Assembly: GCA_035758845.1 (NCBI GenBank) | Contig: DASTVZ010000224.1 | Span: 151-64,150, forward strand | Length of the DNA stretch: 64,000 nt | Direction of reading: 5' to 3' | From: Vicinamibacterales bacterium | GTDB lineage: Bacteria; Acidobacteriota; Vicinamibacteria; Vicinamibacterales; 2-12-FULL-66-21 | Shown here: piece by piece, positions 1 to 64,000 of the stretch | Layout: each line of letters opens with the position of its first letter | Position numbering within the stretch: the first letter of the stretch is position 1 | The notes under the pieces: generated by a model | Database searches by the model: none | The model's input: the letters and a program-made list of their open reading frames with translations, nothing else | What the model was told of the DNA's origin: nothing | Made by a program: the position numbers and the translations under genes

Positions 1-1588
1 TGACGCCGCCGGCGATGGTTCGGACGCGATCGGCGCGCCCGGCGATCGATGGACTGCCGGTTTCAGTCGCGGTCCCTTTTTTCAGATACCGATAGCCCTC
101 GGGCGTGTCGCGAAGCATTACCGATGCGGTGCGGTAGGCGTGCTGCCGGCGAGCCGAGAAGTCGTCGACGTTCACTTCATGGCGATCGATCGCCAGGACA
201 CGATGGATCGGCGTCCGATGCGCGGCGCCCTCATACATTTGCCGCACATCCGAATGCGCGAGCAACCAGACGCCAGGCCGAACCTCGCGAAAACCATCGA
301 CCTGCTCCGAGGCCACGATCGGTCCGCGAAGAGCGGTTTGCGTTGCGCTCACTTTGAGCATGCCGAACGAGTCGGCGGCAATCCATGCCTTCCCTCGAAA
401 AAGCGTCGCCGACTTGTCCCCTCTTGCCGAGTCCGGTTCGAACGAGACGACATAGCACAGCGTCGAGCCGATCGTGTCGCGGCCGTCGAGGCGGTAGCGG
501 TACACGTCGGTGAGCGCGATCGCCAGCGGCGGCGACGCCACTCGCTCCGGCTCGATGATGGGCAGTCGCGGGATGGAGCTCCCTTGAAACTCGATCCCGT
601 TGATGCGCAGGTCGCGCTGTTCGATTTCGGTGACGCCGTCCGATGTGTAGAGCGACACTGCAGAACTCACGGTGATCGGCGCAGGGAATCCCGGCGCTTC
701 GAAAGAAAGCGTCAACGTGCCGCTGGCGATGACTGACTGCACGAAAGAGGACTGCCGCGCGACAATCGCTTGATGGCGCGCGATGATCTCTTCAACGGTC
801 AGGGAACGCGAGCCGACGACTTGCACCTGCTGCGCGAACCGGTCGGCCGCCGGTGCTTGCGGTGCATCATTTGATGGCGGCGTGGCGATCGCACGCACGA
901 GTTCCGCCGTCAGCGACCCCGACGCAGCCGGATCGCCGGGGAGACTCCAGATCACGTGCGACGCGCCGGGCACAGCCGTTGCCGCGAGCGCCGCAGTCAC
1001 GGTGGCTGCATCGGATGCCTGCCGCCACACTTCGATGCCAGTCGAATCCAGCGGCATCGAATCACTGAGGACAACGAAGTCGACGTAGGACGCAAGATCC
1101 CGCGACAGCAGCGAACGCCATACGGCCGTGTCGGCGAGCATTCCAATGGTCGTCGTCGGACGAACCGCCGCCCGCAAAGCGGTCAGACTGGTCTTCAACG
1201 AGAACGCAAAGGAATCATCAGTCTGCCCGGTCGGCCGCGACGGCGCGGTCACAACGATTCTGCGGGCGTGCCCGATGACATCTTCGGACCACGACGGAGG
1301 GATGCCGGTCATCAGCAGGGACGGCCGCCCGTTGCGTTGCTCGACATCGATCAGCGCCGACAGCCCCGCATTCTCGCTGCCGGCGGTCACGCGGACGAAG
1401 ACTTCCAACCCATCAAGTGCGGCAGGCAGCGATGCCGAAGCGGACGGATCGATGGCAATCGACAAACATTGAGCGCAAATGCCGGACTGCGGCGCCGCTG
1501 CCGTCCGCGCCGAAGCGGGCAAAACTGTGAGCAGCGCCGCGAGTGAAGCAGCAGCCTGAGCAGCGGCGTATAATGGTCGTTTCGTCAT
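1..1588 (-). CDS. secreted hypothetical protein; its 3' end runs off the left edge (C-terminal region looks LolA-like / lipoprotein-sorting-like)
   Basis: Missing from the ORF track because no stop lies in the window. Manual reverse translation from ATG 1588-1586 gives MTKRPLYAAAQAAASLAALLTVLPASA (signal-like). The frame stays open and protein-like down to base 2; I checked it codon by codon at 721-778 and 2-58. Confidence 0.6.
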   Translation of the reverse strand, partial: MTKRPLYAAAQAAASLAALLTVLPASARTAAAPQSGICAQCLSIAIDPSASASLPAALDGLEVFVRVTAGSENAGLSALIDVEQRNGRPSLLMTGIPPSWSEDVIGHARRIVVTAPSRPTGQTDDSFAFSLKTSLTALRAAVRPTTTIGMLADTAVWRSLLSRDLASYVDFVVLSDSMPLDSTGIEVWRQASDAATVTAALAATAVPGASHVIWSLPGDPAASGSLTAELVRAIATPPSNDAPQAPAADRFAQQVQVVGSRSLTVEEIIARHQAIVARQSSFVQSVIASGTLTLSFEAPGFPAPITVSSAVSLYTSDGVTEIEQRDLRINGIEFQGSSIPRLPIIEPERVASPPLAIALTDVYRYRLDGRDTIGSTLCYVVSFEPDSARGDKSATLFRGKAWIAADSFGMLKVSATQTALRGPIVASEQVDGFREVRPGVWLLAHSDVRQMYEGAAHRTPIHRVLAIDRHEVNVDDFSARRQHAYRTASVMLRDTPEGYRYLKKGTATETGSPSIAGRADRVRTIAGGV

Positions 1589-1608
1589 GTTCCGGAAGCG
1601 CCCCTGAC

Positions 1609-3021
1609 ATGCGCGTCTTTGCGATCTGCCAGGACGAGCTCGTCATCCGTTCGCTCGATACGGTGCTGCTGCCAAGCTTCGAGGTCGACTTTCTGGTCGA
1701 AAGCCGGCCGCTCGCGCGGCGTCTACACGACGCCGGGATTGCAGCGAGCGCCGGCGACCCCCGGCGCATCGATACCTACCTCAAAGCCGACATCTCCCCC
1801 AGCACCTGTTTCATCGTCGAAGACAACGGCCGCCGAAGCGTGAAGAAAGTGTTGTCGACGATTCGCGACGCCGGCGGAACACTCGTCTACGTCTTACATA
1901 CCACGCCCTCCAAGGCGTCGGAGGCGGCGCGCGCAGAATTTCCGGATGTCACGCATCTCGAGCTGCCGGAGCTCATCCGTCCAACGCTGATCACCGAGCT
2001 CAGCCGGTCGATGACGCGCGCCCGCGTGCAGCAGTATCAGCGATACTTCGCTGACGCGGACAAGGTCCTCATCCTCCTGCACAACGATCCGGATCCCGAC
2101 GCCCTGGCCAGCGGATTGGCGCTCAGAAACCTGCTGCGGCGGACGAAGACGACGGCGATCATCGGTGCGGTTCAGGGGGTGACGCGGCCGGAAAATCTGC
2201 GCATGGCCAACATGCTCGACATTCACGTCGAGAAGATCACGCCGGCGTCGTTCAAGGAATTCGATCGCATTGCCACCGTCGACGTGCAGCCGCACTATTT
2301 CGGAGGAATGCTCGATCGCGTCGACCTCGTCGTCGATCATCACCCTGAGCAGACCGGGTACATCGCCGCGTACAAGGACATCAGGGCAGATTACGGATCG
2401 ACCTCGACGATACTTACCGAGCACCTGCGCGCGGTCGACGTGAACATCTCCGAGCGCACCGCCACTGCGATGCTTTACGCCATCAAGTCCGACACACTCT
2501 TTTTCGCCCGGCACACGAACCGTGTCGATCTCGAGGCGTTCACATTTCTGTATCCGCTCGCCGACGCGGCGTTGATCAGAAAGATGGAAGGCGCAGAAAT
2601 CACGCTCGAGCGGCTCGACTACGTCACCCGTGCGATCCAGGCCGGGATCATGCGCGACCAGGTCTTCAGCTCATTTATCGGCGACGCGCCGCGGGAAGAC
2701 TTCGTCCCATATACGGCCGACTTCTTCCTGCAGCTTGAAGATGTGAAGTGGACAATCATCGCCGGCGTCGTCAATGGAACAATGATCGTCAGCGTGCGGA
2801 ACCTCGGGTACTCGCGGAACGCCGGCGAATTCGTGAAGCGCTGGTTTGCCGACATCGGCAGCGCCGGCGGCCATCGCGCGATGGCCAAGGCGGTCGTACC
2901 AATGGATAAGTTCCGGGGAAAGTTCGGCGACCTGAGCGGCCCCGCGATCACCGCTCTGATCGCGGAGATGGCCGAACAGTTTCTGCACGAACCCAAGAAA
3001 GAGCCGGTCGGGACTAGGTAA
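1609..3021 (+). CDS. DHH/DHHA1 family phosphoesterase (NrnA-like) with an extra N-terminal domain of about 165 aa
   Basis: ORF 1543..3021. Motifs LLHNDPDPDALAS, VVDHHP and GSAGGHRAMA. Start moved to ATG 1609 (MRVFAICQ) because the divergent neighbour starts at 1588. Confidence 0.8.
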   Translation: MRVFAICQDELVIRSLDTVLLPSFEVDFLVESRPLARRLHDAGIAASAGDPRRIDTYLKADISPSTCFIVEDNGRRSVKKVLSTIRDAGGTLVYVLHTTPSKASEAARAEFPDVTHLELPELIRPTLITELSRSMTRARVQQYQRYFADADKVLILLHNDPDPDALASGLALRNLLRRTKTTAIIGAVQGVTRPENLRMANMLDIHVEKITPASFKEFDRIATVDVQPHYFGGMLDRVDLVVDHHPEQTGYIAAYKDIRADYGSTSTILTEHLRAVDVNISERTATAMLYAIKSDTLFFARHTNRVDLEAFTFLYPLADAALIRKMEGAEITLERLDYVTRAIQAGIMRDQVFSSFIGDAPREDFVPYTADFFLQLEDVKWTIIAGVVNGTMIVSVRNLGYSRNAGEFVKRWFADIGSAGGHRAMAKAVVPMDKFRGKFGDLSGPAITALIAEMAEQFLHEPKKEPVGTR

Positions 3022-4174
3022 GCGCCTGGTCGAGATCTGCGATCAGATCTTCGGCATCCTCTAATCCGACCGACAAGCGCGCCATGCTGTGGGTGACGCC
3101 GGCGCGTTCGAGCTCCTCTTCAGTGTGGCCCCACTGCGAGGTCAAGACCGGCAGGCTGCACAGGCTTTCCACTCCGCCGAGGCTGGCGGCGCGCTTGAAC
3201 ACTTTCAGTCGATCGAAGAATCGCGCGGCGCGATCGTAACCGCCGCCGACGTCAACGCAGACCATTCCACCGAATCCGCGCATCTGCTTCGCCGCGATTG
3301 CGTGATCGGGATGCCGCTCGAGACCGGGATAGTACACCGTCTTCACGCGACGATCGGTCGACAGCCATCGCGCCACTGCCATCGCGTTCGCGTTATGGCG
3401 CTCCATGCGAACCGCCAGCGTCTTGAGGCCGCGTCCCAGCGCATAGGCGGCGTAGGGATCCAGGATCGTCCCCAGTTTCTTGCGCGCGTCGAGAATAGGC
3501 TCCATTAGCCGCGTCGGACCCGCCAGCGCGCCCGCCGTGACGTCGCTGTGGCCGTTGAGATACTTCGTCGCGCTGTGCATCACGAGATCGATGCCGAGCG
3601 CGATCGGCTGCTGATTGATCGGGCTGGCAAACGTATTATCCACCGCCGAGATCACGCCCCGTGCTTTGCATGCACTGGCCACAGCCGCGATGTCGACGCA
3701 TCGCAGCGTCGGGTTGATCGGGGACTCGAACCACACCACCTTCGTGTTCGCCGAGAAGATCGTTTCGGCGCGGGCGAGTTCTTCAAGCGAAACGAAGCGA
3801 GGTTTGATACCGAACTTCGGCAGTAAATCCGCCAGCAGATGGAGCGTCCCGCCGTAAATCGCGGAACTGCACACGACTTCGTCACCCGACGCCGTCAGCG
3901 CCATCAGAGCTGTCGTCGTCGCCGCTTGTCCACTCGACAAGACGAGCGCAGTCTCGGCGCCTTCAAGCGTCGCGATCTTCTGCTCGATCGGGGTTACCGT
4001 CGGATTCGCGTAGCGCGAATATAAGTACTTCGACGAACGCCCCTCGTTATACGCGACCACCTCGGCCGCGTCCTGAAACAGGAACGTTGTCGTTTCATAA
4101 ATCGGCGTCGTCAGCGGCGCCGCATCGCGACTCGCACCGTCGGAATGGTGAATCAATTCAGTTGCCGGTTTCAT
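3014..4174 (-). CDS. PLP-dependent Cys/Met metabolism enzyme (cystathionine gamma-synthase / methionine gamma-lyase family)
   Basis: ORF 3014..4237. SATKYLNGHSD PLP-lysine motif and PIYETTTFLF. Start set to ATG 4174 (MKPATELIHH) because the upstream codons only translate a heptad repeat. Confidence 0.85.
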   Translation of the reverse strand: MKPATELIHHSDGASRDAAPLTTPIYETTTFLFQDAAEVVAYNEGRSSKYLYSRYANPTVTPIEQKIATLEGAETALVLSSGQAATTTALMALTASGDEVVCSSAIYGGTLHLLADLLPKFGIKPRFVSLEELARAETIFSANTKVVWFESPINPTLRCVDIAAVASACKARGVISAVDNTFASPINQQPIALGIDLVMHSATKYLNGHSDVTAGALAGPTRLMEPILDARKKLGTILDPYAAYALGRGLKTLAVRMERHNANAMAVARWLSTDRRVKTVYYPGLERHPDHAIAAKQMRGFGGMVCVDVGGGYDRAARFFDRLKVFKRAASLGGVESLCSLPVLTSQWGHTEEELERAGVTHSMARLSVGLEDAEDLIADLDQALT

Positions 4175-4189
4175 AGGTGTCTCACTGAA

Positions 4190-4267
4190 ATTGTTGATTG
4201 CTGATTTCTGATGGCTGATTGGTTTCTCGCTCTTCAATCAGCGATCAGCAATCGAAAATCAGCAATT
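4190..4267. repeat. inverted heptad array: about 4 GCTGATT-type units, a 13-nt loop, then about 4 AATCAGC-type units
   Basis: Read directly: attgttgattgctgatttctgatggctgattgg / tttctcgctcttc / aatcagcgatcagcaatcgaaaatcagcaatt. It fills the spacer between the patatin-like stop (4274) and the PLP-enzyme start (4174). Confidence 0.85.
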
Positions 4268-4273
4268 CCATTG

Positions 4274-5734
4274 TCACGCTTTCCCTCTCTTCCCCGCGGC
4301 GCCATTCCCCTGATGGACTTCCATCCGCTCGCCGCCGGCGCCAACGATCGGCTCGATGAACTGCCGATACGCGTCCTCATATCCGCGATCGACGAGTTCC
4401 GAGAGCGCCTGGGTGCGATCCGACCGCTCGTCATAAACACCGGCGAAATCCAGCGGACCGAGCGGATTGTGGACAGGCCGAATCACGAACATTCCGGCAA
4501 ACCGGCCATCGAAATGTTCCAGGGCATCGCGCAGGCTCGCCGCCTCGAACGAGGCGAGATATTCGCCGGCCCGGCCGCGAATCTCCTCGCGACCCGTGCC
4601 GAGTTGATGAGCAATGGCTTCGGGCGATGATGCACTGACGACGATCACTTGTTCTGCGCCGGCCGTCGCCACTTCACGAAGCAGCCTTGCCAGAGCCGCA
4701 GGACGATCGCAGAGTCGATGTGTCTCGCCGCGCCAGGGTCCCTCGGGCGGGAACGCCGTCAGGTGAGGCGTCGTCGCGACCGGCAACGCGAGCGCGGCGG
4801 CCAGTGCGTCGAACGCATAATCGCGCGAGATTCCCGACAGGTCGAACGCCTCCAGGTATCGCGACGCACTCTCTGGTGCTCCCGGCCGCCCGAAAAAGCG
4901 CGAACGATGGGCGTGGCCCAGGAGCGCAAAGACCACGTCGCGCCGCGCATCGATGTCGTGAACCGCGACCAGCAATTCTCTGAAACCAGGCTGTCCAAGA
5001 TTGTCGGTGAGCAGTTCGACATACCGCCGCGCGAGATCGTTCGCCTCCGGCCGCGCGAGCGGCGCCGCTCCGCGGATCAGATTCCACAGTTCGGTCAACG
5101 ACCCGGTCAAGAGAGTCGAGGATGTGAGTGGTGATCCAAGCAAGCGCCAGAGAATTGATTGCCTCGCCCGCCGGCGCAGATGGGCACCGATCGTGGACCA
5201 GCCGAGATTGATCGCCAGCGCCGCGACGCCGACCACGAGGACGAACAGCACCAGCCTGGGGATCGTGGTTGGAAGCGCCGTCGGCGCAAAAAGCGCGTCG
5301 ATCCATCCGCTGAACGTCGAGCGGAGCGTCGCCGCCGGAGCGTCGAGACCGACAAGCGTCAGGAGGAGTCCGGCGAGCCCGACGAGGACGGCGATCCCCA
5401 GCAGCGTCATCGGCACAGCAAACACCACCGCGGCGGCGGCGAGCGTCCACCCTGCGATACGAAGCGGCAGTCGCCATCGATAGAACTGCGTCGCCGCCGT
5501 TGAGCGCCACAGGCCGTTGGCTTCCCAGAGCCGAACACCGCCGTCGACGGCAGTGAAGACGGCACTGATGGCGCCGACCCCACGGCCGGCGACCAGGTCG
5601 ATTTTGACGCCAGCTTCGTGGAGGGCCCGAAGCACGCCGGCATGATACGCGCCCGCCGTGCCTGATCCGGTCAGCACGAGCGCGGTTCTCAGTCGCGTCG
5701 AATACTGCCGGTCCGGGGCCTCGGGTGTAATCAC
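4274..5734 (-). CDS. patatin-like phospholipase family protein with an internal transmembrane insertion and a degenerate nucleophile motif
   Basis: LVLTGSGTAGAYHAGVLRAL matches the oxyanion-hole region. GRGVG sits where GxSxG is expected. Two hydrophobic stretches lie around aa 95-190. GTG start at 5734. Confidence 0.7.
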   Translation of the reverse strand: MITPEAPDRQYSTRLRTALVLTGSGTAGAYHAGVLRALHEAGVKIDLVAGRGVGAISAVFTAVDGGVRLWEANGLWRSTAATQFYRWRLPLRIAGWTLAAAAVVFAVPMTLLGIAVLVGLAGLLLTLVGLDAPAATLRSTFSGWIDALFAPTALPTTIPRLVLFVLVVGVAALAINLGWSTIGAHLRRRARQSILWRLLGSPLTSSTLLTGSLTELWNLIRGAAPLARPEANDLARRYVELLTDNLGQPGFRELLVAVHDIDARRDVVFALLGHAHRSRFFGRPGAPESASRYLEAFDLSGISRDYAFDALAAALALPVATTPHLTAFPPEGPWRGETHRLCDRPAALARLLREVATAGAEQVIVVSASSPEAIAHQLGTGREEIRGRAGEYLASFEAASLRDALEHFDGRFAGMFVIRPVHNPLGPLDFAGVYDERSDRTQALSELVDRGYEDAYRQFIEPIVGAGGERMEVHQGNGAAGKRGKA

Positions 5735-5747
5735 AACCGGTGTGTGC

Positions 5748-6215
5748 TCAGGCTTCGTCGTGAATGGTAATGAGCTTCACGAGCTCGAATCGACGCATCC
5801 CGTTCGGCGTCGCGATCGTGACCTCGTCCCCCTCCTCTTTGTTGAGGAGGCCGCGCCCGATCGGCGACGCGGTCGAAATCAATCCTTGTTCGACGTCGGC
5901 GTCTTCCGGCATGACCAGTTGATAGACCGTCGTCTGGCCGTTGGGATCCTTCAGATGAACCGTCGATCCGAATCCGACTTTATCGTGCGGGATCTTGTCG
6001 AGGTTCATCAACGAGATTTCGCTGACTCGCTTCTGGAGCATGCTGATGCGCGATTCGACCAGCCGCTGCCGCTCTTTGGCCGCCTGGTACTCGGCGTTCT
6101 CCCGCAGATCGCCCAACTCACGCGCCCGCTTGATTTCCTTTGGCAGCTCCGTTTTCAGCTCACGATCGAGCGCCTGGATCTCATCTTCGAATTTCTTGAG
6201 GAGACGATCCTTCAT
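5748..6215 (-). CDS. greA: transcription elongation factor GreA
   Basis: 155 aa with LRENAEYQAAKERQ and a GreA C-terminal domain pattern. Confidence 0.95.
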   Translation of the reverse strand: MKDRLLKKFEDEIQALDRELKTELPKEIKRARELGDLRENAEYQAAKERQRLVESRISMLQKRVSEISLMNLDKIPHDKVGFGSTVHLKDPNGQTTVYQLVMPEDADVEQGLISTASPIGRGLLNKEEGDEVTIATPNGMRRFELVKLITIHDEA

Positions 6216-6238
6216 TCCCCGGATGGTAGCAGAAAACC

Positions 6239-6271
6239 ATTGCTGAATGCTGATTGCTGAAGGCGGATTGC
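6239..6271. repeat. direct heptad array, TGCTGAW/GCGGATT units (about 4.5 copies)
   Basis: attgctgaatgctgattgctgaaggcggattgc lies between the divergent greA and trmH-like starts. Confidence 0.7.
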
Positions 6272-7111
6272 ATGCCGTCCGCTTCCTGCAGACGAACTAC
6301 AATTTGGGCAGTGGTGCAACGGATTTCGAGTCGGCAGAATCCGATCGTTCGTTACTTTCGCAATGTCAGCTCGGGAAGGATCCCTGAGCGCGTCCTCCTC
6401 GACGGGGATCATCTGATCGAAGAGGCGCTCACGTCCGGCGTCGACATCGAGGTCGCCGCATTCACAGACGACGTATCAGCGGACAGGTTCGCAAGTCGAG
6501 TGGGGAACGGCACCCGCACACTGATTGTTTCCAGCGCCGTGCTCAAGGCCCTGAGCCCGGTGCAATCACCGTCCGGAAGTGTCGCCCTTGCGGCGCGACC
6601 GCATGCAGATCTCGAGCGCGTATTTGCGCGAGCGCCGCAGCTGATCCTTCTCCTTCACGAAGTGCAGGATCCGGGCAACATCGGCGCGATCGTGCGCGCC
6701 GCCGAGGGGTGCAGTGCGACCGGCATTGTCTGCAGCGAACGCACGGCAGATCCGTTCGGGTGGAAGGCGTTGCGCGGTTCGATGGGCAGCTCGTTCAGAG
6801 TGCCGGTGGCGACAAGACAGCCCGCCGCCGAGACGATCGCGAGCGCACGCGGAAAAGGTTTGCGGATATTCGCCACGAGCGCGCACGGCGGCACACCACT
6901 CCCACAGTCCAACCTGCGGATGCCTGCGGTCATCGTCCTGGGCGGCGAAGGCGGCGGCCTGCCGGCAGCAATCATGGACCTTGCAGATGAGCGCCTGACG
7001 ATTCCGATGCAGCCGCCGGTCGAATCATTAAACGTCGCCATCGCCGCCGCGCTGGTGACCTACGAGGCGGCCAGGCAACGTCATACGGACCGCGTTCATG
7101 TCGCTGTTTGA
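6272..7111 (+). CDS. TrmH/SpoU family RNA 2'-O-methyltransferase
   Basis: ORF 6254..7111. [11 protein letters not shown] and [18 protein letters not shown] motifs. ATG 6272 chosen; GTG at 6311 or 6314 is also possible. Confidence 0.8.
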
Positions 7112-8444
7112 CGATCCGCCGACCGCTGAGCCGGCCAAGGCGGCACCTTCACCACTTGCTGAGCGGATGCGGCCGCGCACGCTTGACGAGTTCGTCGGCC
7201 AGGACGCGCTGATCGGACCGGGCCGGCCGCTGCGGCTCGCGATCGAACGCGATCAATTGCAATCGATCATTTTGTGGGGACCGCCGGGCACGGGGAAGAC
7301 GACCCTCGCGCGGTTGGTTGCGAACGTGACGCGCGCCCATTTCATTTCGTTCAGTGCCGTGCTCTCCGGCATCAAGGAGATCCGCGCCGTCATGGCCGAA
7401 GCGGAAGAGGCGAGGCGTCGTCTCGGCCGGAGAACCATCCTCTTCATTGACGAGATTCATCGCTTCAATAAAGCGCAGCAAGATGCCTTTCTCCCGCGCG
7501 TCGAAGCGGGCGATATCGTTCTCATCGGCGCGACGACGGAAAACCCGTCGTTCGAAGTGAACTCGGCATTGCTGTCGCGCTCGAAAGTTTATGTACTGAA
7601 GGGGCTCGGACAGGAAGAGATCGTGATGATTTTGCGGCGCGCGCTCGAGGATCGCGAACGCGGGCTTGGCAGTTTCGAAGTCACGGCCGACGACGACGCG
7701 CTCGCCGGAGTCGCGCGATATGCCAATGGCGACGCGCGCGTGGCATTGAATACGCTGGAGACCACTGTTAGCGCCGCCGGCGCAAATCGCCGAATCGACG
7801 CGAAACTCGTCGCAGAAGTCGCACAGAGCCGGGCGCTCCTGTACGACAAGAGCGGCGAAGAGCACTACAACCTGATTTCCGCGCTCCACAAGTCGATGCG
7901 CAACAGCGACCCGGATGCGACGGTCTATTGGCTCGCACGAATGATTGAAGCTGGAGAGGATCCGCTGTACATCGCACGCCGACTCGTGCGATTCGCGTCC
8001 GAAGACATCGGCAACGCCGACCCTCGAGCCCTGACGCTGGCCGTCGCGGCCAAAGATGCCGTGCATTTCATCGGAATGCCGGAGGGCAACACCGCACTCG
8101 CGCAAGCTGCGATCTACATGGCCGTAGCCGCGAAGAGCAATGCGGTCTATCGAGCGTATCTTGCGGCGGCGGATGCGGCGTCGAAGGAAATCGCCGAGCC
8201 GGTTCCGCTACATCTGCGAAATGCGCCAACGCGTCTGATGAAAGAGCTCGAATATGGGAAAGGCTACCGCTACGCCCACGACGAAGCGGAGGGCGTCGCT
8301 GCCGACATGGTGTGCTTACCGCCGGCACATGAAGGCCGGCAATTCTACGAGCCGACGGATCGGGGGCTGGAATCGGAAATTCGAAAAAAGCTCGAGGAGC
8401 TCCGCCGGAAACGTGGAAAGAGGCCGCCGGAGCCCGAGGAGTAG
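7098..8444 (+). CDS. rarA: replication-associated recombination protein A (AAA+ ATPase)
   Basis: [16 protein letters not shown] Walker A and a MgsA C-terminal region. Overlaps the upstream gene by 14 nt. Confidence 0.95.
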
Positions 8445-8448
8445 ACGC

Positions 8449-9318
8449 CTACTTGACTTTGCGGAACATCTCCGCGCGAAGCGGGAGGATGAACGAGAAG
8501 CGAAAATCACCCTGCATCCGGCCGATCGGGATGCCGACGAGATCGCCATCGCGGTTGAGGATGCCCCCACCCGATACCCCCGGATGTCCGTCGGTCAGGC
8601 AGGTCACGAGATTGCCAATATGCTGCCCGACGTAGCCGGTGGACAGAATGATGCCCTTCGAATAGTCGTTCCCGAGCCTGAAGATCGGGTCGGCGAAATC
8701 AAACGAGTACTGCAGATTCACATTGAGCGGAGGAAGATCGATCGGCTCGTTGACACGAACGATCGCCCAGTCGCCCGGATCCACTTCGGCCTTCGCCTCA
8801 CCAGCATCGACCATGCGCGCGAGAATCGAGCGTCCTTTGTAGCTGATCTTGATCGATTCGATGCGCCGCGGATCCGACTGTCCTTCCTGTCCGAGCGCCA
8901 CGACCGCATGTTTAACCGTGATGAAGTAACCCTTGCCGAGATACCCGGCCGTTCCGTAGTTGCTCGAGCCGCGATCGTCGTAGGTGTTCAGCTCGACGAA
9001 ACTGTTACGGCGTTCGCGGAGCACATTGAGCGGCAAGAGGCCCATCTCTGCGGATAGCTCGCGCTTCACGTCCGCAATAATGGCTGCCCGGCTGTCGTCG
9101 TCCATCATCGATGTCGCCGCTGCGGGATGGCGTCCAGCGGTTCCCGTTGGCCTCTGCAGTTCACGCTGTTTTAGAAGCTGCAGTTCGGCATGAAGCGCAG
9201 CAATCCGTTCTTCGCTGGTTGCGTTCTGCCGGGCGGCGAGATAGTTGACGAGCCCGAAGAAAATGAAGGCAAAAACGATGACGACGAATACGGGGATCGC
9301 TCGAATACGCGTAGACAT
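8449..9318 (-). CDS. membrane-anchored trypsin-like serine protease
   Basis: N-terminal TM helix IPVFVVIVFAFIFFGLV, a TVKHAV His region and a GHPGVSGGGIL serine motif. Confidence 0.75.
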   Translation of the reverse strand: MSTRIRAIPVFVVIVFAFIFFGLVNYLAARQNATSEERIAALHAELQLLKQRELQRPTGTAGRHPAAATSMMDDDSRAAIIADVKRELSAEMGLLPLNVLRERRNSFVELNTYDDRGSSNYGTAGYLGKGYFITVKHAVVALGQEGQSDPRRIESIKISYKGRSILARMVDAGEAKAEVDPGDWAIVRVNEPIDLPPLNVNLQYSFDFADPIFRLGNDYSKGIILSTGYVGQHIGNLVTCLTDGHPGVSGGGILNRDGDLVGIPIGRMQGDFRFSFILPLRAEMFRKVK

Positions 9319-9582
9319 ACGGACTCCAAGTTCGGCAGCTAAATCACCCCGTGGTGACGGAGCTTACAGCTTTGCCGCGCCCGCGCAAGGGCTGGCCTTT
9401 TTCGCTTGGACTAGAAACGAATTGCCGGGATGCAAAAACTTTAAGGCTGAATCTAATTCGAGTCAAGCGCAAATCTTACATAGTTAAGGGCTTATTGATG
9501 AGCACTTCATGTAGCGAAAGACATCTGAACAGCCTGTCTACCTCTGCAGTATTCGGAAGTGTCGTGCAACTGTGAATACTTT

Positions 9583-9654
9583 GGCTGGTGAGCCGCTGAC
9601 TGTTGGCTGTCGATGATGGAGTTCAGAACCCAGAAGCCAAGAGCCGGAAGTCAG
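9583..9654. repeat. inverted short-unit array, GGCTG-type units facing CAGAASC heptads
   Basis: ggctggtgagccgctgactgttggctgtc ... cagaacccagaagccaagagccggaagtcag. It ends at the DUF488 stop codon (9655). Confidence 0.55.
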
Positions 9655-10047
9655 TCACCGAAGCACCGTCCCTCCTGCTTCAATGAGCAATTCACGCAGG
9701 ATCGATCGATGACATCGCGATTCATCAGCGCAGTAGCAGCCGACCGAAAGATTCGTTTGCGATGACAGTCGGGCGAGAAGGGCAATCAGATGGGCGGCCG
9801 ATGGCGCGCGCATCTCTTGGCGATACTCGCGCGCAAAACGCTTCCATCTCGCATCGGTGAACGGTTGCGACGTGGCCCGCGAGAATAGCTCGGGACTCGG
9901 AGCGAGTTCAGGAACCCAGACATCGTAGAAATCACGGGTCGCAAATTCCGCCCGTGGCACACCGCGCGGCGGACGGCGCACGGTTCCGAGACGAAGGCCT
10001 TCGTCAGGATGACGTGGCGTTCCCAGGCGAACCACCCGCAGCGACAT
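9655..10047 (-). CDS. DUF488 family protein
   Basis: 130 aa. WVPELAPSPELF ... LSVGCYCADESRCHRSIL is typical of DUF488. Confidence 0.8.
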   Translation of the reverse strand: MSLRVVRLGTPRHPDEGLRLGTVRRPPRGVPRAEFATRDFYDVWVPELAPSPELFSRATSQPFTDARWKRFAREYRQEMRAPSAAHLIALLARLSSQTNLSVGCYCADESRCHRSILRELLIEAGGTVLR

Positions 10048-10050
10048 TGC

Positions 10051-10815
10051 TCAGCGGCCCGCCGCCCACTGAATTGCGCCGACGAGTTGACGCTGGAATC
10101 GCGGGTCCCGCCAGGTCTCAGCGAAATGACCGAGCGCGTTGTAGTAGCTGCGCCCCGATCCAAACGACTGCGTCCATGCGAGCGGATAATCGCCGGTGGC
10201 TCCGACCGACGGCGCGTCAAGACGCAGGAGCACGTGCACGCGCGGACGCGGGTTGTCGCGAAACGTGTAGAACTCTTCGTTGATCGAAAACCGATCGCCG
10301 AGACCCGCGGTTGGCGGGCTCGACGTATCTTCGACGACGACCACCGCCGATTGCGTCCACGGGTGTTCCTTGAAGTAAGCACCCACGAGCCGGCCGTAAT
10401 CGGGCCATTCGTATAACGTGTCGGTCGCGCTGTGCACGCCGAGAAAGCCTTTGCCCTGCGACACGAAATTGAGGATCGCGCTCCTCTGAGTCGGAGTGAA
10501 CTCCAGCTCTCCCGTCGTCAGCGCAAAAAAGATGACGTCGTAGGCTGAAAGCGTTGTCGACGTGATCGATGAAACATCTTCCGTCGCCGAAACCGTAAAG
10601 GTTCCGCTCGAGGTTGCCAGGCCGTTCATCACGTCCTTGGCGACGGCGATCGAATCGTGACGAAATCCCCGGGTTGCAGTCAGCATCAACACGCGGACCG
10701 GCGATCCTGGATTGGTCGGCTGCGTGACACCACCTGAAGACGCCGAGGGTGAGCCGGAGGAACACCCGGCGATGAGCGAGACAGCGACGACGAGGAGACC
10801 GCCGCGGAAGATCAT
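10051..10815 (-). CDS. ThuA domain-containing lipoprotein
   Basis: Lipobox LIAGC. VLMLTATRGFRHDSI and a ThuA-like layout. Confidence 0.8.
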   Translation of the reverse strand: MIFRGGLLVVAVSLIAGCSSGSPSASSGGVTQPTNPGSPVRVLMLTATRGFRHDSIAVAKDVMNGLATSSGTFTVSATEDVSSITSTTLSAYDVIFFALTTGELEFTPTQRSAILNFVSQGKGFLGVHSATDTLYEWPDYGRLVGAYFKEHPWTQSAVVVVEDTSSPPTAGLGDRFSINEEFYTFRDNPRPRVHVLLRLDAPSVGATGDYPLAWTQSFGSGRSYYNALGHFAETWRDPRFQRQLVGAIQWAAGR

Positions 10816-10830
10816 GATCCCTGAGTAGCC

Positions 10831-12771
10831 TCAGCGCCGGTCTCGCGACGCGCTGGTCGACGTTGACTGACCCGTCAGTGCCTTCCAATGGTCTTCGGCA
10901 CGGCGGATGATGCCGGGAACGTCCTCGGTGAGCAGGTGCCGCGCTTTCACCAGCGCATCTGCCGCATCCCGAACCTGCTGCAGGTACTGGTCGCGCGATC
11001 GATAGCGCTCTTCAATCGACCGACGCGGATCGCCGGCAGTTTCTCGCGCCGCCTTCGTGGCGGAGAACGGAAGGTACGACCCAAGCAGCGGATACAACTG
11101 ATCCGGAGCCCCGACTTCCGGCTTGCGGAAGTTCCACCCGGTTACAGTCGCTAGCGGAACCGACACGTCGGGCAAACGTATTCCCGCGCGCTCGTTGCCA
11201 TCACGATCGACTTGCGGGACCAACAACGGCAGCGGCGTCCCCGGCGCACCGTCCTGCGGCACGAGCGGGTTGGGCGCGCGTCCACCCGCGGTCAATCCGT
11301 TCGGAGATCGAACGTTGGGAATCGAAGGAAAGGTCAGGTGAGCCGCGATCGTCAACGTTTTGTCCGCGAGCCGTGGATATCGGCTGTCGGGCGGCGGCGT
11401 GCCTTTGAGCACCCACTCTTCCATTCCGACGAGCAACGCACGCATTACCCACCAGTAGTCGGTCGGATTGTCTTTCTGTTGGCCATTCGACGCCGTCGGC
11501 GGGAACGACGCAGGTCCATGTTGCGAGCCAGCGAGAAAATATACGCGTTCGTTGGCAGGCAATTCGAGATCGCGTGAACCGTCGAGGCTCGTGTGCACAA
11601 GCGCGGCGACGCGGCCGCCGCCCCAGTACTCGACAGCTGTGTTGGTGTAGAAGATTTTCGGCTGATTGGTGCGAGCGCGTGGATTCTCGAGCGCACCTTC
11701 CACAGCACCAGTGACTGGATCCCGTTGTGATACATCGGCAAACGGAAACGATGTCGCGGTGTAAGTGGCAAGACTCGTCGGCGTCGCCCAGCGCCGATTC
11801 AGATCGATCCGTGCCGCCCCGGCGATGTGCGCCATCACGCCATCGAACGCTGGCCGCCCCTTCTCGTCGGTGTTGAATCCTTGGTATAGAAAGTTGCGCA
11901 GAAACCGACCACTCTGTGAAGAGCCGAACCCGACGGCAAACCGCACTCGCGGCGCGTCCGTTCCATACTTGATCCAGGCGGCCGTATCTCGAACGGATAT
12001 GAATCCGACTCCACCGACTGGCGGATCCGCAGCCGTGTAAGAGATCTCATACCATCGTCCCGGCTGGAATCCCTCGTCGACGGTCACAGTAGTTCCACCC
12101 AGGTGCCACGTGTTTTTTGCAAGCGCCACGGGCGGCGCGAGTGGCGCGTCGCGCACGGTTAGCGTATTCTGCGGTCCCTCGGGATCGACCGGAGGGTAAG
12201 GCGCCAGATCGTTGACAGTGAATTCGCGAGCGTTCGATGCCGGTGTGAACATCGCACGGACCATGCCGCGAATGCCGGCGGCCGACGGCGCGTCGATTCG
12301 AACGGCACTCTCGCGCTTCGGCACATCGAACTCCCATCCGACACAGACCACCGTGTAGCCACGACTGAACACAAATCCATCGCCGGCTTCGCGATCGACC
12401 GCGAGTCCGGGCCGATTGAAGCTACCGATCACTGTTTTATTGCCGCGATTGACGACATCGATGAGCGCGATCCCGTTTCCGCGCGCGGCGTCGCGTGGCC
12501 GGTAAATCACTACGTCGGCGGAGAACTCGACGCGCCCGTTGGCGTTCTTCGGCGCCTTGTCGAGATCGACGACAAGCTTGTTGGCCGGATCCGCGGGATC
12601 CACCGCGAAGACCAAGCGGCCGGAGACCTCTTCATAGGGACCGACAGACCCGAACGAACGCCCGCCGCTTACCTCGCGCGCCGAGCGGATCTCGAATCGA
12701 ATGACCTCGCCGTCCGCAAGCGAGGGGATGAACGTGAGTAACAGCGCAGTTGCGATTGAGAGCCTGGTCAT
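10831..12771 (-). CDS. secreted alpha/beta-hydrolase-domain-like hypothetical protein
   Basis: ORF 10831..12918. Start moved to ATG 12771 (MTRLSIATALLLTFIPSLA signal peptide). Family assignment is from memory of similar roughly 650-aa proteins and is not verified. Confidence 0.6.
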   Translation of the reverse strand: MTRLSIATALLLTFIPSLADGEVIRFEIRSAREVSGGRSFGSVGPYEEVSGRLVFAVDPADPANKLVVDLDKAPKNANGRVEFSADVVIYRPRDAARGNGIALIDVVNRGNKTVIGSFNRPGLAVDREAGDGFVFSRGYTVVCVGWEFDVPKRESAVRIDAPSAAGIRGMVRAMFTPASNAREFTVNDLAPYPPVDPEGPQNTLTVRDAPLAPPVALAKNTWHLGGTTVTVDEGFQPGRWYEISYTAADPPVGGVGFISVRDTAAWIKYGTDAPRVRFAVGFGSSQSGRFLRNFLYQGFNTDEKGRPAFDGVMAHIAGAARIDLNRRWATPTSLATYTATSFPFADVSQRDPVTGAVEGALENPRARTNQPKIFYTNTAVEYWGGGRVAALVHTSLDGSRDLELPANERVYFLAGSQHGPASFPPTASNGQQKDNPTDYWWVMRALLVGMEEWVLKGTPPPDSRYPRLADKTLTIAAHLTFPSIPNVRSPNGLTAGGRAPNPLVPQDGAPGTPLPLLVPQVDRDGNERAGIRLPDVSVPLATVTGWNFRKPEVGAPDQLYPLLGSYLPFSATKAARETAGDPRRSIEERYRSRDQYLQQVRDAADALVKARHLLTEDVPGIIRRAEDHWKALTGQSTSTSASRDRR

Positions 12772-12891
12772 ATCAGGCTCATTAAATACCCACCCAGAGG
12801 CTGCGTAAAGACACCTTTCATGGTCATGCTTGCCCGCCGGAGCCTCACGCAAAGGCGGGTTGAACGAGCCCGGTGGGTGGGCCTGAGCGCG

Positions 12892-12921
12892 GCCGTGAAC
12901 CATGCTGAATTGGTTCACGGC
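12892..12921 (-). other. perfect 10-bp stem hairpin overlapping the DUF218 stop codon
   Basis: gccgtgaacc / atgctgaatt / ggttcacggc. The loop carries the GCTGAAT unit. No U-tract follows. Confidence 0.7.
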
Positions 12922-13574
12922 GTCATCAGATGCCGATCGTAGCCCGCACGAACGAGCTCGTCATACGCATCCCACACCTCGTCGGGAATATCTTGCGGGA
13001 TTTGAAACCCTCGCGCCGGGTATTCGCGAATGCGCTGGAGATCGCCGACCATGATGCTGATCACATCGTCGACAGTGAGCGACTGGTGGGAATAGCGGGC
13101 GAAGTAATCGTCCATCGATAACTGCGGTGAGGTGACGCGGACGGACTTGCCGGGCCACACCTTCTGAAATGTCGCGAACGTCCGACGTTCCATGTACGGC
13201 TTCTGCACCAAGATGAAGGTCCCGGGGTCGAGCCCGCGTGACGCGAGAAGGTCGCGGGTGAATACAACGTTCTCTCCCGTATTGGTCGCGCGGTTTTCGA
13301 TGAGGATGCGATCGGCAGGCACTCCCATCCCCACCGCAATGCGCGCAAACCGTTCCGCCTCGGGATCGCTCCATAGGTGCCGGGTGATCGCACCGAGGCC
13401 GCCGGTGAACACGAGAAGCGGCGCCCACCCATCCAGGAACAGCCGCGCACCCCGCTCGGCGACGATCGTGTCGTGACTGCAGAGGACGACAATCACGTCG
13501 GATTTCTGCAGCTCATGGTTCATATGGTGGTAGCGCCAGACGCGTTCCACCAGTGGTCGCACTCGGTCGTCCAT
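12915..13574 (-). CDS. YdcF/ElyC (DUF218) family protein
   Basis: VIVVLCSHD ... LLVFTGGLG ... IENRATNTGENV pattern. Confidence 0.8.
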   Translation of the reverse strand: MDDRVRPLVERVWRYHHMNHELQKSDVIVVLCSHDTIVAERGARLFLDGWAPLLVFTGGLGAITRHLWSDPEAERFARIAVGMGVPADRILIENRATNTGENVVFTRDLLASRGLDPGTFILVQKPYMERRTFATFQKVWPGKSVRVTSPQLSMDDYFARYSHQSLTVDDVISIMVGDLQRIREYPARGFQIPQDIPDEVWDAYDELVRAGYDRHLMTP

Positions 13575-13673
13575 CTCGCTCTCGAGTTACGTGGTTCCTT
13601 GACAGCCCACTCGGCAACGGTGAAAAATTCCAGTGTTTTGCGCTTTTTCCATATTCACAAAACAGGTCACACC

Positions 13674-14510
13674 ATGCGAACGATATTTTCTCTCACACTG
13701 GTTCTCGCCACAGCCACGTCGCTGACCTTGCCCGCACACGCTCAACAGGCGCCCGCTGCGCCGGCGGCTCAGACACCTCCCGCCGGGGCCAGCCAGACAC
13801 CGCCGCGGGGAAACCCCAAGGACACAGAAGTCTGGGAACCGGTGCCTGCGGTCGTGACGCCGGGTCAGGCCAATAGCGATCCGCCGTCGGACGCGATCAT
13901 CTTGTTCGACGGCAAGAATCTGGATCAATGGGTCTCGGTGAAAGACAAGTCGCCGGCGGGATGGAAGGTTGCCGATGGCGTGATGACGGTCGTGAAGTCC
14001 GCCGGCAATATCGAGACGAAGCGCAGCTTCAAAAGCTATCAACTGCACCTCGAATGGCGCATCCCGACCGAGATTACTGGTTCCGATCAGGCGCGCGGCA
14101 ATAGCGGACTATTTCTTGCCTCGACGGGCGCCGGCGATGGTGGATACGAGCTGCAGATTCTCGATTCGTATAACAACAAGACCTACGTCAATGGCCAGGC
14201 GGGCAGCATCTACAAGCAGGCCATCCCGCTCGCCAACGCAATGCGCAAGCCCGGCGAGTGGCAAACGTATGACGTTCTCTGGACGGCCCCCACGTTCAAT
14301 GCCGACGGAACGGTAAAGACGCCGGCCTACGTCACCGCATTTCACAACGGTGTACTGATCCAGAATCACTTCGAGTTGAAAGGCGAGACGCTGTATATCG
14401 GCAAACCGGAATATAAGAAGTACGACACGGCGCCGATCAAGCTGCAGGCCCACGGCGATCCAAGCCCGCCGATCAGCTTCCGGAATATCTGGCTCAGAGA
14501 ATTGAAATAA
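13674..14510 (+). CDS. secreted DUF1080 (3-keto-disaccharide hydrolase-like) protein
   Basis: ORF 13377..14510. Start at ATG 13674 (MRTIFSLTLVLATATSLTLPAHA). DGKNLDQWVS, NSGLFL, YELQILDSYNN and ISFRNIWLREL. Confidence 0.85.
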   Translation: MRTIFSLTLVLATATSLTLPAHAQQAPAAPAAQTPPAGASQTPPRGNPKDTEVWEPVPAVVTPGQANSDPPSDAIILFDGKNLDQWVSVKDKSPAGWKVADGVMTVVKSAGNIETKRSFKSYQLHLEWRIPTEITGSDQARGNSGLFLASTGAGDGGYELQILDSYNNKTYVNGQAGSIYKQAIPLANAMRKPGEWQTYDVLWTAPTFNADGTVKTPAYVTAFHNGVLIQNHFELKGETLYIGKPEYKKYDTAPIKLQAHGDPSPPISFRNIWLRELK

Positions 14511-14540
14511 GAAATGCTGAATGCTGAATGCTGAATGAAA
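14511..14540. repeat. tandem GCTGAAT heptads (3 perfect copies)
   Basis: gaaatgctgaatgctgaatgctgaatgaaa starts 1 nt after the DUF1080 stop. Confidence 0.85.
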
Positions 14541-14558
14541 CGCGGCGGGCTCATTCGT

Positions 14559-14638
14559 GGTTCTGCAGGGTTCTGACGCGTTCTCGAGCGAACCTCGTAG
14601 AACCCGGTAGAACCTTGCAGAACCTCGCAGAACCCGGA
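14559..14638. repeat. eight exactly 10-nt-phased units: 3 x GGTTCTNNNN facing 5 x AGAACCNNNN around a CTCGAG centre
   Basis: ggttctgcag ggttctgacg cgttctcgag cgaacctcgt agaacccggt agaaccttgc agaacctcgc agaacccgga. It abuts the ferritin stop at 14639. Confidence 0.9.
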
Positions 14639-15133
14639 CTACCCCGCTTTCTCGATGTGAATAAGGTAGGCCTCGACCATGATCAGATTGCGCTCCCCTG
14701 ACTGGCGAATGATGCTGAGGAGGTTGTCCATCTTGACCACTTCCTCCAGCTGCTCGTCGATGAACCACTGGAGGAAATTGCTGGCGAGGTAATCGGTCTC
14801 TTTGACCGCGAGATCCATCAGGCTGGTGATCTGGCGCGTGACTTCCTGCTCCCATTTCAGCGCCGCTTCAACCGCTGCTTCGGCCGACGCAAAGGTCGGC
14901 ACCGGCGCGGCAATCGAGGGGATGCGCAGATCCCCTTTGGTGTCGAGCACGTATTTCACGAACTTCATCGCGTGCTCTTTTTCCTCTTCGGCTTGATCGA
15001 AAAACAGCTTGGCTAGCAGCTTCAGCTGGCGCTGCTGGAAGTGTCCGGCGATGCTGAGATACTGCATGCTCGCGCCGAACTCGTGGCCGATCTGCTCGTT
15101 GAACGCTTTCGCGAGACTTGAACTAATCAACAA
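14639..15133 (-). CDS. ferritin
   Basis: LAKAFNEQIGHEFGASMQYLSIA and EEEKEHAMKF. TTG 15133 is preceded by GGAGGAGGAG. The alternative ATG start is at 15157. Confidence 0.85.
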   Translation of the reverse strand: MLISSSLAKAFNEQIGHEFGASMQYLSIAGHFQQRQLKLLAKLFFDQAEEEKEHAMKFVKYVLDTKGDLRIPSIAAPVPTFASAEAAVEAALKWEQEVTRQITSLMDLAVKETDYLASNFLQWFIDEQLEEVVKMDNLLSIIRQSGERNLIMVEAYLIHIEKAG

Positions 15134-15170
15134 AATTGCACTCCTCCTCCAAATCATATACTCGCGGCGC

Positions 15171-15461
15171 TCAACGCGTGAGATGGGTCGGCGGCGAATA
15201 CGGATCCTTCTCTTCATCGTCGCCGTGGAGTTGCAGGATGTAATCGAACACGCTGGCGGCGAAAACAACCACGGCAGAAAACCCTGCCAACCACGCACCT
15301 CGTGAACCTGTGTGCAGCCAGTGCGCGAGGAAGTACACGGCAAGAGCGAACGCCAACCGGCCCAATCGGCGACGGAGCCGACCGTGGGATCGTGAATCAC
15401 CCGGTAGCGGTGGCGGTCCGAACTTGTCCGCGGAAGGGTTCTCGTAAACGGGGGAGCTCAT
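15171..15461 (-). CDS. small two-TM membrane protein, hypothetical
   Basis: Start ATG 15461 lies 5 nt after the upstream stop. Two hydrophobic helices. No recognisable family. Confidence 0.45.
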   Translation of the reverse strand: MSSPVYENPSADKFGPPPLPGDSRSHGRLRRRLGRLAFALAVYFLAHWLHTGSRGAWLAGFSAVVVFAASVFDYILQLHGDDEEKDPYSPPTHLTR

Positions 15462-15466
15462 CCCGA

Positions 15467-16432
15467 TTACGTCCCCTGAAAGAGCGGCAGGCACGCTTTG
15501 GCGATGCACGTAATGTGACGATGATCGGTGCCGCAGCAGCCGCCCATCACGTTGAGCCGGGGCAAGTGACTCATCAATCGCGCGTAATCACCGCCCAGTT
15601 CGGCTGGACTACCGATATCGAGTTCCGGTGAGTCGTTCAGCTCTGCGTGGCTCCGCCGCGACGCGTTCGCTCGCACCGCGCGAATGCGTTCGATCCAGTC
15701 GCCCGTCTCCGCAACGGCATCTTCGAAATGCGTCGGGTGTGCACAGTTGATGGCGTAGTACGCCGCATAGCGGCCGGTTTTCGCGTCAACTTCCTCAATC
15801 GCCGATCGCAGCGACTCGCCGGTTGGCAGACGACCGTCGGTTTCGACGGTAAATGAGATCGCAACCGGCATGTCGGCAGCGCGAGCGGCTCGAACGATTC
15901 CGACCGCCTCCGCCACGTAGTTCATCGTGATTGCTGAAATCATATCCGCCGCGGTCCCCGCAAACGCCTGGACCTGGTCACGGTGATATCTTTCCGCGTC
16001 GGTCTCCGACATCGCGGAATTGGGAACGTATCCGTCGCCACGCGGCCCGATACATCCGCTGATCACGATCGGACTCTCGCCGGTCTCGTACTCATCACGA
16101 ATCTCCTCGAGCAAGCGAATCGCTTGCCGGTTCGAGTCGGCCAACGCTTGCGCCGAGTAACCGAGGCGAGTCCCCCAATCGCCACTGGCCCTCCATGTCG
16201 CGCTCTCGAGGATCAGACCGGTTCCGAATCGCTTCGCGATCTCGGCATAAGTACGGAAGTATTTGCGGAGAGCAGCGGTGCCATCGGCGGTCTTCAGGAG
16301 ATCGAAGGCCGCAAAGTCCGGGAGCGACAGACCTTCATGGAAGATCAGTGAGGTTTCGATACCACCGTCGGTCAGGAACAGCCGTTCGCTCAACTGCGGA
16401 AGGTGACTTCGATATTTCGTTACCATGACCAC
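15467..16432 (-). CDS. homocysteine S-methyltransferase
   Basis: LTDGGIETSLIF and the C-terminal GGCCGTDHRHI zinc-binding motif. Confidence 0.9.
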   Translation of the reverse strand: MVMVTKYRSHLPQLSERLFLTDGGIETSLIFHEGLSLPDFAAFDLLKTADGTAALRKYFRTYAEIAKRFGTGLILESATWRASGDWGTRLGYSAQALADSNRQAIRLLEEIRDEYETGESPIVISGCIGPRGDGYVPNSAMSETDAERYHRDQVQAFAGTAADMISAITMNYVAEAVGIVRAARAADMPVAISFTVETDGRLPTGESLRSAIEEVDAKTGRYAAYYAINCAHPTHFEDAVAETGDWIERIRAVRANASRRSHAELNDSPELDIGSPAELGGDYARLMSHLPRLNVMGGCCGTDHRHITCIAKACLPLFQGT

Positions 16433-16471
16433 AGAGAGAATAGACGTGAGCAGAGGGCCAATAAGTTCGGT

Positions 16472-17002
16472 CTAGCGGAAGACAATGCCGGCTCGGACAC
16501 CCAGCATAATCGGAAACTGTCCCCGTACTTCGACCCGAATGCCGGCACGGCGACTGGTCCACCAGTCGACTCCCCCCGAGAGGAGGATCATGCCGAATTC
16601 ACCCTCTGGGCCCTGGAACAAAAGCGACAACCCTCCAGCCATGAATGGACGCGCGCCTGACCGGGTCCCGTCCTGTCCGAAATGATAGGTGGCTTTCAGC
16701 GTCGCCGCCGCCATGTTCAATGAGGGCTCCGAGCCCGTTCCGTGTCCGCCGCCGAGTGCGTAGGTGTCAGACGGGAAATAGACGTAATCGATGTCCGCTC
16801 CAAATCCCACCGGCCCCTTCAATCGTTCCGCGCCAAATCCGACCTGCCAGGCGGAATCTCGATGACTCAAGGTTTTCACCAGCGCAGGCCCGCCGGTCGC
16901 GGCAGCGAGAGCCGACTGCGCACTCGTCGTCGGCGCATGGATGGCCATAACTATCAAGACAGCGAGCGATTGCCGTCCGACTCGAACATTCTCGCTGCGC
17001 AT
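16472..17002 (-). CDS. putative outer-membrane beta-barrel protein
   Basis: Start at ATG 17002 (MRSENVRVGRQSLAVLIVMAIHAPTTSAQS). Alternating Gly/aromatic strands. Family not verified. Confidence 0.55.
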   Translation of the reverse strand: MRSENVRVGRQSLAVLIVMAIHAPTTSAQSALAAATGGPALVKTLSHRDSAWQVGFGAERLKGPVGFGADIDYVYFPSDTYALGGGHGTGSEPSLNMAAATLKATYHFGQDGTRSGARPFMAGGLSLLFQGPEGEFGMILLSGGVDWWTSRRAGIRVEVRGQFPIMLGVRAGIVFR

Positions 17003-17057
17003 CGTGGCCCTCCGGCTATCAATGTGAGAAGGGCCAGCAAGGAGGCTCACGGCAGTG

Positions 17058-17228
17058 TCATTTGGGCCAGCCTGTCGCTGTTGGATGCCGAGGCTTCGGC
17101 GGTGCCGCGAAGATCAACCAGCCTCGTCCAGCATCGACAGAGCGGAACCCGAGAACGTCGCTGAAGAATCTCCGCGTCTCGTCCGCCTTGGTTGAGTAGA
17201 TGAGCGCGTGCATGCCGATAATGGACAT
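17058..17228 (-). pseudogene. truncated VOC/glyoxalase-family fragment
   Basis: MSIIGMHALIYSTKADETRRFFSDVLGFRSVDAGRGWLIFAAPP matches only the N-terminal half-domain of VOC proteins. The frame then ends, and no continuation appears in any frame. Confidence 0.3.
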
Positions 17229-17285
17229 TGGTTTTGCCTCTGTGAAACGTGCGGCTTGGCGAACGCGAACGCGCCGGTTCAACAA

Positions 17286-17930
17286 TCAACCGGTAATGAC
17301 CCGCGACGCGCGCGCGCCTGGTGTGGCGCCGACGGCACGAGCGATCGCCGAGGCGATCTTCCATCCACCCGTTCCCGACGGCTCAATGGGGTTGGCGTAA
17401 TCCGAACGTTCGACACAGATGCCGCGAAGATCGATCACGCTGGCGCAATACCCGAACGCGACGCGCAGGATGACGTCATTGAAGGTCATCAGCGCCACTC
17501 GTGCCGGCCGCGCCAGTTCGGGATCGAGCGCGCCGTTGTAGATCGTGCAGATCGTCACGTCGCGCTTCAGGCTCATCAGACGATCGATCAGACACCGGTA
17601 CGCTTTCTCGAACGCATCGATACGGCTGGCAAACATCAGCAAGACCTCCGCCGAAGACCGCGCGGGCGCTTCGAGCAGATCGCTGTTGAGAAGCGCATCG
17701 TTGCCGCCGACCGACAGGACAAGATGAGTCGCATCCCTGGGAACACGGTCCAGCTGCGAACCCACCTCTGGTGTGCTGGCGCCGTCAACCGCGAGTAGCG
17801 TCGCACGCCACGTCCACGGAATCAGCGACGCCAGGTGGCCGACCACGTCCGGTTCGCCGCGCGTGTACGACCCGTTATCGAAGATGGAGTCGCCAAGGAG
17901 AACGATGTGTCCCGTCGATGGAGGGTTCAT
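17286..17930 (-). CDS. SGNH/GDSL hydrolase
   Basis: IVLLGDSIFDNGSY block I and LSVGGNDA block. Confidence 0.8.
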   Translation of the reverse strand: MNPPSTGHIVLLGDSIFDNGSYTRGEPDVVGHLASLIPWTWRATLLAVDGASTPEVGSQLDRVPRDATHLVLSVGGNDALLNSDLLEAPARSSAEVLLMFASRIDAFEKAYRCLIDRLMSLKRDVTICTIYNGALDPELARPARVALMTFNDVILRVAFGYCASVIDLRGICVERSDYANPIEPSGTGGWKIASAIARAVGATPGARASRVITG

Positions 17931-18002
17931 GCCAACGAAACACAGGAAGGGAACACCTGGATGGTCGACCTCACGGGTGCATTGTATGCTGGAGCGGCCC
18001 GA

Positions 18003-18467
18003 TCACTTCTTCGTCGCCGACCAGATACCGAGCGAATTCCCGCACCCCGAATACTCGCCGAAGATCATCGTCCCAGTCGCGGCGGTACCCGAGCTGAACG
18101 AGCCGTAGACCTGCGTGTAATTAGGACGGTCTGGTGCTCCTGATCCGTACCCGAAGCCCGGTCCCATGTACGGCGAGGCGGGATTCGGCGGATATCCGAT
18201 CGGCAGACTCAAGTTGGGATACGTATTCGTGCCGGAGCAGCCATTGAAGTTGTACCCGATATCGAGGGACGTCACCTTCTGGTCTGCCACGCTGAAGGTG
18301 ATCCGCATGCCCTGCGAGGTCATCCCGCTCCATTGTCCTTCGTAGCTGGCCATCACACCCGGAGGACTCGTCGGAGGCGTCGAATTGCTGCTGCACGCGC
18401 TGACGCCAACCGCGAGGAGCAGCACGAAACGAAGCTCGATACGATTCAGCCAGGAGCGCGGTCCCAT
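18003..18467 (-). CDS. lipoprotein, hypothetical
   Basis: Lipobox VSAC followed by a Ser/Pro linker. No family recognised. Confidence 0.6.
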   Translation of the reverse strand: MGPRSWLNRIELRFVLLLAVGVSACSSNSTPPTSPPGVMASYEGQWSGMTSQGMRITFSVADQKVTSLDIGYNFNGCSGTNTYPNLSLPIGYPPNPASPYMGPGFGYGSGAPDRPNYTQVYGSFSSGTAATGTMIFGEYSGCGNSLGIWSATKK

Positions 18468-18482
18468 GCCAGATCCCTTCGA

Positions 18483-20063
18483 TCAGCGACCCTTTGCGCG
18501 GCGCTCGTCGCGGCGGTCGGTGTCGCGACAGACAAAATTCGACGCGTCGTTGATGCTGCCCGTGCCGGCGTATACCGCAACTTCCGGGTACGGGCACAAC
18601 GGCCGTGTCCGATCGACGATCCTGTTGGCAGCATGGCTGGCAACGATCTGAGCCGGCGCCTGACCGCGTTCAACCCATTGCTCCAGCGCGGCCAGCATGT
18701 CGAATGTATTCGGTCCTTCCCCGCCGCCGCAGTGTCCCATGCCCGGCGCCATGAAGAGACGATAGGCGTGGTGAACTCTCGATCGACCGCCGAGTGCGTC
18801 CAGCACGCGCGAATAATACTGCGTGCTGTTGCCTGGAGAAATCTGCGGATCGCTCCACCCGTGGTACTGAATGAGCTTTCCTCCGCGATCCAGGAATGGC
18901 TTCAGATTCGGATCGAGCGCGTTGATCGTGCCGGCGTCGGCGTCTTCGGCGCGCGCGACGTCGCGATCGCCGCTGAACCGTGAGATCTCCCACGTCGGTT
19001 CGCGAAAGACGAGAAACCGAAAATGATCGAGCCCGGTGGCGCGAGCAGATGCGGTCCACCCGAGATCCGTCCACCCCAGCTCGCTTCCACGCTGCAGGGC
19101 CGTTATCTCGCGGGCCGTCGACGCATTCGTCATGGGCGAGTAGATCAGCCGCGCGGTCTCCACCTGTGCAGCCGTCAAACAACTCCTGTCGTCGGAACCC
19201 TGGCAACCAAGCGTGGCCGGATCGAACGTGCACCGACTGGGATTCTCGAGAAGTCCATCTTTCACGCCGTCGTCGGCGTCGCAGGCATCGAGGACGGCCT
19301 TGTGCAGTCGTTCACGATCTACGGCAAGCAGACGTGCGGCGTCGTGCTTCTCCACGTGCTGCGCAATGCGAACCGCTTGCGACGCACGCGAGGTCCAGTC
19401 GAGGGCCGGCGCGCCGGCGACAATCCCGTCGAAGTCATCGGGAAATCGCTGCGCCTCTTTCATGGCCTGACGGCCGCCTGCCGAGCAACCGTTCCAGTAC
19501 GAGTACTTCGGGCCGGCGTTGTAATACGTCGCAACGATTTTCTTCGCCGTCGTCGTCATCTCGTGGACGGCGCGCCACCCGAAATCAATGACCTTTTCAG
19601 GATGCCCCAACGCGAAGCTTGCGCTGCCACCGGTGTGTCCGGTGTCGGTAGAACTGGCGGCATAGCCCCGCCTGATCGCCGCCATCAACGCCGTATAGCC
19701 AATCGAGCCGTTGAAGGCGCCATTCCCGACCGCCTGAAATCTGCCGTTCCAGTCGGACGCTGGCAACCAGACTTCGATCTTGATATCGGAATCGCTCGTC
19801 GGTTTGAGTGTTGCGGCGACACGACAGAACGCGGGCAACGCCCGGACCGCGTCGCCGTTGAGCTGCACCGGCGCATTGAACGCTCCCGCTTGAACGCTTT
19901 CAGCCAGATTGATGGTGACACCGGGCAGCGTGATTCCCGAGAGCGCTTCGCACGATCCCGCGGCGTCGAGAGACTGACGCGCAATTGCGGTCGCAACGGC
20001 CAGCGACGCGAGCGCGGCGATGACCATCCTGACCAGCGATGTCCGCAGATCCGGAGCGTTCAT
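18483..20063 (-). CDS. tannase/feruloyl esterase family alpha/beta hydrolase
   Basis: GCSAGGRQAMKEAQRFPDDFDGIVAGAPA, conserved Cys pairs and a signal peptide. Confidence 0.85.
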   Translation of the reverse strand: MNAPDLRTSLVRMVIAALASLAVATAIARQSLDAAGSCEALSGITLPGVTINLAESVQAGAFNAPVQLNGDAVRALPAFCRVAATLKPTSDSDIKIEVWLPASDWNGRFQAVGNGAFNGSIGYTALMAAIRRGYAASSTDTGHTGGSASFALGHPEKVIDFGWRAVHEMTTTAKKIVATYYNAGPKYSYWNGCSAGGRQAMKEAQRFPDDFDGIVAGAPALDWTSRASQAVRIAQHVEKHDAARLLAVDRERLHKAVLDACDADDGVKDGLLENPSRCTFDPATLGCQGSDDRSCLTAAQVETARLIYSPMTNASTAREITALQRGSELGWTDLGWTASARATGLDHFRFLVFREPTWEISRFSGDRDVARAEDADAGTINALDPNLKPFLDRGGKLIQYHGWSDPQISPGNSTQYYSRVLDALGGRSRVHHAYRLFMAPGMGHCGGGEGPNTFDMLAALEQWVERGQAPAQIVASHAANRIVDRTRPLCPYPEVAVYAGTGSINDASNFVCRDTDRRDERRAKGR

Positions 20064-20549
20064 TTACCGAACAACGACTGCCGCAGGCGCGTCGCCGCGT
20101 TTTCTAGGCATGTTGTCGATTCGCACGATCCATTTGAACGCGCGCTCGGCAGCATCCTTGGCCGCACGGCTCCAGTACCCGGATGCCACGCCCTTGACGT
20201 CCGTTTCATGCTCGCCGAATTTCAGATGCACGCGGATGAGCACATCGCCCAGGGGCGTTACTGACGCGCCGCCGAATCCTCCTCCCGCCTGGGTTCTCTC
20301 GCGCTCAATCACTTCGACGAGGACGGTCGCCTCCGCTGCGCTGGTCACCATGACGAGGCCGGCTTTGCGGCCGAGCGCCTCGCGCACATCCTTCACGGAA
20401 TCGAGTCGTCCCTGCTCTTCTTCGGTCGGGGTCTTATCCTTGGGGTCGGCGGTGAAGACGAACACGCGAGGAGCGGGTGACGAGGATTGATTGGCGACGA
20501 GGCCGGCGCTCAGTGCGAGAGCGGCGGCGATGATGAATGAGGTTCGCAT
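20064..20549 (-). CDS. secreted hypothetical protein
   Basis: Start ATG 20549 (MRTSFIIAAALALSAGLVA). Its stop abuts the start of the tannase gene. Confidence 0.55.
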   Translation of the reverse strand: MRTSFIIAAALALSAGLVANQSSSPAPRVFVFTADPKDKTPTEEEQGRLDSVKDVREALGRKAGLVMVTSAAEATVLVEVIERERTQAGGGFGGASVTPLGDVLIRVHLKFGEHETDVKGVASGYWSRAAKDAAERAFKWIVRIDNMPRKRGDAPAAVVVR

Positions 20550-20553
20550 GACT

Positions 20554-21039
20554 TCAGCCCTGGAGCGACGGGGACCCATTCGTCCGTCCAGAATGGGCCG
20601 GCGGGCGTGGCACTAAGTAATTTACCCGATCAGGAGATGCGCTGAAATCGGAAATGCCATCCGCTTCTCTGCCGTCTCGTACGTCGCCAGAGCGCCGCAG
20701 CAGATCGGAATCGTGGCTCGTCATCTCGTGTTCGTCGCGAGGGTTGAACATCACGATCTCCCTCGTGCCAAAGCGAAACGTGAAAGGTTCGAAGAGCACC
20801 TTATACGACTCGCCGTTCTTTTCGTACTGATATCCTCGGATACCGATGACCGCCGGTCGATAGTCCCCCCAGAGAGCCACAAGCGACATGGGGTACTCGC
20901 CGTGTGCTTGACGGTACCGTTCGATGTCGCCGATCAACGAAGCGGATCGTACCCGCCGGGCAGGAACGGCAGGAGCGTAGAGAAGATGATGACAGCGACC
21001 GTCACGATTAGGCCGACGGCGTGAGCGCTCATTTCCCAC
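20554..21039 (-). CDS. hypothetical protein; 5' end uncertain and possibly frameshifted
   Basis: The protein-like part starts near SLIGDIERYRQAHGEYPMSL. The first 30 or so codons of the listed ORF are Arg-rich noise. A TM helix is encoded in another frame just upstream (see findings). Confidence 0.4.
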   Translation of the reverse strand: MGNERSRRRPNRDGRCHHLLYAPAVPARRVRSASLIGDIERYRQAHGEYPMSLVALWGDYRPAVIGIRGYQYEKNGESYKVLFEPFTFRFGTREIVMFNPRDEHEMTSHDSDLLRRSGDVRDGREADGISDFSASPDRVNYLVPRPPAHSGRTNGSPSLQG

Positions 21040-21224
21040 CGCCTGCTAACCTCGCATCCGTCACAACCATTCGGCCACTGCAACGATCCATACTGCGGCG
21101 GGGACGAGAATCGCCTGCGCGAGCACCGTGCCCACCAGCCGCGTTCCCGTGAGCACCACAACCGATCGACGGAAGAAAAACGAAGGTCAGTGCGCAAATG
21201 ATCAACAGGCCTGAATCCATACCG

Positions 21225-21548
21225 TTACTCTTCAGCGTCACGACCTCTCCACCTCGGGCCATCCCACGCACCGGGCGGCCGGTAATGAAACCGGATCAGG
21301 TAGACGTTGTCGCCGGGGCCGTGCTTTGCTACCTGCAGCAGGTCGTCGACGCTCGCGAAGCCTGACTCGCGCGCGAGGTCGCAGGTAATGTCGTCCATTG
21401 AGATTGGCGTAATGGAGTCAACGACGATGTGACCATCGTCCATCTGATATCGATTTCCAGCCTTCACGTGCGGGCGCGTCCACACGCGCACGCTACATCG
21501 GATCCGGCCGCGTCGGATTCCTTCACGAAGGCGTTTGGTGAAGACCAT
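21225..21548 (-). CDS. ASCH-domain-like protein
   Basis: Start ATG 21548 (MVFTKRLREGIRRGRIRCSVRVW). Family call from motif memory only. Confidence 0.6.
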   Translation of the reverse strand: MVFTKRLREGIRRGRIRCSVRVWTRPHVKAGNRYQMDDGHIVVDSITPISMDDITCDLARESGFASVDDLLQVAKHGPGDNVYLIRFHYRPPGAWDGPRWRGRDAEE

Positions 21549-21607
21549 CTCACTCCAGGCGTCTGCTGGCCGAAATCGGCGCCCGCGCAAGCGAGGAAGA
21601 ATTGGCG

Positions 21608-23107
21608 CTACTGTCCACTCCCTCGCCCGCCGCGCCCTTGACCCTGGGTCGGAAACTCCAGATCGACAGGCCAGCCGGCGACGAACACGTGACGAATGCG
21701 CGGGCTGTCGAGCAGATTGCCGTCCGTGACGATCACATTCGCAATCTTCCCTTTCTCGATCGTGCCGAGCCGATCGCCGGCACCCGCGAGCCTGGCGGCG
21801 TTGACGCTGAGCGCCTTGAGCGCCGAGTCTTCGGATAATCCCCCTTCCTTCACCGTGCGCCCGACGCTGCGCACGAAGTCGACGGGATTCTGCAGTCCGC
21901 CGGTGGTGAACGCGAATGGGATCCCGGCCTTCTCGAGCGCAGCCGCGACTCTGACGGCGCTCTGACGCATGTGAGTCACGCGAATCGGCGTATCAACTTC
22001 TCCGCCGCCGCGGCCACCGCCGAACCCACCGCGTCCGCTTCCCCCGATCGCCTGGAAGTTCGTCGACACGATCACTCGCGCCTTCGCCGCCTTGAGTTCG
22101 TCGAGGACGTTGGCCGCTTCGGCACCGCCCACGATGATCGGATCGAGATTGAATTCCTTGGCGAACTCGAGGGCGCGCACGATCTCGCGTTCCTCGATTG
22201 CCTCGAACGCGACCGGCATCTTGCGATCGAGCGCCGGCGCAAGGGCATCGAGCCCGGGCTCGAACCCACCCACTGCCGCATCCTTGTGACGCTCCATGAA
22301 CGCGCGCGCATCCTTCTGCCACTGCGCATCGAGAAACGCCTGCCGGGAGAACGCGATGACTCCGAGAAGCGCGCCCGGATACCCTCCGCCTCCGCCGCCG
22401 CCGCCTTCACCTCCGCCACCGCCGCGGCCGGTCGCAAACACAACGTGCTGTGCGACACCCGATCGCAGGACGACGCTGCCGCGCCGATAGGTCGCGAGCG
22501 CGCTGATCTCGTTGGGATCCGGCGGCGCGGTGATGTTGACGAGCGCGCTCTGCCCTCGAATGATTCCCTGAGCGGGAACAGCAAGCGCCGAGGTGATCCC
22601 CGCCGCCGCCAGCCGCCGCACCATATCGCCGTCGTAGACGACGATGCGCGATGCATCGACATCCGGATGTAGGAACCGGGTGCGCGCCTCGCGTTCCTGA
22701 TCGGCCCAGGTGATGCTGTCCGGGGTCGCGACCGTCGTACCGCGTCCGCGGCCAGTCGGAACGGGAGCCACATCATTGGCGGCAGCCGCGACGATGCCAC
22801 CTTCCACGATCGTGCTATTGGACATGTCGATGACGCCGGGATACACGGCGAGCCCGCTGCCATCAATCACCACAGCATCGGCTGGAGTCGCCACGGAAGG
22901 ACCGACGTCTTCGATCACACCATCGCGCAGTACGAGGGTGCCTTTTTCAATCGGCGCACCCGCAAGCGTGACGATGCGCGCATTGGTGATGGCGAAACGG
23001 GGAGCGCGAACCGGCATCTGGCCGCGCACCGTGAAGCCGGGCAGCGCCGTCGCGACAGCGGCGATGGCGATGACCACGAGTAATCGCGCAATACGGCGTG
23101 TCATCAT
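21608..23107 (-). CDS. secreted amidohydrolase family protein
   Basis: Signal peptide. ITNARIVT ... DGVIEDVG N-terminal amidohydrolase sandwich pattern. GAGGAGA Shine-Dalgarno 4 nt before the ATG. Confidence 0.8.
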   Translation of the reverse strand: MMTRRIARLLVVIAIAAVATALPGFTVRGQMPVRAPRFAITNARIVTLAGAPIEKGTLVLRDGVIEDVGPSVATPADAVVIDGSGLAVYPGVIDMSNSTIVEGGIVAAAANDVAPVPTGRGRGTTVATPDSITWADQEREARTRFLHPDVDASRIVVYDGDMVRRLAAAGITSALAVPAQGIIRGQSALVNITAPPDPNEISALATYRRGSVVLRSGVAQHVVFATGRGGGGGEGGGGGGGGYPGALLGVIAFSRQAFLDAQWQKDARAFMERHKDAAVGGFEPGLDALAPALDRKMPVAFEAIEEREIVRALEFAKEFNLDPIIVGGAEAANVLDELKAAKARVIVSTNFQAIGGSGRGGFGGGRGGGEVDTPIRVTHMRQSAVRVAAALEKAGIPFAFTTGGLQNPVDFVRSVGRTVKEGGLSEDSALKALSVNAARLAGAGDRLGTIEKGKIANVIVTDGNLLDSPRIRHVFVAGWPVDLEFPTQGQGRGGRGSGQ

Positions 23108-23115
23108 TGGTCTCC

Positions 23116-25803
23116 TCAGCGCGACATGTACTTCTTGAACAACTCGACTTGCGAGTTGTCGAGCGGCACGTCGCGCCCGGCGACGATCACGTGCCGTACC
23201 TGCGATCGGACTTCTAGTGGATCACCGGTGAGCACGACGAGATTGGCCACCTTGCCGGCGTCGATGCTGCCGACCTGACCGTCGACGCCGAGAATGCGCG
23301 CCGCGTCGAGCGTCAGCGCTTTGATCGCGTCATCGTGCGAGAGACCCCACGCGACGGCTCGCCCGGCCTGGAACGGAACGTCGCGCGAGAACTGGAAGCC
23401 GCCGCTCGAAAATGCAAACGTCACACCCGCCTTCGCCAGCGCCGCGGGCGTCTGATACGGGTAGGCGTGGAATTCATCTTCGCGCGGGGGCAGTGAAAGA
23501 ATGCTCGACAAGATCACCGGCACGTCGCGCTGCTTCAAGAGTGGCGCAATCTTTTGTGCGTCGGCGCCGGCCTGCAGCACGATGCGGATGTTCTGTCGAT
23601 CGGCAAGGGCGATCGCATCGCGCATCGTCTGCTCGGTGTTCGCAGCGACGTAGAGTGCCTGACGACGATCGAGCACCGGCAGAAATGGCTCGAGCGTCCA
23701 GTCGACTTGCCGAGTCGCCGGCTGTTTCGCGTAGACGCGCGCACGCTCGAGCAGCTGATTGAACGTCTTGATCGGATCGGGTCCTTGTGGCGGCGCGGCG
23801 GCGCCTCGTCCACCGCCTCCACCACCGCGGCCTCCGGTTCCGCCCGGATAGTTGAACGCCAGGCCGGCTGACGGCCGCAGCGTCGCCTCCTCCCACGTCC
23901 ATCCGTCGAGATTCATGACCGGAATCTCTCCACTGATCGTGCCGCCGCCTGGCCGCACGCCGATCGTCGTGATGCCTTCACTGCGCGTCACCGGAATGGC
24001 GATGCTGTCGGCCTTGTACGCCACGCGCGTGCGCAGCATCTGGTCGAAGGGCAGAATCTCGGTCACGTCGTCGTAGTTGCGGACACCGGGTTCGTTCAGT
24101 CCGATATCGGTACTCGCGTCGATCATCCCGGGAATCACGGTCGCGCCCTGCACATCCAGGGGTTTCGCGCCAGCTGGCACCGCCACGTTCGCGCCCACGG
24201 CTTCGATGCGATTGCCCTTGATGACAATCGATCCCTTCGGGATGACGGGACCAGAGACCGTCACGATGCGAGCGTTGGTGATCGCCCAGGTCGGGCCGTC
24301 GGCGTTGCCCTTGACGTCGAATCGTTCGGCCGCCGGCGCCGGGCGCGGTGACGCCTGTGAGCCGTTCGTCGAACCATCCGTCGTCTGCGGTCCATTGGAA
24401 GTCGACTGCGTTCCATTTGTAGATGCCGGCGATGAATCCGTCGTCGAACGTCCACTCTTCTCCCGTTGGATTTCGGTAATCCGCTGCAGGTCCTTCTCCC
24501 GGTCGTAATACGGGACGCCGTCGATGTAGCTGCGCTCGACAATGGCAGCTGTCGAGAGCGGGTGATGGTTCCAGATGACGACGTCGGCATCCTTGCCGAC
24601 CTCGATTGAGCCGACACGATTCTCGACCTTGAGTTGCTTCGCCGGATTGATCGTGACCATCGCGAACGCCTGTTCGTCGGTGACGTCTCCGTATCGCACC
24701 GCCTTGGCCGCCTCCATGTTCAGCCGCCGCGCCTGCTCCGCATCGTCCGAATTGATTGAGACGACCACCCCTTTGTGCGTCATCAACGAGGCGTTGTGAG
24801 GAATGGCGTCGGCCGCCTCCATCTTGTAGCCCCACCAGTCGGAGAACGTCGATGCGCCGGCATTGTGCGCGGCGATCTCCTTGGCCACCTTGTAGCCTTC
24901 GAGCACATGCTGAAAGGTCGTAATCTTGAAGCCCATCTCGTCGGCCAGGCGGATGAGCATCAGGATTTCGTCGGCACGGTAGCTGTGCGCGTGAACGAGG
25001 CGCTTGCTCTCGAGCACTTCAACGAGCGCGTCCAACTGCAGATCGCGGCGAGGCGCAAGGGCGTCCTGACCGCCCTTCTTTTTGGCATCGTAGTCCTGCC
25101 ACTCCTTGCGATACGCCTTCGCGCGCGTGAAGGCATCACGGATCACGTACTCCACACCCTGGCGAGTCGTGGGAAAACGCTGCGGGTTGCTCGGTGCCTG
25201 ACCGCGCTTGCGGGTCACGTTTTCGCCGAGAGCGAACTTGATGCCTGGGAGCGCTCCCTGAAAAACCAGATCGTTCGCGCGTCGCTTGCCATAGCGCAAT
25301 TTGATGACGACTGTTTTTCCACCGATCGCATTCGCGCTGCCATGCAGAATGTTGGCGGTCGTCGTGCCGCCAGCGAGATCGCGATAGATATTGATGTCGG
25401 TGGGATCGAGGACGTCCTCCATGCCGGTCATCGAGCTGACCGACACGGTCCCTTCATTGATGGCGTCGTTGGCGATGTGAGAGTGCGCATCGATAAGGCC
25501 AGGCGAGACGAACTTGCCGGTGGCGTCGTATACGTCCGCGCCGGACGGGATCGGCACGTTCGTGCCAACCGCGGCGATTTTGCCGTCGCGGATGAGGACG
25601 GTGCCGTTGTTGATCGTGCCGCGCGTGGCGGTGAGGATCGTTCCGTTACGAATGGCGACGACTGCCGGCGTCGCGCCCTGAGCCAACACCGGTGATGTCG
25701 CTTTCGTCGGCCCCTCCAGCACCAGAACAGCGACTGCACCGAGTGCGAGACAAGCGCATAACCAACGGCCAATCACGTAGACCTCCGACGAAAGAACGCC
25801 CAC
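23116..25803 (-). CDS. secreted two-module amidohydrolase family protein
   Basis: PGLIDAHSHIA metal motif. A second ITNARIVTVSG ... PGMIDAS module. Confidence 0.85.
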   Translation of the reverse strand: MGVLSSEVYVIGRWLCACLALGAVAVLVLEGPTKATSPVLAQGATPAVVAIRNGTILTATRGTINNGTVLIRDGKIAAVGTNVPIPSGADVYDATGKFVSPGLIDAHSHIANDAINEGTVSVSSMTGMEDVLDPTDINIYRDLAGGTTTANILHGSANAIGGKTVVIKLRYGKRRANDLVFQGALPGIKFALGENVTRKRGQAPSNPQRFPTTRQGVEYVIRDAFTRAKAYRKEWQDYDAKKKGGQDALAPRRDLQLDALVEVLESKRLVHAHSYRADEILMLIRLADEMGFKITTFQHVLEGYKVAKEIAAHNAGASTFSDWWGYKMEAADAIPHNASLMTHKGVVVSINSDDAEQARRLNMEAAKAVRYGDVTDEQAFAMVTINPAKQLKVENRVGSIEVGKDADVVIWNHHPLSTAAIVERSYIDGVPYYDREKDLQRITEIQREKSGRSTTDSSPASTNGTQSTSNGPQTTDGSTNGSQASPRPAPAAERFDVKGNADGPTWAITNARIVTVSGPVIPKGSIVIKGNRIEAVGANVAVPAGAKPLDVQGATVIPGMIDASTDIGLNEPGVRNYDDVTEILPFDQMLRTRVAYKADSIAIPVTRSEGITTIGVRPGGGTISGEIPVMNLDGWTWEEATLRPSAGLAFNYPGGTGGRGGGGGGRGAAAPPQGPDPIKTFNQLLERARVYAKQPATRQVDWTLEPFLPVLDRRQALYVAANTEQTMRDAIALADRQNIRIVLQAGADAQKIAPLLKQRDVPVILSSILSLPPREDEFHAYPYQTPAALAKAGVTFAFSSGGFQFSRDVPFQAGRAVAWGLSHDDAIKALTLDAARILGVDGQVGSIDAGKVANLVVLTGDPLEVRSQVRHVIVAGRDVPLDNSQVELFKKYMSR

Positions 25804-25900
25804 ACGGCGGGCGTGGCGGTAACTCTACCGTACAAGACAAGTGGATCGGCGCCGAGCCAACGCCCTGGCGCGCGTGCTTAAGAACGCATCAAGCCCGGAG

Positions 25901-26281
25901 CTACTGTCGTTCACCGAACCAGTAACACAATCCATCCGGCGCCACGACGTAGAACACCTTCCATGAGCTGCCGCCGTGCTCTTCGATCGAAAAGTCGGAG
26001 AGCTCCTTCTGTAGACCGTTGGTTTTGAATTCTGCGAATAACGACGACAGGTCCTTGACATGGAACGCACACCCATCCTGCGAGGAGTCGCCGCCGTTCT
26101 CTGCCAATCGCATCTGAATCTGGTCGCGAGCAAGCACGGCCGACTTATGCGGGACCGTGTCTCGACCCACAACTCGGAACCCGAGCACAGTTTCATAGAA
26201 AGGCAAAGCGGCGTCGACATCAGGAACCGGGAGGTTCATGTTGTCGCCTTGATAGCCAAACGCATTTTCGAGTGTTCCCAT
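25901..26281 (-). CDS. VOC (glyoxalase/bleomycin resistance) family protein
   Basis: DVDAALPFYETVLGFRVV. Confidence 0.8.
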   Translation of the reverse strand: MGTLENAFGYQGDNMNLPVPDVDAALPFYETVLGFRVVGRDTVPHKSAVLARDQIQMRLAENGGDSSQDGCAFHVKDLSSLFAEFKTNGLQKELSDFSIEEHGGSSWKVFYVVAPDGLCYWFGERQ

Positions 26282-26305
26282 CGGACGACCCGCCTTCCTT
26301 GACGA

Positions 26306-26788
26306 TCAACGTCCCGCCGATCCACCCACCCAATCGATGCCTCGACCTGTCGCCTGACGAATCCGCTCTGCGAGCTGTCCTGTGTGGTGCTGGAGGTGAC
26401 GCAGATTCACGAACTGATGCTCGAGCTTCGACATCTTGTACCAGGAGAAACCGCTTTCCGCCGCAGTCAGATCGAGACGATCGACGGCCGAATCAATCTT
26501 CTCGTCACACCGTTTGCAGTACGCACGGATTTCGTCAACCGAATAAGGAATGATCGACCCAGATTTGAAGGAATTGTACCCGGGGCGGTGATGCTCCCAC
26601 GGCACGAAAACCGATTCGGACGGCTGAAGATAGAGGTCGGTATAGAAGAGCGTATGGTAAGCCACGTGCCAGAACTGGTTGACGTACGATGCGTCGGTCC
26701 AAAGATCCGGCGGGCACGCATCAATCGCGTCGCGCAACATGGCGAGCGACGCGTGATACTGACTCTTGAGTACAGCCTGGACGGTCAT
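26306..26788 (-). CDS. DinB family protein
   Basis: 160 aa four-helix pattern with conserved His residues (HVAYHTLFY, LQHHTGQL). Confidence 0.8.
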   Translation of the reverse strand: MTVQAVLKSQYHASLAMLRDAIDACPPDLWTDASYVNQFWHVAYHTLFYTDLYLQPSESVFVPWEHHRPGYNSFKSGSIIPYSVDEIRAYCKRCDEKIDSAVDRLDLTAAESGFSWYKMSKLEHQFVNLRHLQHHTGQLAERIRQATGRGIDWVGGSAGR

Positions 26789-26818
26789 GCGGTCACTCCG
26801 TCATCGAACAAGCCGCGA

Positions 26819-27274
26819 TTACTTCACGAGATAAAACACATCCGTGCGAATCTGTGACGGATCCGCATCCCATTCGTTTTTCCAGTGACCGTAGATCTCC
26901 CATTTCGGACCGGCCAGTCGATGGTTCGCGCCCTGTGCCCACTCGTGAATGGCCTGGTGCGCGGCGCCGAGTCGGTGGTAGGGCCCGAGATGCGTCACCC
27001 ACGCGACGGTGCCGGCGGGCGTCGCCGAGCGAACGACCTCACCATCCTCCCTGAACGGTCCTTCCAGCTCGACACCGACTTCGAGCCGGATCGAATCGTC
27101 CCAGTAAACGGCGACATGCCGGCCTGCTTTCGTCCTCTGTGCACGGACTGCGTTCCACACGAGGCCGCAGCACTCAGGGACGACGCGCGATAACTCTGAC
27201 GAATGCGCCTGGCGGCGACGAACTGCGAGCGGAATGCTCTCGAGCTGTTGAAGGTGGACATGGTAGGTCGACAT
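26819..27274 (-). CDS. GyrI-like small-molecule-binding domain protein
   Basis: 151 aa with GPYHRLGAAHQAIHEWA ... EIYGHW. Confidence 0.75.
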   Translation of the reverse strand: MSTYHVHLQQLESIPLAVRRRQAHSSELSRVVPECCGLVWNAVRAQRTKAGRHVAVYWDDSIRLEVGVELEGPFREDGEVVRSATPAGTVAWVTHLGPYHRLGAAHQAIHEWAQGANHRLAGPKWEIYGHWKNEWDADPSQIRTDVFYLVK

Positions 27275-27388
27275 AAATCGGTGCCCCGTCCTCGGGCCGT
27301 GCTTCAGGGTTGCGTCGCCGTGCGGCTCCTTTTTGTCTCGTAAAGGACGATCGCGGCGTGACTGTGAACAGCGTTGATTAAAGATCGA

Positions 27389-27898
27389 TCACCCGGTGCT
27401 CAACCGCATTTCATTTGTCGCCACGAACCCCAGCCGCTCGTAAAGTCGCCGCCCATCGTCCGACGCGTGCAGCACGATGCGACGGATGCCGCGGGCTGCG
27501 AGGTCCTGCAGGAGCGCACGCATCAACGCGTCGGCCACGCCGCGTCTTCGCCACGTCGATTCGACGTAGACGTTGAGCACGATGGCCTCGGGTCCGAGTT
27601 CCAGATTGTCACTCCCGGGACGGGGCCGCGGCAGAATCGATCGCAGTTGAACGCCGGCTCCGCCAACGATCGCAGGATCTGCAGCGGATTGCTCGGCGAC
27701 CCACGCCAGGTACTCGCCACGCGGTAGCGCCTCGCGCAGGTAGGATGCCGTCGCGCGCTCCAAGGCATCCATCTGGTGCGCCGGGAGGGTTCCCATGTCG
27801 TGAAACATTGCCGCGCGATGGTACGCGAGAACAGCGATATCGTCGACTCTGGCCGGGCGCAGGTTGAACAACTGCGTGCGATCCGACAGCAGTGGCAT
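27389..27898 (-). CDS. GNAT family N-acetyltransferase
   Basis: Start ATG 27898 (MPLLSDRTQ). WRRRGVADALMRALL acetyl-CoA motif. Confidence 0.8.
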   Translation of the reverse strand: MPLLSDRTQLFNLRPARVDDIAVLAYHRAAMFHDMGTLPAHQMDALERATASYLREALPRGEYLAWVAEQSAADPAIVGGAGVQLRSILPRPRPGSDNLELGPEAIVLNVYVESTWRRRGVADALMRALLQDLAARGIRRIVLHASDDGRRLYERLGFVATNEMRLSTG

Positions 27899-27912
27899 CG
27901 TGTAAGGGATTT

Positions 27913-28329
27913 CTAAACGATCGGACTGCGCTCGCTGCGGTGCTGACGCCATCCAAGCCACAGCAGCGCGATGGCAACTGCCCAAAACCACACGTAGGCC
28001 GCCGGCAAGACGACGTACTCCAGCCGCAACCCTGCCGCCATATCCCGGCCAATGGCACGCTGCGCCCACACGCCGGCGATAAGCGCCAACGCCGAGACGC
28101 TACCCAGAATGCGGTGATGAGTTCGCCACAGACGCACGCTAACGAACGCCAACCAGGCGGCGCAGATCGCGAGGGCGGAGTACTCGACCGAGAACGTCGT
28201 TGCATTGTCGGTCGTGATGTCATCGAACGCCGCAAACACCAGCAGCAGTGCGATGATCGTAATCACGGCGTCCCGGACGACGCCGATTCCACCCGTTGGC
28301 CCGTCGGAACGATGATTTGTCATCAACAT
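27913..28329 (-). CDS. multi-pass membrane protein, hypothetical
   Basis: Four hydrophobic helices. The start ATG at 28329 or 28323 overlaps the upstream stop. Confidence 0.5.
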   Translation of the reverse strand: MLMTNHRSDGPTGGIGVVRDAVITIIALLLVFAAFDDITTDNATTFSVEYSALAICAAWLAFVSVRLWRTHHRILGSVSALALIAGVWAQRAIGRDMAAGLRLEYVVLPAAYVWFWAVAIALLWLGWRQHRSERSPIV

Positions 28330-28829
28330 ACGGTCAGCCTCTTTCGCATGAACACGCATGGCATGGATCGTCCTGACATCAGGATCGCCTCTCCTGTCGA
28401 AAGTTCTTCGAAGCCATTCGCCTTATAAAAGTCGACGCCGGCCAGCGATGCCTGGATCTCGATGCGCGTCGCTCCATGTTCACGGGCGTGCTCTTCCGCG
28501 AGGCGCAGGAGCCTCGAACCGATCCCGTGTCGCGCGGCAACACCTCGAACGTAGACCGAGACGCCGTCCTGCGCGTCATCGACCCGATGCGTTGCAAACC
28601 CCAGCACCGCGTTCTCGCCATGGAGGCGGCCGACGGCGATGAAAAATACTTCACCATCCCGCATCGCCTGCACGTACACGTCGGGCTTCAACCCCGCCTT
28701 CCAGACGTCGACGAGTTCCGGTGGATAGAAGCGTGGACCGATTGACTCGATCGAGTCAATGTGCGCCAGCGTGATCGCTTCGGCGTCGTCGGGATGGGCG
28801 CGACGAGTCTCAATCTCTACAACTTCCAT
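28323..28829 (-). CDS. GNAT family N-acetyltransferase
   Basis: VRGVAARHGIGSRLLRLAEEHA motif. Confidence 0.85.
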   Translation of the reverse strand: MEVVEIETRRAHPDDAEAITLAHIDSIESIGPRFYPPELVDVWKAGLKPDVYVQAMRDGEVFFIAVGRLHGENAVLGFATHRVDDAQDGVSVYVRGVAARHGIGSRLLRLAEEHAREHGATRIEIQASLAGVDFYKANGFEELSTGEAILMSGRSMPCVFMRKRLTVC

Positions 28830-28863
28830 GAGCGCTAATTGATTGCCTTTCCGTCATGCGCTC

Positions 28864-29331
28864 TCACTGGCCCGCTGTCGCGCAGACCTCGTCGATCCCC
28901 TTGCACCGCGATACGCCGCTCCAGAACGTGCACCAGGCTGCAAAGCTTTTGTCGGACTTCGCGTCGATCGGATGGTCACGATCGCGCGGCAGCCGCACGC
29001 GATCCCCGCCGATCGCGCCGGCGATGTCGTCGCGCCGCAGCGTGCCGGTGAATTTCACGTCGAGCGCGGAGAAACTCAGACGGCCGCTCCTGGCATCATA
29101 GGAAACGTTGCGCAGCGCCTCGCACGGCGGATCGCCGCACAAGCCTTGATGATGATCGAGCAGACCGATCAACTTCCCGTTGTGTCGCCACAGCTCCAGC
29201 GAGTAGCCGTAGCAGTGCTCTCCGTCCTGGCCCTGGCGAACGTTGCCGAACGAACCGACAGGGACGAGCGCATCGGAGGTTCCTTGGACGATCGATAAGA
29301 CAACGGCGATCACGAGGACCTGGATACGCAT
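28864..29331 (-). CDS. secreted Cys-rich hypothetical protein
   Basis: Start ATG 29331 (MRIQVLVIAVVLSIVQG). Several Cys residues. No family recognised. Confidence 0.5.
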   Translation of the reverse strand: MRIQVLVIAVVLSIVQGTSDALVPVGSFGNVRQGQDGEHCYGYSLELWRHNGKLIGLLDHHQGLCGDPPCEALRNVSYDARSGRLSFSALDVKFTGTLRRDDIAGAIGGDRVRLPRDRDHPIDAKSDKSFAAWCTFWSGVSRCKGIDEVCATAGQ

Positions 29332-29378
29332 CGACCCTTCCTGACTTCCGCCTAAGGCGGATGTCACAAGTGCAATAT

Positions 29379-30119
29379 TTACGACTTCCCAACCATCGGC
29401 ACGAACCTGACTGGCAGCGTGGCGAGCGTCTCCATTCCCGTCGCCGTCCGGCGCATGATCCGCAATTCCTGATCGCTGACGCCGACCGGGATCGCCATCA
29501 GTCCGCCGACTTTCAACTGCTGCACCAGCGCGGGCGGCACCGCGGGAGGCGCCGCGGTAACGATAATGCGATCGTACGGGGCATGCTCGGGCCACCCCAA
29601 ATATCCATTGCCGGTGCGGACCTCGACATTGCGATACCCGAGGTCGGCGAGTGTCGCGCGCGCGCGTTTCGCCAGTGGTTCGACGATTTCGATCGTGAAG
29701 ACTTCCTTCGCCAGCACACTGAGGACCGCCGCCTGATATCCCGATCCAGTTCCGATCTCGAGGAGGCGATGCTCCGCCGCAACCTTCAACGCTTCGGTCA
29801 TGAAGGCAACGATGTAAGGCTGGGAGATTGTCTGTCCGTGGCCGATTGGCACCGGGAAGTCGCCGTAGGCGCCGCCCCGCGCCGATTCAGGAATGAAGAG
29901 GTGCCGTGGCACGCTCAGCATGGCGGAGAGCACGCGCTCGTCGCGGATATCGCGTTTCTTGAGCTGTTCCTCGACCATTCGCGCGCGCTCGCTCTGCCAG
30001 TCGCGCATGTCTGGCTGAAGCTCGCACGTCGCGGACATGCAGAAGAGGACGGCGATGAAAAGAACAGCGACAGGCAGCACCGTGCCTCCGATGATAAGAG
30101 GAACGGAGGTCCTCACCAC
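29379..30119 (-). CDS. pcm: protein-L-isoaspartate O-methyltransferase
   Basis: GHGQTISQPYIVAFMTE and LEIGTGSGYQAAVL. The GTG 30119 start gives a hydrophobic N-terminus. An internal ATG (MSATC) is an alternative start. Confidence 0.85.
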   Translation of the reverse strand: MVRTSVPLIIGGTVLPVAVLFIAVLFCMSATCELQPDMRDWQSERARMVEEQLKKRDIRDERVLSAMLSVPRHLFIPESARGGAYGDFPVPIGHGQTISQPYIVAFMTEALKVAAEHRLLEIGTGSGYQAAVLSVLAKEVFTIEIVEPLAKRARATLADLGYRNVEVRTGNGYLGWPEHAPYDRIIVTAAPPAVPPALVQQLKVGGLMAIPVGVSDQELRIMRRTATGMETLATLPVRFVPMVGKS

Positions 30120-30208
30120 AGAGGAAACAGAGAAGGTAAATTTAGTGATCTCTGTTATCTCTGCTAATTCTGTGGTCGGGACCTCTGCTCCCTCTTGTAT
30201 CCTCTGTG
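30117..30208. repeat. CAGAG / CTCTG short-unit inverted array (period about 9)
   Basis: cagaggaaacagag (30119-30132) pairs 12/14 with ctctgttatctctg (30150-30163). Further CTCTG units run to 30206. It lies between the pcm start and the FG-GAP gene stop. Confidence 0.6.
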
Positions 30209-30220
30209 TACGTCAGGACG

Positions 30221-32245
30221 TCAGCTCCCGCGCTTCTTCCGCAAATTCTGAAAAACAAATGTCCCGAGATTCGTGGAAGTGACGATGTCCGGCATGCCGT
30301 CGGCGTTCATATCGGTAATGACGAAATGAGACCCGACACCGGATCGGTTGTGCACCAGCTCGGGGACGAACTCGGCGCCGCCGGGCGCCTGCTTGTTGCG
30401 CACCAGACGATAGAGGTACAGCACGGGCTCGCCCCACGGATCGGGATCTGTATATCCGAAGTGCGACATGTAGCGTTTCCCGGTAACCATGTCGACGAGC
30501 CCGTCGCCGTCGACGTCGGCGAACGCGGTCGCGTGCGGTTCGGTGAAGATCACATCTCCTGCGTTCTTGGTTGTGAAGTCTCCCATGATCGTGTGCTCGA
30601 CGAAGGTGATCTTTCCGGCCTCACGCTTCTGCTCGTACCACGCGAGCCCGAACCCGTGGCCCTCCATCGCCGTGACGATATCGTTCAACCCGTCAGCGTT
30701 GACGTCGTAGACGGCGATCTCCGCGCCGCCGGCTCCTCCTTGCGACGCACCCCACCGGCCGAAGGCCTGCGGATGCATCGTCCAGAGGCCAGTGTTGCCT
30801 ACTGACGGCTGCTCCCACCACCCGTAGCAGTTGATGTAGTCCATCCGTCCGTCGCCGTTGATGTCGCCGACTCCCAGGCCATGACCGATGTTCACGCCCC
30901 ACGGACCGGGCTCCGAAATGGTTTTCGTGATCCACGTGCCGGTGGGATTCGCAGGGTCGGGATGTGAGTAACGGAGCGTGTTGTTGCCGGCGTGAATGAT
31001 GTCCGGCTTGCCATCGCCATCGATGTCCTTCATCACGGTTTCTTCGTTGCCGACTGGTTGCAGCACAACGTGCTTCGGCCACAGACGCGAGGCGTTCTTC
31101 GGGTTCACATACAGCGTTCCCGTCCCGTTCCCTGCATTGCCGCTCATGACGAGAAGATCGATCCATCCATCACCCGTGAAGTCGTACGCGAGGCTCACCA
31201 TCGACGGGATGGGATATTCGGCTGTTGGATTGAAAGAGTGTGGCGTGTAGATCTGCCTCGCGACCTTGTAATCAGGTCCGAGATAGAGGTATGGGCCCGC
31301 CGTCACGTCCATGATCCCGTCATGATTGAAATCACCCGCAGCCGCCGTCCACGAGTAATAGTGGGGATCGACCGCGATCGTTTTGAAGTTCCTGCCCGTT
31401 TCGATCGGTCCCCACGTTCGCGCGAGGAGGTCTTTGTACATGAGATCCCTCACGCGGATCTCGCCGCTGCCGCCGACGAACAATCCGATCTGGCCGTAAC
31501 CATCGGCATCGGACTCTGGAATGGCGCCTTGGCCTGGGCCGCCGCCTCTGCCGAGCGAACCGCCGTTGAATTTCGGCCGCACGCTGTTTTCAGTCAGGAG
31601 GATCTCAACCTCGTTGTAACCACCAGGAACGTAGGCACCCGCGGGACGCTCGGCGAGATTCTTTGGAAGTTGCGCGGCGATCTCGGGAGGCAACGGCGGC
31701 GCCGGCCCACCGCCACGGGTCGCACCCGGTTGAGGAACTCCGCCAGGTCCGCCTGCTCCGCGTCCTGCGCCTGCTCCGCCACCTGCTCCGCGCCCTCCAC
31801 CGCCCGCCGCGGCGGCAGCTGCGGCATGCGGTTCGCGCTTCGTTTCCTTTCCCTGCGCATCAATGGTGACGCTGTAGGACGCGAGGTCGCCTTCAGTCAG
31901 CGACATCAGCATGCCTTTCATGCCGCCGTCCGGCGTCTTCTCCACGCGCATGAGAATCCCGCCCTTGCAGCCCGAGGCGCACTTGACGTTCGCGTAGAGG
32001 CCAACGTCCTGGAAGGCCTTCCCGTCGAGGATCAGCCAGCCGCCGCCGGCGTCTTTCGGCGTGCCGACGATCTCGCCGTTCTGTACTTTCCAGTCGGCTT
32101 GACCGAACGATTTGAATGCCGTGAGGTTGGAGCCAGAAAAGCGATAGTCGGCCCTGAAGGTCGGTCCGGCGCCGGACACGGGCAAGATCAACACCGCGAA
32201 CAGTGCCGATGCGATTGCCGTCACGTGTGCACTTCGCTGGCCCAT
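30221..32245 (-). CDS. secreted DUF1080-like plus FG-GAP/VCBS repeat protein
   Basis: Start ATG 32245 (MGQRSAHVTAIASALFAVLILPVSG). DWKVQNGEIVG jelly-roll motifs, then repeated DxDGDG-type FG-GAP blades. Confidence 0.75.
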   Translation of the reverse strand: MGQRSAHVTAIASALFAVLILPVSGAGPTFRADYRFSGSNLTAFKSFGQADWKVQNGEIVGTPKDAGGGWLILDGKAFQDVGLYANVKCASGCKGGILMRVEKTPDGGMKGMLMSLTEGDLASYSVTIDAQGKETKREPHAAAAAAAGGGGRGAGGGAGAGRGAGGPGGVPQPGATRGGGPAPPLPPEIAAQLPKNLAERPAGAYVPGGYNEVEILLTENSVRPKFNGGSLGRGGGPGQGAIPESDADGYGQIGLFVGGSGEIRVRDLMYKDLLARTWGPIETGRNFKTIAVDPHYYSWTAAAGDFNHDGIMDVTAGPYLYLGPDYKVARQIYTPHSFNPTAEYPIPSMVSLAYDFTGDGWIDLLVMSGNAGNGTGTLYVNPKNASRLWPKHVVLQPVGNEETVMKDIDGDGKPDIIHAGNNTLRYSHPDPANPTGTWITKTISEPGPWGVNIGHGLGVGDINGDGRMDYINCYGWWEQPSVGNTGLWTMHPQAFGRWGASQGGAGGAEIAVYDVNADGLNDIVTAMEGHGFGLAWYEQKREAGKITFVEHTIMGDFTTKNAGDVIFTEPHATAFADVDGDGLVDMVTGKRYMSHFGYTDPDPWGEPVLYLYRLVRNKQAPGGAEFVPELVHNRSGVGSHFVITDMNADGMPDIVTSTNLGTFVFQNLRKKRGS

Positions 32246-32395
32246 CGTCTCCTCCCTTGTTGCCACACGACGAGTTTTCCGCCGCGAACTCCACGATCCG
32301 TGTCGGTCGGGTAGGCCTGATAGTAAACCGCTTTGATGCGCTCGAGAGAAACACAAGCAACTGTTGAGTGTCCACGCCGATGATGATCCTCGAGG

Positions 32396-32782
32396 CTAAT
32401 CCTCAACTACTTCGCTCGCGACTTCACCCTCGACCCATGAGGAAAGCCCGGCAACGACGACATCGTGGAGCTCCCTGAGCTCCGGAGTGTCAACGACCGT
32501 GTCGAGGAGGAGCATCCGTTTGACACGCGATGTGAGACGGATTCGAAACTCGCCTCGATCGGGATCATCCGTGAAAACGTCGATCGCGAGTTTGACGCCG
32601 CCCTTGTGGAACCACAGAAACCAGCCCCAGTCCTCCTCAGTGGGTTCGACATCGCCGTATCGGGCACGCACCGCGGGCAGAAGCTGTTCGAGGACGATGT
32701 CGCCACCAACACAACACTCGTTGATGTACTGCTCACGATCCGCAATCGGAACGCGCTTGGTGAAGCTCAGTTCGTACGGCAT
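32396..32782 (-). CDS. hypothetical cytoplasmic protein
   Basis: 128 aa with balanced composition. No family recognised. Confidence 0.55.
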   Translation of the reverse strand: MPYELSFTKRVPIADREQYINECCVGGDIVLEQLLPAVRARYGDVEPTEEDWGWFLWFHKGGVKLAIDVFTDDPDRGEFRIRLTSRVKRMLLLDTVVDTPELRELHDVVVAGLSSWVEGEVASEVVED

Positions 32783-32800
32783 GGTGTCCCGGTTCGGCGA

Positions 32801-33430
32801 TCACGATCGAGCCTTCCGTCCGACAAGGAGCGCGAGTTCGCGCCACTTCCAGTAGCAGTCGACATCCGCAAACCCGATTTCACGCAGCCACACCAATTGC
32901 GTGTGGACATCCAGAAGCTTGTTCGAAGGATCCTCGTCGTCGGCCGTCCGACCCATTGCCTCGAGAAATCTCACATGGCCGTAGTCGGATGCGGAGGCAA
33001 CATGCTCCAGGTTGCAGAACACGCCGCCCGGCGACAGCGCATTCCAGATCTCAACGTAGAGCCGACGCTTTCGCTCATGCTCGACATGGTGGATCGCAAA
33101 ACTCGACACGATGACGTCGAAGACCCCGAGTGATGGAAGTGGATCTTCCAGATTGTGCGCGATGACCTGCACGCGTTCACTCCCGTCGAACCGCTGACGC
33201 AGCCGCTCGAGCATGGGCGGTGAGAAGTCCACCGCCACCCCGAGCGCCGACGGGCGAGCGCGAAGGACCAGATCGAGGAGTCGTCCGTCGCCGGAACCAA
33301 GTTCGAGAATCCGTTGAACGGTCTCGGGCAACTCGTCGAGCAAGGTGGCCTCCCCCTCGCCTCGATGCGGAACGCGGTCGGCTTTTTCAAGGTACCCGAG
33401 CGCGTGCTTCGCCGTTTGCCATTCACTCAT
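32801..33430 (-). CDS. class I SAM-dependent methyltransferase
   Basis: ILELGSGDGRL motif I and DVIVSSFAIHH. Confidence 0.85.
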   Translation of the reverse strand: MSEWQTAKHALGYLEKADRVPHRGEGEATLLDELPETVQRILELGSGDGRLLDLVLRARPSALGVAVDFSPPMLERLRQRFDGSERVQVIAHNLEDPLPSLGVFDVIVSSFAIHHVEHERKRRLYVEIWNALSPGGVFCNLEHVASASDYGHVRFLEAMGRTADDEDPSNKLLDVHTQLVWLREIGFADVDCYWKWRELALLVGRKARS

Positions 33431-33548
33431 CGTGACCGTCCAACGCGGCTCAGTATCACATCATCCGGCGTTGGGTCCAACGGTTACTTCGACCTTACCG
33501 TAGGTACGTCTCAGCGTGGCACTGAATGCTCATGACTGAGCGGTGCCC

Positions 33549-34040
33549 CTAATCGAGCAACCGCAGCCCGGGTACTGATGCAAGCAGCTGGCGCACGTCG
33601 ACGGCATCCGGATCAATAAATGCCGCGCGTTCGTGGGCTATCGACGCGAGCCAGTAACGTCCGCTGGCCGTGTAGAATGCGAGATCCTCTGGGCGATTTG
33701 GTGCGAGCCACGCGAAGAGTCGTCCCGCATCTTCGAGCAGGGCTTGCGCGGCGGCCGAAAGTTCATAAAACCGTACGATTGCCGCATGTCCAATGAGCTG
33801 CGTTCCCGGCCACGTCTCAGTCGTCTCCAGACGGATGAGTGATGAACGAAGGGCATCCTCAACCTGCTTTGTGTTTGCATCAAACTTCAATTGATGCCGC
33901 CACGTTAACGAAAATGTGCTTCGCTCCGCGGCCGCAAAGCGGATGAGTGCGACGTAGGTCGTACCGCGGGGTTCCCTGTCGATGGCACGTAACGCGTTCA
34001 TTGTTTGAGTCGACTTGTCGAGCCACCTCACGTCGCGCAT
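33549..34040 (-). CDS. hypothetical protein
   Basis: 163 aa with protein-like composition. No family recognised. Confidence 0.55.
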   Translation of the reverse strand: MRDVRWLDKSTQTMNALRAIDREPRGTTYVALIRFAAAERSTFSLTWRHQLKFDANTKQVEDALRSSLIRLETTETWPGTQLIGHAAIVRFYELSAAAQALLEDAGRLFAWLAPNRPEDLAFYTASGRYWLASIAHERAAFIDPDAVDVRQLLASVPGLRLLD

Positions 34041-34185
34041 CTCGGTGGCCGACTGCTCACACGGCCGGGTGGATTGGCTACCGCATGACGAGTGAAGCCA
34101 CCAGTCCGCCGATCGCGCCGAGCGCCCAGGTTATCGGTCGAATCCGGCAAGAGACTAAGGACGGCCGCGGGTGCGAGGCGGAACG

Positions 34186-35976
34186 TCAGATTCGCTGAAA
34201 GTTCTTCTCAATCTCCCGTCGCGTGATCCGCAATACGACAGGACGTCCGTGCGGACAGACGCTTGAATACGCCGTGCGACGCAGCTCCTCAAGGATGTAA
34301 CGCATCTTCTCCATCGTCAGCGGATAATTCGCCTTGACGGCAGCATGACACGCCATGGTTGCTGCGATCCGGCGCAGCGCTTCCTCGACGCGAGATCCGC
34401 GGTCGAGCCCCTCGAGATCGCTGGCCAACGCGCGGATGGCGGCCTCGCATTCACCCGGATCGAGCGCGGCGGGAAGCGCGGAGAGACGAACGCTGTCGCC
34501 GCCGAACTCCTCGATCTCGACGCCGAACTTCTCGAGCGTCGCCGCATGTGGAAGGAGCGCCTGCCGCTCAGCGGGTGAGAGCTCGATGAGAACAGGCGTC
34601 AACAGGCGCTGGCTTTCGAGCTGGCCGGACGTCAACCTCTCCATCACCTGTTCGAACAGCACGCGTTCGTGCGCCACATGTTGATCGACAATTGCAATCC
34701 CTTCATCGTCAATCGCGATGATGAACGTGTCGCGAAACTGGCCCAGGGGGATCATTGGGCGGAGGTCACCCGGTTCTACTGGGTTCTGCGTGGTCCTACC
34801 GGGTTCAGCAGGGTTCGACAGGGCGCTGCCGACAGCGTTCTCAGTTGCTGGCTCCATAAGATTGCGCCATGGCCCGAGCGGTTCGGGCGCCCACCGGTTT
34901 CCAACCGTCGCGCCGGCAAGGACACCAGGAATCGCCATCGGACGCGGCTCCAGCTGGCGCGGCGAGAACGGCGTGAATTGCAACTCAGGGGCGCGGCCTT
35001 GCCCGAGCGCTTCCGCGAGCGCGCGGCGAAGCACTTCGTGCACGAGTGACTGCTCGAGAAACCGCACTTCCGCCTTGGTCGGGTGAACGTTGACGTCGAC
35101 GCGATCGGCGGGCATGCGGATGAAGAGATGCACTTCGGGACTGCGTTCTTTGATCGTCGCCACGCTATACGCTTCCGAAATCGCGTGCGCGATCGTGCGG
35201 TCCTTGACGATGCGGCGGTTGACGAATACGTTTTGCGCGCCGCGCACCGGCCCCTGATCGCCGAGCGCCGCGACGTACCCGTGAATCTGCAGCCCGGCGG
35301 CCTCTTTGCGGACTTCGATCAAGTCGAGGCGCTCGCCAAACAGCTGATAGAAGCGGTCGCCCAGACCGTTGGCTGGCGGGCACTCGAGCAGCTTTCGTCC
35401 GCCGCTGGTGAGCGAGAAGCCAACCTCGGGATACCCGAGGGCCATCTGCGTCACGAGGCGGGAGATCTGCGCGGATTCGGCGCTATCCGACTTCAGGAAC
35501 TTGCGCCGCGCCGGCAGGTTGTAGAACAGATCCGCGACCTCGATCGAGGTGCCTTCGGGGACGCCGACTTCGCGCTGCGAGGCAACCGTGCCGCCATTGA
35601 CGCGTATCTCGGTGCCTGACGCGCTGCCGCGCGCGCGTGTGCGCAACTGGAAATGCGACACCGACGCGATACTCGGCAGGGCTTCGCCTCTGAATCCCAA
35701 CGTGAGAATGGCGCCGAGATCTTCCGGCGTCGCAATTTTGCTCGTCGCGTGACGCTCGATCGCGAGCCGCGCGTCCTCCGGATCCATCCCCTCTCCATCG
35801 TCCTCGACGCGAAGCAGCTTCTTGCCGCCGAGCTCGATGGTGATCACGATGCGCGTCGCCTGCGCATCGAGCGAGTTCTCGATCAGTTCCTTGACCACCG
35901 AAGCCGGACGCTCGACGACTTCGCCGGCGGCGATTTGATTGGCGAGGCGGAGGGGAAGACGATGAATGCGAGGCAT
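34186..35976 (-). CDS. mutL: DNA mismatch repair protein MutL
   Basis: IAAGEVVERPASVVKELIENSLDA ATPase motif and a C-terminal endonuclease/dimerisation region. Confidence 0.95.
   Translation of the reverse strand: MPRIHRLPLRLANQIAAGEVVERPASVVKELIENSLDAQATRIVITIELGGKKLLRVEDDGEGMDPEDARLAIERHATSKIATPEDLGAILTLGFRGEALPSIASVSHFQLRTRARGSASGTEIRVNGGTVASQREVGVPEGTSIEVADLFYNLPARRKFLKSDSAESAQISRLVTQMALGYPEVGFSLTSGGRKLLECPPANGLGDRFYQLFGERLDLIEVRKEAAGLQIHGYVAALGDQGPVRGAQNVFVNRRIVKDRTIAHAISEAYSVATIKERSPEVHLFIRMPADRVDVNVHPTKAEVRFLEQSLVHEVLRRALAEALGQGRAPELQFTPFSPRQLEPRPMAIPGVLAGATVGNRWAPEPLGPWRNLMEPATENAVGSALSNPAEPGRTTQNPVEPGDLRPMIPLGQFRDTFIIAIDDEGIAIVDQHVAHERVLFEQVMERLTSGQLESQRLLTPVLIELSPAERQALLPHAATLEKFGVEIEEFGGDSVRLSALPAALDPGECEAAIRALASDLEGLDRGSRVEEALRRIAATMACHAAVKANYPLTMEKMRYILEELRRTAYSSVCPHGRPVVLRITRREIEKNFQRI
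34771..34830. repeat. five to six GGTTCTNNNN decamer units inside the mutL CDS
   Basis: cggttctact gggttctgcg tggtcctacc gggttcagca gggttcgaca gggcgctgcc. Same unit, phase and orientation as the left arm at 14559. Confidence 0.8.
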
Positions 35977-35978
35977 CT

Positions 35979-36183
35979 CGATTGCCGATTGTTGATTGGT
36001 GAATGCCGATTTGTCGATTGCTGATTGTCAATTGGTCATTGACGATCGCTGACTGGCGATTGGTGATTGGCGATTGGTGATTGCCGACGGGTGTTCGAGT
36101 ATGACCAGGAGGTAAACACAATCGTCACTCCACAATCGTCAATCCAAACTCCGCAATCTACAATCCGCAATCCGCAATCGTCA
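35979..36183. repeat. large inverted heptad array: about 16 GATTGNN units, a 28-nt loop, then about 9.5 CAATCNN units
   Basis: Left arm 35979-36088, loop 36089-36116, right arm 36117-36183. It occupies the whole corA-mutL spacer and touches both the corA stop and the mutL ATG. Confidence 0.9.
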
Positions 36184-37146
36184 TATCCAGCCTTTCTTCC
36201 GAAAGAACCCGAGCATCGCCGCCGACAGGGCGAGCATGATGCCGCAGACCCACCAGAACTGCGCGTGTTCGCCGCCGGGCAAATGCGGCAACGGCACGTT
36301 CATGCCGTACATGCCGGTCAGGACGGTCAGCGGCATGAACAGCGTTGCGATGATCGTGAGCACCTTCATCACCTGATTGAGCTGGTTCGATACCGCAGAC
36401 AGGTGGGCGTCGAGGATACTCGTGATGCGATCCTGAAAAAACATCGCCTCGTCCGACAGCCTCACCAGGTGGTCATGCACATCGCGAAAACCGTACGCGA
36501 GCTGTTCGGTGATCAACGGGAATTCGCGGCGCGCCAGCCGGCCGACGACGTCGCGTTGCGGCAGCACGGTTTGGCGCAACGACGAAATGTCTTTCTTGAA
36601 ATTCAGAATCCGGCGTGCCAGCTGCGTGTTCGGGTGCTCGAACACTTCCTTTTCGAGTTTGTCGAGCTTCTCAGACAACTTGTCGACTTCGGGCCGGTAG
36701 TTGTCCACCATCGTGTCGACGATCCGGTAGAGCAACATGCCGGGCCCTTCGCCAAGCATGCGGGAGTCACGGCTGCACACCACGCCCACTTTGCCGATTG
36801 ACCGTGAGACACCGGGATGCACGGTCACCAGGAATTGTGAACCGAGAAAAAAATCGACGTCCTTGGTGGTGAAGCGATGTTCGGACGCATGAAAATCGAT
36901 TCCGTGCAGAATTACGTACAGGTAGTCGCCGTAGGACTCGATTTTCGGGTGATGCAGCTCGCTGAGAGCGTCTTCAATCGCAAGCTGATGAAAATGAAAG
37001 GTGTCGCTGAGGACTTTTGTTTCGTCAGGAGTCGGTCGATCGAGATCGACCCAGACACATATGCCGCTGCCAGGCTTGATCCAGGCGGGGTCCACGCGAT
37101 CGACGAGCTGAGTGGACCCGCCCTCGTGCTTGTAGATCCTGATCAA
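36181..37146 (-). CDS. corA: magnesium/cobalt transporter CorA
   Basis: YGMNV (GMN) motif plus two C-terminal TM helices. TTG 37146 overlaps the ppdK stop (TTGA). Confidence 0.85.
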
Positions 37147-39974
37147 TCCCCGACCTTGGAGGTGAGCGCCGCCTGTGCCGCCGCGAGCCGGGCAACCGGC
37201 ACGCGGTACGGCGAACAGCTCACGTAATCGAGACCAACCTTCTCGAAGAACTGAATCGACGACGGGTCGCCGCCGTGCTCGCCGCAAATCCCGAGCTTCA
37301 GGTTTGCGCGCGCGCCACGCCCCTTCTTCACCGCGATGTCGACGAGCTGTCCGACCCCGGTCGCATCGATCGTCGCGAACGGGTTCTTCTTGACGATCTC
37401 GAGCTCCTGATACTGCGGCAGGAACGAGCCCGAGTCGTCGCGCGACATGCCGAGCCCAGTCTGCGTCAGGTCGTTGGTGCCGAAGCTGAAAAACTCGGCC
37501 GACTGCGCGATCTCGTCCGCGGTGAGCGCGCCACGCGGGATCTCAATCATCGTGCCCACCATGTAGGAGAGCTTCCTCTTCTGCTCCGCCTCGACCTCGC
37601 GTGCCGCCTGGTGGACGACTTCGATTTGGAGATCGAGTTCCTTCTTGAACCCGACGAGCGGGATCATGATCTCCGGGCGCGCTTTGATCCCTTTTTTCTC
37701 GACGATCGCCGCAGCCTCGAAGACGGCGCGCGCCTGCATCGCCGAAATCTCGGGGTAGCCGATACCAAGACGGCAGCCGCGGAATCCGAGCATCGGGTTG
37801 AACTCGTGCAACTGCTCGACGCGCTGGTGAATGCGCGCGGCCGGCACCCCGATTTTTCTGGCCAGCTCCTCCTGCTGTTCCTTCGTGTGCGGCAGGAACT
37901 CGTGGAGCGGTGGGTCGAGGAAACGAATGGTCGCCGGGTATCCGTTCAGCGCCTTGAAGATGCCGACGAAGTCCTCGCGCTGGTAGGGCAGAAGCTTGGC
38001 CAGCGCAGCCTTTCGCTCCTCGACCGTTTCCGCCAGGATCATCTCGCGCATCGCGTCGATGCGGTCCCCTTCGAAGAACATGTGCTCGGTGCGGGTCAGG
38101 CCGATACCAACCGCGCCGAACGCAACGGCGTTGGCCGTCTGTTCCGGCGTGTCGGCGTTGGTGCGGACGACCATGCGTGTCGCATCCGAGCACCACTTCA
38201 TCAGCTGCTGGAAGTTCTTGAACTTCTCCGTCTTCCTGGCCGCCTCGTCGCCGTCGATCAGCCCGGCGACGATTTCCGACGGCGCCGTTTTCACCTGGCC
38301 GGCGTAGACCTTGCCGACCGTACCGTCGATCGACATCCAGTCCCCTTCCTTGAACGTCTTCCTCTCGACTGTGACGGTGCGCGCCTGATAGTCGACCTCG
38401 AGCGCGGATGCGCCACACACACAAACCTTGCCCATCTGCCTCGCGACGAGCGCGGCGTGCGACGACACGCCGCCCCGCGCGGTGAGGATGCCTTCAGCCG
38501 CGATCATCCCGCGCAGATCTTCAGGGGACGTCTCAACCCGTACGAGCAGCACCTTTTCATTCTTGTCGGCGGCGGCAACGGCGCGCTCGGCGTTGAGATA
38601 GATCTTGCCGGATGCCGCGCCAGGCCCCGCGGGCAATCCCGTCGCGATCGCCTTGGCTTTCGCCACTTCGCCAACATCGAAGACTGGAGCGAGCAGTTGC
38701 TCGAGCTGGTCGGCCGGGTTGCGCAGGATCGCGGTCTTCCAGTCGATCAATTTTTCCTTATACATGTCGATCGAGAATTTCAGCGCCGCCATCGCGGTTC
38801 GTTTGCCGTTGCGCGTCTGCAGCATGTAGACGACGCCGTCCTCGATGGTGAATTCGAAGTCCTGCACGTCCTTGAAATGCTTCTCGAGCGTCTGACGAAT
38901 GCGCTCGAGCTCGGCATACGCCTTGGGCAGTTCCTTCTTCAGTTGCGCCACCGGCTCCGGTGTCCGCACGCCCGCGACGACATCCTCTCCCTGCGCGTTG
39001 ATGAGGAACTCGCCGTAGAACTCCTTCTCGCCGTTGGCCGGGTTGCGGGTGAACGCAACGCCCGATCCCGATTGATCGCCGGTGTTGCCGTAGACCATGG
39101 CCTGGACGTTGACGGCGGTGCCCCACTCAGTCGGGATGTTGTACTTGCGGCGATAGACGATCGCTCGATCGTTCATCCATGACCCGAATACCGCACCGAC
39201 CGCACCCATCAGTTGATCCCAGGGTGAATCGGGGAACTGTTTGCCGACGCGCTCCTTCACCAGCCCCTTGAAACGGACAACGAGCTCCTTCAGGTCGTCG
39301 ACCGTGAGCTTCGTGTCTTCGATGTGCTGGTGGTGACGCTCGCTCTTGAGCGCTTCGATCACCGTCTCGAACGGTTCGTGGTCCTCGTCGGCGCGCTTCT
39401 GCACGCCGAGGACGACGTCGCCGTACATCTGGACGAAGCGACGATAGCAGTCCCAGGCGAACCGCGGGTTGTTGGTCTTCCTCGATAGCGCCTCGACGGT
39501 CTGATCGTTGAGACCGAGATTGAGGATCGTGTCCATCATCCCAGGCATCGAGTCGCGCGCGCCCGAGCGCACCGACACGAGCAAAGGATTTTTCAAATCA
39601 CCGAACGTCTTGCCTGTCTGCTGCTCGATCGAGGCAATGCCCGTTTCCATTTGCTTGCGCAACGCCGGCGGGTAGCTTCGTTTGTTCGCGTAATAGTAGG
39701 TGCAGACTTCGGTAGTAATCGTGAACCCTGGCGGCACCGGTAGACCGATGCGGCACATCTCGGCCAGATTCGCCCCCTTGCCCCCGAGCAGCGGCTTCAT
39801 CGAGCCGTTTCCGTCGGTCTTGCGGCCGAACAAGTACACGTACTTCGCGCTCGTGGCACCCTTGGCACCCGTACCAGCCTTCGCCGTTCGTGACTTGGTC
39901 GCGGTGCGCAGTGCCACTGCGCTCTTCGCGCCCTTGGTGTTCGCCGTCTTCGTCCGTCCAAGCGTCTTCGCCAT
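37143..39974 (-). CDS. ppdK: pyruvate, phosphate dikinase
   Basis: KYVYLFG ... [10 protein letters not shown], catalytic-His region [15 protein letters not shown], and a C-terminal PEP-utilising domain. Confidence 0.95.
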
Positions 39975-39982
39975 TCCAGTGC

Positions 39983-42184
39983 CTACTCCGTTTGCGGAAT
40001 GATTTCCGAGATGTCCGCGAGATCGAGAATGAGGTCGCGCAGATCCGCCATGAGCGTCAGGCGCGCGTCTCTCGTCCGCACGTCGTCTGCCATCACGAAC
40101 ACCTCGGTAAAGAACCTGTCGACGGCCGCGCGAAGGCCGGCGATTTCAATGAATGCGGCGCGATAGTCGCTGCGCGCGGCGGCAGTTTCGATTCGCGGGC
40201 GACGCGCGTCCAGCTCCTCGAGCAGGGCACGTTCTGCCGCCTCGGTAATGGCCCTGCGATCGAGCGCACCGGACGATCGACGTTCGCGAGCGATATTCTT
40301 GACCCGCTTGAACAACACGGCCAGCGCCTGAAAATCCTCCGAGCCGCGCATGCCCTGGATCGCTTCGGCGATCCGCCTGGCGCGGAGCGGACTGACATCT
40401 CCAGCCGATGTTGCGGCACGCACGACCTCAATCCCGAACCCACGTTGTTCCAACGCAAACCGTACTCGCTCGGCCGCGAACGCGAGGGCGGCCTCGGACA
40501 GTTCCGGCGTCCATGGACCGGTCGTGCCGATCGTTCCTTCCGCGGCGCGCGCGAGAATCGGTCCAAGCCAGACTTCCCTGTCGATCCCGGTTAGCTGCGG
40601 AAGATCCATCAGGATCCTGACGGCCCCCTGCATCTGCCGCCGCAAGCCAAATGGATCGCGAGACCCGGTGGCACGTTCGCCCGCCTTCGCCAGCGAGACG
40701 AACGTGTCGATCTTGTCGGCAAGCGAAACAGCCGCCCACGTCGTCGCGGCCGACCCCAACTGCTCGCGTGACGGCGGCGCATCCGCTTCGACTCCCACGG
40801 GAAGGTACTGGTAATAGATAGCCTTCCACACCTGCTCGGGCTGCCCCTGCTGGCGCGCGTAGATCCCACCGATCGTACCCTGAAGTTCGGTGAACTCGAA
40901 AACCAACTCCGTCGTGAGGTCGGTTTTGGCGAGCCTCGCCGCCTCGGCGGCATGCTGGGCGTCTTGCGGGTTGCCCAGGACATCACGCGCGATCCATTGC
41001 GCAAGCGACGAAATTCGCTCGGCCTTGTCTCGATAGCTGCCGAGCTTCTTGTGAAACAGCAGCGTGTGCAGGCGATCCAGTCGCGACGCGAGCGGCGTCT
41101 TTTGATCGGATTCCCAGAAGAATTTCGCGTCCCTGAGCCGCCCGGTGACGACGCGCTCGGCATTTTTGGCGATCAGACGCTCATCAGATGGCTGCGTATT
41201 GACGACTGCAAGGAACGCTTCCTTCAACTCTCCAGTCGCCGTGACGACCGGGAAGAAGTGCTGATGGTGCACGAGCGTCGTCGTCAATACCTCGTGCGGA
41301 AGGGAAAGAAAGCCGCGGTCGTAAAAGCCGGCAACGACGCCCGGATATTCGACCAGGTCTGCCACCTCGTCGATGAGCGTGCTGTGCTCCTTCAGATGGA
41401 CCCGTCCACTCAGCCGCCGCGCGTGTGATTCGAGTTCGCGCGCAATGCGATCGCGGCGATCCTCATGCCTGAGCACGACGAAATGCTCGGACAGCCGCGC
41501 CTGGTACTCCTCGAAGCTTCGAACCTTGATCGATCGGCCGGCGCGGCCACTCGTGGCAAGAAACCTGTGGCCGTAGGTGAGCGCACCCGATTCAATGTCC
41601 AACACCTGCGGTCCGGCCGCATTCGCGGCACGGCTGATCGTGAAAGGGACCACGCGTCCGCCGTAAAGGAACAGCAGCCATCGAATCGGTCTTCCAAACA
41701 GCAGCTCACCGCGTCCATCGTCCAGCTTCGCGTCCCAGTGCATCTGCTTCGGGAACGCGAGATCGCGCAGCACCGCGCCGAAAATCTCCGGCAGCGCGTC
41801 GACGGCGCTCTTCCCGCGCTGACGCTTGTGATACGCGAGGTATTCGCCTTTCGGCGTCGACAGCCGCGAGAGTTCCTCGAACGCGACACCTTGTTTGCGG
41901 GCAAAGCCGAGCGCGGCGGGCGTGGGTTTGCCGTCGGCATCGACCGCGGCCGAGACCGGTGGGCCGCTCAATGTTTCTTCGAGATCCTCCTGGCGCTCCG
42001 CGATCTTCGCGATGCGTGCCGTCAGCCGTCGAGGCGTGCAATAGCTTTCGACCGCTGCCATCGGAGCAATACGGAATTCGGTGAGCCGATCCTTCAACCG
42101 ATCCGCGAGCTGCCGCGTCAACCCGGGCATCCACGCTGCCGGCAGTTCCTCGACGCCAATTTCGATCAGCAGTTCTCGATCCAT
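39983..42184 (-). CDS. glyS: glycine--tRNA ligase beta subunit
   Basis: [17 protein letters not shown]-terminus and overall GlyS pattern. Confidence 0.95.
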
Positions 42185-42264
42185 TCCAAATCAACAATCC
42201 ACAATCACAATCGCCCAATCGACATTCAAAAAAATCAGCAATCAGCAATCCGCAATCAACAATT

Positions 42265-42267
<3 letters not shown>
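42185..42267. repeat. single-orientation heptad array, AATCNNC units (about 11 copies) with a central A7 run
   Basis: tccaaatcaacaatccacaatcacaatcgcccaatcgacattcaaaaaaatcagcaatcagcaatccgcaatcaacaatttca fills the glyQ-glyS spacer. Confidence 0.85.
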
Positions 42268-43139
<872 letters not shown>

Positions 43140-43143
<4 letters not shown>

Positions 43144-43886
43144 CGGGTGTGGCGCAGTTCGCGCAACACTCGGGCTGATTTCAATTCCTTCTCGAGGTGA
43201 AGGTGTAGAAGGCGCCGATGGACCGTCTCCAGCTCACGGGACGCGCGCGGCTCGAGCGGCAGCGTCTCGAGGCGATCTGGAGACGTGGCTCCAGCGGCCT
43301 TGAGGAACTTCAGCGCCTCGACGCTCACACGAGTGCCGCTCGTCGGGGCGCACGTGGGACAGACGAACACATCCTCTCTTGGCGGCATCACCGCCCCACC
43401 CACCAGCGGCGCTGCACATCCTGCGCACGAGACCAGGGACGGATAGACACCCTGGAGTCGCAGCAGCCAGTACTCGAAATATCGCGCCAGCGGATCGGCC
43501 ATCGCTCCTGTTGCGATGGCTTCGGTGATCGATGCGCCAAGGCGGAACAGCCGTTCATCGGCATGGGCTTCCGGGGCCCATTCATCGATCAATTCCGCAA
43601 AGTAGCCGACATATCCCAGCGCGTCAGTGCCAGGTCCCGATAACGGCGATCGTGTGGGTTCCACGTAGTTGATCCGGACGAGATCCCGCTGTTCGCGTTC
43701 GTAATAGGCCACGCCGGCCCGCGTCATCGGCTCGAGCGCGCCCATGAAGCGCGAGCGCACCCGCCGCGCTCCCTTTGCCACGCCCCGCTTCTTGCCACGG
43801 TCGCGTGTCAGGAACACGACAATCCGATCGACTTCACCCAGCTTGTAAGTGCGCAGGATTAGCGCTTCGGACGTGTAGACGGGCAT
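43140..43886 (-). CDS. recO: DNA repair protein RecO
   Basis: [23 protein letters not shown]-fold N-terminus and a Cys4 zinc motif. Confidence 0.9.
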
Positions 43887-43900
43887 GCAAAATCAGTATT

Positions 43901-45274
43901 CTACCCCGACTGATGCAGATACCTGAGGAACACCTTTGCAAGCCCGAGGAATGAAAAAAAGCCAAAAACGTCGGTCAAGGTCGTAATGAATACGGAAGAT
44001 GCGAGGGCGGGATCCACCTTGAGCGCGCGCAGCATCAGCGGAATGAGCGTGCCCGCCGTCGCCGCGACGAACATGTTGATGATCATCGCCATGGCGAGGA
44101 TCCCGCCCAGCCACGGATCGCTGCTGAAGAGCCATGCCACCACCGCGCCGATTGTGCCGCACGCGACTCCGTTCCCGATCCCGACCGCCGCTTCCTTGAA
44201 CAGCGCCTTTCGTGTGTTGCTCCACGTCAATTCGCCGAGCGCGATGCCCCGAACGATCACCGTCAACGTCTGCGTCGCGGCATTACCTCCCATTCCTGCG
44301 ACCACCGGCATATAGATCGCCAGCGCCACGACCTTGTCGATTGTGCTCTTGAAGAGGCCGACGACTGAGGCCGCCAGAAACGCCGTTGCGAGATTGATCA
44401 GCAGCCACGGGAGACGCTTGCGAAGCGATTCCGACGCGGGTGTGAACACCCGGTCGTCGCCGGCCACGCCGGCGAGACGATAGACGTCCTCCGTTGCCTC
44501 ATCCTTGATAACGTCGATGACGTCATCGACGGTAATCACCCCAACGAGCTTGTTCTCTTCGTCGACAACGGGGATGGCGAGGAGGTTGTACGACGCGACC
44601 AGCCGCGCGACTTCTTCCTGATCCATGTCGGCGCGGACGCTGATCAGGTCGGTGGTCATGATCCGCTTCAGCGGCGTATCGGGCGCGACGAGCAGCAACC
44701 GACGAAGCGAGACGACACCGACCAGATGTCTTCGGACGTCGATCACATACAGATAAAACACGACTTCCACATCGCGCGAACCCTGCAGCGCGGTGATCGC
44801 CTCGCCCGCGGTGATGTCCTCCGCCAGCGCGAAGACCTTCGGGTTCATGATGCGCCCGGCGGTCTTCTCCGCGTATTCGAGCAAGTCCCCGACGTCGCCG
44901 CCGGCAGGACGCTTCTGCAGAAGTTCCAGGACCGCCGACGAGAGTTCTTCCGGCAGGTAATCGATCAGCGCCGCCGCGTCGTCGGACGGCAGCTCCTGGG
45001 TCAATTTGACGATTTCCTCGGCGGTGCGATCGCGCAGCAGCGCGGCGGCCGCTTCGGGCCCTAACTCGCTCAACGCCTCCATCGCGAGCTTGCTGTTACG
45101 CTCGGCGAGCAACGTAAACGCCGTCTGGCGTTCCTTGTCTGGAAGCTCTGAAAACAGCTGCGCGAGGTCGGCGGGGTATTGCTTCTGCAGCAGATTGACC
45201 AGATTGGCCGTCGCCCCCATGCGCATGAGTCGCTTCACGGAGTCGAGCACGACATCAAGTTTTCGCTGGGGCAT
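43901..45274 (-). CDS. mgtE: magnesium transporter MgtE
   Basis: Start ATG 45274 (MPQRKLDVVL). MgtE N domain, a CBS pair and a C-terminal TM domain. Confidence 0.9.
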   Translation of the reverse strand: MPQRKLDVVLDSVKRLMRMGATANLVNLLQKQYPADLAQLFSELPDKERQTAFTLLAERNSKLAMEALSELGPEAAAALLRDRTAEEIVKLTQELPSDDAAALIDYLPEELSSAVLELLQKRPAGGDVGDLLEYAEKTAGRIMNPKVFALAEDITAGEAITALQGSRDVEVVFYLYVIDVRRHLVGVVSLRRLLLVAPDTPLKRIMTTDLISVRADMDQEEVARLVASYNLLAIPVVDEENKLVGVITVDDVIDVIKDEATEDVYRLAGVAGDDRVFTPASESLRKRLPWLLINLATAFLAASVVGLFKSTIDKVVALAIYMPVVAGMGGNAATQTLTVIVRGIALGELTWSNTRKALFKEAAVGIGNGVACGTIGAVVAWLFSSDPWLGGILAMAMIINMFVAATAGTLIPLMLRALKVDPALASSVFITTLTDVFGFFSFLGLAKVFLRYLHQSG

Positions 45275-45338
45275 AGGCAACGTCCAGATCGACGAGACAG
45301 AACCACTCAATCTATCAGTTTCTCGGCTGCCGCCGTAC

Positions 45339-45376
45339 AAAAAAACAGCCACGATGATGCACGCACCATCGTGGCT
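45339..45376 (-). terminator. canonical rho-independent terminator
   Basis: The minus strand reads agccacgatg-gtgcgtgcat-catcgtggct followed by GTTTTTTTG. That is a 10-bp perfect stem and a T7 tract, downstream of the 45404..46312 gene. Confidence 0.8.
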
Positions 45377-45400
45377 ACTGGCTGCCAGCTTCTGGCTGCT
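45377..45400. repeat. short CTGGCTG heptad run (about 3-4 units)
   Basis: actggctgccagcttctggctgctgg lies between the stop at 45404 and the canonical terminator. Confidence 0.5.
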
Positions 45401-45403
45401 GGT

Positions 45404-46312
45404 TTATTTCAATGGTTCTCGAATGCCGGACTCCTTCAGCGTGTAGTCGGACGGAAGGGTAAAGAGTGATCGGTCGGGTTCAGCGCGCACGATTGACTGC
45501 AGCCGATAGATCGTCTCGCCGCTGCGTGGGTCGCTGTGCTTCGTCATCACCAGCACCTGCAGATCGGGCGAGAGCCACTGTTCGGAGACAATCTTGATCG
45601 GTTGCAGATTGCCAATGGCGCCAGCTGGAATCGTTGTCGTCGCCCGCGAGCCAGTCGCGGAGACTCCTTCGATCGTTTGACGGCCGAGGTCCTCGCGCGC
45701 GGTCGCACTGGCGGCGGTGCGCTCGATAGCCATCTTGTCTTCCGGGAGCGGAGCCGGCGGCGGGGGCGGTGGGATGGGTGACACCGCTTTCGTTCGCACG
45801 AATTCTTCAGCCGTGGCTTTCACGCGTCCTTCCACTTCGGCTGGCGGTGCATCGGCAGAGCGTCGCATCGCGCCGCCTCGTCCACGCGCGCCCTCTTCCG
45901 GCATCGCGAGCCGTACGTCATTGCGAAATGCCGTCCGCGAGGCCGGCTGCAACACATAACTCACGTGCGCCACGGGGTCGACGATCGAGACGCTGACGAC
46001 CGTGCCCGTATCGTCGACTTCTTCGCGCCTGGTCCGCCCTTCACCGTCTCGATAGACGCGTGTGACCGACTTGCGGTTGATGCGGTTTCCATCGGCAAGG
46101 ACCTGCGTCGATTCGGTGATTGCTTCAGCCGAGTACGGCGCACCGGTTGTGATCTTCGCTTCGACGGCCATTCGCGCGCGTAGCTCGCCCGCGAGTTTCT
46201 GGAGAAGGATCTCTTTGCCCGCCGGATCCTGGGCAGATCCGACCGTACTACGCTGGGCCGCCAGCGGGGCGGACAAGCCCAAAACAACAAACGCCAACCA
46301 TACCTTCTTCAT
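45404..46312 (-). CDS. secreted hypothetical protein (two LolA-like half-repeats and a poly-Pro linker)
   Basis: MKKVWLAFVVLGLSAPLAA signal peptide. 4-nt overlap with the upstream anti-sigma gene. Confidence 0.6.
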   Translation of the reverse strand: MKKVWLAFVVLGLSAPLAAQRSTVGSAQDPAGKEILLQKLAGELRARMAVEAKITTGAPYSAEAITESTQVLADGNRINRKSVTRVYRDGEGRTRREEVDDTGTVVSVSIVDPVAHVSYVLQPASRTAFRNDVRLAMPEEGARGRGGAMRRSADAPPAEVEGRVKATAEEFVRTKAVSPIPPPPPPAPLPEDKMAIERTAASATAREDLGRQTIEGVSATGSRATTTIPAGAIGNLQPIKIVSEQWLSPDLQVLVMTKHSDPRSGETIYRLQSIVRAEPDRSLFTLPSDYTLKESGIREPLK

Positions 46313-46926
46313 TGCGTGCTCCTTATAGTGCTCGTCACGAGCCGGATCGCGCGCGCAAGCCCGTCCTGACCAATGAGAACGTCCGCTGCCACCGGTCCAT
46401 TTCCCGCACCCGACGAAATGTCGATTCCGTAGGTCGGCAGCGAAGCGACCGGCACTTCCACTCGCACGATCTCGCCGCTCTCAAACGCCGGCAGACCCGC
46501 GGTTCCCGGCAATTCGACAAAGCCGCTCGGATTGACGACGCGTGCCGTGTGAGCTCGCTGGACCGGGCGAGTCGCGCGTGGTGACAGTGGAGCCTTCGCC
46601 GTCGTGACCACTGCTGGGGTCGGGAGTCCGTGCGGAGTACTCTCGCTCGCAACTGACGGCGCCCCTGCCGCTACCTGATTCGTTACCGCCGCCGGGTTTA
46701 CCGGCGTGCGGGTCACCATCCAGAGCGAGAGGGTCCCGGCGATCAGCACGAGCGCCGCAGCGGCGGCCAGCCAAGGCGGAAGCCACGGCGATCGCTGTGA
46801 CGCTGCGCCATCGCGCCGATCGATCGCGCTCAGGATCGCTTCTTCGATTCGCGCGGCGCTGCCATCAGGCATCCTGGTCTCGCGAGCCAGCGCTGTCGCC
46901 GTTCGCCGATATTCCTCGCCGGTCAT
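46309..46926 (-). CDS. putative membrane-anchored anti-sigma factor
   Basis: Start ATG 46926 overlaps the sigma-factor stop (ATGA). Single TM helix WLAAAAALVLIAGTLSLWMV. The call rests on genomic context. Confidence 0.55.
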   Translation of the reverse strand: MTGEEYRRTATALARETRMPDGSAARIEEAILSAIDRRDGAASQRSPWLPPWLAAAAALVLIAGTLSLWMVTRTPVNPAAVTNQVAAGAPSVASESTPHGLPTPAVVTTAKAPLSPRATRPVQRAHTARVVNPSGFVELPGTAGLPAFESGEIVRVEVPVASLPTYGIDISSGAGNGPVAADVLIGQDGLARAIRLVTSTIRSTQ

Positions 46927-47543
46927 GCGAGACACCTCGAAATCCTTTTTGCTGCGGTAACTGCCTGCGCCTCGTCGTGCGCGTGCATTTTCGCCGTCAA
47001 CAACTGTCGGCCGCGATGCAGACGAGACCGCACGGTCCCGATTGAACACTCGAGCGCCGTCGCCGCGTCCGCGTAGCTCAGTTCCTGAAGATCACAGAGC
47101 ACCACCGCCTCGCGATAGCGCACCGGAAGCGTGAGAACCGCACGGCGCAGCCTTTCGATCTGCTCTGCATTCGACATCTCGCGCAGTGGATCGGCCTCTA
47201 TCGCTGCCTCGCCAGGGAGCGGCTCCGACTGATCGGGCAACGGCCGCATCCTCCGATCGCAATCCAGCCGTCGCCGCGCATGATTGCGCGCGATTCCGCA
47301 CAGCCACGCGGTCACCGATGCACGCCCCGACTCGAACCGCGACGCATCGTGCATCACCGCGAGAAAGACATCCTGTGTCACGTCCTCGGCTGCCGCTGCT
47401 GAACCGGTCATGAGCATCGCGACGCGATAGACGTCAGGCTGACGGCGACGAAACAGCACGCTCAATGCCGTCGCGTCGCGCGCTGCTATCCGAGCGAGCA
47501 ATTGCTCGTCGGTTGCGCCGTCCGCTAAAAGTTCGTCGCTCAT
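46923..47543 (-). CDS. ECF-type RNA polymerase sigma factor
   Basis: Start ATG 47543 (MSDELLADG). Region 2 DVTQDVFLAV ... WLCGIARNHARRRL. Region 4 LSYADAATALECSIGTVRSRLHRGR. Confidence 0.85.
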   Translation of the reverse strand: MSDELLADGATDEQLLARIAARDATALSVLFRRRQPDVYRVAMLMTGSAAAAEDVTQDVFLAVMHDASRFESGRASVTAWLCGIARNHARRRLDCDRRMRPLPDQSEPLPGEAAIEADPLREMSNAEQIERLRRAVLTLPVRYREAVVLCDLQELSYADAATALECSIGTVRSRLHRGRQLLTAKMHAHDEAQAVTAAKRISRCLA

Positions 47544-47572
47544 GCGCTCATCGATTCGACGTGCACATGATC

Positions 47573-47600
47573 TATTCAGTTGGGAGGATGGGAAAGTTCC
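47573..47600 (-). promoter_or_regulatory. candidate ECF-type promoter (GGAAC -35, GAATA-like -10) upstream of the sigma gene
   Basis: The minus strand reads tGGAACtttcccatcctcccaactGAATA about 30 nt before ATG 47543. Motif match only. Confidence 0.3.
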
Positions 47601-47619
47601 AGAATCCCGCTGCTCGCTG

Positions 47620-50019
47620 CTAACGCGTCGGGATCGCTCCGAATGTGACCGAATACGTACTTCCGCCGCGGAGCGCCACACGCGCGCTGCCGTCCGGCGC
47701 GCCGCGAAATATCGTTCCACCCCCCGTCACGAAGACCACGACGAACCCCTTAGGGGGACGGATCACCTGCTCACCGTCCGTATCGGGTTTTAGGCGCACC
47801 AGCCGCGGCCGTCCCGCTTGCCACGTGATGTCCACGCTGACCGCGCCGCGGGCGCGGAGGCCGGTGACCGATCCGGATGGCCAGGCAGACGGCAACGCGG
47901 GAAGAATCGCAATCTCGCCGGCGTGCGACTGGAGGAGCATTTCGGCGATGCCGGCCGTGCCGCCGAAGTTGCCATCAATCTGAAATGGCGGATGGCTGTC
48001 GAGCATGTTCGGCTGCGTCGAGTGCGCGAGCAGCGCGACGAAGTTCTCGTGCGCGCGATCCCCTTCCTCGAGTCGAGCCCAGAAATTGACGATCCATGCA
48101 CGGCTCCATCCGGTGCCACCGCCGCCGGCGGTGAGGCGACGTTCGAGCGTGACGCGCGCCGCGCGCGCGAGATCCGGTGTGCCGCGAAGCGTGATCTGGT
48201 TGCCGGGGTGGAGCGCGAACAAATGCGAAATGTGGCGGTGACCGGGATCGCGCTCGTCATAGTCCTCCAGCCATTCTTGCAGTTGTCCGTACTTCCCAAT
48301 CTTCAACGGCGGAAGCGTCCGCCGCGCCGTGGCGAGTTGATTCCTGAAGTCTGCGTCAACCCCGAGGATCTCGCTCGCCTGCATTGCCCGGCCAAACAGC
48401 GCATACGCAATCTCGGTATCCATGTAAGGGCCCATGGTGAGCGACGCTGATGTGCCATCAGGGAGCTTGTACTGATTCTCGGGAGAGATTGACGGCCCGG
48501 TGACGAGCCTCCCCTGCTGATCGGTGACCATGTAGTCGAGCAGGAACTCGCTCGCTTCTTTCAGCACGGGATACGCGCGCGTGCGCAGGAACTCGCGATC
48601 GTGGGTGAAGTCGTAGTGATCCCAGAAGTGCAAGGCGAGCCAGGCACCCCCGGCCGGCCAGATACCGGATCGCACGCCATCAATCGGACCGGCGTGCCCC
48701 CACGCGTCCGTGTTGTGATGAATCACGAAACCGCGGGCGCCATACATCGTCTTGGCGACGTGACGGCCGTCCTCGCGCGACTTGTCGACCAGGTCAAAGA
48801 GCGGGGCGTGCAGTTCGGAAAGGCTGGTGACCTCGGCCGGCCAGTAATTCATCTCAGTGTTGATGTTGACCGTGTATTTGCTGTCCCACGATGGCGCGAG
48901 CGAGTCATTCCAGATGCCCTGCAGGTTCGCGGGCAGCGTCCCGGGCCGGCTGCTTGAAATAAGCAGATATCTGCCGAAAACGAAGTAAAGGGCTTCGAGT
49001 GCCAGATCGGTGGCGCCCCCCCTCACGCGAGCGAGCCGTTCGTCGGTCGGCAATTCTGGTGCCGGCGCATCGAGACTCAGCCGCGTCCGTTTCGCGAAAC
49101 GCTGATAATCCGCGATGTGCGCGGGCCGCATTTCCTCGTAATAGTCTCGGCCGCTCGCCGCGTTCAGCGCTGCGCGCGCGGCCTGGGCCGGATCGCGCTC
49201 CTTCATCGTCGTCGCGGCCGCAATCAGCACCGTCGCCTTGTTCGCCCCCGTCACGGTCACCGATGCCCCGTCCACCCGTAGGTGCCCCGCCTCGGTCAGG
49301 ACACGTGCGATGCCGGCGAAGCGTACCCCCGCCTTCGGCTCGTCGGCGTGCCGCGCCGACGCGGGCAGCGCCTGGCCTTCGAGCACAATCGAGTTGTTTC
49401 CCTCGACGCGCGAGGTCGCGTCACGTTCGCGCGACATCGAAGCGGTGAACGAAATGGCGTTCGGTCGATCGGAGGTGAGCCGCACCGCGATGACTTGATC
49501 GACAGCCGTCGCCAACATTTCGCGTCGAAACGTCGTTGCACCGACGCGGAATCGGACACGTGCCACGGCTTCGTCGAGATCCAGTTCGCGCTGGTAGTCG
49601 GACGCTTCCCCGTCGAGCCGAAAACGGAGTCGCAAATCGCCGAGCGTCTCGTACGGCGGCATACGCCGCGGAACCGAGATGATCGTCTTGTCAGCAATGG
49701 CTTCCGCTTCCGCAGGCTTGCCCGCAAAAAGTAATCGCCGGATCTCGGGAAGCGATCCGGCCGCCTTCGGGTTGACGCGATCGAGCTTCTGGCCGGCCCA
49801 CACGGTCTCTTCATTCAACTGCAGTTGCTCGTCGGCAACGCCGCCAAACACCATCGCGCCGAGCCGACCATTTCCGATCGGCAAGGCTTCGTTCCAATTG
49901 GTTGCCGGAGCGCGGTACCACAGCACGTTGCGCGACGGTACCGGTACCTGCCCGAGCGTCGACGCACGAAAGCCGAAGGACAGTCCGATCACCAGCAACG
50001 CGGCCAGCGTCTTTTTCAT
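47620..50019 (-). CDS. glycoside hydrolase family 95 (alpha-L-fucosidase-like)
   Basis: Start ATG 50019 (MKKTLAALLVIGLSF). LWYRAPATNWNEALPIGNGRLGAMVFGG and QLNEETVWAG. Confidence 0.85.
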   Translation of the reverse strand: MKKTLAALLVIGLSFGFRASTLGQVPVPSRNVLWYRAPATNWNEALPIGNGRLGAMVFGGVADEQLQLNEETVWAGQKLDRVNPKAAGSLPEIRRLLFAGKPAEAEAIADKTIISVPRRMPPYETLGDLRLRFRLDGEASDYQRELDLDEAVARVRFRVGATTFRREMLATAVDQVIAVRLTSDRPNAISFTASMSRERDATSRVEGNNSIVLEGQALPASARHADEPKAGVRFAGIARVLTEAGHLRVDGASVTVTGANKATVLIAAATTMKERDPAQAARAALNAASGRDYYEEMRPAHIADYQRFAKRTRLSLDAPAPELPTDERLARVRGGATDLALEALYFVFGRYLLISSSRPGTLPANLQGIWNDSLAPSWDSKYTVNINTEMNYWPAEVTSLSELHAPLFDLVDKSREDGRHVAKTMYGARGFVIHHNTDAWGHAGPIDGVRSGIWPAGGAWLALHFWDHYDFTHDREFLRTRAYPVLKEASEFLLDYMVTDQQGRLVTGPSISPENQYKLPDGTSASLTMGPYMDTEIAYALFGRAMQASEILGVDADFRNQLATARRTLPPLKIGKYGQLQEWLEDYDERDPGHRHISHLFALHPGNQITLRGTPDLARAARVTLERRLTAGGGGTGWSRAWIVNFWARLEEGDRAHENFVALLAHSTQPNMLDSHPPFQIDGNFGGTAGIAEMLLQSHAGEIAILPALPSAWPSGSVTGLRARGAVSVDITWQAGRPRLVRLKPDTDGEQVIRPPKGFVVVFVTGGGTIFRGAPDGSARVALRGGSTYSVTFGAIPTR

Positions 50020-50023
50020 GAGC

Positions 50024-50965
50024 TCACCGTTTTCGGCGATCGTTTCGTGCCTTGGCACTCTTAGCACTCCTGGCACTCGGAGTCGGCACCCCAATTTCGT
50101 CGAGTACGCGGTCGTTGTCACGCCAGTTGGAATTGACCTTGACACGCAGATCGAGAAACACCTTCGTGTCAAAGAACGCTTCAAGATCACGGCGCGCCTC
50201 GGTTCCAATCTGCTTGATCATGTCACCGCCGCGCCCGATGACGATTCTCTTTTGTGATTCAGTTTCAACGAAGATCGTGCAGTACAACCGCAGCAGGCGA
50301 TCGCGCTCTTCCTCGTCGAACTCGTCGACCACGACCGCGGTTGAAAACGGAAGCTCTTCGCGCGTGTGCTGAAGCACTTTCTCGCGAACGGTTTCCGCCA
50401 CCAACACGCGTTCCGGTTGATCCGTCAGGTAGTCATCAGGATAGCCGGGCTCCCCTTCCGGCAACTGATCGAGAAGCACGCGCTCGAGGCGATCGACGCC
50501 GTCGCCGGTCGTCGCCGAAACCGGAACGATGGCGGCAAAGTCATGCCACTGCCGGGCCTGGTCGATCAGTGGAAGCAGACGCGCTTTCGCCACCCGATCG
50601 ATCTTGTTGAGGACGAGCACGGCGGGTGTTCGAAGGTCTTTCAGCAATGCGGACACGTATTCGTCCCCATGACCCGGCCTCGTCGAGGCGTCGAACACGA
50701 GCGCGATCACGTCAACCTCGCGCAGAGTGTCCACCGCCGAATCCACCATCCTGACATTCAAGCGGTGGAGCGGCCGATGAATCCCTGGGGTATCGACGAA
50801 GGCAATCTGCCCCTCGGGATAGTTCTTCACGCCGAGGATACGCGTTCGCGTGGTTTGAGGCTTGTCGGAAACGATCGCAATCTTCTCGCCGATGATCCGG
50901 TTGAGGAGGGTGGACTTTCCGGCGTTGGGACGGCCGACGAGCGATGCGTATCCCGCTTTCGGCAT
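50024..50965 (-). CDS. era: GTPase Era
   Basis: GRPNAGKSTLLN G1 motif, DTPG and NKID, plus a KH domain. Basic C-terminal tail. Confidence 0.95.
   Translation of the reverse strand: MPKAGYASLVGRPNAGKSTLLNRIIGEKIAIVSDKPQTTRTRILGVKNYPEGQIAFVDTPGIHRPLHRLNVRMVDSAVDTLREVDVIALVFDASTRPGHGDEYVSALLKDLRTPAVLVLNKIDRVAKARLLPLIDQARQWHDFAAIVPVSATTGDGVDRLERVLLDQLPEGEPGYPDDYLTDQPERVLVAETVREKVLQHTREELPFSTAVVVDEFDEEERDRLLRLYCTIFVETESQKRIVIGRGGDMIKQIGTEARRDLEAFFDTKVFLDLRVKVNSNWRDNDRVLDEIGVPTPSARSAKSAKARNDRRKR
50046..50089. repeat. 9-nt GGCACTCNN units (3-4 copies) encoding the Era C-terminal tail
   Basis: gtgccttggcactcttagcactcctggcactcggagtcggcacc. In frame it encodes SAR-SAK-SAK-AR. Confidence 0.6.
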
Positions 50966-50978
50966 GGAAGAGGCGTTC

Positions 50979-52247
50979 CTAGACTTCCGGTTGCGGTTGC
51001 GGCGCTAGTCGCATGCGCACCTTGTGGATGCGGCGCCGCTCGGCTTCAAGCACTTCGATCTGCAGACCGTCGCTTTCGAACGTCTCCCCGACCGCCGGTA
51101 CGCGACCGGCTCGGGTCAGCACGTACCCGCCGACTGTCTCGAACCCTTCCGGTTCGATTTCGATGCCGAGTCGATCCCGCACTTCGGCGATATTGACTTT
51201 CGCGCTGAACACGTACGATCCGCTTGCTTCCTCGATGACCGGCTCGGTCTCGACGTCGTATTCGTCGCGAATCTCGCCAACGATCTCCTCCAGCAGATCC
51301 TCGATGGTCACCAGCCCGGCGGTGCCGCCGTATTCGTCGACGACAATGGCGATCTGAACCTGCTGACGCTGGAACTCTTTCAGCATTTCGGCGACGCGCT
51401 TCGTCTCGGGAACGAACGTTGCCGGCCGGATGAATCGCGTGAGATGCAGAAGCGACGTCTGTCCCGACTCCGGTGGATCGAGCCGGAGCAAGTCTTTGAT
51501 GAAGACGAACCCGACGATGTTGTCAAGATTCTCGGTGTAGATGGGGATACGCGAGTACTCCTGCTCGCGAAAGAGCGCGCGGAGCTCGTCGAAGGTGGCC
51601 TCCGCCTGAATCGCCACCATGTCCGGGCGCGGGGTCATGACCTCGCGCACCAGTGTGTCGCCGAAATCCACGATCGATTGCAGCAGACGACGTTCGTCCA
51701 CTTCGATGATGCCCTGTCTCTCAGCCGTCTCGTTCGGCGGCGCCTCTCCTGGCTGATTCTCGACCGGTTCGCCGTCGCCGTTGCTCGGCTCGGCGCGTTC
51801 ACGCTCACGCCGCGGGACCGCGGCTATGAGCCGCACGAGGCCACCGGTCAACGGGTGAAGAAACCTGGCGACGACGTCGAACGGCGGCAACAGCACTTCA
51901 AGCACTCGCTCGGGGTTTCGCCGCACGATTAACAGCGGCAGAACGTGCTCGAACACGAGAATGAAGATCGCAACGAACACGAGCAGCATCCCAATCGACT
52001 GGAACCCCGTGCGTCCCGTCAGGATCGCGATGAACATCGTCGCCAGCGAGAAGATCAGGCCGAGCAGAAGTCGCGCAGGAATGAAGAGCTGCGTGGGATC
52101 CTCGAGATAGAAGCCGAGACGGTCGTCCCGTCCTCCGCGTTCGGCCATCAGCCGCAGTGAGAGGCGCATCAACGCGGTGAACGCTGTTTCAATCGTGCCG
52201 ACGTACACCGCGGCAATCGCGAGCAGAAAGAGCAGCAGCGGAATCAT
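50979..52247 (-). CDS. hemolysin-family / CorC-like protein (DUF21-CBS-CorC_HlyC)
   Basis: N-terminal TM domain, a CBS pair and a C-terminal CorC/HlyC domain. Conserved position next to ybeY. Confidence 0.9.
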   Translation of the reverse strand: MIPLLLFLLAIAAVYVGTIETAFTALMRLSLRLMAERGGRDDRLGFYLEDPTQLFIPARLLLGLIFSLATMFIAILTGRTGFQSIGMLLVFVAIFILVFEHVLPLLIVRRNPERVLEVLLPPFDVVARFLHPLTGGLVRLIAAVPRRERERAEPSNGDGEPVENQPGEAPPNETAERQGIIEVDERRLLQSIVDFGDTLVREVMTPRPDMVAIQAEATFDELRALFREQEYSRIPIYTENLDNIVGFVFIKDLLRLDPPESGQTSLLHLTRFIRPATFVPETKRVAEMLKEFQRQQVQIAIVVDEYGGTAGLVTIEDLLEEIVGEIRDEYDVETEPVIEEASGSYVFSAKVNIAEVRDRLGIEIEPEGFETVGGYVLTRAGRVPAVGETFESDGLQIEVLEAERRRIHKVRMRLAPQPQPEV

Positions 52248-52771
52248 GATCGCTCGATCAATCCCGCACGAAGGCCGCCGCGGCGGCGGAGTCGTGTTTC
52301 GACGCGGCGCATGCGCCCGGCGTCCTCCTGATTGTGGTGATCGTACCCGAGCAGGTGCAGCAAGCCATGAAGCGCAAGCACGCGCAACTCGGCCTGGTAC
52401 GAGTGGCCGGCGTCCCTCGCCTGCTTCCTGGCAGTGCCGGTGGCAATGACGATATCGCCAAGGAAACCTGTCGGGATCCGTTGTCCGGGATCCGGGATCC
52501 GGGATCCGGGATCAACCGGAAACGATAAGACGTCGGTCGGCCGATTTTTCCGGCGGTACTGTGAATTGAGTGTCTGGCTGTGGGCATCGGTGACGAGCGC
52601 GATCGCTACCTCGCCGCGTGCGACAGATGGCGCGATCGAGGCGAGCCACTGCGAGAGCCCGCCGTCGCGGACCGATCGTCCGCGACCGTCAGTCACGCTG
52701 ACATGCAAGCGTCGACCGCGCCGGTTCTCGGCGCCACCCGGCTGGCGCCGGACTTTACTGTCGGGATCCAC
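52244..52771 (-). CDS. ybeY: rRNA maturation endoribonuclease YbeY
   Basis: [11 protein letters not shown] zinc motif and DVLSFP. GTG 52771 is the first start after the phoH region and overlaps phoH by 17 nt. Confidence 0.85.
52471..52512. repeat. CCGGGAT heptads inside the ybeY CDS: 4 perfect tandem copies (52485-52512) plus 2 degenerate units
   Basis: tcgggatccgttgtccgggatccgggatccgggatccgggat. Contains four GGATCC cores. 42 nt equals 14 codons. Confidence 0.9.
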
Positions 52772-53708
52772 CGTAGGCTTCGTACGCCTTGACGATCTGC
52801 TGCACGAGCGGGTGCCGCACCACGTCCTTTTCATCGAAATGAATGAACGCGATGCCCTCGACGTTGCCAACCACCTTCATGGCCTCGACGAGGCCCGACT
52901 GGCGTGCCGTCGGCAGATCGATCTGCGTGACGTCTCCAGTGATGACGGCTTTTGACCCGAACCCGAGGCGCGTCAGAAACATCTTCATCTGTTCCGAGGT
53001 GGTATTCTGCGCTTCGTCCAGAATCACGAACGCATCGTTCAGCGTGCGCCCGCGCATGAACGCGATCGGCGCCACTTCGATCGTTCCACGCTCCAGCAGC
53101 CGATCCGCGCGCTCGATTTCCATCATGTCGTACAACGCATCGTAGAGCGGACGCAGGTACGGATTCACTTTCTCCTGCAAATCGCCTGGCAGGAAGCCGA
53201 GCTTCTCGCCCGCTTCAACCGCCGGACGCGCCAGGATGATCCGGCTCACGCGCTTCGACAAGAGAAAGGAGACGGCCTGCGCCATCGCCAGGTATGTCTT
53301 CCCGGTGCCGGCCGGCCCGATGCCGAATACGATGTCCCGCTGCTCGATGGCCTCGAGGTAGCGTCGCTGATTGACGCTCTTGGCCATGACCTGCCGTTTA
53401 CCGGTCGCGCGGGGCGCACCGCGGAGGAAGTAGTCCGCAAGCTCGACGCGTTCGTCCTGCTCGACGAGCTGCGCGGCCGTCTTCACGTCGCCCTTGGCGA
53501 GCCGGTACCCCCCTCGGATCAACGACGACAGCTGTTCCAGCAGGTTTTCCGTTCGCGCGACGTCGGACGCCTCACCCTCGACGATCACTTCGTGGCCGTT
53601 CGTACGAATCTTCACATTGAACAGCGACTCAAGATGTTTGAGGTTCTCGTCGTAGGGGCCGTACAGGGACTCGGCCCCGTCATCAGGGACCGAAATTTTG
53701 CGCATCAC
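52755..53708 (-). CDS. phoH: PhoH family ATPase
   Basis: [13 protein letters not shown] Walker A and ILDEAQNTT. Confidence 0.95.
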
Positions 53709-53783
53709 CGTGGCAGGAGGGATGGGGTTCTCCTTCGAAACACGCAGTCAGTAACCAGGATCGTATCACGGGTGCCGGATGAG

Positions 53784-53815
53784 TTGGCTCGCGGCTCTGC
53801 CCAGCAGCCAGCAGC
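53784..53815. repeat. GGCTNNN / CCAGCAG heptad inverted pair
   Basis: ttggctcgcggctctgcccagcagccagcagc ends 4 nt before the aspS stop codon. Confidence 0.5.
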
Positions 53816-53819
53816 TTAC

Positions 53820-55589
53820 TCACTTTAGCCTCAGTTCTTTCAACTGCTTGTCACTGACGGGCGAAGGCGCTCCGGCCATCAGATCCACTGCCTGAGCGGT
53901 TTTTGGAAACGCGATCACATCGCGGATTGATGGCTCGCCACACAGGATCGCCACAATCCGGTCGAGGCCGAGCGCAATTCCGCCGTGCGGCGGCGTGCCG
54001 TACTCGAGCGCATCAAGAAAGAATCCAAAGCGAAGCTTCGCTTCCTCTTCCGAGATCCCGAGCAGTCTGAAAATGAGACGCTGCAGCGTCCGATCGTGGA
54101 TTCTGATACTGCCCCCGCCGATCTCGCTGCCGTTCAGCACGAGGTCATAGGCGCGTGCGCGCGCGCGTCCCTGATCCGTGTCGAGCAGCTGCCGGTCGCT
54201 CTCGAGCGGCGCCGTGAACGGATGGTGCATGAACTCGTAGCGCTTCTCGTCTTCGAGCCACTCGAACATCGGAAAGTCGACCACCCACAGGAATGCGAAT
54301 GCGTCCGGGTCGAGCAGACCTTCCTTCTTTGCCATCTGCAGTCGAAGCTGCCCAAGCATCCTCGACGTGGCTTCGTGTGGACCCGCCGCGATCAGCAGCA
54401 GATCGCCAGCGGCGGCGCCAGCAAGATCCAGCGCCTGGCGAATCGCATCTTCACCGGCGGCTTTCAACGCAGAGCTTTGCACTCCTGCGTCCGCACGCCG
54501 CGCCCACACGAGGCCGCTGGCACCGAGCTGCTTCGCCTGGTCGACCACCTCATCGAGCTCGCGACGGGAATATTTCCCCGCGGCCGGCATCGCAAAGCCA
54601 CGAACCTCGCCTCCGCTCGACATCGCACTGCGAGCAATGGCGAACTCGGAGGTCGCGAATGCGGCCGACAGATTCTTGATTTCCATCGCGCATCGAAGGT
54701 CCGGCTTATCCGACCCGTACTTCGCAATTGCCTCGGCATACGGCAAACGCAAGAAAGGTCGCGGCGCTCCTTTTCCAATCAGCGCCATCAGGTGCTCCAT
54801 CAACGGTTCGAGCGTGGCGAAGACGAGTTCTTCGGTCGCGAACGAGATCTCGAGATCGACTTGGGTGAACTCCGGCTGCCGATCGGCGCGGAGGTCCTCG
54901 TCGCGGAAACACTTGACGATCTGAAAATACCGATCGAGCCCGGAAATCATCAGGATTTGCTTGAAGATCTGCGGCGATTGCGGCAGGGCGTAGAACTCAC
55001 CGGGATGCACGCGGCTCGGCACCAGGTAGTCGCGCGCCCCCTCGGGCGTCGACTTGGTGAGCATTGGCGTCTCGATCTCGAGAAAGCCGAGTTCATCGAA
55101 ATATTTTCGGATCGCCATCGTCGCGCGGTGGCGCATGATCAGGTTGCGCTGCATCCGCGGCCGCCGCAGATCGATGTACCGGGATTTCAGCCGTGCCTCT
55201 TCCGTGATCTCGACGTCGTCGCTCACCATGAACGGCGGCGTTTTCGCTTCGTTGAGCAAGCGGATTTCGCTGGCTGCGACCTCGATCTGACCGGTCGCAA
55301 TCTTGGTGTTCACCGTCTCCGGGGCACGATCCTCGACCGTCCCCGTCACGGCGATCACAGACTCCGCGCGCAGGCGCTTCGCATCAGCCACCAGCGTGTC
55401 GTTGTCGCGGACGATCACCTGCGTGACCCCGTAGCGATCCCGGATGTCGATGAACACGAGCGATCCCAGGTCTCTGACGCGGTGGACCCAGCCAAGCAGG
55501 ACGACATCTGTGCCGACATCCTCGACGCGAAGGGCACCGCACGTGTGTGTTCTCGCCAACTTCCCTAACGGTTCAATTTGCATGGCCAA
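53820..55589 (-). CDS. aspS: aspartate--tRNA ligase
   Basis: GWVHRVRDLGSLVFIDIRD OB fold, FRDEDLRADRQPEFTQ motif 2 and GGIALGLDR motif 3. Confidence 0.95.
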   Translation of the reverse strand: MAMQIEPLGKLARTHTCGALRVEDVGTDVVLLGWVHRVRDLGSLVFIDIRDRYGVTQVIVRDNDTLVADAKRLRAESVIAVTGTVEDRAPETVNTKIATGQIEVAASEIRLLNEAKTPPFMVSDDVEITEEARLKSRYIDLRRPRMQRNLIMRHRATMAIRKYFDELGFLEIETPMLTKSTPEGARDYLVPSRVHPGEFYALPQSPQIFKQILMISGLDRYFQIVKCFRDEDLRADRQPEFTQVDLEISFATEELVFATLEPLMEHLMALIGKGAPRPFLRLPYAEAIAKYGSDKPDLRCAMEIKNLSAAFATSEFAIARSAMSSGGEVRGFAMPAAGKYSRRELDEVVDQAKQLGASGLVWARRADAGVQSSALKAAGEDAIRQALDLAGAAAGDLLLIAAGPHEATSRMLGQLRLQMAKKEGLLDPDAFAFLWVVDFPMFEWLEDEKRYEFMHHPFTAPLESDRQLLDTDQGRARARAYDLVLNGSEIGGGSIRIHDRTLQRLIFRLLGISEEEAKLRFGFFLDALEYGTPPHGGIALGLDRIVAILCGEPSIRDVIAFPKTAQAVDLMAGAPSPVSDKQLKELRLK

Positions 55590-55763
55590 GACAGTCTCTA
55601 CCTTAGAAGCGCTCTCGCATCGTGGTCAACATCAACCGCTTCACTGTCAAACTGCATTCATGTCTTAAGAGAACGACAGGAGAAAGGAGAAAAGAAAAAA
55701 GACTCTTGTGATCCGATCGCAGTGTGACCGTGGAGTGCGCTGATTGAACCGTCACGCTCAACA

Positions 55764-57065
55764 TTACTGTGATGCCTTCACCAGGTCAGCGACTGCTGCC
55801 CTCGGGACCGATTGCTGAACACCGGTTTCAAGATTCTTGATCGTCACTTCTCCGCGGCCGATTTCGTCGCCGCCGAGTATCGCCGCGAAGCGAATCTTTC
55901 TGGTCGCCGCGTACTTCATCTGCTTCCCTAGCTTGTCGGCCTCGGGATACATCTCGACGCGAATCCCGCTGGCCCGCAATTCCGCGGCCAGCTTCAACGC
56001 CTCAGGAATCGTCGACTGGTCGAACAGCGTCAGCAAAACATCGGCCGACGCCTGCTCCACCTGCAGCGGAAACATCTTGCGCTCGGTCATGACAACCAGG
56101 ATGCGTTCGAGCCCGAGCGAGAATCCGCATGCCGGCACATCTTCGCCGAGAAACATGCCGATCAATCCGTCGTACCGCCCTCCGCCACCGAGGCTGCCGG
56201 CCAGGTCCGGGACGGTGACTTCCATGATGGCGCCGGTGTAATACGAAAGTCCGCGGGCAAGAAATGGTGCCGGCTTCACATGAGGCGCGGCGGCAGTCCC
56301 CTGGCAAAGGTCGATGATCTCGCGCAGGTTTTGCACAGCAGCGGACCCCTGTTCATCCGAAAACGAACCGAACTCGCCCGAGTGTGCGTTATCGAGCACG
56401 GCCTTCGCCGCGTCGGGCGGGACGTGTCGCGAAACCATCTCCTTGAGCACGCCATCGACGCCAATCTTGTCCAGCTTGTCGAGCGCGACAAGTGCCGCGG
56501 TGTGGAGCGCGGGTTCAACCCCCGCCCGGTTCAGTGTGGCGGTGAGCAACTGGCGGTGGTTCAACTGGATCGCGAAGTCATCGAACCCAAGACGCGTGAG
56601 CACATCGCTGACCGCCGCAAGCATCTCGGTCTCGACCACGGGCGACCGGGATCCAATCGCATCGACGTCGCATTGAAAAAACTCGCGGAACCGTCCCCGG
56701 GCCGGACGATCCGCGCGCCACACTGGCTGAATCTGATATCGCTTGAAAAACTTCGGCAACTGGCCGCGGTACTCGGCCACGACGCGAGCCAAGGGCACGG
56801 TGAGGTCGTAGCGCAACGCCAGATCGGTTTCACCCGACGATTCATGCTCGCCGCGGCGCAGCACCTTGAAGATCAGCTTGTTGCCCTCTTCGCCGTACTT
56901 CCCCATCAACGTGTCGATGTTCTCGAGCGATGGAGTTTCGAGCGGCTCGAATCCGTAGCGCTGGTAGACGTCGGATACGATTCCGATGACGTAGGCGCGA
57001 CGGCGGACGTCTTCAGGCAGGAAATCGCGCATGCCGCGCGCCGGGCGGGTCTGCTGCGATGGCAT
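55764..57065 (-). CDS. hisS: histidine--tRNA ligase
   Basis: GMRDFLPED, FRYERPQ-like WRADRPARGRFREFFQCD, and GGGRYDGL. Confidence 0.95.
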   Translation of the reverse strand: MPSQQTRPARGMRDFLPEDVRRRAYVIGIVSDVYQRYGFEPLETPSLENIDTLMGKYGEEGNKLIFKVLRRGEHESSGETDLALRYDLTVPLARVVAEYRGQLPKFFKRYQIQPVWRADRPARGRFREFFQCDVDAIGSRSPVVETEMLAAVSDVLTRLGFDDFAIQLNHRQLLTATLNRAGVEPALHTAALVALDKLDKIGVDGVLKEMVSRHVPPDAAKAVLDNAHSGEFGSFSDEQGSAAVQNLREIIDLCQGTAAAPHVKPAPFLARGLSYYTGAIMEVTVPDLAGSLGGGGRYDGLIGMFLGEDVPACGFSLGLERILVVMTERKMFPLQVEQASADVLLTLFDQSTIPEALKLAAELRASGIRVEMYPEADKLGKQMKYAATRKIRFAAILGGDEIGRGEVTIKNLETGVQQSVPRAAVADLVKASQ

Positions 57066-57595
57066 CAGCGCACGGATCCCGCGCCGGCGGCATTCATATA
57101 ATCGAGTCGATATCCGACATAACGCTCGGCGTAGGTGCGAATGCTCGCAACGTCCTCGTCGGTCAACTCGCGCCGCACCTTCCCCGGCGACCCCATCACC
57201 AGCGACCGCGGCGGCACACGAGTCCCCTCCGCCAGCAACGCCCCGGCCGCGACGATGGAGTCCGCTCCAACGACAACGCCGTTCAAAAGAATCGCGCCCA
57301 TCCCGACCAGGATCCGATCCTGCAGCGTGCAGCCGTGCACGATTGCCCCGTGTCCAATCGTCACATCGTCGCCAATTGTGGTGGGATGCGTTCCGATCAT
57401 GACGTGCACGATCGTGCCGTCCTGGACGTTCGAGCGCGCGCCGATGCGAATCCAGTTCACGTCGCCGCGCACGACGGCATTCATCCAGATGCTGCTGGCC
57501 TCACCAATCTCGACATCACCGATCACTTGTGCGCTGCTGTCGACGTACGCCGTCGCGTGCACCCTCGGGGTGATGCCTTTGTAGGGGCGAAGCAT
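57065..57595 (-). CDS. gamma carbonic anhydrase family / hexapeptide-repeat protein
   Basis: Left-handed beta-helix hexapeptide repeats with a YrdA/PaaY-like layout. Confidence 0.85.
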   Translation of the reverse strand: MLRPYKGITPRVHATAYVDSSAQVIGDVEIGEASSIWMNAVVRGDVNWIRIGARSNVQDGTIVHVMIGTHPTTIGDDVTIGHGAIVHGCTLQDRILVGMGAILLNGVVVGADSIVAAGALLAEGTRVPPRSLVMGSPGKVRRELTDEDVASIRTYAERYVGYRLDYMNAAGAGSVR

Positions 57596-57610
57596 CTAAC
57601 AATGATACTT

Positions 57611-57660
57611 CGCGATTCGCGCGTTAGCGATTCGCGCGTTAGCGATTCGCGCGAATCGCG
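57611..57660. repeat. 15-nt unit cgattcgcgcgttag x2 running into an 18-bp perfect palindrome gcgattcgcgcgaatcgc
   Basis: Units at 57613-57627 and 57628-57642. Palindrome at 57642-57659. Confidence 0.85.
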
Positions 57661-57709
57661 TATCGGGATCCGGTGTGCGGGATCCGTAGTCCGGATCCCG
57701 GATCCCGAC
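57661..57709. repeat. GGATCC-core heptad array in inverted arrangement (cgggatccg ... cggatcccg)
   Basis: tatcgggatccggtgtgcgggatccgtagtccggatcccggatcccgac. Four GGATCC cores in 40 nt. Same family as the ybeY insert. Confidence 0.8.
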
Positions 57710-57736
57710 AAGCGACAGCCTCCGACCGCATCCCGA

Positions 57737-59386
57737 TCACTTCTTCACAGTCGGATACGCAATCCCCAACTGCTCGAGGTATGTCTTGTACTTCGCGGGA
57801 TCGTAGTAGAACTTTTTCATCTGCTCGCGATACTTATCCATCGTCGGCTTGTTCAGTTCGATGGCTGGACGGTCGTCCGGGCGGATAAGCGGTTCGTATT
57901 TCGTATCCTTCGTCTGCACGTTGCGGAAGTAGTCCCAGGCAGCCTGCACGACGGCTGGTTTCATCAGCAGGTCGATCATCGTCATCGCCTGCACTTTCGC
58001 ACCAGCAGTCACACCCTTGTGCGCGATCGGTGTCGCCATCGCGATGGCGTTCGCCCAGTTGTGCCCGGGCAGCCCTGGGATGTTGGCCGGATATCGCAGC
58101 GTAATCGTCGGGACATTCCACGAGACATCGCCGATGTCATCCGACCCTCCGCCGGTGTTTGTGGTTGCAGGGCCCTGAAGCGCAGCCGCGAGCTTGATCG
58201 TCAAGCCCGTTTCTCGCGATCCGAGTTCTTTCTGGAGCGCCTTCGCCAGCGTCTGATCGTCTTCAGTCCACTGCGGCAGTCCGACGCGCGTAATGTTCGC
58301 GAATGCCGCTTCCGCCACGGCCTTGTTGAAGTGCTGGGGCCAGGCCGACCCGAGCACGCGCGTGGGTAGAAGCTCGGTGCCGGTCATCAGCGCGGCGCCC
58401 TTGGCGATCGAATCGCCAATGGCCCACATCTCCTTGATCTTCTGATACGTCGTCTGCCGGAAGTAGTACCACACCGATGCCGTTCGCGGGACGACGTTGG
58501 GTTGATCGCCGCCGTCGGTGATCACGTAATGCGAACGCTGCTCGAGCGGCAAATGCTCGCGGCGGAAGTTCCAGCCGATGTCCATCAGCTCTACGGCATC
58601 CAACGCGCTGCGGCCGCGCCAGGGCGCTCCGGCGGCGTGCGCGGTCTCTCCGCGGAATGTGTAGAGCACTGAGACGAGACCTGTGCCCGATCCTCTATCT
58701 CCCCACGAGACGCCCATCTCGTCACCGACGTGGGTGAAGAGCGCGACGTCGACGTCCTTGAACAGCCCGGCGCGTACGAAGTACGCCTTGGTGCCGACGA
58801 GCTCCTCAGCGGTGCCGGACCAGATGCGCAGCGTTCCGGGAAGCTTTTCGCGCTCCATGATCTTCTTCACGGCCAGGGCCGCAGTGACGTTCAGTGGCTC
58901 GCCGGAGTTGTGTCCTTCACCGTGGCCAGGCGCACCTTCGATGATCGGATCGTGGTACGCGACGCCTGGCTTCTGCGACGCCTGCGGAATCCCGTCGATA
59001 TCAGAACCCAGAGCCAGAACCGGCTTGCCGGATCCCCAGGTCGCCATGAATGCCGTGGGAATGCCGGCCACGCCTTCCTCGACCGTGAAACCGTTCTTCT
59101 TGAGAATGTCGATCAGATAGCGGTTCGTCTCGAACTCCTGGAAGCCGAGTTCGCCAAAGCTGAAGACGGAATCGACCATCTGCTGCGTGAACACTTTCAT
59201 CGAGTCGATGTCCGCCACCGCTTCGCTCTTGAGCTTGGCGACGCGGGGTTCGTCAGCTGGCGGCGCCGGTGGACCCTGTGGCGCTGGCGACTGCGGCTGA
59301 TCGCCACGTCCCTGCGCCAGAACGGACGCGCCGGCGAGAGCGAAGATGACCGCAATCAATCTCACATATCTAGTCGTACCGCTCAC
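57737..59386 (-). CDS. secreted M20-family amidohydrolase (AbgB-like)
   Basis: GSDIDGIPQ ... GHGEGHNSG metal ligands. Start set to GTG 59386, preceded by AAGGAG at 5-nt spacing, giving MSGTTRYVRLIAVIFALAGASVLA. Confidence 0.8.
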   Translation of the reverse strand: MSGTTRYVRLIAVIFALAGASVLAQGRGDQPQSPAPQGPPAPPADEPRVAKLKSEAVADIDSMKVFTQQMVDSVFSFGELGFQEFETNRYLIDILKKNGFTVEEGVAGIPTAFMATWGSGKPVLALGSDIDGIPQASQKPGVAYHDPIIEGAPGHGEGHNSGEPLNVTAALAVKKIMEREKLPGTLRIWSGTAEELVGTKAYFVRAGLFKDVDVALFTHVGDEMGVSWGDRGSGTGLVSVLYTFRGETAHAAGAPWRGRSALDAVELMDIGWNFRREHLPLEQRSHYVITDGGDQPNVVPRTASVWYYFRQTTYQKIKEMWAIGDSIAKGAALMTGTELLPTRVLGSAWPQHFNKAVAEAAFANITRVGLPQWTEDDQTLAKALQKELGSRETGLTIKLAAALQGPATTNTGGGSDDIGDVSWNVPTITLRYPANIPGLPGHNWANAIAMATPIAHKGVTAGAKVQAMTMIDLLMKPAVVQAAWDYFRNVQTKDTKYEPLIRPDDRPAIELNKPTMDKYREQMKKFYYDPAKYKTYLEQLGIAYPTVKK

Positions 59387-59450
59387 GGTGACTCCTTTGG
59401 CTGCCGATGTGGCTGGAAGGATAGCAAACGATGTCATACTTAGGCGATCC

Positions 59451-60473
59451 ATGCCGCTTCTCGATCGTTTTAGCCGTCCGTTGCGGAGCCTCCGCATTTC
59501 GGTGACCGATCGCTGTAACCTGCGATGTCAGTACTGCATGCCGGAGCCGGACTATCTCTGGCTGCCCCGCGAAAGCCTGCTGACATTCGAAGAAACTGCC
59601 GCGATCGTTGACGCGTTCACGCCGCTTGGCGTCGATCGGGTGCGGATCACTGGCGGCGAACCGCTTCTCCGCCGCGATCTGCCGGTGCTTATCGAGTCAT
59701 TGGCGGCGAAGCCGGCAATCGCTGATCTTGCGATGACCACCAACGGGGTTCTGCTCGCGGCGAATGCATCGCGACTGCGCACCGCCGGACTGCACCGAGT
59801 GACCGTCAGTCTTGACACGCTCGACCGCGAGCGCTTCCGCGCGCTGACGCGGATGGATGATTTGCACGAGGTGCTCGACGGCATCGCTGCTGCCGCGGCC
59901 GCGGGATTTACGTCGCTCAAGCTCGACACCGTGGTGATCCGCGGCGTCAATGACGATGAACTGGTGGCGCTCGTCGAATATGCGAAGAGTGTGAATTCCG
60001 AACTCCGATTCATCGAGTACATGGATGTTGGCGGGGCAACGCGCTGGACACCTTCTGCGGTTGTGTCGAGGCGCGAGATCCTCGATCGATTGCGCGCACA
60101 CTACGGGGGTGTCATGCCGATTGCGGAACAGTCGTCAGCCCCCGCGGATCGATTCCTGCTGCCTGACGGGACGACGTTCGGAATCATTTCGTCGACGACC
60201 GAGCCGTTCTGTGCATCGTGCGATCGTAGCCGCCTCACCGCGGACGGTGTCTGGCTTCTTTGCCTCTATGCAGCCACCGGCACGGACCTTCGTCGCCCGC
60301 TACGCGCAGGGGCTAGCCGCGAGGATCTTCAGCGGTTGATCGAAGCTGTATGGTCGGTTCGTGCCGACCGCGGTGCCGAAGAGCGTCTCGGGATGGATCG
60401 CGAAACGACGCTTATCCCCGTCCGGACGCTTAAGAAAGACGCTCACCTCGAAATGCATACCCGCGGCGGCTGA
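59451..60473 (+). CDS. moaA: GTP 3',8-cyclase MoaA (radical SAM)
   Basis: Start ATG 59451 (MPLLDRFSRP). CNLRCQYC radical-SAM cluster and C-terminal CASCDRSRLTADG. Confidence 0.9.
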   Translation: MPLLDRFSRPLRSLRISVTDRCNLRCQYCMPEPDYLWLPRESLLTFEETAAIVDAFTPLGVDRVRITGGEPLLRRDLPVLIESLAAKPAIADLAMTTNGVLLAANASRLRTAGLHRVTVSLDTLDRERFRALTRMDDLHEVLDGIAAAAAAGFTSLKLDTVVIRGVNDDELVALVEYAKSVNSELRFIEYMDVGGATRWTPSAVVSRREILDRLRAHYGGVMPIAEQSSAPADRFLLPDGTTFGIISSTTEPFCASCDRSRLTADGVWLLCLYAATGTDLRRPLRAGASREDLQRLIEAVWSVRADRGAEERLGMDRETTLIPVRTLKKDAHLEMHTRGG

Positions 60474-60609
60474 TTGCGGATTGCGGAGTGGCGATTGCCG
60501 ATTTCTTGATTGGCGATTGCGGATTGAGATTGCCCATCTCAATCGACAATCTCAATCGACAATCGACAATCTGAAAATCCGCAATCTACAGTCCGAAATC
60601 GGCAATCAG
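60471..60609. repeat. inverted heptad array: about 8.5 GATTGCN units, a 5-nt loop, then about 10.5 CAATCNN units
   Basis: The array starts with the moaA TGA (tgattgcggattgcgg...). Its centre is a perfect 9-bp stem, gattgagat-tgccc-atctcaatc (60522-60544). It ends 2 nt before the sigma ORF. Confidence 0.9.
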
Positions 60610-60611
60610 CG

Positions 60612-61190
60612 GTGTCACAAACCCCCGCCCTGGAACGTTGTATAAGAGTGAGCGCATCAGGGCTGGTGGCGACGTATCCTTCGACCTACACGGCTCCAGA
60701 GGCGGTTGAGGCTCTCACCCCGACAGTCTCATCGCTGTTCGACCTGCACGCGAGTGGTTTGTATCGGCTGGCGCTTGCCATGCTGCACGATCCCGATGCG
60801 GCGCAGGATGTCGTTCAAGACACCTTCGCGCGTCTGATCGAACATCTTCGTCAGGGTGGACCGCTCACGAATGCCCGTGGATGGCTGTACACCGTCGCTG
60901 CACATGCCTGTCGGGATCGGCAACGAGGAAGAGGTCGGTGGTTGCCGTGGCTGATGGAGCGCGACACGCGCACCGCGGCTGAGACTCCCGATCGCTTCGA
61001 CGACAAGCAAGCCATGTTGCACGCCATTCGGGCGCTTTCGGCGCGCGACCGGATGCTCATCGCTCTTCGCGCGCAGGGGTTGTCCTATCACGAGATAGGC
61101 GACGCATCAGGCATCCGGTACACATCGGTCGGCCGGCTTTTGACGCGCGCGCTCAACCGTCTCGAGAAAGAGTTGCATCGCCGGAGCTGA
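60612..61190 (+). CDS. ECF-type RNA polymerase sigma factor
   Basis: Region 2 AQDVVQDTFARL ... WLYTVAAHACRD. Region 4 LSYHEIGDASGIRYTSVGRLLTRA. The start may be GTG 60648 or 60666 rather than 60612. Confidence 0.8.
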   Translation: MSQTPALERCIRVSASGLVATYPSTYTAPEAVEALTPTVSSLFDLHASGLYRLALAMLHDPDAAQDVVQDTFARLIEHLRQGGPLTNARGWLYTVAAHACRDRQRGRGRWLPWLMERDTRTAAETPDRFDDKQAMLHAIRALSARDRMLIALRAQGLSYHEIGDASGIRYTSVGRLLTRALNRLEKELHRRS

Positions 61191-61218
61191 TTGGGCCATC
61201 CGGCTGGGAGCATTTCAC

Positions 61219-62343
61219 ATGTCACGTTGTTTAACTGATGACCAACTCCAGGCCATCGCGGATCGCGAGGCCGCTTCGGAGGATGTGTCCCACGTCGAGC
61301 AGTGCCAGCGATGCGCGGAACGCCTTGCTGCGCGGGTCGGGCTGATGGCTCGCATTGAGGACACGACGGGGAGCGACGAACTTCCAGGCGCCGCCCGGAG
61401 TGCGATGCTTGCGCACCTTGCCCGTACGACAGCCGCTGGCGCAACCACACTACGGCCTGTCCGTCGTCTACGACGATGGGCATGGGCGATCCCGCTCGCA
61501 GCGGCGGCGGCGATCGCGCTCCTGGTCTATGTCATTCCCGGCATCGATCGGCAAACAACAGTGTCCGCGGCCGAAATCCTCGGACGCTCGCGATCCGCTC
61601 TTACCGCTCCGACTTCAGGTATCGAGGTTCTGACCTACGACCTCGAGCTGTCAGGCGTACTCGCGGATTTGATCCCCGAGGAACAATCAGGACGATTCAC
61701 GGTCCAGGAACTTGTGGATCACGATCACGACGGGCGGTATCGCATTGTCAAGCTGACCAGCAGCGGTCAGATTGTTGGTGGCGCGGCGGACGATCCGCTG
61801 CGCGGCACTCGCACGCGATACATGAGAGCCAACGGGCGTGGATATTTGTTGAGATTCGACGGAGCCGCACCCACCGCACTGTCGATTCCCGCGCTCAAGC
61901 GCACCGCTCTTCAAACCTTCATCGGTTTCATGCAAGCGAGCAGTACCCAGACGCTGCGGCAGGTTCAACGCGGCGCCGACGCGTGTTACCAAATCGACAT
62001 TCCGGGCGGTGCAATGGTCGGCGGTTCGCTGATTGCGCTCGACAGCGCGCGTGCCGTTGTCGCCGTCGCCGACTCGCGGCTCGTCGAATTCTCGGCGAGC
62101 GGTCGGATCGCGGACAAGCCGTTCATGATTGAATTCGCACTTCTCACCCAGGACATTCGCCCCGGTGATTCAGCCGAAGCGGCCGACTTCGATATCGCGG
62201 CCCAACCAGGCGACGTCGTCCTAGAGGGGGACGCCTCACAGAATCCTGTTTGGGATGTCGTGACGCGGGCGCTTCGTGCGATCCCGCCGGACACGGCCGG
62301 AGAACCGAAGCGCTCGGTCACCACGGACCATTCAAGGCACTGA
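61219..62343 (+). CDS. anti-sigma factor (zf-HC2-like N-terminus, one TM helix, large periplasmic domain)
   Basis: HVEQCQRCAERL motif and TM helix WAWAIPLAAAAAIALLVYVIPGI. Lies immediately downstream of the ECF sigma gene. Confidence 0.65.
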   Translation: MSRCLTDDQLQAIADREAASEDVSHVEQCQRCAERLAARVGLMARIEDTTGSDELPGAARSAMLAHLARTTAAGATTLRPVRRLRRWAWAIPLAAAAAIALLVYVIPGIDRQTTVSAAEILGRSRSALTAPTSGIEVLTYDLELSGVLADLIPEEQSGRFTVQELVDHDHDGRYRIVKLTSSGQIVGGAADDPLRGTRTRYMRANGRGYLLRFDGAAPTALSIPALKRTALQTFIGFMQASSTQTLRQVQRGADACYQIDIPGGAMVGGSLIALDSARAVVAVADSRLVEFSASGRIADKPFMIEFALLTQDIRPGDSAEAADFDIAAQPGDVVLEGDASQNPVWDVVTRALRAIPPDTAGEPKRSVTTDHSRH

Positions 62344-62345
62344 CG

Positions 62346-63257
62346 TTGGCCGACGCGGTTCGTACTGAGTCGCTGACGAAGTACTTCGGGGCGGTCGTCG
62401 CGCTCGAATCCCTGAATCTGTCGGTCGCGGCCGGAGAGGTCTACGGCTTTCTCGGGCCAAACGGCGCTGGCAAGACAACCACGATCCGAATCCTGCTCGA
62501 TCTGGTCAGAGCGACGAGTGGCCGCGCGCTCATCGACGGGCTCGACTGTCGCGCAGCCAGCGTCGAGATCCGGCGGCGGGTCGGGTACCTGCCGGCCGAA
62601 ATGCCGCTCTATCGCGAGATGACAGGTGTCGGCTACCTGGACTTCCTTGCCGCGCTGGAGTCGCGCCCGGCGGATCTGTCGTTTCGCCGGAAGCTGCTGA
62701 CACGGTTCGATGTCAGCGACATCGACTTGCGGCGGCGCCTCGACCGCCTGTCGCACGGTATGAAGCGCAAATTCGGAATTATCCAGGCGCTGATGGGCCG
62801 CCCGTCGCTGCTCATTCTGGATGAACCGACGTCGGGACTCGATCCCCTGATGATCGAGGCGTTCGCCGAAACGGTCCATGAACTCAAAAGCGAAGGGCGA
62901 ACGACAATTTTTCTCTCGTCACACGTCCTATCTGAAGTTGAGCGTCTCTGCGATCGCGTTGGAATCATTCGCCGCGGTCAGCTCGTGCGGGAGACGTCGA
63001 TTGCCGATCTGCGTCGTGACACGCCGCGGCGACTCCGAGTGTTCTTCGATCGGCCGGCACCGCCGCTGCCTGCTGCGCTCGCGGGAGCCGTGCGCCGGAG
63101 CGGTGGCCGGCACTGGGAGCTCGAATGGTCGGGCCCACTCGGGAGCGCCCTCGATGCGATGCAAGGCCTGGCGGTGGCGGACATCGAGATCGAGCCGTTC
63201 AAACTCGAGGATTACGTGTTGCAGATCTACTCGGGCACGGCGGGAGCTCGAGATTGA
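62346..63257 (+). CDS. ABC transporter ATP-binding protein
   Basis: GPNGAGKTTT Walker A, LSHGMKRKF signature and LLILDEPTSGLD Walker B. TTG 62346 is the first start after the upstream stop. Confidence 0.85.
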   Translation: MADAVRTESLTKYFGAVVALESLNLSVAAGEVYGFLGPNGAGKTTTIRILLDLVRATSGRALIDGLDCRAASVEIRRRVGYLPAEMPLYREMTGVGYLDFLAALESRPADLSFRRKLLTRFDVSDIDLRRRLDRLSHGMKRKFGIIQALMGRPSLLILDEPTSGLDPLMIEAFAETVHELKSEGRTTIFLSSHVLSEVERLCDRVGIIRRGQLVRETSIADLRRDTPRRLRVFFDRPAPPLPAALAGAVRRSGGRHWELEWSGPLGSALDAMQGLAVADIEIEPFKLEDYVLQIYSGTAGARD

Positions 63258-64000
63258 TGCTGTTTGCCCTCTTCCGGCGATCGTTGGCGCGGCATCGTGC
63301 GCTCATCGTCGCGGTGGCAGCCCTTCTCTCCGCGTTTCAGATCCTCGACATCGTCGTTGCCTACAACCTTCAAGCGAATGGGATTTACGCACAGTTCGCG
63401 ACGCTGGTGCCCGCATTTATCCAGGAAGCGATGGGCGGGGTGCTGGTTGGATCGTTTCCTGGCGCCATTGCACTCGGGTTTGCTCACCCACTTGTCATGT
63501 TGTCGCTGTCCTGCGTGGCGATCTACCTGGCGAGTGAACCGGCCGGAGAGGTCGAAGACGGTCTCGTCGACTTGGTCGTCGCGCGTCCCGTTCCGCGATT
63601 TCTGATCGTCGCCCGCTCCACACTCGTCTACCTCGTCGGCAGCGCTGCGGTGGTTGCAGCGATGTTCGTGACCAGCCGCATCACGGTGCGGGCGCTCTCG
63701 CCGGCGACCTTGACCGCTCTGCCCGCGGTCCGTCTGGCCTGGGTCGCGGCAAACCTGCTTGCGATCGTCTGGTGCTTCGGGGCGGCGGCGCTGGCAATGG
63801 CGGCGCATGTCCGTGAACGCATGCGCGCGGCCGGCACCGTCGGCCTCGTCGCCATCTTCCTCTATCTACTGCAATTCGGCGCCACCGCGTGGAATCCCTT
63901 ACGACCAAGCGCGCGGGTTTCACCTTTTCATTACTACGAACCGATGAGAACGTTGTTGGGAACGGTGTCGCCAGCGAAGGACGTCGTCGGACTGCTTGCC
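63257..64000 (+). CDS. ABC-2 type transporter permease; its 3' end runs off the right edge
   Basis: Missing from the ORF track because there is no stop in the window. ATG 63257 overlaps the TGA of the ATPase gene. Manual translation MLFALFRRSLARHRALIVAVAALL... gives several hydrophobic helices. Confidence 0.7.
   Translation, partial: MLFALFRRSLARHRALIVAVAALLSAFQILDIVVAYNLQANGIYAQFATLVPAFIQEAMGGVLVGSFPGAIALGFAHPLVMLSLSCVAIYLASEPAGEVEDGLVDLVVARPVPRFLIVARSTLVYLVGSAAVVAAMFVTSRITVRALSPATLTALPAVRLAWVAANLLAIVWCFGAAALAMAAHVRERMRAAGTVGLVAIFLYLLQFGATAWNPLRPSARVSPFHYYEPMRTLLGTVSPAKDVVGLLA

Follow-up and report, generated by a model that had tools for sequence, protein, structure and literature searches.

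Heptanucleotide tandem arrays in the spacers of a soil acidobacterium are most likely slippage repeats of the kind described in Xanthomonas and cyanobacteria

Long simple-sequence repeats (LSSR) of prokaryotes are units of 5–11 nt repeated in tandem beyond chance length. According to the summaries of Mrazek et al. (2007) given in two later papers (PMC4679880, PMC4692102), heptanucleotides are their commonest class and slippage was proposed as their origin. The richest genomes named there are Burkholderia, two Cyanobacteria, three Actinobacteria and Xanthomonas, and Acidobacteriota go unmentioned in these summaries. In Xanthomonas, (GGGANTN)n arrays are 89–93% intergenic, have a mean distance of 28 nt to the upstream ORF, are scarcer than expected between divergent genes and differ in length from one species to another; in 70–75 cases per genome, out of about 185 repeat patterns, two close sites stand in convergent, inverted orientation (Rehm et al., 2015, PLoS One, PMC4692102). 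The heptamer unit of Nostoc is GGGGA(C/T)T (PMC4692102).

Here we describe arrays in a 64,000-nt stretch of Vicinamibacterales DNA (the window) and in related loci. Most likely they are of this same kind, with an origin in slippage, and do not represent a new regulatory element. They share with LSSR the unit size and the dominance of period 7. Similar to the repeats of Xanthomonas and Nostoc, they have 7-nt units with conserved and variable positions in 2 to about 26 copies, are strongly intergenic, and lie nearer the end of the upstream ORF than the next start. They occur mostly between co-directional genes and rarely between divergent ones, include many convergent inverted pairs able to form stem-loops, occupy shared junctions at which length and sequence differ between related species, and have neighbouring genes without functional bias. 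The arrays agreed with heptanucleotide LSSR or Xanthomonas-type intergenic arrays in all six properties tested. The inverted-arm architecture, which the preliminary description took for an undescribed class, had thus already been reported as the convergent heptamer pairs of Xanthomonas (PMC4692102). There are also differences. Xanthomonas units are G-rich, form G-quadruplexes, and one family dominates the genome, whereas the units here are mostly unable to form G-quadruplexes and several families coexist; moreover, the host is an acidobacterium and the arrays also build in-frame coding loops. No GGG run is present in the GATTGNN, AATGCTG or GAACCYNGYA units, and GGG-bearing units are limited to the GGGATCC arrays at 52472 and 57661, which departs from the G-quadruplex family of Rehm et al. 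(2015), with its G-tract in every unit and its preference for four units. A literature search for Vicinamibacterales or Acidobacteria repeats returned nothing.

The STRR of heterocystous cyanobacteria have the units CCCCAGT, TTGGTCA and CAACAGT, none of which is present here. Like our arrays, the STRR of Calothrix and Nostoc and the TAACTGA repeats of Beggiatoaceae, Cyanobacteria and Bacteroidetes (MacGregor, 2015, PMC4679880) are 7-nt tandem repeats found at many intergenic loci per genome, and they often abut a start codon without a canonical ribosome-binding site, as is the case for mutL here. They differ in using one or a few fixed units, mostly perfect and directly oriented (169 direct sets and one indirect set in the BOGUAY genome; PMC4679880), whereas the units here are imperfect, fall into several families and frequently form inverted arms. 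The REP/BIME elements of enterobacteria and pseudomonads take up the same positions (past stop codons, within operons and between convergent genes) and likewise come as inverted pairs that could form hairpins. However, a REP unit is an imperfect palindrome of 20–40 nt with a species-wide consensus, while the unit here is 7–10 nt and non-palindromic, and the arrays have no fixed length and no common termini or loop. One account ties REP to the RAYT transposase (PMC3184786). The preliminary description aptly compared the position of the arrays with that of REP/BIME and their unit length with that of cyanobacterial STRR.

Arrays were located with TRF, using 30 dinucleotide shuffles of the window as the null. 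Period 7 gave 16 TRF rows against a shuffle mean of 2.4 and maximum of 7 (about sevenfold), period 14 gave 5 against 0.6, and period 21 gave 3 against 0.03. The period-7 spans were 4190–4266, 6239–6271, 14513–14537, 35979–36189, 42185–42263, 45372–45402, 52472–52513, 57609–57707 and 60472–60607; those of period 10 were 14590–14634 and 34768–34823. As a class, decamers were not enriched (3 rows against 4.1), and the exact 10-nt phasing once thought distinctive comes down to one unit family, GAACCYNGYA, whose main home in the clade is the mutL linker. A pattern of three GATTGNN units (GATTGNNGATTGNNGATTG, up to 2 mismatches) matched 38 times against 0.22 expected, exclusively at the five loci previously assigned to this family (4190, 6239, 35979, 42185 and 60471), and GAACC-N5-GAACC-N5-GAACC matched 7 times against 0.01 expected, at 14559–14634 and 34772–34816. 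Positions 1–5 of GATTGNN carry 1.2–2.0 bits and positions 6–7 carry 0.3 bits, in line with the conserved core and variable positions noted earlier, although the core is partly imposed by unit picking. The same constant 5-nt core with two drifting positions is seen in single arms that are unable to pair. Searches of the whole window yielded no Rfam match at gathering score and no tRNA or tmRNA gene.

The preliminary description counted at least 14 arrays that no gene explains. The arrays are real, as the period-7 excess indicates, but the one at 52472 lies in ybeY and the one at 34771 in mutL. Its pairings of CCGGGAT/GGATCC arrays (52472 and 57661) and of decamers (14559 and 34771) were recovered by TRF and by pattern, respectively, with the same reservation that one member of each is coding. 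The GCTGAAT repeat holds at 14513–14537, whereas the locus at 12902, where genes overlap, is a simple hairpin whose loop holds one GCTGAAT. Of the proposed CTGGCTG/CAGCC trio, 45372 is borderline (score 34) and 9583 and 53784 were missed by TRF at score 30, the sole row at the latter locus being a 2.1-copy CCAGCAG at 53801–53815; a CAGAG/CTCTG array claimed at 30117 was not detected at score 30 either. Lag-7 identity at 9583, 30117 and 53784 is only 0.40–0.54. Clear arrays occupy 7 of about 25 window spacers longer than 70 bp (about 30%), rather than half of them. Abutment to a stop codon, read from the sequence, stands at 4274, 14510, 14639, 36181, 42265 and 60473. Folding into inverted arms applies to five of about 10 window loci (4190, 14559, 35979, 57661 and 60472) but not to the single arm at 42185. 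Homologous arrays are present in independent short-read and long-read assemblies, and independent samples of a single species carry identical ones (L087/L088, L021/L105), so they are not an assembly artefact.

The GATTGNN family provides the longest element. This array (35979–36189), with a GATTGNN arm at 35979–36090 and an NNCAATC arm at 36117–36189, occupies the entire corA-mutL spacer, bounded by the stop at 36181 and the ATG at 35976, and its RNA fold reaches -72.1 kcal/mol (z -4.25). Shorter homologues exist in L085 and L087–L091, and CAATC-arm pattern matches lie directly upstream of mutL in L083 and L086. The mutL start has no Shine-Dalgarno sequence, and the array runs up to the start codon. 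At 4189–4267, a 79-nt hairpin array (GATTGNN arm 4189–4221, NNCAATC arm 4235–4267; -32.3 kcal/mol, z -3.9) takes up the spacer that separates a patatin-like gene (stop at 4274, minus strand) from a Cys/Met PLP enzyme gene (start at 4174, minus strand), both assigned by Pfam. The array at 60471–60609 has arms at 60472–60534 (GATTGNN) and 60540–60607 (NNCAATC); its stem starts within the moaA stop TGA (60471–60473) and ends about 3 nt short of the GTG (60612) of an ECF-type sigma factor ORF, the flanks again being assigned by Pfam. It folds at -74.3 kcal/mol as RNA (z -8.7) and -47.9 kcal/mol as DNA (z -9.3). A single NNCAATC arm, reading GATTGNN on the sense strand, takes up the spacer between the cistrons glyQ and glyS at 42185–42264 and has no significant RNA fold (z -1.0); the same spacer of L002 carries a homologous 100-nt array of the same unit. 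The short array at 6238–6271, with 3–4 units TGCTGAA/ATTGCTG of the GATTGCTG family (TRF scores 35–52, lag-7 identity 0.60), is located in a divergent spacer.

Other families follow the same plan. A perfect single arm of AATGCTG x3.6 (14513–14537, 100% matches) begins 2 nt past the stop at 14508–14510, and its unit recurs in L008, L012, L021 and L096. Next to it, at 14559–14634, a decamer element of GGTTCTNNNN x3 followed by GAACCYNGYA x4.5 forms inverted arms (-55.7 kcal/mol, z -5.3) between convergent genes for a 3-keto-disaccharide hydrolase-domain protein and a ferritin-like protein; a sister element is found at L087 10087–10209. The composite at 57609–57707 combines GCGATTCGCGCGTTA x2.8 (a perfect 15-mer repeat) and the palindrome CGATTCGCGCGAATCG with inverted GGGATCC/GGATCCC heptamers, folds as two hairpins (-70.7 kcal/mol, z -4.1), and separates the stop of an amidohydrolase gene (57737) from the start of a hexapeptide-transferase gene (57595). 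The borderline TGGCTGC x4 array (45372–45402, 70% matches) is placed between the stop at 45404 and a canonical terminator at 45379–45344 (minus strand).

Two arrays are coding. In ybeY (minus strand; Pfam YbeY, 4.6e-33), CGGGATC x6 at 52472–52513 (TRF score 63) is 42 nt long, equal to 14 codons, and is in frame; PDB alignments place the 14 encoded residues in a surface loop of YbeY. This loop is hypervariable in relatives, whose versions include a 21-nt repeat, AQRIPDP, in 6, 3 or 1–2 copies, and a loop of 4 aa. In mutL (minus strand), the GAACCYNGYA array at 34768–34823 encodes a disordered linker at about aa 385–403, NPAEPGRTTQNPVEPG. Homologous linker arrays of 2.4–13 copies occur in relatives including L001–L004, L006, L081–L083, L085–L090, L092 and L137, and many of the 160 related loci have 7-, 8- or 10-nt arrays of varying copy number in the MutL linker (136 TRF rows).

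These 160 Vicinamibacterales loci (about 2 Mb) place the window in context. Period 7 dominates their intergenic repeats, with dozens of different units. In 1.46 Mb with crude gene calls, 118 of 163 period-7 rows, and 8 of 46 period-10 rows, lie largely within the approximately 8% of sequence not called as coding. Among 103 arrays there were 68 canonical units, so that the phenomenon is largely unit-agnostic. With equally crude gene calls, array density is 1.53 per kb in convergent, 0.85 in tandem and 0.25 in divergent spacers, and median distances are 6 nt to the preceding stop and 17 nt to the following start. Single-arm arrays favour neither strand with respect to transcription (21 G-rich, 22 C-rich). 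Inverted arms were found in about 23 of 95 non-coding array clusters not called intragenic (L001–L080), and stricter criteria gave 38 inverted-arm clusters in all 160 loci, with correlated arm spans (Spearman 0.60, n = 38).

Turnover was compared at the corA-mutL spacer (about 110–120 lineages) and the glyQ-glyS spacer (about 56), where unit, length and arm layout differ by lineage, or only 2–15 nt are present. Arrays were identical in four of five locus pairs with at least 99.3% nucleotide identity (L001/L094, L087/L088, L021/L105 and L028/L115), and L012/L017, at about 95% identity, differ by an array stretch of 188 nt and by a block of 4 units (28 nt). A core is shared by 31% of same-locus array pairs versus 10% between loci. 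GATTGNN occurs at five non-orthologous loci here and at several loci each in L002, L003 and L087, and the decamer family occurs at mutL, 14559 and L087 10087.

On balance, we lean towards reading the arrays as heptanucleotide microsatellites generated by slippage and filtered by selection, not as terminators; among the four roles proposed earlier, the evidence favours the last, slippage-generated selfish repeats. This reading builds on the observed periodicity and abundance, the genomic context, the turnover, the copies in frame within genes, the absence of strand bias and the potential to fold. The arrays would be long simple-sequence repeats whose units join a 5-nt core to a spacer of 2 nt, or occasionally 3–5 nt; we infer that they originate at the DNA level, with one to three units probably slipping during replication or being exchanged unequally. 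In Escherichia coli, loops of 7 nt or more escape MutS-dependent mismatch repair, and loops of at least 7 nt would likewise evade it here. Arrays would afterwards evolve in concert, and selection would merely filter the permitted sites. In non-coding DNA they would build up just past stops, in intercistronic and convergent spacers, and be excluded from promoter-bearing divergent ones; in coding DNA they would survive only in disordered loops or linkers, and only at frame-preserving lengths. A run next to its reverse complement folds into a long zipper hairpin of 5-bp helices split by 2x2 internal loops, and its arms tend to expand jointly, presumably through hairpin-templated strand switching or weak selection for a compact fold. 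RNA polymerase would read through such arrays, which would have no sequence-specific function.

The same processes inside genes (ybeY loop, MutL linker) support slippage, and the timing of array turnover fits a microsatellite. Shuffling unit order within arms leaves folds no weaker (z -1.5, -0.6 and -0.2), so hairpin energy comes from the cores only. Nevertheless, pure local slippage leaves unexplained both the recurrence of one unit family at several non-orthologous loci and the constancy of the 5-nt core while two positions drift. In addition, the GATTG/CAATC array of corA-mutL seems kept across a clade in which MutL is only about 85% identical, and concerted evolution or selection is needed to account for that persistence.

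A rival reading takes the arrays for RNA hairpins that function as REP/BIME elements do, shielding upstream mRNA from 3'-5' exonucleases, directing processing, or tuning termination-reinitiation by joining a stop to the next start. We regard this as unlikely, albeit with several observations on its side: folds are far more stable than those of shuffles, stems begin 0–6 nt from the stop and end a few nt before the next start, arrays are in excess after stops and in convergent spacers and in deficit in divergent ones, arm lengths are correlated, an array can persist for long at the same junction, and canonical terminators are scarce in the window. However, between roughly two thirds and three quarters of the intergenic arrays are single-arm and do not fold. 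End-to-end closure of long spacers barely exceeds shuffles (32 of 58, with 23.9 expected), and variable positions do not co-vary between arms. The same arrays are also found within coding loops, a setting in which a role as RNA hairpins is unlikely, and spacers of 2–15 nt suffice in close relatives.

A rather improbable extension is that such zipper repeats are actively propagated: clade-specific families (GATTGNN, GAACCYNGYA, GGGATCC) would be copied by dedicated or repair-linked templated insertion, colonise intercistronic spacers and the disordered loops of YbeY and MutL, and be kept as register-tolerant hairpins that influence expression of operon neighbours. Dispersal by copying as such, through a small non-autonomous mobile or templated-insertion element whose unit families spread to spacers and tolerant coding loops and then expand, appears slightly less probable again. 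It would account for unit families common to non-orthologous loci of one genome and clade, and for units that bear no relation to the short spacer at the site; in L087 the sequence is tgacattTTC, array, aaTTCtcatcatg, and in L002 it is tgacatTTCctcatg, which would fit insertion with 3-nt direct-repeat flanks. But that 3-nt flank could equally be a substrate for precise deletion, and the tree for the corA-mutL spacer points to an array present in the ancestor, with later losses. Copies have neither termini nor loop nor length in common, and some cores could be seeded by stop-codon context (TGACTG in L009 and L010).

It is very doubtful that the arrays act as binding platforms for a protein of Csp, S1 or CsrA type that binds DNA or single-stranded nucleic acid, with about 7 nt per subunit and an effect on downstream translation. 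The constant core with variable spacer positions even in single arms, and the short distance to the next start, including that of mutL without a Shine-Dalgarno sequence, could be read this way, and the TAACTGA repeats of Beggiatoaceae (PMC4679880) and a preprint on Nostoc recF/recO offer a precedent. Dozens of unrelated cores across the order, several in one genome, the lack of strand preference and the copies within ORFs argue against it.

We give almost no credence to the arrays as intrinsic terminators without a U-tract or as insulators: strong hairpins directly past stop codons, U-tract terminator-like sites at shuffle level in the window and the convergent-spacer enrichment would suit such a role, but many arrays are single-arm, none carries the U-tract of an intrinsic terminator, and arrays split glyQ from glyS, two subunits of one essential enzyme, and corA from mutL. 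In many relatives both gene pairs are near-contiguous, with gaps of 2–15 nt or a stop/start overlap (ATCTGATG), and are thus co-transcribed, which disfavours the terminator or insulator role proposed earlier. The only convincing stem-plus-U-tract terminator in the window, as first noted, is that at 45379–45344 on the minus strand; it is conserved in L004 and L007, indicating that this lineage uses canonical terminators.

The tandem arrays of the window are real and statistically solid. The window is a segment of bacterial chromosome of ~62% G+C whose housekeeping genes, among them those for pyruvate phosphate dikinase (37143-39974) and phoH (52755-53708), lie mostly on the minus strand; Rfam matches at the gathering score, tRNA genes and a CRISPR-like layout were looked for in it and none was found. 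Against a background of 30 dinucleotide-preserving shuffles of the window, Tandem Repeats Finder (TRF) returned 16 rows of period 7 (shuffle mean 2.4, maximum 7), 5 of period 14 (0.6 in shuffles) and 3 of period 21 (0.03), and arrays were thus reproduced at most loci of the preliminary description. Its grouping of five loci (4190, 6239, 35979, 42185 and 60471) into one GATTGNN/NNCAATC family also stands: a search for three consecutive units, GATTGNNGATTGNNGATTG, allowing 2 mismatches at most, gives 38 matches in the window where 0.22 are expected, all of them confined to these loci. Nor are the arrays an assembly artefact, the related loci used for comparison coming from short-read as well as long-read assemblies. 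This set of 160 loci (L001-L160, ~2 Mb) was drawn from a MutL search covering a single genome for each species, which returned only Vicinamibacterales / Acidobacteriota MAGs at up to 93% identity, and from a metagenome scan with MutL, which returned soil contigs, again at up to 93%.

The novelty and extent first claimed for the arrays were, on the other hand, overstated. Clear arrays build ~7 of the ~25 spacers longer than 70 bp, not about half of them. No substantial TRF array was found at 9583, 30117 or 53784, the one at 45372 is borderline by TRF, and 12902 has no more than an ordinary hairpin within a gene overlap. Two arrays thought to be unexplained by any gene, at 52472 and 34771, turned out to be coding, in ybeY and in the mutL linker respectively. 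The decamers had been set apart by an exact 10-nt phasing. The decamer pattern searched, GAACC-N5-GAACC-N5-GAACC, does have 7 matches (0.01 expected), which lie at 14559-14634 and within mutL. Decamers as a class of their own, phased with the helix, were nevertheless rejected, because period 10 is not enriched in the window (3 TRF rows vs 4.1 in shuffles) and the GAACC/GGTTC core occurs at periods 7, 8, 9 and 10.

The heptamer phenomenon is order-wide in the Vicinamibacterales and largely unit-agnostic. In a census of the window and L001-L080 (1.46 Mb), 118 of 163 period-7 TRF rows fell mostly in the ~8% of the DNA left as non-coding by a crude codon-usage caller; periods 9, 12 and 15 were mostly coding, and period 10 was intergenic in only 8 of 46 rows. 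As many as 68 different canonical units were counted among the 103 period-7 arrays of L001-L080. The commonest cores (GAACC, CAATC, GGGAT, GCTGA, GATCC and GCACC) share no motif, and a shared degenerate core (GANTC, GATC) or a T-loop-like motif was therefore rejected. Among the 118 intergenic period-7 arrays, CTG/CAG is present in 52% of units vs 24% expected from composition (2.2-fold), and TGA/TCA in 32% vs 17%. Several arrays have their first bases in the stop codon (TGATTG, TGACTG), a hint that stop-codon context is able to seed an array. Clusters of period 7, 14 or 21 amount to 1.53 per kb of convergent, 0.85 of tandem and 0.25 of divergent spacer. In tandem spacers arrays follow the stop at a median distance of 6 nt (interquartile range 1-28) and precede the next start by a median of 17 nt, the latter distance being approximate since the caller misplaces some starts, and the arrays essentially make up the spacer itself. 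Single arms, i.e., runs of one unit, favour neither strand with respect to transcription (21 G-rich vs 22 C-rich), and an orientation bias at the RNA level was discarded.

Orthologous spacers differ widely in what they contain. The junction between corA (36181-37146) and mutL (34186-35976) was compared in ~110-120 lineages; of the 107 whose stop and start are well defined, 44 have a spacer of at most 20 nt. The window has a 204-nt GATTGNN/NNCAATC hairpin there. The same family forms inverted arms of 84-87 nt in L087-L089 and L091 and, as CAATC, a single arm of 130 nt in L085, and its pattern also matches directly upstream of mutL in L083 and L086. The closest relatives (L001, L081 and L094, 93%) have a small unrelated hairpin, and L002 and L003 only 11 nt. 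Other lineages carry other units: GCACGTN in ~20 copies (L006, L007), arms of CAGTCGG and CGACTGN (L008, L012), AATGCTG / CAGCATT (L096), GGTTCCN / GGAACCN over 276 nt (L109), GATTTGGT / AAATCACC (L111), CAACTAC x8 (L123), GGAAATNT / ATTTCCA (L139) and CAGAATA / TATTCTG (L155). GATTG-bearing lineages are scattered throughout the window's clade in the MutL tree, and the array at this junction is therefore probably ancestral there and has been lost or replaced several times. The junction between glyQ (42265-43143) and glyS (39983-42184) varies in the same manner, with a single GATTGNN arm in the window (80 nt) and in L002 (100 nt), arms of TGGTGAA / TTCACCA in L003, CACGATG / CATCGTG in L010 and CACGAAG / CTTCGTG in L014, GCGAACN x14 in L068, and just 8 nt in L001 and 8-35 nt in many other lineages. 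The stop codon of corA and the start codon of mutL overlap in many lineages (ATCTGATG), an arrangement implying that the two genes are translationally coupled. At mutL, the arrays must either break or bridge this coupling.

The tempo of these changes was judged from near-identical pairs among the related loci, the nearest relative of the window standing at 93% MutL identity. At 99.3% nucleotide identity or more, arrays were identical in four of five pairs (L001/L094, L087/L088, L021/L105 and L028/L115), and the fifth (L100/L119) was one 19-nt indel apart. At ~95% identity, L012 and L017 differ by 188 nt of the corA-mutL array and by a 28-nt block of four units elsewhere. Because they are mostly the same at the first distance and different at the second, the arrays are no hypermutable contingency loci, and their turnover follows the time scale of species divergence, as expected of interrupted microsatellites.

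Repeats of the same kind also grow inside genes. In ybeY (52244-52870, minus strand), CGGGATC x6 at 52472-52513 contributes 42 nt, or 14 residues in frame, to a loop flanked by the conserved DVLSFP and by a conserved 10-residue segment. Aquifex YbeY (1oz9) has 8 aa fewer in this loop. Among YbeY proteins of Vicinamibacterales relatives it has 4 aa in P0036 and contains AQRIPDP x6 in P0005, x3 in P0007 and x1-2 in P0012, differences that correspond to copy-number variation of a 21-nt block (three heptamers) in a housekeeping endoribonuclease gene. The disordered linker of MutL (~aa 360-410) carries tandem repeats of non-triplet period in many of the 160 loci (136 TRF rows), sometimes as inverted runs and with copy numbers that differ between species. 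They include 2.4-13 copies of the 10-nt GAACCYNGYA in the window's clade (34768-34823 in the window), the 7-nt GGATCNN, GATCAGG and CAATCNN among the 160 loci, and the 8-nt GCACCCTC in lineages outside that clade; partial units (gaaccgaaccgaaccc in L002, for example) seem to bring back the reading frame. The decamer of the window's linker is also the unit of the intergenic inverted element at 14559-14634 and of a sister element in L087 (10087-10209). Coding and non-coding DNA share these repeats, which genes accommodate only in disordered segments and at lengths that keep the frame; what generates them is thus mutation at the DNA level, with selection acting as the filter.

These findings matter for annotation. 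Stop-free repeats lengthen ORFs and thereby mislead automatic start calling, so that arrays yield spurious ORFs and wrong starts: for the Cys/Met PLP-enzyme gene (3014-4237, minus strand), the longest ORF begins at a TTG at 4237 inside an array, and its Pfam match starts from the ATG at 4174. Arrays also inflate intergenic distances within operons, and they give rise to low-complexity protein loops that mimic protein-level repeats but are in fact DNA-level repeats of non-triplet period.

The inverted arms noted at first are genuine at five loci, where the sense-strand RNA folds at -32.3 (4189-4267), -55.7 (14559-14634), -72.1 (35979-36189), -70.7 (locus of 57661-57707) and -74.3 kcal/mol (60471-60609), with z between -3.9 and -8.7; the last reaches -47.9 kcal/mol as DNA (z -9.3). 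The array at 42185 is a single arm and does not fold (z -1.0). The stem of the hairpin after moaA (59346-60473, plus strand) begins within the TGA and stops ~3 nt before the next GTG, and that between corA and mutL begins 1 nt past the UGA and stops 2 nt before the AUG. Fold energy stayed essentially the same when the units of each arm were put in shuffled order (z -1.5, -0.6 and -0.2). Stability therefore comes from the shared 5-nt cores and not from unit-by-unit pairing, the variable dinucleotides of the two arms showing complementarity at chance level only. What results is a zipper in which 5-bp helices alternate with 2x2 internal loops and pairing is possible in many registers. Palindromic arm copying, in which a perfect palindrome then decays, was rejected on the same test. 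The spans of the two arms correlate (Spearman 0.60, 38 inverted loci), which suggests that arms co-expand. A closing helix joining stop and start was found in 32 of 58 long spacers vs 23.9 in shuffles, too weak an excess for a claim, and its bringing the two codons together is speculative.

The periodicity of the arrays, their abundance, context and turnover, the in-frame copies in genes, the absence of strand bias and the potential to fold were all observed directly. On balance, we think it somewhat probable that these features reflect slippage-generated heptanucleotide microsatellites that undergo concerted evolution, do not stop RNA polymerase and lack any sequence-specific function. In E. 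coli, loops of at least 5 nt escape MutS-dependent repair, and they may do so here as well. Paired arms could arise via hairpin-templated strand switching or be maintained by weak selection, and arrays would be tolerated in coding DNA only where the segment is disordered and the length preserves the frame. Slippage as the source of heptamer arrays is what Mrazek et al. (2007) proposed, according to the summaries given in PMC4679880 and PMC4692102.

Three other explanations are kept alive by the distribution of the cores: one unit family occurs at several non-orthologous loci per genome (a core is shared by 31% of same-locus vs 10% of between-locus array pairs), conservation of the core extends to single arms, which are unable to pair, and the core seems to persist across a clade whose MutL proteins are ~85% identical. 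That the arrays act as functional RNA hairpins of the REP type is unlikely, though it survives best; they are like REP/BIME elements in position and pairing, but unlike them in unit structure. Dispersal of units by copying from locus to locus is less likely still, and a role as protein-binding platforms slightly less likely again. A terminator or insulator function is unlikely despite the fold potential, because arrays separate glyQ from glyS, which encode two subunits of one essential enzyme, and corA from mutL, pairs that relatives hold 2-15 nt apart or overlapping, and because a normal U-tract terminator is kept at 45344-45379 (minus strand). The latter, a 16-bp stem AGCCACGATGG...CCATCGTGGCT followed by T7, is conserved at the orthologous position in L004 and L007, and the lineage thus uses U-tract terminators. 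As first noted, it is the sole strong one in the window, other terminator-like U-tract sites being at shuffle level.

The closest description is that of the (GGGANTN)n arrays of two Xanthomonas genomes (186 and 183 arrays; Rehm et al., 2015, PMC4692102). These are 89-93% intergenic, have mean distances of 28 nt to the preceding ORF and 160 nt to the following one, and are mostly between co-directional genes, with only 7-8% between divergent ones. Each genome has 70-75 cases of two nearby repeat sites in convergent inverted orientation, able to form stem-loops; both species have the same junctions occupied by arrays of different length, and function was left open (PMC4692102). Every one of these features was tested and found in the Vicinamibacterales arrays, most of whose units differ in having no G-quadruplex potential. 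The arrays belong to the heptanucleotide class of long simple sequence repeats (LSSR) of Mrazek et al. (2007), a known kind that is still unexplained and that also includes cyanobacterial STRRs and TAACTGA repeats (PMC4679880). A Nostoc preprint likewise could not pin down a role. No publication on repeats of this kind in Vicinamibacterales or Acidobacteria came up in our searches. To our knowledge, heptamer microsatellites are the commonest bacterial LSSR, and their 7-nt preference, multi-locus spread and function are unexplained about two decades after their discovery. In this regard the Vicinamibacterales (subdivision-6 Acidobacteriota of soil metagenomes) are an unusually rich natural experiment, with dozens of unit families, inverted-arm beside single-arm versions, repeated replacement at the same operon junctions and in-frame growth inside YbeY and MutL. 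Unit replacement at fixed junctions and the building of YbeY and MutL loops by non-triplet repeats are the most interesting by-products of the finding.

A second, separate kind of intergenic repeat is present in the order. REP-like GC-rich palindromes recur in unrelated loci (spacers of L049, L132 and L009, and glyQ-glyS of L005), with GTCCGGCTTTAGCCGGAC in three loci (L009 having a TTCA-loop variant) and GGGGTCT(GA/TC)AGACCCC three times within one spacer. To the same kind belongs a small hairpin, CTTCCGCC-NNNN-GGCGGAAG, upstream of mutL in L001, L004, L081, L082 and L094. A Shine-Dalgarno sequence is absent from mutL in every lineage examined (35960-35980 in the window, and the other mutL starts). 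At 57612-57660, a perfect 15-nt repeat (GCGATTCGCGCGTTA x2.8) terminates in the palindrome CGATTCGCGCGAATCG and forms a strong hairpin of its own, adjoining GGGATCC heptamers. The 895-aa ORF at 23116-25803 (minus strand) has amidohydrolase-family matches in each of its halves, at residues ~50-130 and 340-450 and at 507-566 and 790-872, and looks like a tandem fusion of two such domains. Finally, the purine-rich AGGAGAAAGGAGAAAAGAAAAAAG (AGGAGAA x2.1) at 55678-55705, in the 174-nt spacer upstream of aspS (53820-55589), may serve in ribosome binding or be what is left of an array that has degenerated.

What the first reader, a model, noticed from the sequence alone, without database searches (positions are those of the whole stretch)
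14511..14638. Convergent-gene spacer built from (GCTGAAT)x3 plus eight exactly 10-nt-phased units around a CTCGAG centre
The 128-bp spacer lies between the DUF1080 gene stop (14510) and the ferritin stop (14639). It holds three perfect GCTGAAT heptads, a small hairpin gaatga-N12-tcattc, and then exactly eight decamers: 3 x GGTTCTNNNN followed by 5 x AGAACCNNNN. The cores pair while the 4-nt variable parts mostly do not, which gives a ladder-like stem. The strict 10-nt period matches one DNA helical turn, so phased bending is an alternative to an RNA hairpin role. The symmetric position suits a bidirectional terminator.
Basis: partly seen in the sequence, partly recalled or inferred. Interest (0 to 1): 0.62.

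Follow-up and report, generated by a model that had tools for sequence, protein, structure and literature searches.

The report
Two repeat hairpins fused by deletion
The odd spacer is real, but it is two separate fast-evolving repeat hairpins, one belonging to each flanking gene, that came to lie side by side when this soil acidobacterium lost a 2.2-kb two-gene cassette; the 10-base part is the stem of what is the ferritin gene's transcription terminator in related bacteria.

Summary
Window 14511-14638 holds (GCTGAAT)x3, a GAATGA-N12-TCATTC mini-hairpin and eight exactly phased decamers around CTCGAG. This is far beyond chance.

The spacer is not one designed unit. In 17 related loci, one of them 95-97% identical in DNA, the layout is ferritin, then a GGTTCTRCNR foldback, a T-run, the blaI promoter, blaI, a blaR1-like gene, a second short hairpin spacer, then the convergent DUF1080 gene. 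The window lacks the roughly 2.25-kb blaI/blaR1 segment. The ferritin-side decamer hairpin and the DUF1080-side heptad module now touch.

The decamer unit belongs to a dispersed family. It was found in 49 of 63 Acidobacteriota loci, 0 of 57 other bacterial loci and 0 of 50 viral loci. Its arms always run GGTTCT then AGAACC, and it usually starts 0-20 nt after a stop codon.

At the ferritin locus, unit number ranges from 0 to 9 per arm among relatives. Unit length is 7-10 nt in the closest relative. A wedge model predicts no curvature. Helical phasing is therefore incidental.

The most likely role is a terminator or 3'-end-protecting hairpin for both transcripts. The window's copy has lost its T-run, and function is untested. 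I class it as a new variant of known short-unit repeat hairpins, of moderate interest.

The parts
13377..14510 (+). 3-keto-disaccharide hydrolase (DUF1080) gene. This is the longest ORF. Relatives of 277-280 aa suggest a later start, near 13670.
   Evidence: Pfam PF06439, 3.9e-43. The segment 14510->13855 is 96.8% identical to L183.
14513..14537 (+). Heptad array (GCTGAAT), 3.6 copies. It is the module on the DUF1080 side.
   Evidence: TRF 100% match. The same unit forms a foldback at the orthologous DUF1080 3' spacer of L121, and a GCTGATT variant does so in L125. A second copy of the unit lies at window 6242.
14533..14556 (.). Mini-hairpin GAATGA-N12-TCATTC. It is the centre of the heptad foldback, with only one unit left in the arm facing the lost cassette.
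   Evidence: Sequence. Inverted repeat I5.
14559..14588 (+). Decamer arm of GGTTCT type as read on the + strand: 3 units, the third degenerate. In ferritin sense this is the distal arm. The top-strand unit type flips from GGTTCT to AGAACC at 14588/14589, just 3' of the CTCGAG; the axis of the minimum-energy hairpin lies further 3', at about 14590-14591.
   Evidence: I1: 29-nt arms, 83% complementary.
14589..14638 (+). Decamer arm of AGAACC type as read on the + strand: 5 units. In ferritin sense these are five canonical GGTTCTRCNR units, starting 3 nt after the ferritin stop.
   Evidence: It is orthologous to the arrays after the ferritin stop in 15 of 17 relatives.
14639..15133 (-). Ferritin / bacterioferritin-like gene, about 164 aa.
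   Evidence: Pfam PF00210, 1.5e-32. Homologues are 163-174 aa. Codon-model gene call.
34768..34823 (+). Second copy of the decamer family in the window. It is a single arm of 5 degenerate units inside the MutL interdomain linker.
   Evidence: The ORF 34186-35976(-) has HATPase_c_3, DNA_mis_repair and MutL_C domains, and the array falls between residues 324 and 411.

Best explanation
The 128-bp spacer is a deletion scar that joins two independent short-unit repeat hairpins.

(1) Positions 14559-14638 are the ferritin gene's own 3' hairpin. It is built from tandem GGTTCTRCNR decamers in two inverted arms. This unit family is dispersed through Vicinamibacterales-like Acidobacteriota. Its arrays grow and shrink quickly, presumably by slipped-strand mispairing. 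In relatives this hairpin begins 3-17 nt after the ferritin stop. It is followed at once by a T-run and then by the -35 box of the blaI promoter. There it has the anatomy of an intrinsic terminator that insulates ferritin from the blaI/blaR1-like operon.

(2) Positions 14511-14558 are the remnant of a GCTGAAT heptad foldback on the DUF1080 side.

(3) The window's lineage lost the roughly 2.25-kb segment between them: the T-run, the promoter, blaI and the blaR1-like gene. Both foldbacks are shortened on the arm that faced the cassette.

What remains folds into a hairpin of about -56 kcal/mol in either transcript. It most likely still acts as a transcription barrier and a block to 3' exonucleases for both convergent genes, but without a U-tract.

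Shown: the anatomy, family membership, orthology, the missing cassette and the fast turnover.
Inferred: terminator or stabiliser activity, slippage as the mechanism of change, and a deletion rather than repeated insertions.
For: - Family. A scan of one genome per species for AGAACCN4AGAACCN4AGAACC returned 120 loci, 63 of them from Acidobacteriota/Vicinamibacterales MAGs. The stricter signature (GYAGAACCYN)x3 occurs in 49 of 63 Acidobacteriota loci, 0 of 57 others and 0 of 50 viral loci. The unit logo is GGTTCTRCNR. All 23 loci with both arms have the GGTTCT arm 5' of the AGAACC arm.
- Gene context. Of 72 elements, 40 lie between tandem genes, 17 between convergent genes, 8 between divergent genes and 6 overlap a predicted CDS. 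Most lie 0-20 nt from a stop codon. The gene caller reproduced the strands and stop positions of almost all database gene calls on 4 loci.
- Orthology. In 17 ferritin->blaI spacers, 15 carry family units (0-9 per arm). The first core lies 3-17 nt after the stop. The 12 nt after the last core hold 4-9 T and are followed by TTGACA. Spacer folding energy ranges from -3.6 to -110 kcal/mol. Single-unit forms look like textbook terminators, for example L188 with a 14-bp stem followed by TTTTTTT, and L190.
- Deletion. Window 17932->14628 matches L127 103-3006 and window 14510->14193 matches L127 5178-5495, so 2.17 kb is absent. L183 is 95-97% identical in the flanks and has 2,254 bp where the window has 48 bp. 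An independent soil-metagenome contig (run X5) joins 14510 to 14622 with 2,262 letters in between. The missing genes are Penicillinase_R and Peptidase_M56+TonB_C.
- Folding.
- RNA. One 154-nt metatranscriptome contig (X13, depth 5.8) matches exactly 14492-14639. It spans the whole hairpin region and stops right after it.
Against: - The window's copy has no T/U-run after the hairpin on either strand, and the consensus terminator scan does not flag it.
- Across 22 family elements between tandem genes there is no general T-run (mean 3.95 T in 15 nt). The sense RNA does not fold better than the antisense RNA: 15 of 22 fold better as antisense, p=0.2, with 95 G-U pairs in sense against 140 in antisense. 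There is therefore no signature of RNA-level selection.
- Permuting the order of arm units does not weaken the ferritin-locus hairpins L121, L126 and L128. The arms pair only through the unit consensus.
- Two relatives carry no family unit at all (L184, L192) and two carry a single unit with no opposing arm (L127, L130), so none of the four has a family foldback. A large array is therefore dispensable.
- The RNA evidence is a single short contig in a library where this organism is sparse, and DNA carry-over cannot be excluded.
- The closest relative, L183, has GC-rich hairpins rather than heptads next to DUF1080. The heptad module's ancestry rests on the more distant L121 and L125.
Confidence: 0.65

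Rival explanations
1. The arrays are selfish or neutral repeats with no role. They are slippage-prone or mobile DNA that accumulates wherever it is tolerated, mainly just past stop codons. At this locus they do nothing for ferritin or DUF1080. In relatives the T-run would belong to the blaI promoter region, not to a terminator.
For: Unit number ranges from 0 to 9 per arm among orthologues, and some relatives lack the array. There is no sense-strand folding bias and no general T-run. Arm order can be permuted freely. Arrays fill spacers up to the gene boundaries. One copy sits inside the MutL linker. One MAG, Bin.028, holds many stereotyped 180-390-bp copies, which suggests copy-and-paste spread.
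Against: In 15 of 15 orthologues that carry units, the last unit is followed directly by a T-rich tail. Minimal single-unit forms are canonical hairpin-plus-T-run terminators. Placement is biased 17 convergent to 8 divergent. An 8-of-10 conserved core shared across many species is hard to keep by drift alone.
Confidence: 0.3
2. The element is a REP/REPIN- or MITE-like mobile element moved by a dedicated enzyme, such as a RAYT-type tyrosine transposase. On this reading the spacer copy is an insertion and not a home-grown terminator stem.
For: Each unit contains GYAG, as the tag of GTAG REPs does (PMC3733652). The family is dispersed, lineage-specific and high in copy number. The arm polarity is invariant. 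Copies in Bin.028 are stereotyped, and many elements have GATC at their ends. REPs are likewise found after genes and inside repair genes (PMC3733652).
Against: The GYAG lies inside the paired stem and is repeated in every unit, so it is not a single unpaired tag. The arms are tandem arrays of up to about 100 nt, not 20-40-bp palindromes. No target-site duplication was seen. The ten genes that border or are bracketed by arrays were all ordinary or unassigned, with no transposase among them, and a separate DUF5615 gene lies between two arms. The array is positionally orthologous across relatives with 85-99% ferritin identity. That fits long residence with local turnover better than repeated insertion.
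Confidence: 0.15
3. The array is a phased DNA-level signal. Eight cores spaced one helical turn apart would bend the DNA or line up sites for a DNA-binding protein, as the first reader suggested as an alternative.
For: The window's copy has an exact 10-nt period. The 8-nt core is more conserved than a hairpin needs.
Against: The closest relative (95-97% identical in DNA) has 7-, 8-, 9- and 10-nt units at the same site. Across the family about 38% of core spacings are not 10 nt. Sister arrays in the same window have 7-nt periods and the same inverted-arm architecture. There is no A-tract. The wedge model gives an end-to-end/contour ratio of 0.984, equal to shuffles, against 0.61 for an A-tract control, and 27% of window frames are more curved (model parameters recalled from memory).
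Confidence: 0.05

Closest known systems
Heptameric simple-sequence repeats of Xanthomonas (GGGAATC) and Nostoc (GGGGAYT), Rehm et al. 2015, PMC4692102; more broadly the 'long SSRs' with 5-11-nt units
   Same: These are short-unit tandem arrays spread over the genome and over-represented between genes. Most lie within 0-50 bp of a stop codon and are under-represented between divergent genes. Unit number is variable, and they are transcribed. This matches the context counts here.
   Different: Those repeats are G-rich and were proposed to form G-quadruplexes, with a preference for four units. Here the unit is a 10-mer (GGTTCTRCNR) with no G-tracts. It is arranged as two inverted arms that form a long duplex hairpin, with invariant arm polarity.
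REP / BIME / REPIN elements (GTAG-tagged palindromes, RAYT-associated), Di Nocera et al. 2013, PMC3733652
   Same: Both are dispersed, lineage-specific, hairpin-forming repeats located mostly downstream of genes. Both are sometimes found inside repair genes. Both have been proposed as terminators or mRNA stabilisers. A GYAG motif is present in both.
   Different: REPs are single 20-40-bp palindromes with an unpaired terminal GTAG, and they are associated with RAYT genes. Here the arms are tandem arrays, GYAG is internal and paired, and no transposase association was found in the small sample tested.
Rho-independent (intrinsic) terminators
   Same: In relatives the element is a GC-containing stem-loop directly after the stop codon and directly followed by a T-run.
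   Different: The stems are modular and reach about 9 units per arm (-110 kcal/mol), far longer than typical terminators. The window's copy has lost the T-run.
Eukaryotic foldback elements (Drosophila FB), cited from general knowledge
   Same: Both have long inverted arms that are themselves made of short tandem repeats.
   Different: FB elements are transposons with kilobase-scale arms. There is no evidence of transposition here.

Membership tests
Vicinamibacterales GGTTCTRCNR decamer foldback family (defined here) | Tandem units matching GGTTCTRCNR | tested here: met
   In ferritin sense the window units are GGTTCTGCGA, GGTTCTGCAA, GGTTCTACCG, GGTTCTACGA and GGTTCGCTCG. The logo comes from 580 units.
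Vicinamibacterales GGTTCTRCNR decamer foldback family (defined here) | GGTTCT arm lies 5' of the AGAACC arm, in an intergenic spacer next to a stop codon | tested here: met
   The array starts 3 nt after the ferritin stop.
Vicinamibacterales GGTTCTRCNR decamer foldback family (defined here) | Many copies in the window's own genome | not testable with these tools
The window itself holds two copies.
Intrinsic terminator | Stable stem-loop in the transcript just past the stop codon | tested here: met
Intrinsic terminator | U-rich tract immediately 3' of the stem | tested here: not met
   The window has 2-3 T in the 15 nt after the stem on either strand, and the consensus scan finds nothing there. 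The feature is met in 15 of 15 unit-bearing orthologues.
Intrinsic terminator | Transcript 3' ends map to the base of the hairpin | tested here: inconclusive
   One metatranscriptome contig ends at 14639, right after the hairpin, but contigs carry no true end information.
REP/REPIN (GTAG type) | Single short (20-40 bp) imperfect palindrome with an unpaired terminal GTAG | tested here: not met
   The arms are tandem arrays, and GYAG is inside every paired unit. Definition from PMC3733652.
REP/REPIN (GTAG type) | Cognate RAYT (Y1 transposase) gene flanked by the repeats | tested here: inconclusive
   No transposase was found among 10 array-adjacent genes in relatives. A whole-genome search was not possible.
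Short-unit SSR arrays (Rehm 2015 type / long SSRs) | Tandem units of 5-11 nt, with unit number varying between relatives | tested here: met
   0-9 units per arm at the orthologous site. Arrays are identical among strains that are about 99.9% identical.
Short-unit SSR arrays (Rehm 2015 type / long SSRs) | G-tracts able to form G-quadruplexes | tested here: not met
   The unit GGTTCTRCNR has no run of 3 or more G as a rule.
Intrinsically curved / phased-bend DNA | Helically phased bending elements and predicted curvature | tested here: not met
   (wedge model). The period is not conserved.
MITE | Terminal inverted repeats with target-site duplications, and empty sites in relatives | tested here: inconclusive
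   No direct repeats were evident at the element ends. GATC is often at both ends. Orthologous sites are occupied in most relatives.

The most novel reading that the evidence does not exclude
The GGTTCTRCNR arrays are not mere slippage products. They would be a lineage-specific, sequence-recognised module: an 'expandable terminator stem'. Its 8-nt core would be kept constant across species because a dedicated protein reads it. That protein could be a hairpin-binding transposase-like enzyme or an RNA- or DNA-binding factor. Unit number would tune read-through into the downstream operon, here ferritin into blaI/blaR1. The invariant arm polarity and the GATC-marked ends would be footprints of the process that generates the arrays.
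Probability: 0.12. Interest if true: 0.7.

Novelty: new variant of a known kind. Interest (0 to 1): 0.4.

Why it matters
The result turns an apparently designed spacer into a datable evolutionary event: loss of a cassette between strains that are 95-97% identical. It also gives the clearest positional evidence so far for what one abundant and apparently undescribed acidobacterial repeat family does. At a conserved locus the family forms the stem of a hairpin-plus-T-run terminator, and the stem length changes by whole units between close relatives. Vicinamibacterales are abundant in soil and barely studied genetically. Knowing that their intergenic regions are filled by modular repeat hairpins matters for annotating operon boundaries, for assembling MAGs, and for understanding how terminators originate and turn over.

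Tried and rejected
- Rfam scan of 14300-14900. Only sub-threshold miRNA-precursor look-alikes appeared (25 bits against gathering scores of 78-80). They are hairpin artefacts.
- Sense versus antisense folding and G-U counts in 22 elements of known transcription direction. No sense bias, so no RNA-level selection signal.
- Permuting unit order within an arm. Ferritin-locus arrays are no more stable than the permuted versions. Only the composite Bin.028 elements are true mirror palindromes.
- DNA curvature by a wedge model: none (parameters from memory, checked with an A-tract control).
- Viral contig scan: only background single hits and no family signature.
- Exact search for the window's heptad/decamer junction in JGI metagenome contigs: no hit. 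The allele was seen only in DNA runs X1 and X2 and RNA run X13.
- Look for transposases next to or between arrays: none in 10 genes.
- RNA-seq. Only one metatranscriptome holds the spacer, as assembled contigs, so no read ends are available.
- Literature. No paper describes this decamer.
Copy number in the own genome and any transposase association could therefore not be measured.

Full report
**1. Observation**

The spacer 14511-14638 reads GAAAT(GCTGAAT)x3, then GAAACGCGGCGGGCTCATTCGTG, then eight decamers: GGTTCTGCAG, GGTTCTGACG, CGTTCTCGAG, CGAACCTCGT, AGAACCCGGT, AGAACCTTGC, AGAACCTCGC, AGAACCCGGA. The cores lie at exact 10-nt steps and CTCGAG is at 14583-14588.

The pattern is far beyond chance. 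There are 7 three-unit matches against 0.01 expected, and 2 heptad triples against 0 expected.

The flanks are a 3-keto-disaccharide hydrolase (DUF1080) gene ending at 14510 and a ferritin gene whose stop is at 14639. Homologues of about 164 aa place the ferritin gene at 14639-15133.

Both strands fold strongly: -55.7 kcal/mol (z -5.3) and -58.1 kcal/mol (z -5.8). The fold contains a continuous 16-bp helix, so the 'variable' tetranucleotides mostly pair. It is not a ladder.

**2. The decamers belong to a dispersed, lineage-specific family**

I scanned one genome per prokaryote species for three AGAACC cores at 10-nt spacing.

In those loci the arrays have the consensus GGTTCTRCNR. T6 is 89% conserved, R7 95%, C8 93% and R10 93%, and only position 9 is free (n=580).

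The stricter signature (GYAGAACCYN)x3 is present in 49 of 63 Acidobacteriota loci, 0 of 57 others and 0 of 50 viral loci.

In every locus with both arms (23 of 23), the GGTTCT arm precedes the AGAACC arm.

One MAG (Bin.028) carries more than 15 stereotyped 180-390-bp foldbacks. Their outer arms have five units and end in GGTTCGGTT / CCGAACC. GATC is common at the ends of elements.

I built a codon-model gene caller. It reproduced the strands and stop positions of almost all database gene calls on four loci; it missed one end-truncated gene. With it, 72 elements fall as follows: 40 between tandem genes, 17 between convergent genes, 8 between divergent genes and 6 overlapping a predicted CDS. 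Most lie 0-20 nt from a stop codon.

**3. The orthologous locus explains the composite**

Ferritin homologues with 85-99% identity were traced to their contigs. In 17 loci the order is ferritin, then a decamer foldback, a T-run, TTGACA, a conserved palindromic operator-like sequence, and blaI (Penicillinase_R). Wherever the contig extends far enough, a blaR1-like gene (Peptidase_M56+TonB_C) follows, and then, in the eight loci that reach it, a short hairpin spacer and the convergent DUF1080 gene.

Fifteen of the 17 carry family units, with 0-9 per arm. The first core lies 3-17 nt after the stop. The 12 nt after the last core hold 4-9 T in every case. Spacer folding energy runs from -3.6 to -110 kcal/mol.

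The minimal forms are textbook intrinsic terminators. L188 has TCAGGTTCTGCCGG-GTTCA-CCGGTAGAACCTGA followed by TTTTTTT. L190 has a 9-bp stem followed by TTTT.

The DUF1080-side spacer in L121 is a GCTGAAT/GCTGAAG heptad foldback. In L125 it is a GCTGATT foldback.

**4. The window lacks the cassette**

Window 17932->14628 is collinear with L127 103-3006. Window 14510->14193 is collinear with L127 5178-5495.

L183 is 95-97% identical in DNA on both flanks. It has 2,254 bp (3583-5836) where the window has only 48 bp, at 14511-14558.

Independently, a 2,819-nt contig from soil metagenome run X5 joins 14510 to 14622 with 2,262 letters in between.

All relatives carry the cassette, including those with different upstream neighbours. 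A recent deletion in the window's lineage is therefore the parsimonious reading.

Both foldbacks are short on the arm that faced the cassette. The decamer foldback has 5 units against 3. The heptad foldback has 3.6 units against 1. That is what deletion endpoints inside the two inner arms would leave.

One caveat applies. L183 has two GC-rich hairpins next to DUF1080, not heptads. The heptad module's ancestry therefore rests on L121 and L125, and turnover there is also fast.

**5. Tempo**

Arrays are identical among contigs about 99.9% identical that come from different samples.

They are already very different at 95-97% identity. L183 reads GGTTCTGCG GGTTCTAG GGTTCTC GGTTCTAG GGTTCTACGA GGTTCC / GAACCTCGAA..., with units of 7-10 nt.

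Strict 10-nt phasing is thus not conserved even at this locus. Across the family about 38% of core spacings are not 10 nt.

**6. Function**

Evidence for a terminator or 3'-protection role:
- the hairpin-plus-T-run anatomy in all unit-bearing orthologues;
- the placement bias towards 3' ends;
- a 154-nt metatranscriptome contig (X13, depth 5.8) that matches exactly 14492-14639, covering the hairpins and stopping just past them.

That organism is sparse in the library, with about ten read-length pieces in 19 kb. Contigs carry no true ends, so this evidence is only suggestive.

Evidence against:
- the window's copy has lost the T-run and is not flagged by a consensus terminator scan;
- family elements between tandem genes show no general T-run and no better folding of the sense RNA (15 of 22 fold better as antisense, p=0.2; 95 G-U pairs against 140);
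- permuting unit order does not weaken the ferritin-locus hairpins;
- four relatives have no family foldback at all: L184 and L192 carry no unit, L127 and L130 a single unit.

I therefore rate 'works as a hairpin barrier or stabiliser' as likely but unproven. The rival 'tolerated selfish or neutral repeat' stays substantial.

**7. DNA bending**

A wedge-model path calculation gives an end-to-end/contour ratio of 0.984 for the 80-bp array. That equals its shuffles (0.984), and 27% of window frames are more curved. An A-tract control gives 0.61. The parameters were recalled from memory.

There is also no A-tract, the period is not conserved, and 7-nt sister arrays share the same architecture. 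This reading is rejected.

**8. Comparison with known systems**

The closest described classes are the following.
- Heptameric SSRs of Xanthomonas and Nostoc. They lie within 50 bp of stop codons, are depleted between divergent genes, vary in unit number and are transcribed (PMC4692102).
- GTAG-type REPs (PMC3733652).

The decamer family differs from the first class in unit, in lacking G-tracts and in its obligatory inverted-arm hairpin. It differs from the second in having tandem-array arms, an internal paired GYAG and no transposase association in the small sample tested.

No paper describing the decamer was found.

Earlier notes from this scan had independently flagged the same family and the MutL copy. 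I re-derived both.

**9. Limits**

Own-genome copy number and a RAYT search were not possible.

**10. Verdict**

The structure is real and ordinary in principle. It is a new variant of short-unit repeat hairpins, and here it forms a deletion scar that fuses the 3' modules of two genes. Interest is moderate.

Noticed in passing
L121 3190-3222, L127 3030-3056, L183 3600-3640 (and all ferritin->blaI relatives): A conserved TTGACA is followed by the palindrome-containing stretch GTACTAGATAACTAGTAG directly in front of blaI. It looks like the BlaI operator overlapping its own promoter. It is nearly invariant across relatives whose neighbouring arrays differ completely.
   Followed up: no
L183 5750-5836: In the closest relative the spacer next to the DUF1080 stop holds two GC-rich REP-like hairpins (GGGCGGGGTCTTTAGACCCCGCC and GGCGCGGTCTGAAGACCGCGCC), not heptads. 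Run X6 shows the same sequence after 14510.
   Followed up: partly
L108 6189-6888: Two five-unit decamer arms in inverted orientation bracket a 140-aa DUF5615 gene (toxin-antitoxin-associated fold). It is an example of arms about 600 bp apart with a gene between them.
   Followed up: partly
window 34768-34823: A single-arm decamer array (5 degenerate units) lies inside the MutL linker, between the DNA_mis_repair and MutL_C domains.
   Followed up: partly
window 4190-4266, 35979-36189, 42185-42263, 60472-60607: Long inverted pairs of GATTGNN / CAATCNN heptad arrays fill other intergenic spacers of the window. They have the same foldback architecture with a 7-nt period.
   Followed up: no
window 52472-52513 and 57612-57653: There is a (CGGGATC)x6 heptad run and a perfect 15-nt x 2.8 tandem repeat (GCGATTCGCGCGTTA). 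Neither was examined.
   Followed up: no
L028 3445-6632: Decamer arrays lie on both sides of an 812-aa MacB_PCD/FtsX-type permease gene, next to a divergent PadR regulator gene.
   Followed up: no
L037 6675-6744, L062 1014-1117, L072 4256-4305: A sub-family of the decamer has the tail GAAA (GGTTCTGAAA / GGTTCGGAAA), not RCNR. It occurs in other Acidobacteriota MAGs.
   Followed up: no

What the first reader, a model, noticed from the sequence alone, without database searches (positions are those of the whole stretch)
34771..34830. The GGTTCT decamer array recurs inside the MutL interdomain linker
Five to six 10-nt-phased GGTTCTNNNN units are embedded in mutL. They have the same unit and orientation as the left arm of the intergenic array at 14559-14588. 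The block is 60 nt, or 20 codons, and encodes part of ALSNPAEPGRTTQNPVEPG. The MutL linker between the ATPase and C-terminal domains is known to be disordered and poorly conserved, so it is a permissive landing site. A 10-nt unit keeps the frame only in groups of three. This links the intergenic arrays to a process that also acts inside genes.
Basis: partly seen in the sequence, partly recalled or inferred. Interest (0 to 1): 0.65.

Follow-up and report, generated by a model that had tools for sequence, protein, structure and literature searches.

The report
Ten-base repeat array encoding MutL linker
Part of the flexible linker of the DNA-repair protein MutL in this soil acidobacterium is encoded by a tandem array of 10-base units from the same repeat family that forms hairpins between genes; the array is read in all three frames, changes length by slippage, and its DNA core is conserved more strongly than the protein needs.

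Summary
Window 34772-34821 holds five 10-nt-phased units (two exact GGTTCT, three with one mismatch). They lie in mutL (34186-35976, minus strand), at residues 385-403, just before the C-terminal domain. Lag-10, lag-20 and lag-30 identities are equal, so the period is 10, not 30. On the coding strand the unit is AGAACC-YNGY. It is read in three frames as NP / EP / RT, which gives the decapeptide NPxEPGRTxQ.

The unit profile matches genome-wide Vicinamibacterales/Acidobacteriota arrays even at non-core positions. Those arrays are mostly intergenic hairpins. Relatives keep the periodic DNA. Synonymous third positions inside GAACC are 92.5% identical between relatives, against 52% elsewhere in the array and 59% in the rest of mutL.

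Two alleles that are 98% identical differ by one exact 30-nt indel flanked by a 10-nt direct repeat, which points to slippage. More distant relatives carry 7-nt arrays, (GATCNNN)n or (CAGCTNC)n, in the same linker.

Best reading: this is a coding, one-armed member of a dispersed short-period repeat family. It is tolerated in a disordered linker and changes by frame-preserving slippage. Why the core is conserved is unresolved. I found no evidence for a frameshift "mutator switch". I rate it a new variant of a known kind (intragenic REP/RPE-like repeats; non-triplet coding repeats).

The parts
34772..34821 (-). Five 10-nt units. On the coding (minus) strand, 5' to 3': CGAACCCTGC TGAACCCGGT AGGACCACGC AGAACCCAGT AGAACC. 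They are read in three frames as S-NP-A-EP-G-RT-TQ-NP-V-EP.
34771..34830 (-). The block as reported. Its last 9 nt on the + strand (GGCGCTGCC) are not a recognisable unit.
34765..34848 (-). Hypervariable part of the MutL linker (residues 377-404). No invariant column across 32 relatives that are 86-95% identical.
34756..34995 (-). MutL interdomain linker (residues 328-407), between the region matching solved N-terminal domains (4-327) and the region matching solved C-terminal domains (408-596).
34186..35976 (-). mutL, 596 aa, endonuclease type (DQHVAHERVLFE motif). It is 100% identical to NCBI HEU4939234.1 from a Vicinamibacterales MAG.
14559..14640 (.). Intergenic two-armed decamer array between convergent ORFs: three GGTTCT-type units, then five AGAACC-type units. 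It folds as a hairpin (-47.5 kcal/mol, z = -6.2).
35979..36189 (.). Heptamer hairpin array, (GATTGNN)~15 - loop - (NNCAATC)~10, in the corA-mutL spacer directly upstream of the mutL start. Relatives have a heptamer array in the same position.

Best explanation
The block is a coding, one-armed copy of a dispersed short-period repeat family with unit A-GAACC-Y-N-G-Y (10 nt). The family is abundant in Vicinamibacterales/Acidobacteriota genomes. There it mostly forms inverted two-armed arrays, that is, hairpins between genes.

In mutL the array sits in the disordered interdomain linker, with AGAACC on the sense strand. Because 10 is not a multiple of 3, successive units are read in the three frames: xxG-AAC-Cxx = N-P, GAA-CCx = E-P, and AGA-ACC = R-T. 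Three units therefore make one decapeptide, NPxEPGRTxQ.

The array is inherited vertically. It changes length by slipped-strand mispairing, or direct-repeat recombination, between units. Only changes that keep the frame survive, such as three units (30 nt) or a 10+10+7 module (27 nt). The linker tolerates the resulting Pro/Glu/Asn/Gly/Thr-rich peptide.

Shown here: the periodicity, family membership at unit level, three-frame coding, copy-number variation, one clean slippage event, and nucleotide-level maintenance of the core.

Inferred: tolerance because the linker is disordered; purging of out-of-frame slips; and the cause of core maintenance. That cause is either selection on a DNA/RNA-level signal or core-biased homogenisation.
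For: - Periodicity and rarity of the pattern.
- Location in the linker.
- Relatives: of 76 mutL linkers, 12 are decamer-periodic with lag 10 = 20 = 30, and their DNA shows phased units.
- Same family: the unit profile of mutL arrays equals that of genome arrays at non-core positions. Position 7 is C/T, position 9 is G (0.93 versus 0.79), position 10 is C/T.
Of the 80 loci shown, 58 come from 13 Acidobacteriota assemblies, with up to 20 per assembly. Most are two-armed and intergenic.
- DNA rather than peptide is what is kept, by codon usage in the array versus the rest of mutL: GAA 81% versus 30% (p = 3e-13), Arg AGA+CGA 82% versus 9%, ACC 70% versus 26%, GTA 37% versus 3%.
- Synonymous third positions inside GAACC are 92.5% identical between 11 relatives. 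The figure is 52% outside the core in the same array, 59% in the rest of the gene, and 39% for chance GAACC elsewhere in mutL. Four-fold sites are only 48-69% identical between the window and its relatives.
- The codon before Asn ends in G in 26 of 27 cases although it encodes six different amino acids.
- Slippage: P0102 and P0209 are 98% identical and differ by one 30-nt indel flanked by the direct repeat GCAGAACCCT. A 27-nt module is present twice or once within a single 90%-identity cluster. L006 lacks exactly 10 codons.
- MutL linkers are unstructured: PMC6902014, PMC6393296.
Against: - The mutL copy lacks the second, inverted arm that typifies the family, and it has no significant fold (z = -1.5).
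- Origin by insertion versus birth in place is unresolved.
- Simple slippage turnover should homogenise spacers as well as cores, but spacers are as diverged as neutral sites. Slippage alone therefore does not explain the conserved core.
- Sequences are phylogenetically related, so the codon and identity statistics are not independent samples.
- Disorder of this particular linker rests on homology and on a lack of conservation. The AlphaFold model was too poor to use (mean pLDDT 37.8).
Confidence: 0.75

Rival explanations
1. The array is a functional nucleic-acid signal that happens to be coding. The phased GAACC/GGTTC cores, one per helical turn, would be bound by a host protein, or would pair as RNA with GGUUC arms of other transcripts. 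Purifying selection on that signal would keep the core inside mutL. This extends the best explanation rather than excluding it.
For: Core-specific conservation at synonymous sites, while the spacers of the same array drift. The same core and spacer preferences occur in hundreds of intergenic units. Lineage-shared quirks, such as the TGG codon in the same unit of L002, L005 and L007, argue for stable orthology rather than constant overwriting.
Against: No binding factor or partner RNA has been identified. The window has no Rfam hit. Other clades use unrelated heptamer cores (GATC, CAGCT) at the same site, which suggests that no single motif is needed in mutL. Homogenisation by slippage plus ectopic conversion could mimic selection.
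Confidence: 0.3
2. The array arrived as one arm of a mobile REPIN/MITE-like hairpin element that inserted into the linker, with later loss of the other arm.
For: In MAG JBPYFA01, 16 listed copies are discrete 175-382-nt elements with sharp ends and a shared architecture: 4-5 outer decamers, a GGTTCGGTTCTTG-like junction, alternating 10- and 8-nt units, a loop, and the mirror image. Intragenic REPs and Rickettsia palindromic elements (RPEs) are known, often in repair genes and in linkers (PMC3733652, PMC10969869).
Against: No relative retains a second arm in mutL. No empty site with clean boundaries was seen: L004-type alleles have a non-periodic peptide of the same length. No target-site duplication was seen. 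The only recent event observed is local slippage.
Confidence: 0.2
3. The array is a contingency locus. Gain or loss of one or two units shifts the frame, removes the MutL endonuclease/dimerisation domain, and gives a reversible mutator state.
For: Three-unit slips do occur between near-identical alleles, so one-unit slips are mechanistically expected. Adding or removing one unit in the window gene gives a stop at aa 404-406. mutL repeat switches exist in Salmonella (PMC2955026) and, from my own knowledge, in E. coli.
Against: None of the loci L001-L080 in which both flanking anchor motifs were found (about 66 of 80) is out of frame, and only one of about 130 proteins is. That single case, P0132/L201, is on a contig that also has a split PPDK and a short CorA. 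Other split mutL genes on long contigs are frameshifted away from the array. Units are imperfect, with adjacent units about 60% identical, unlike known hypermutable tracts.
Confidence: 0.08
4. The decapeptide NPxEPGRTxQ is a protein-level repeat selected for linker function, and the DNA periodicity is a by-product.
For: The peptide motif is recognisable in about 100 relatives. In yeast, scrambling MutL-alpha linkers impairs mismatch repair (PMC6393296).
Against: Lag-10 and lag-20 identities equal lag-30. Codon choice runs against the gene's own usage in exactly the way the DNA motif requires. The nucleotide G or C flanking the Asn codon is kept while the neighbouring amino acid varies. The hypervariable stretch of the linker (residues 377-404) has no invariant residue. 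Other clades have entirely different peptides there.
Confidence: 0.05

Closest known systems
Intragenic REPs and Rickettsia palindromic elements (RPEs)
   Same: A dispersed, mostly intergenic, hairpin-forming repeat family also occurs in frame inside conserved genes, notably DNA replication and repair genes, at linkers or loops, and adds 20-30 residues (PMC3733652, PMC10969869).
   Different: Here the repeat is a tandem array of 10-nt units, not a single 20-150-bp palindrome. The genic copy has one arm only. It is read in three frames. Its copy number varies by slippage. No RAYT-type (REP-associated tyrosine) transposase link was tested.
Heterogeneous heptameric repeat arrays of Xanthomonas and Nostoc, (GGGANTN)n; cyanobacterial STRR heptamers
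   Same: Abundant intergenic tandem arrays with conserved core positions and variable positions, length variation between close relatives, and sometimes inverted pairs (PMC4692102). The window and its relatives are full of such heptamer arrays.
   Different: Those arrays are reported as under-represented in coding regions. Here a 10-nt family, and in sister clades 7-nt families, encode a protein segment. The cores are different and not G-rich.
Non-triplet coding repeats of contingency loci (Neisseria opa CTCTT, Haemophilus tetranucleotides; my own knowledge)
   Same: The unit length is not a multiple of three, so the repeat is translated in rotating frames and only certain copy numbers keep the frame.
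   Different: Those tracts are perfect, hypermutable and found out of frame in populations. Here units are imperfect, orthologous across species, and no convincing out-of-frame allele was found.
mutL hexanucleotide repeat switch of Salmonella and E. coli (PMC2955026)
   Same: A tandem repeat inside mutL whose copy number changes by slippage.
   Different: That repeat is 6 bp, in frame, lies in the ATPase domain, and alters function by adding or removing two residues. Here the repeat is 10 nt, lies in the linker, and in-frame variants look neutral.

Membership tests
GGTTCT/AGAACC decamer array family of Vicinamibacterales | Tandem units with 10-nt period and a GAACC core | tested here: met
   five phased units; lag-10 identity 0.62.
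GGTTCT/AGAACC decamer array family of Vicinamibacterales | Family-specific preferences at non-core positions (A before the core; Y-N-G-Y after it) | tested here: met
   43 mutL units against 948 genomic units give the same profile.
GGTTCT/AGAACC decamer array family of Vicinamibacterales | Two inverted arms forming a hairpin | tested here: not met
   The mutL array is one-armed, with fold z = -1.5. The intergenic copy has z = -6.2. One-armed copies also exist outside genes.
REP / REPIN (RAYT-mobilised palindromes) | A short palindromic unit with a GTAG or CGTC tag | tested here: inconclusive
   Many units read G-T/C-A-G-AACC, so GTAG or GCAG recurs. But it lies inside every unit, not at one end of a palindrome.
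REP / REPIN (RAYT-mobilised palindromes) | Association with a Y1 (HUH) RAYT transposase gene | not tested
   No search for transposase genes next to arrays was made.
In-frame intragenic mobile repeat (RPE-like) | Presence/absence polymorphism with clean element boundaries between orthologues | tested here: not met
   Orthologues differ in unit number, not in whole-element presence. Non-periodic alleles (L004 type) have the same length.
Phase-variable contingency locus | Near-perfect repeat tract | tested here: not met
   Adjacent units share about 60% identity. The core is conserved and the spacers vary.
Phase-variable contingency locus | Out-of-frame alleles in natural populations | tested here: inconclusive
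   One case among about 200 alleles (P0132/L201), on a contig with other broken genes. No read-level data are available.
MutL interdomain linker | Lies between the GHKL/transducer N-terminal domain and the MutL_C dimerisation/endonuclease domain, and is not conserved | tested here: met
   array at residues 385-403, domains end at about 327 and restart at about 408, and there are no invariant columns at 377-404.

The most novel reading that the evidence does not exclude
The phased short cores (GAACC every 10 nt here; GATC or CAGCT every 7 nt in sister clades) would be a nucleic-acid signal read by a host factor or an RNA partner. On this reading, Vicinamibacterales repeatedly build the MutL linker out of such arrays because this ties mutL to the repeat system. 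The tie could be regulation through the array, or a slippage-prone site where a one-unit change truncates MutL at about aa 405 and reversibly raises the mutation rate.
Probability: 0.15. Interest if true: 0.85.

Novelty: new variant of a known kind. Interest (0 to 1): 0.6.

Why it matters
It gives a clean natural case in which a non-triplet DNA repeat family, normally intergenic, supplies protein sequence. It can do so because a disordered linker accepts all three reading frames of the unit.

The conserved object is the DNA core, not the peptide. That is unusual inside a housekeeping gene, and it implies either a hidden DNA/RNA-level function or a core-biased homogenising process. Both alternatives are testable by recoding the array.

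Across one bacterial order, 45 of 76 mutL linkers carry short-period repeats (7, 9, 10 or 24 nt). This makes the mutL linker a convenient marker locus for studying how these arrays are born, grow and die.

The host gene is a mismatch-repair gene, and one-unit slips would abolish its endonuclease domain. The locus is therefore also a candidate, so far unsupported, for a mutator switch.

The decamer hairpin elements and heptamer arrays of Vicinamibacterales do not appear in the literature I could search.

Tried and rejected
- Rfam scan of the whole window at gathering thresholds gave no match.
- Folding the mutL array as RNA gave no significant structure, so it is not a hairpin like the intergenic copy.
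- The AlphaFold2 model of MutL built from a 32-sequence alignment had mean pLDDT 37.8. It was too poor to support or refute disorder and was not used.
- I searched for frameshifted alleles. In the loci where both anchor motifs flanking the linker were found (about 66 of 80), the anchors are always in the same frame.
- A second protein search with the N-terminal domain plus linker found several short proteins. Most are contig-edge fragments. P0132 is split inside the array, but on a contig with other broken genes. P0170 and P0199 are split elsewhere. I reject this as evidence for a switch.
- The 'peptide repeat with incidental DNA periodicity' idea is rejected on codon usage and synonymous-site tests.
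- Chance is rejected. An assembly artefact is rejected because the array recurs in more than 100 independent assemblies.
- Literature searches for heptanucleotide repeats plus Acidobacteria, and for Vicinamibacter plus tandem repeat, found nothing. One query was malformed.
- I considered rare-codon pausing at a domain boundary. It is rejected as the sole cause because it does not explain the fixed G before AAC and the fixed C after it.
Full report
**The observation**

Read on the + strand, window 34772-34821 is GGTTCTACTG GGTTCTGCGT GGTCCTACCG GGTTCAGCAG GGTTCGACAG. That is five units in strict 10-nt phase: two exact GGTTCT and three with one mismatch. The following GGCGCTGCC is not a unit.

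Base identity at lags 10, 20 and 30 is 0.62, 0.68 and 0.63, and no other lag exceeds 0.42. Among all 60-nt windows of the 64 kb, this one has the second-highest lag-10 score. Only the intergenic array at 14588-14647 scores higher.

Three phased GGTTC with up to one mismatch occur 7 times, all in these two places. The chance expectation is 0.02. Tandem Repeats Finder independently reports period 10.

**Where it is**

The block lies in a 596-aa ORF on the minus strand, 34186-35976. This is MutL. Pfam finds HATPase_c and DNA_mis_repair at residues 22-324 and MutL_C at 411-551. Solved MutL N-terminal domains match residues 4-327 and C-terminal domains match 408-596.

The protein is 100% identical to NCBI HEU4939234.1, a MutL endonuclease of a Vicinamibacterales (Acidobacteriota) MAG.

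The array encodes residues 385-403, at the end of the interdomain linker. Across 32 relatives that are 86-95% identical, residues 377-404 contain no invariant column, while both flanks are almost invariant. MutL linkers are known to be unstructured (PMC6902014, PMC6393296). My own AlphaFold model was too poor to add anything.

**How a 10-nt unit codes**

On the sense strand the unit is AGAACC plus four bases. Successive units fall in the three frames:
- xxG-AAC-Cxx gives N-P.
- GAA-CCx gives E-P.
- AGA-ACC (AGG-ACC in the window) gives R-T.

Three units therefore make the decapeptide NPxEPGRTxQ. Lag-10 identity equals lag-30 identity, so the DNA unit is primary, not a 30-nt peptide repeat.

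**Relatives**

A protein search returned 120 MutL proteins at 83-95% identity, almost all from soil metagenomes or Vicinamibacterales MAGs. Their linkers carry from about half a copy to 4.5 copies of NPVEPGRTPQ at the same place.

Eighty metagenome loci gave the DNA. In the closest clade the linker DNA is a phased series of [A/C/G]GAACC-YNGY units. L005 and L007 have eight units, L006 has five, and L057 has about 13.1 copies by Tandem Repeats Finder.

That is not what is found.

**Same family as the intergenic arrays**

I collected every unit defined only by two GAACC cores 10 nt apart. The 43 mutL units and 948 units from genomic arrays have the same profile at positions the definition does not fix:
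- position 1: A > C;
- position 7: C/T;
- position 9: G (0.93 and 0.79);
- position 10: C/T.

Of the 80 loci listed, 58 come from 13 Acidobacteriota assemblies, many labelled Vicinamibacterales, with up to 20 loci from one MAG. The other 22 are singletons from other phyla.

Most Acidobacteriota copies are two-armed, (GGTTCTN4)n - loop - (AGAACCN4)n, and lie outside credible ORFs. The window's own intergenic copy, between convergent ORFs, folds at -47.5 kcal/mol with z = -6.2.

In MAG JBPYFA01 the arrays are the arms of discrete 175-382-nt elements with a shared architecture and sharp ends. These resemble REPINs or MITEs. The mutL copy has one arm and no significant fold.

**The DNA core is what is conserved, not the peptide**

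Codon usage inside the array departs from the rest of mutL in the direction the motif requires:

| Codon(s) | In the array | Rest of mutL |
|---|---|---|
| GAA (Glu) | 81% | 30% (p = 3e-13) |
| AGA + CGA (Arg) | 82% | 9% |
| ACC (Thr) | 70% | 26% |
| GTA (Val) | 37% | 3% |
| AAC (Asn) | 100% | 69% |

Between the window and ten relatives, only 48-69% of four-fold sites in the rest of the gene are identical. Identity of synonymous third positions across the 11 sequences is as follows:

| Class of third position | Identity |
|---|---|
| Inside GAACC, in the array | 92.5% |
| Outside the core, same array | 52% |
| Rest of mutL | 59% |
| Chance GAACC elsewhere in mutL | 39% |

The codon before Asn ends in G in 26 of 27 cases although it encodes six different amino acids. 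The codon before Thr is xGA in 15 of 26 cases, against 5 of 248 elsewhere.

The sequences are related, so these are not independent samples. But the contrast within one array is large. It shows either selection at nucleotide level or a homogenising process that acts on the core only.

**How the length changes**

Unique linker lengths in 102 close relatives peak at 21, 31 and 41-44 aa. L006 lacks exactly 10 codons relative to L005 and L007.

The clearest case is P0102 (609 aa) against P0209 (599 aa). They are 98% identical, with a single 10-aa gap, QNPREPGRTP, in the array. At DNA level this is an exact 30-nt indel. The 10-nt sequence GCAGAACCCT lies both before it and at its end, and there is only one other mismatch in 150 nt. 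This is the signature of slippage or direct-repeat recombination between units that share a frame.

Steps other than 30 nt also occur. A 27-nt module (10+10+7 nt, ENLVEPGRT) is present twice or once within one 90%-identity cluster. Runs of 9-nt units also occur (L053).

**A wider pattern**

Among 76 mutL linkers that could be delimited, the classes are (null 95th percentile 0.51):

| Linker class | Number |
|---|---|
| Heptamer-periodic | 20 |
| Decamer-periodic | 12 |
| 9-nt family | 5 |
| 24-nt codon repeat | 8 |
| No periodicity | 31 |

The heptamer linkers are literally arrays such as (GATCNNN)17-25, giving DPGSLIS or GDQGSRI. Others are (CAGCTNC)n or (CGGCTTC)n, giving QLPASGF. The window has the same kinds of heptamers between genes.

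In about 370 kb of DNA flanking these mutL genes, at most one other coding array was seen, at the N-terminus of PPDK in L034. The mutL linker is therefore a marked hot spot.

Coding cases elsewhere do exist:
- an ABC transporter (L171);
- a membrane protein with (VLRGS)n (L090);
- possibly the N-terminus of PriA, where (GAACCCG)n gives NPEPGT (L130).

**Mutator switch?**

One unit more or less in the window gene gives a stop at aa 404-406, which removes the endonuclease/dimerisation domain. Three-unit slips demonstrably occur.

However, in the loci where both anchor motifs were found (about 66 of 80), none is out of frame. Among about 130 proteins, only P0132/L201 is split inside the array. 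Its contig also has a split PPDK and a short CorA. Other split mutL genes on long contigs are broken away from the array. This looks like assembly noise. The idea remains untested rather than supported.

**What is known**

- Intragenic REPs, and RPEs inserted in frame, often in replication and repair genes and in linkers or loops, are documented (PMC3733652, PMC10969869).
- Heterogeneous heptamer arrays with conserved and variable positions are known between genes in Xanthomonas and Nostoc (PMC4692102).
- Non-triplet coding repeats are the basis of contingency loci (my own knowledge).
- mutL carries a 6-bp repeat switch in Salmonella (PMC2955026).
- I found no paper on Vicinamibacterales repeats.

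What differs here is the combination of features: a tandem array family with a 10-nt unit (7-nt in sister clades); a one-armed coding copy read in three frames; stable orthology; core conservation at nucleotide level; and recurrent occupation of one linker across an order.

**Verdict**

I rate it a new variant of a known kind. Interest is moderate to high because the nucleotide-level conservation is unexplained and the host gene is mutL.

Noticed in passing
window 4190-4266, 6239-6271, 14513-14537, 35979-36189, 42185-42314, 45372-45402, 57609-57707, 60472-60607: Nearly every intergenic gap holds heptamer arrays, often as inverted pairs such as (GATTGNN)n - loop - (NNCAATC)n. Cores differ between arrays (ATTGCTG, GATTGCC, AATCAGC and others), so the shared feature is the 7-nt period rather than one sequence.
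   Followed up: partly
window 52472-52513 and 57691-57707: (CGGGATC)6 and (CCGGATC)2.4 arrays in apparent intergenic gaps. The same GATC-core heptamer builds the whole MutL linker in sister clades, for example L037 with 17 units and L051 with about 25.
   Followed up: partly
window 35979-36189; L003 1-69; L005 1178-1252; L007 2063-2130; L009 1076-1146: The heptamer hairpin array in the corA-mutL spacer, ending 3 nt from the mutL start codon, is kept at the same position in relatives. It would be part of the mutL 5' leader if the two genes are co-transcribed.
   Followed up: partly
L091, L095, L097, L101, L102, L109, L113, L115, L116, L120, L127, L134, L138, L140, L141, L148 (MAG JBPYFA01): Discrete 175-382-nt hairpin elements with a shared plan: 4-5 outer decamers, a GGTTCGGTTCTTG-like junction, alternating 10- and 8-nt units, a loop, and the mirror image. 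AGATC is often found next to the ends. They look like a REPIN/MITE-like family not described in the literature I searched.
   Followed up: partly
L090 3788-4208: A 753-codon stop-free frame encoding a membrane protein contains about 140 residues of (VLRGS)n and (VLPGSVPPGS)n built from GTTCT cores with a 15-nt period. This is a second, much longer coding use of the same core, in the opposite orientation.
   Followed up: no
L171 3948-4072; L130 7103-7170: Two heptamer arrays lie inside an ABC transporter near the junction of the membrane and ATPase domains. (GAACCCG)n, read as NPEPGT x3, lies at or just upstream of the N-terminus of PriA.
   Followed up: no
L201 5140-5215 (ENA contig_18115): mutL is split into two ORFs inside a 68-nt array (units of 10, 9, 10, 10, 10, 10 and 9 nt). 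The contig also has a split PPDK and a short CorA, so this is probably a long-read indel error. It remains the only candidate out-of-frame allele.
   Followed up: yes
L063, L064, L068, L069, L076-L079 (mutL at 67-69% identity): The same linker carries a true 24-nt (8-aa) repeat, APT[GS][ED]G.[IF], with no lag-8 signal. This is a codon-level repeat, unlike the 7- and 10-nt arrays.
   Followed up: no
L110 5261-5556 (OW818653.1): A run of 30 phased AGAACC decamers (exact or with one mismatch) on an unrelated 2-Mb metagenome chromosome. Single decamer-array hits also occur in Streptomyces, Sphingomonas, Paenibacillus, Sorangium and others. I did not examine what these are.
   Followed up: no
window 57612-57653: A perfect 15-nt tandem repeat, GCGATTCGCGCGTTA x2.8 (100% matches), in an intergenic gap, overlapping heptamer-like TTCGCGA units.
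   Followed up: no
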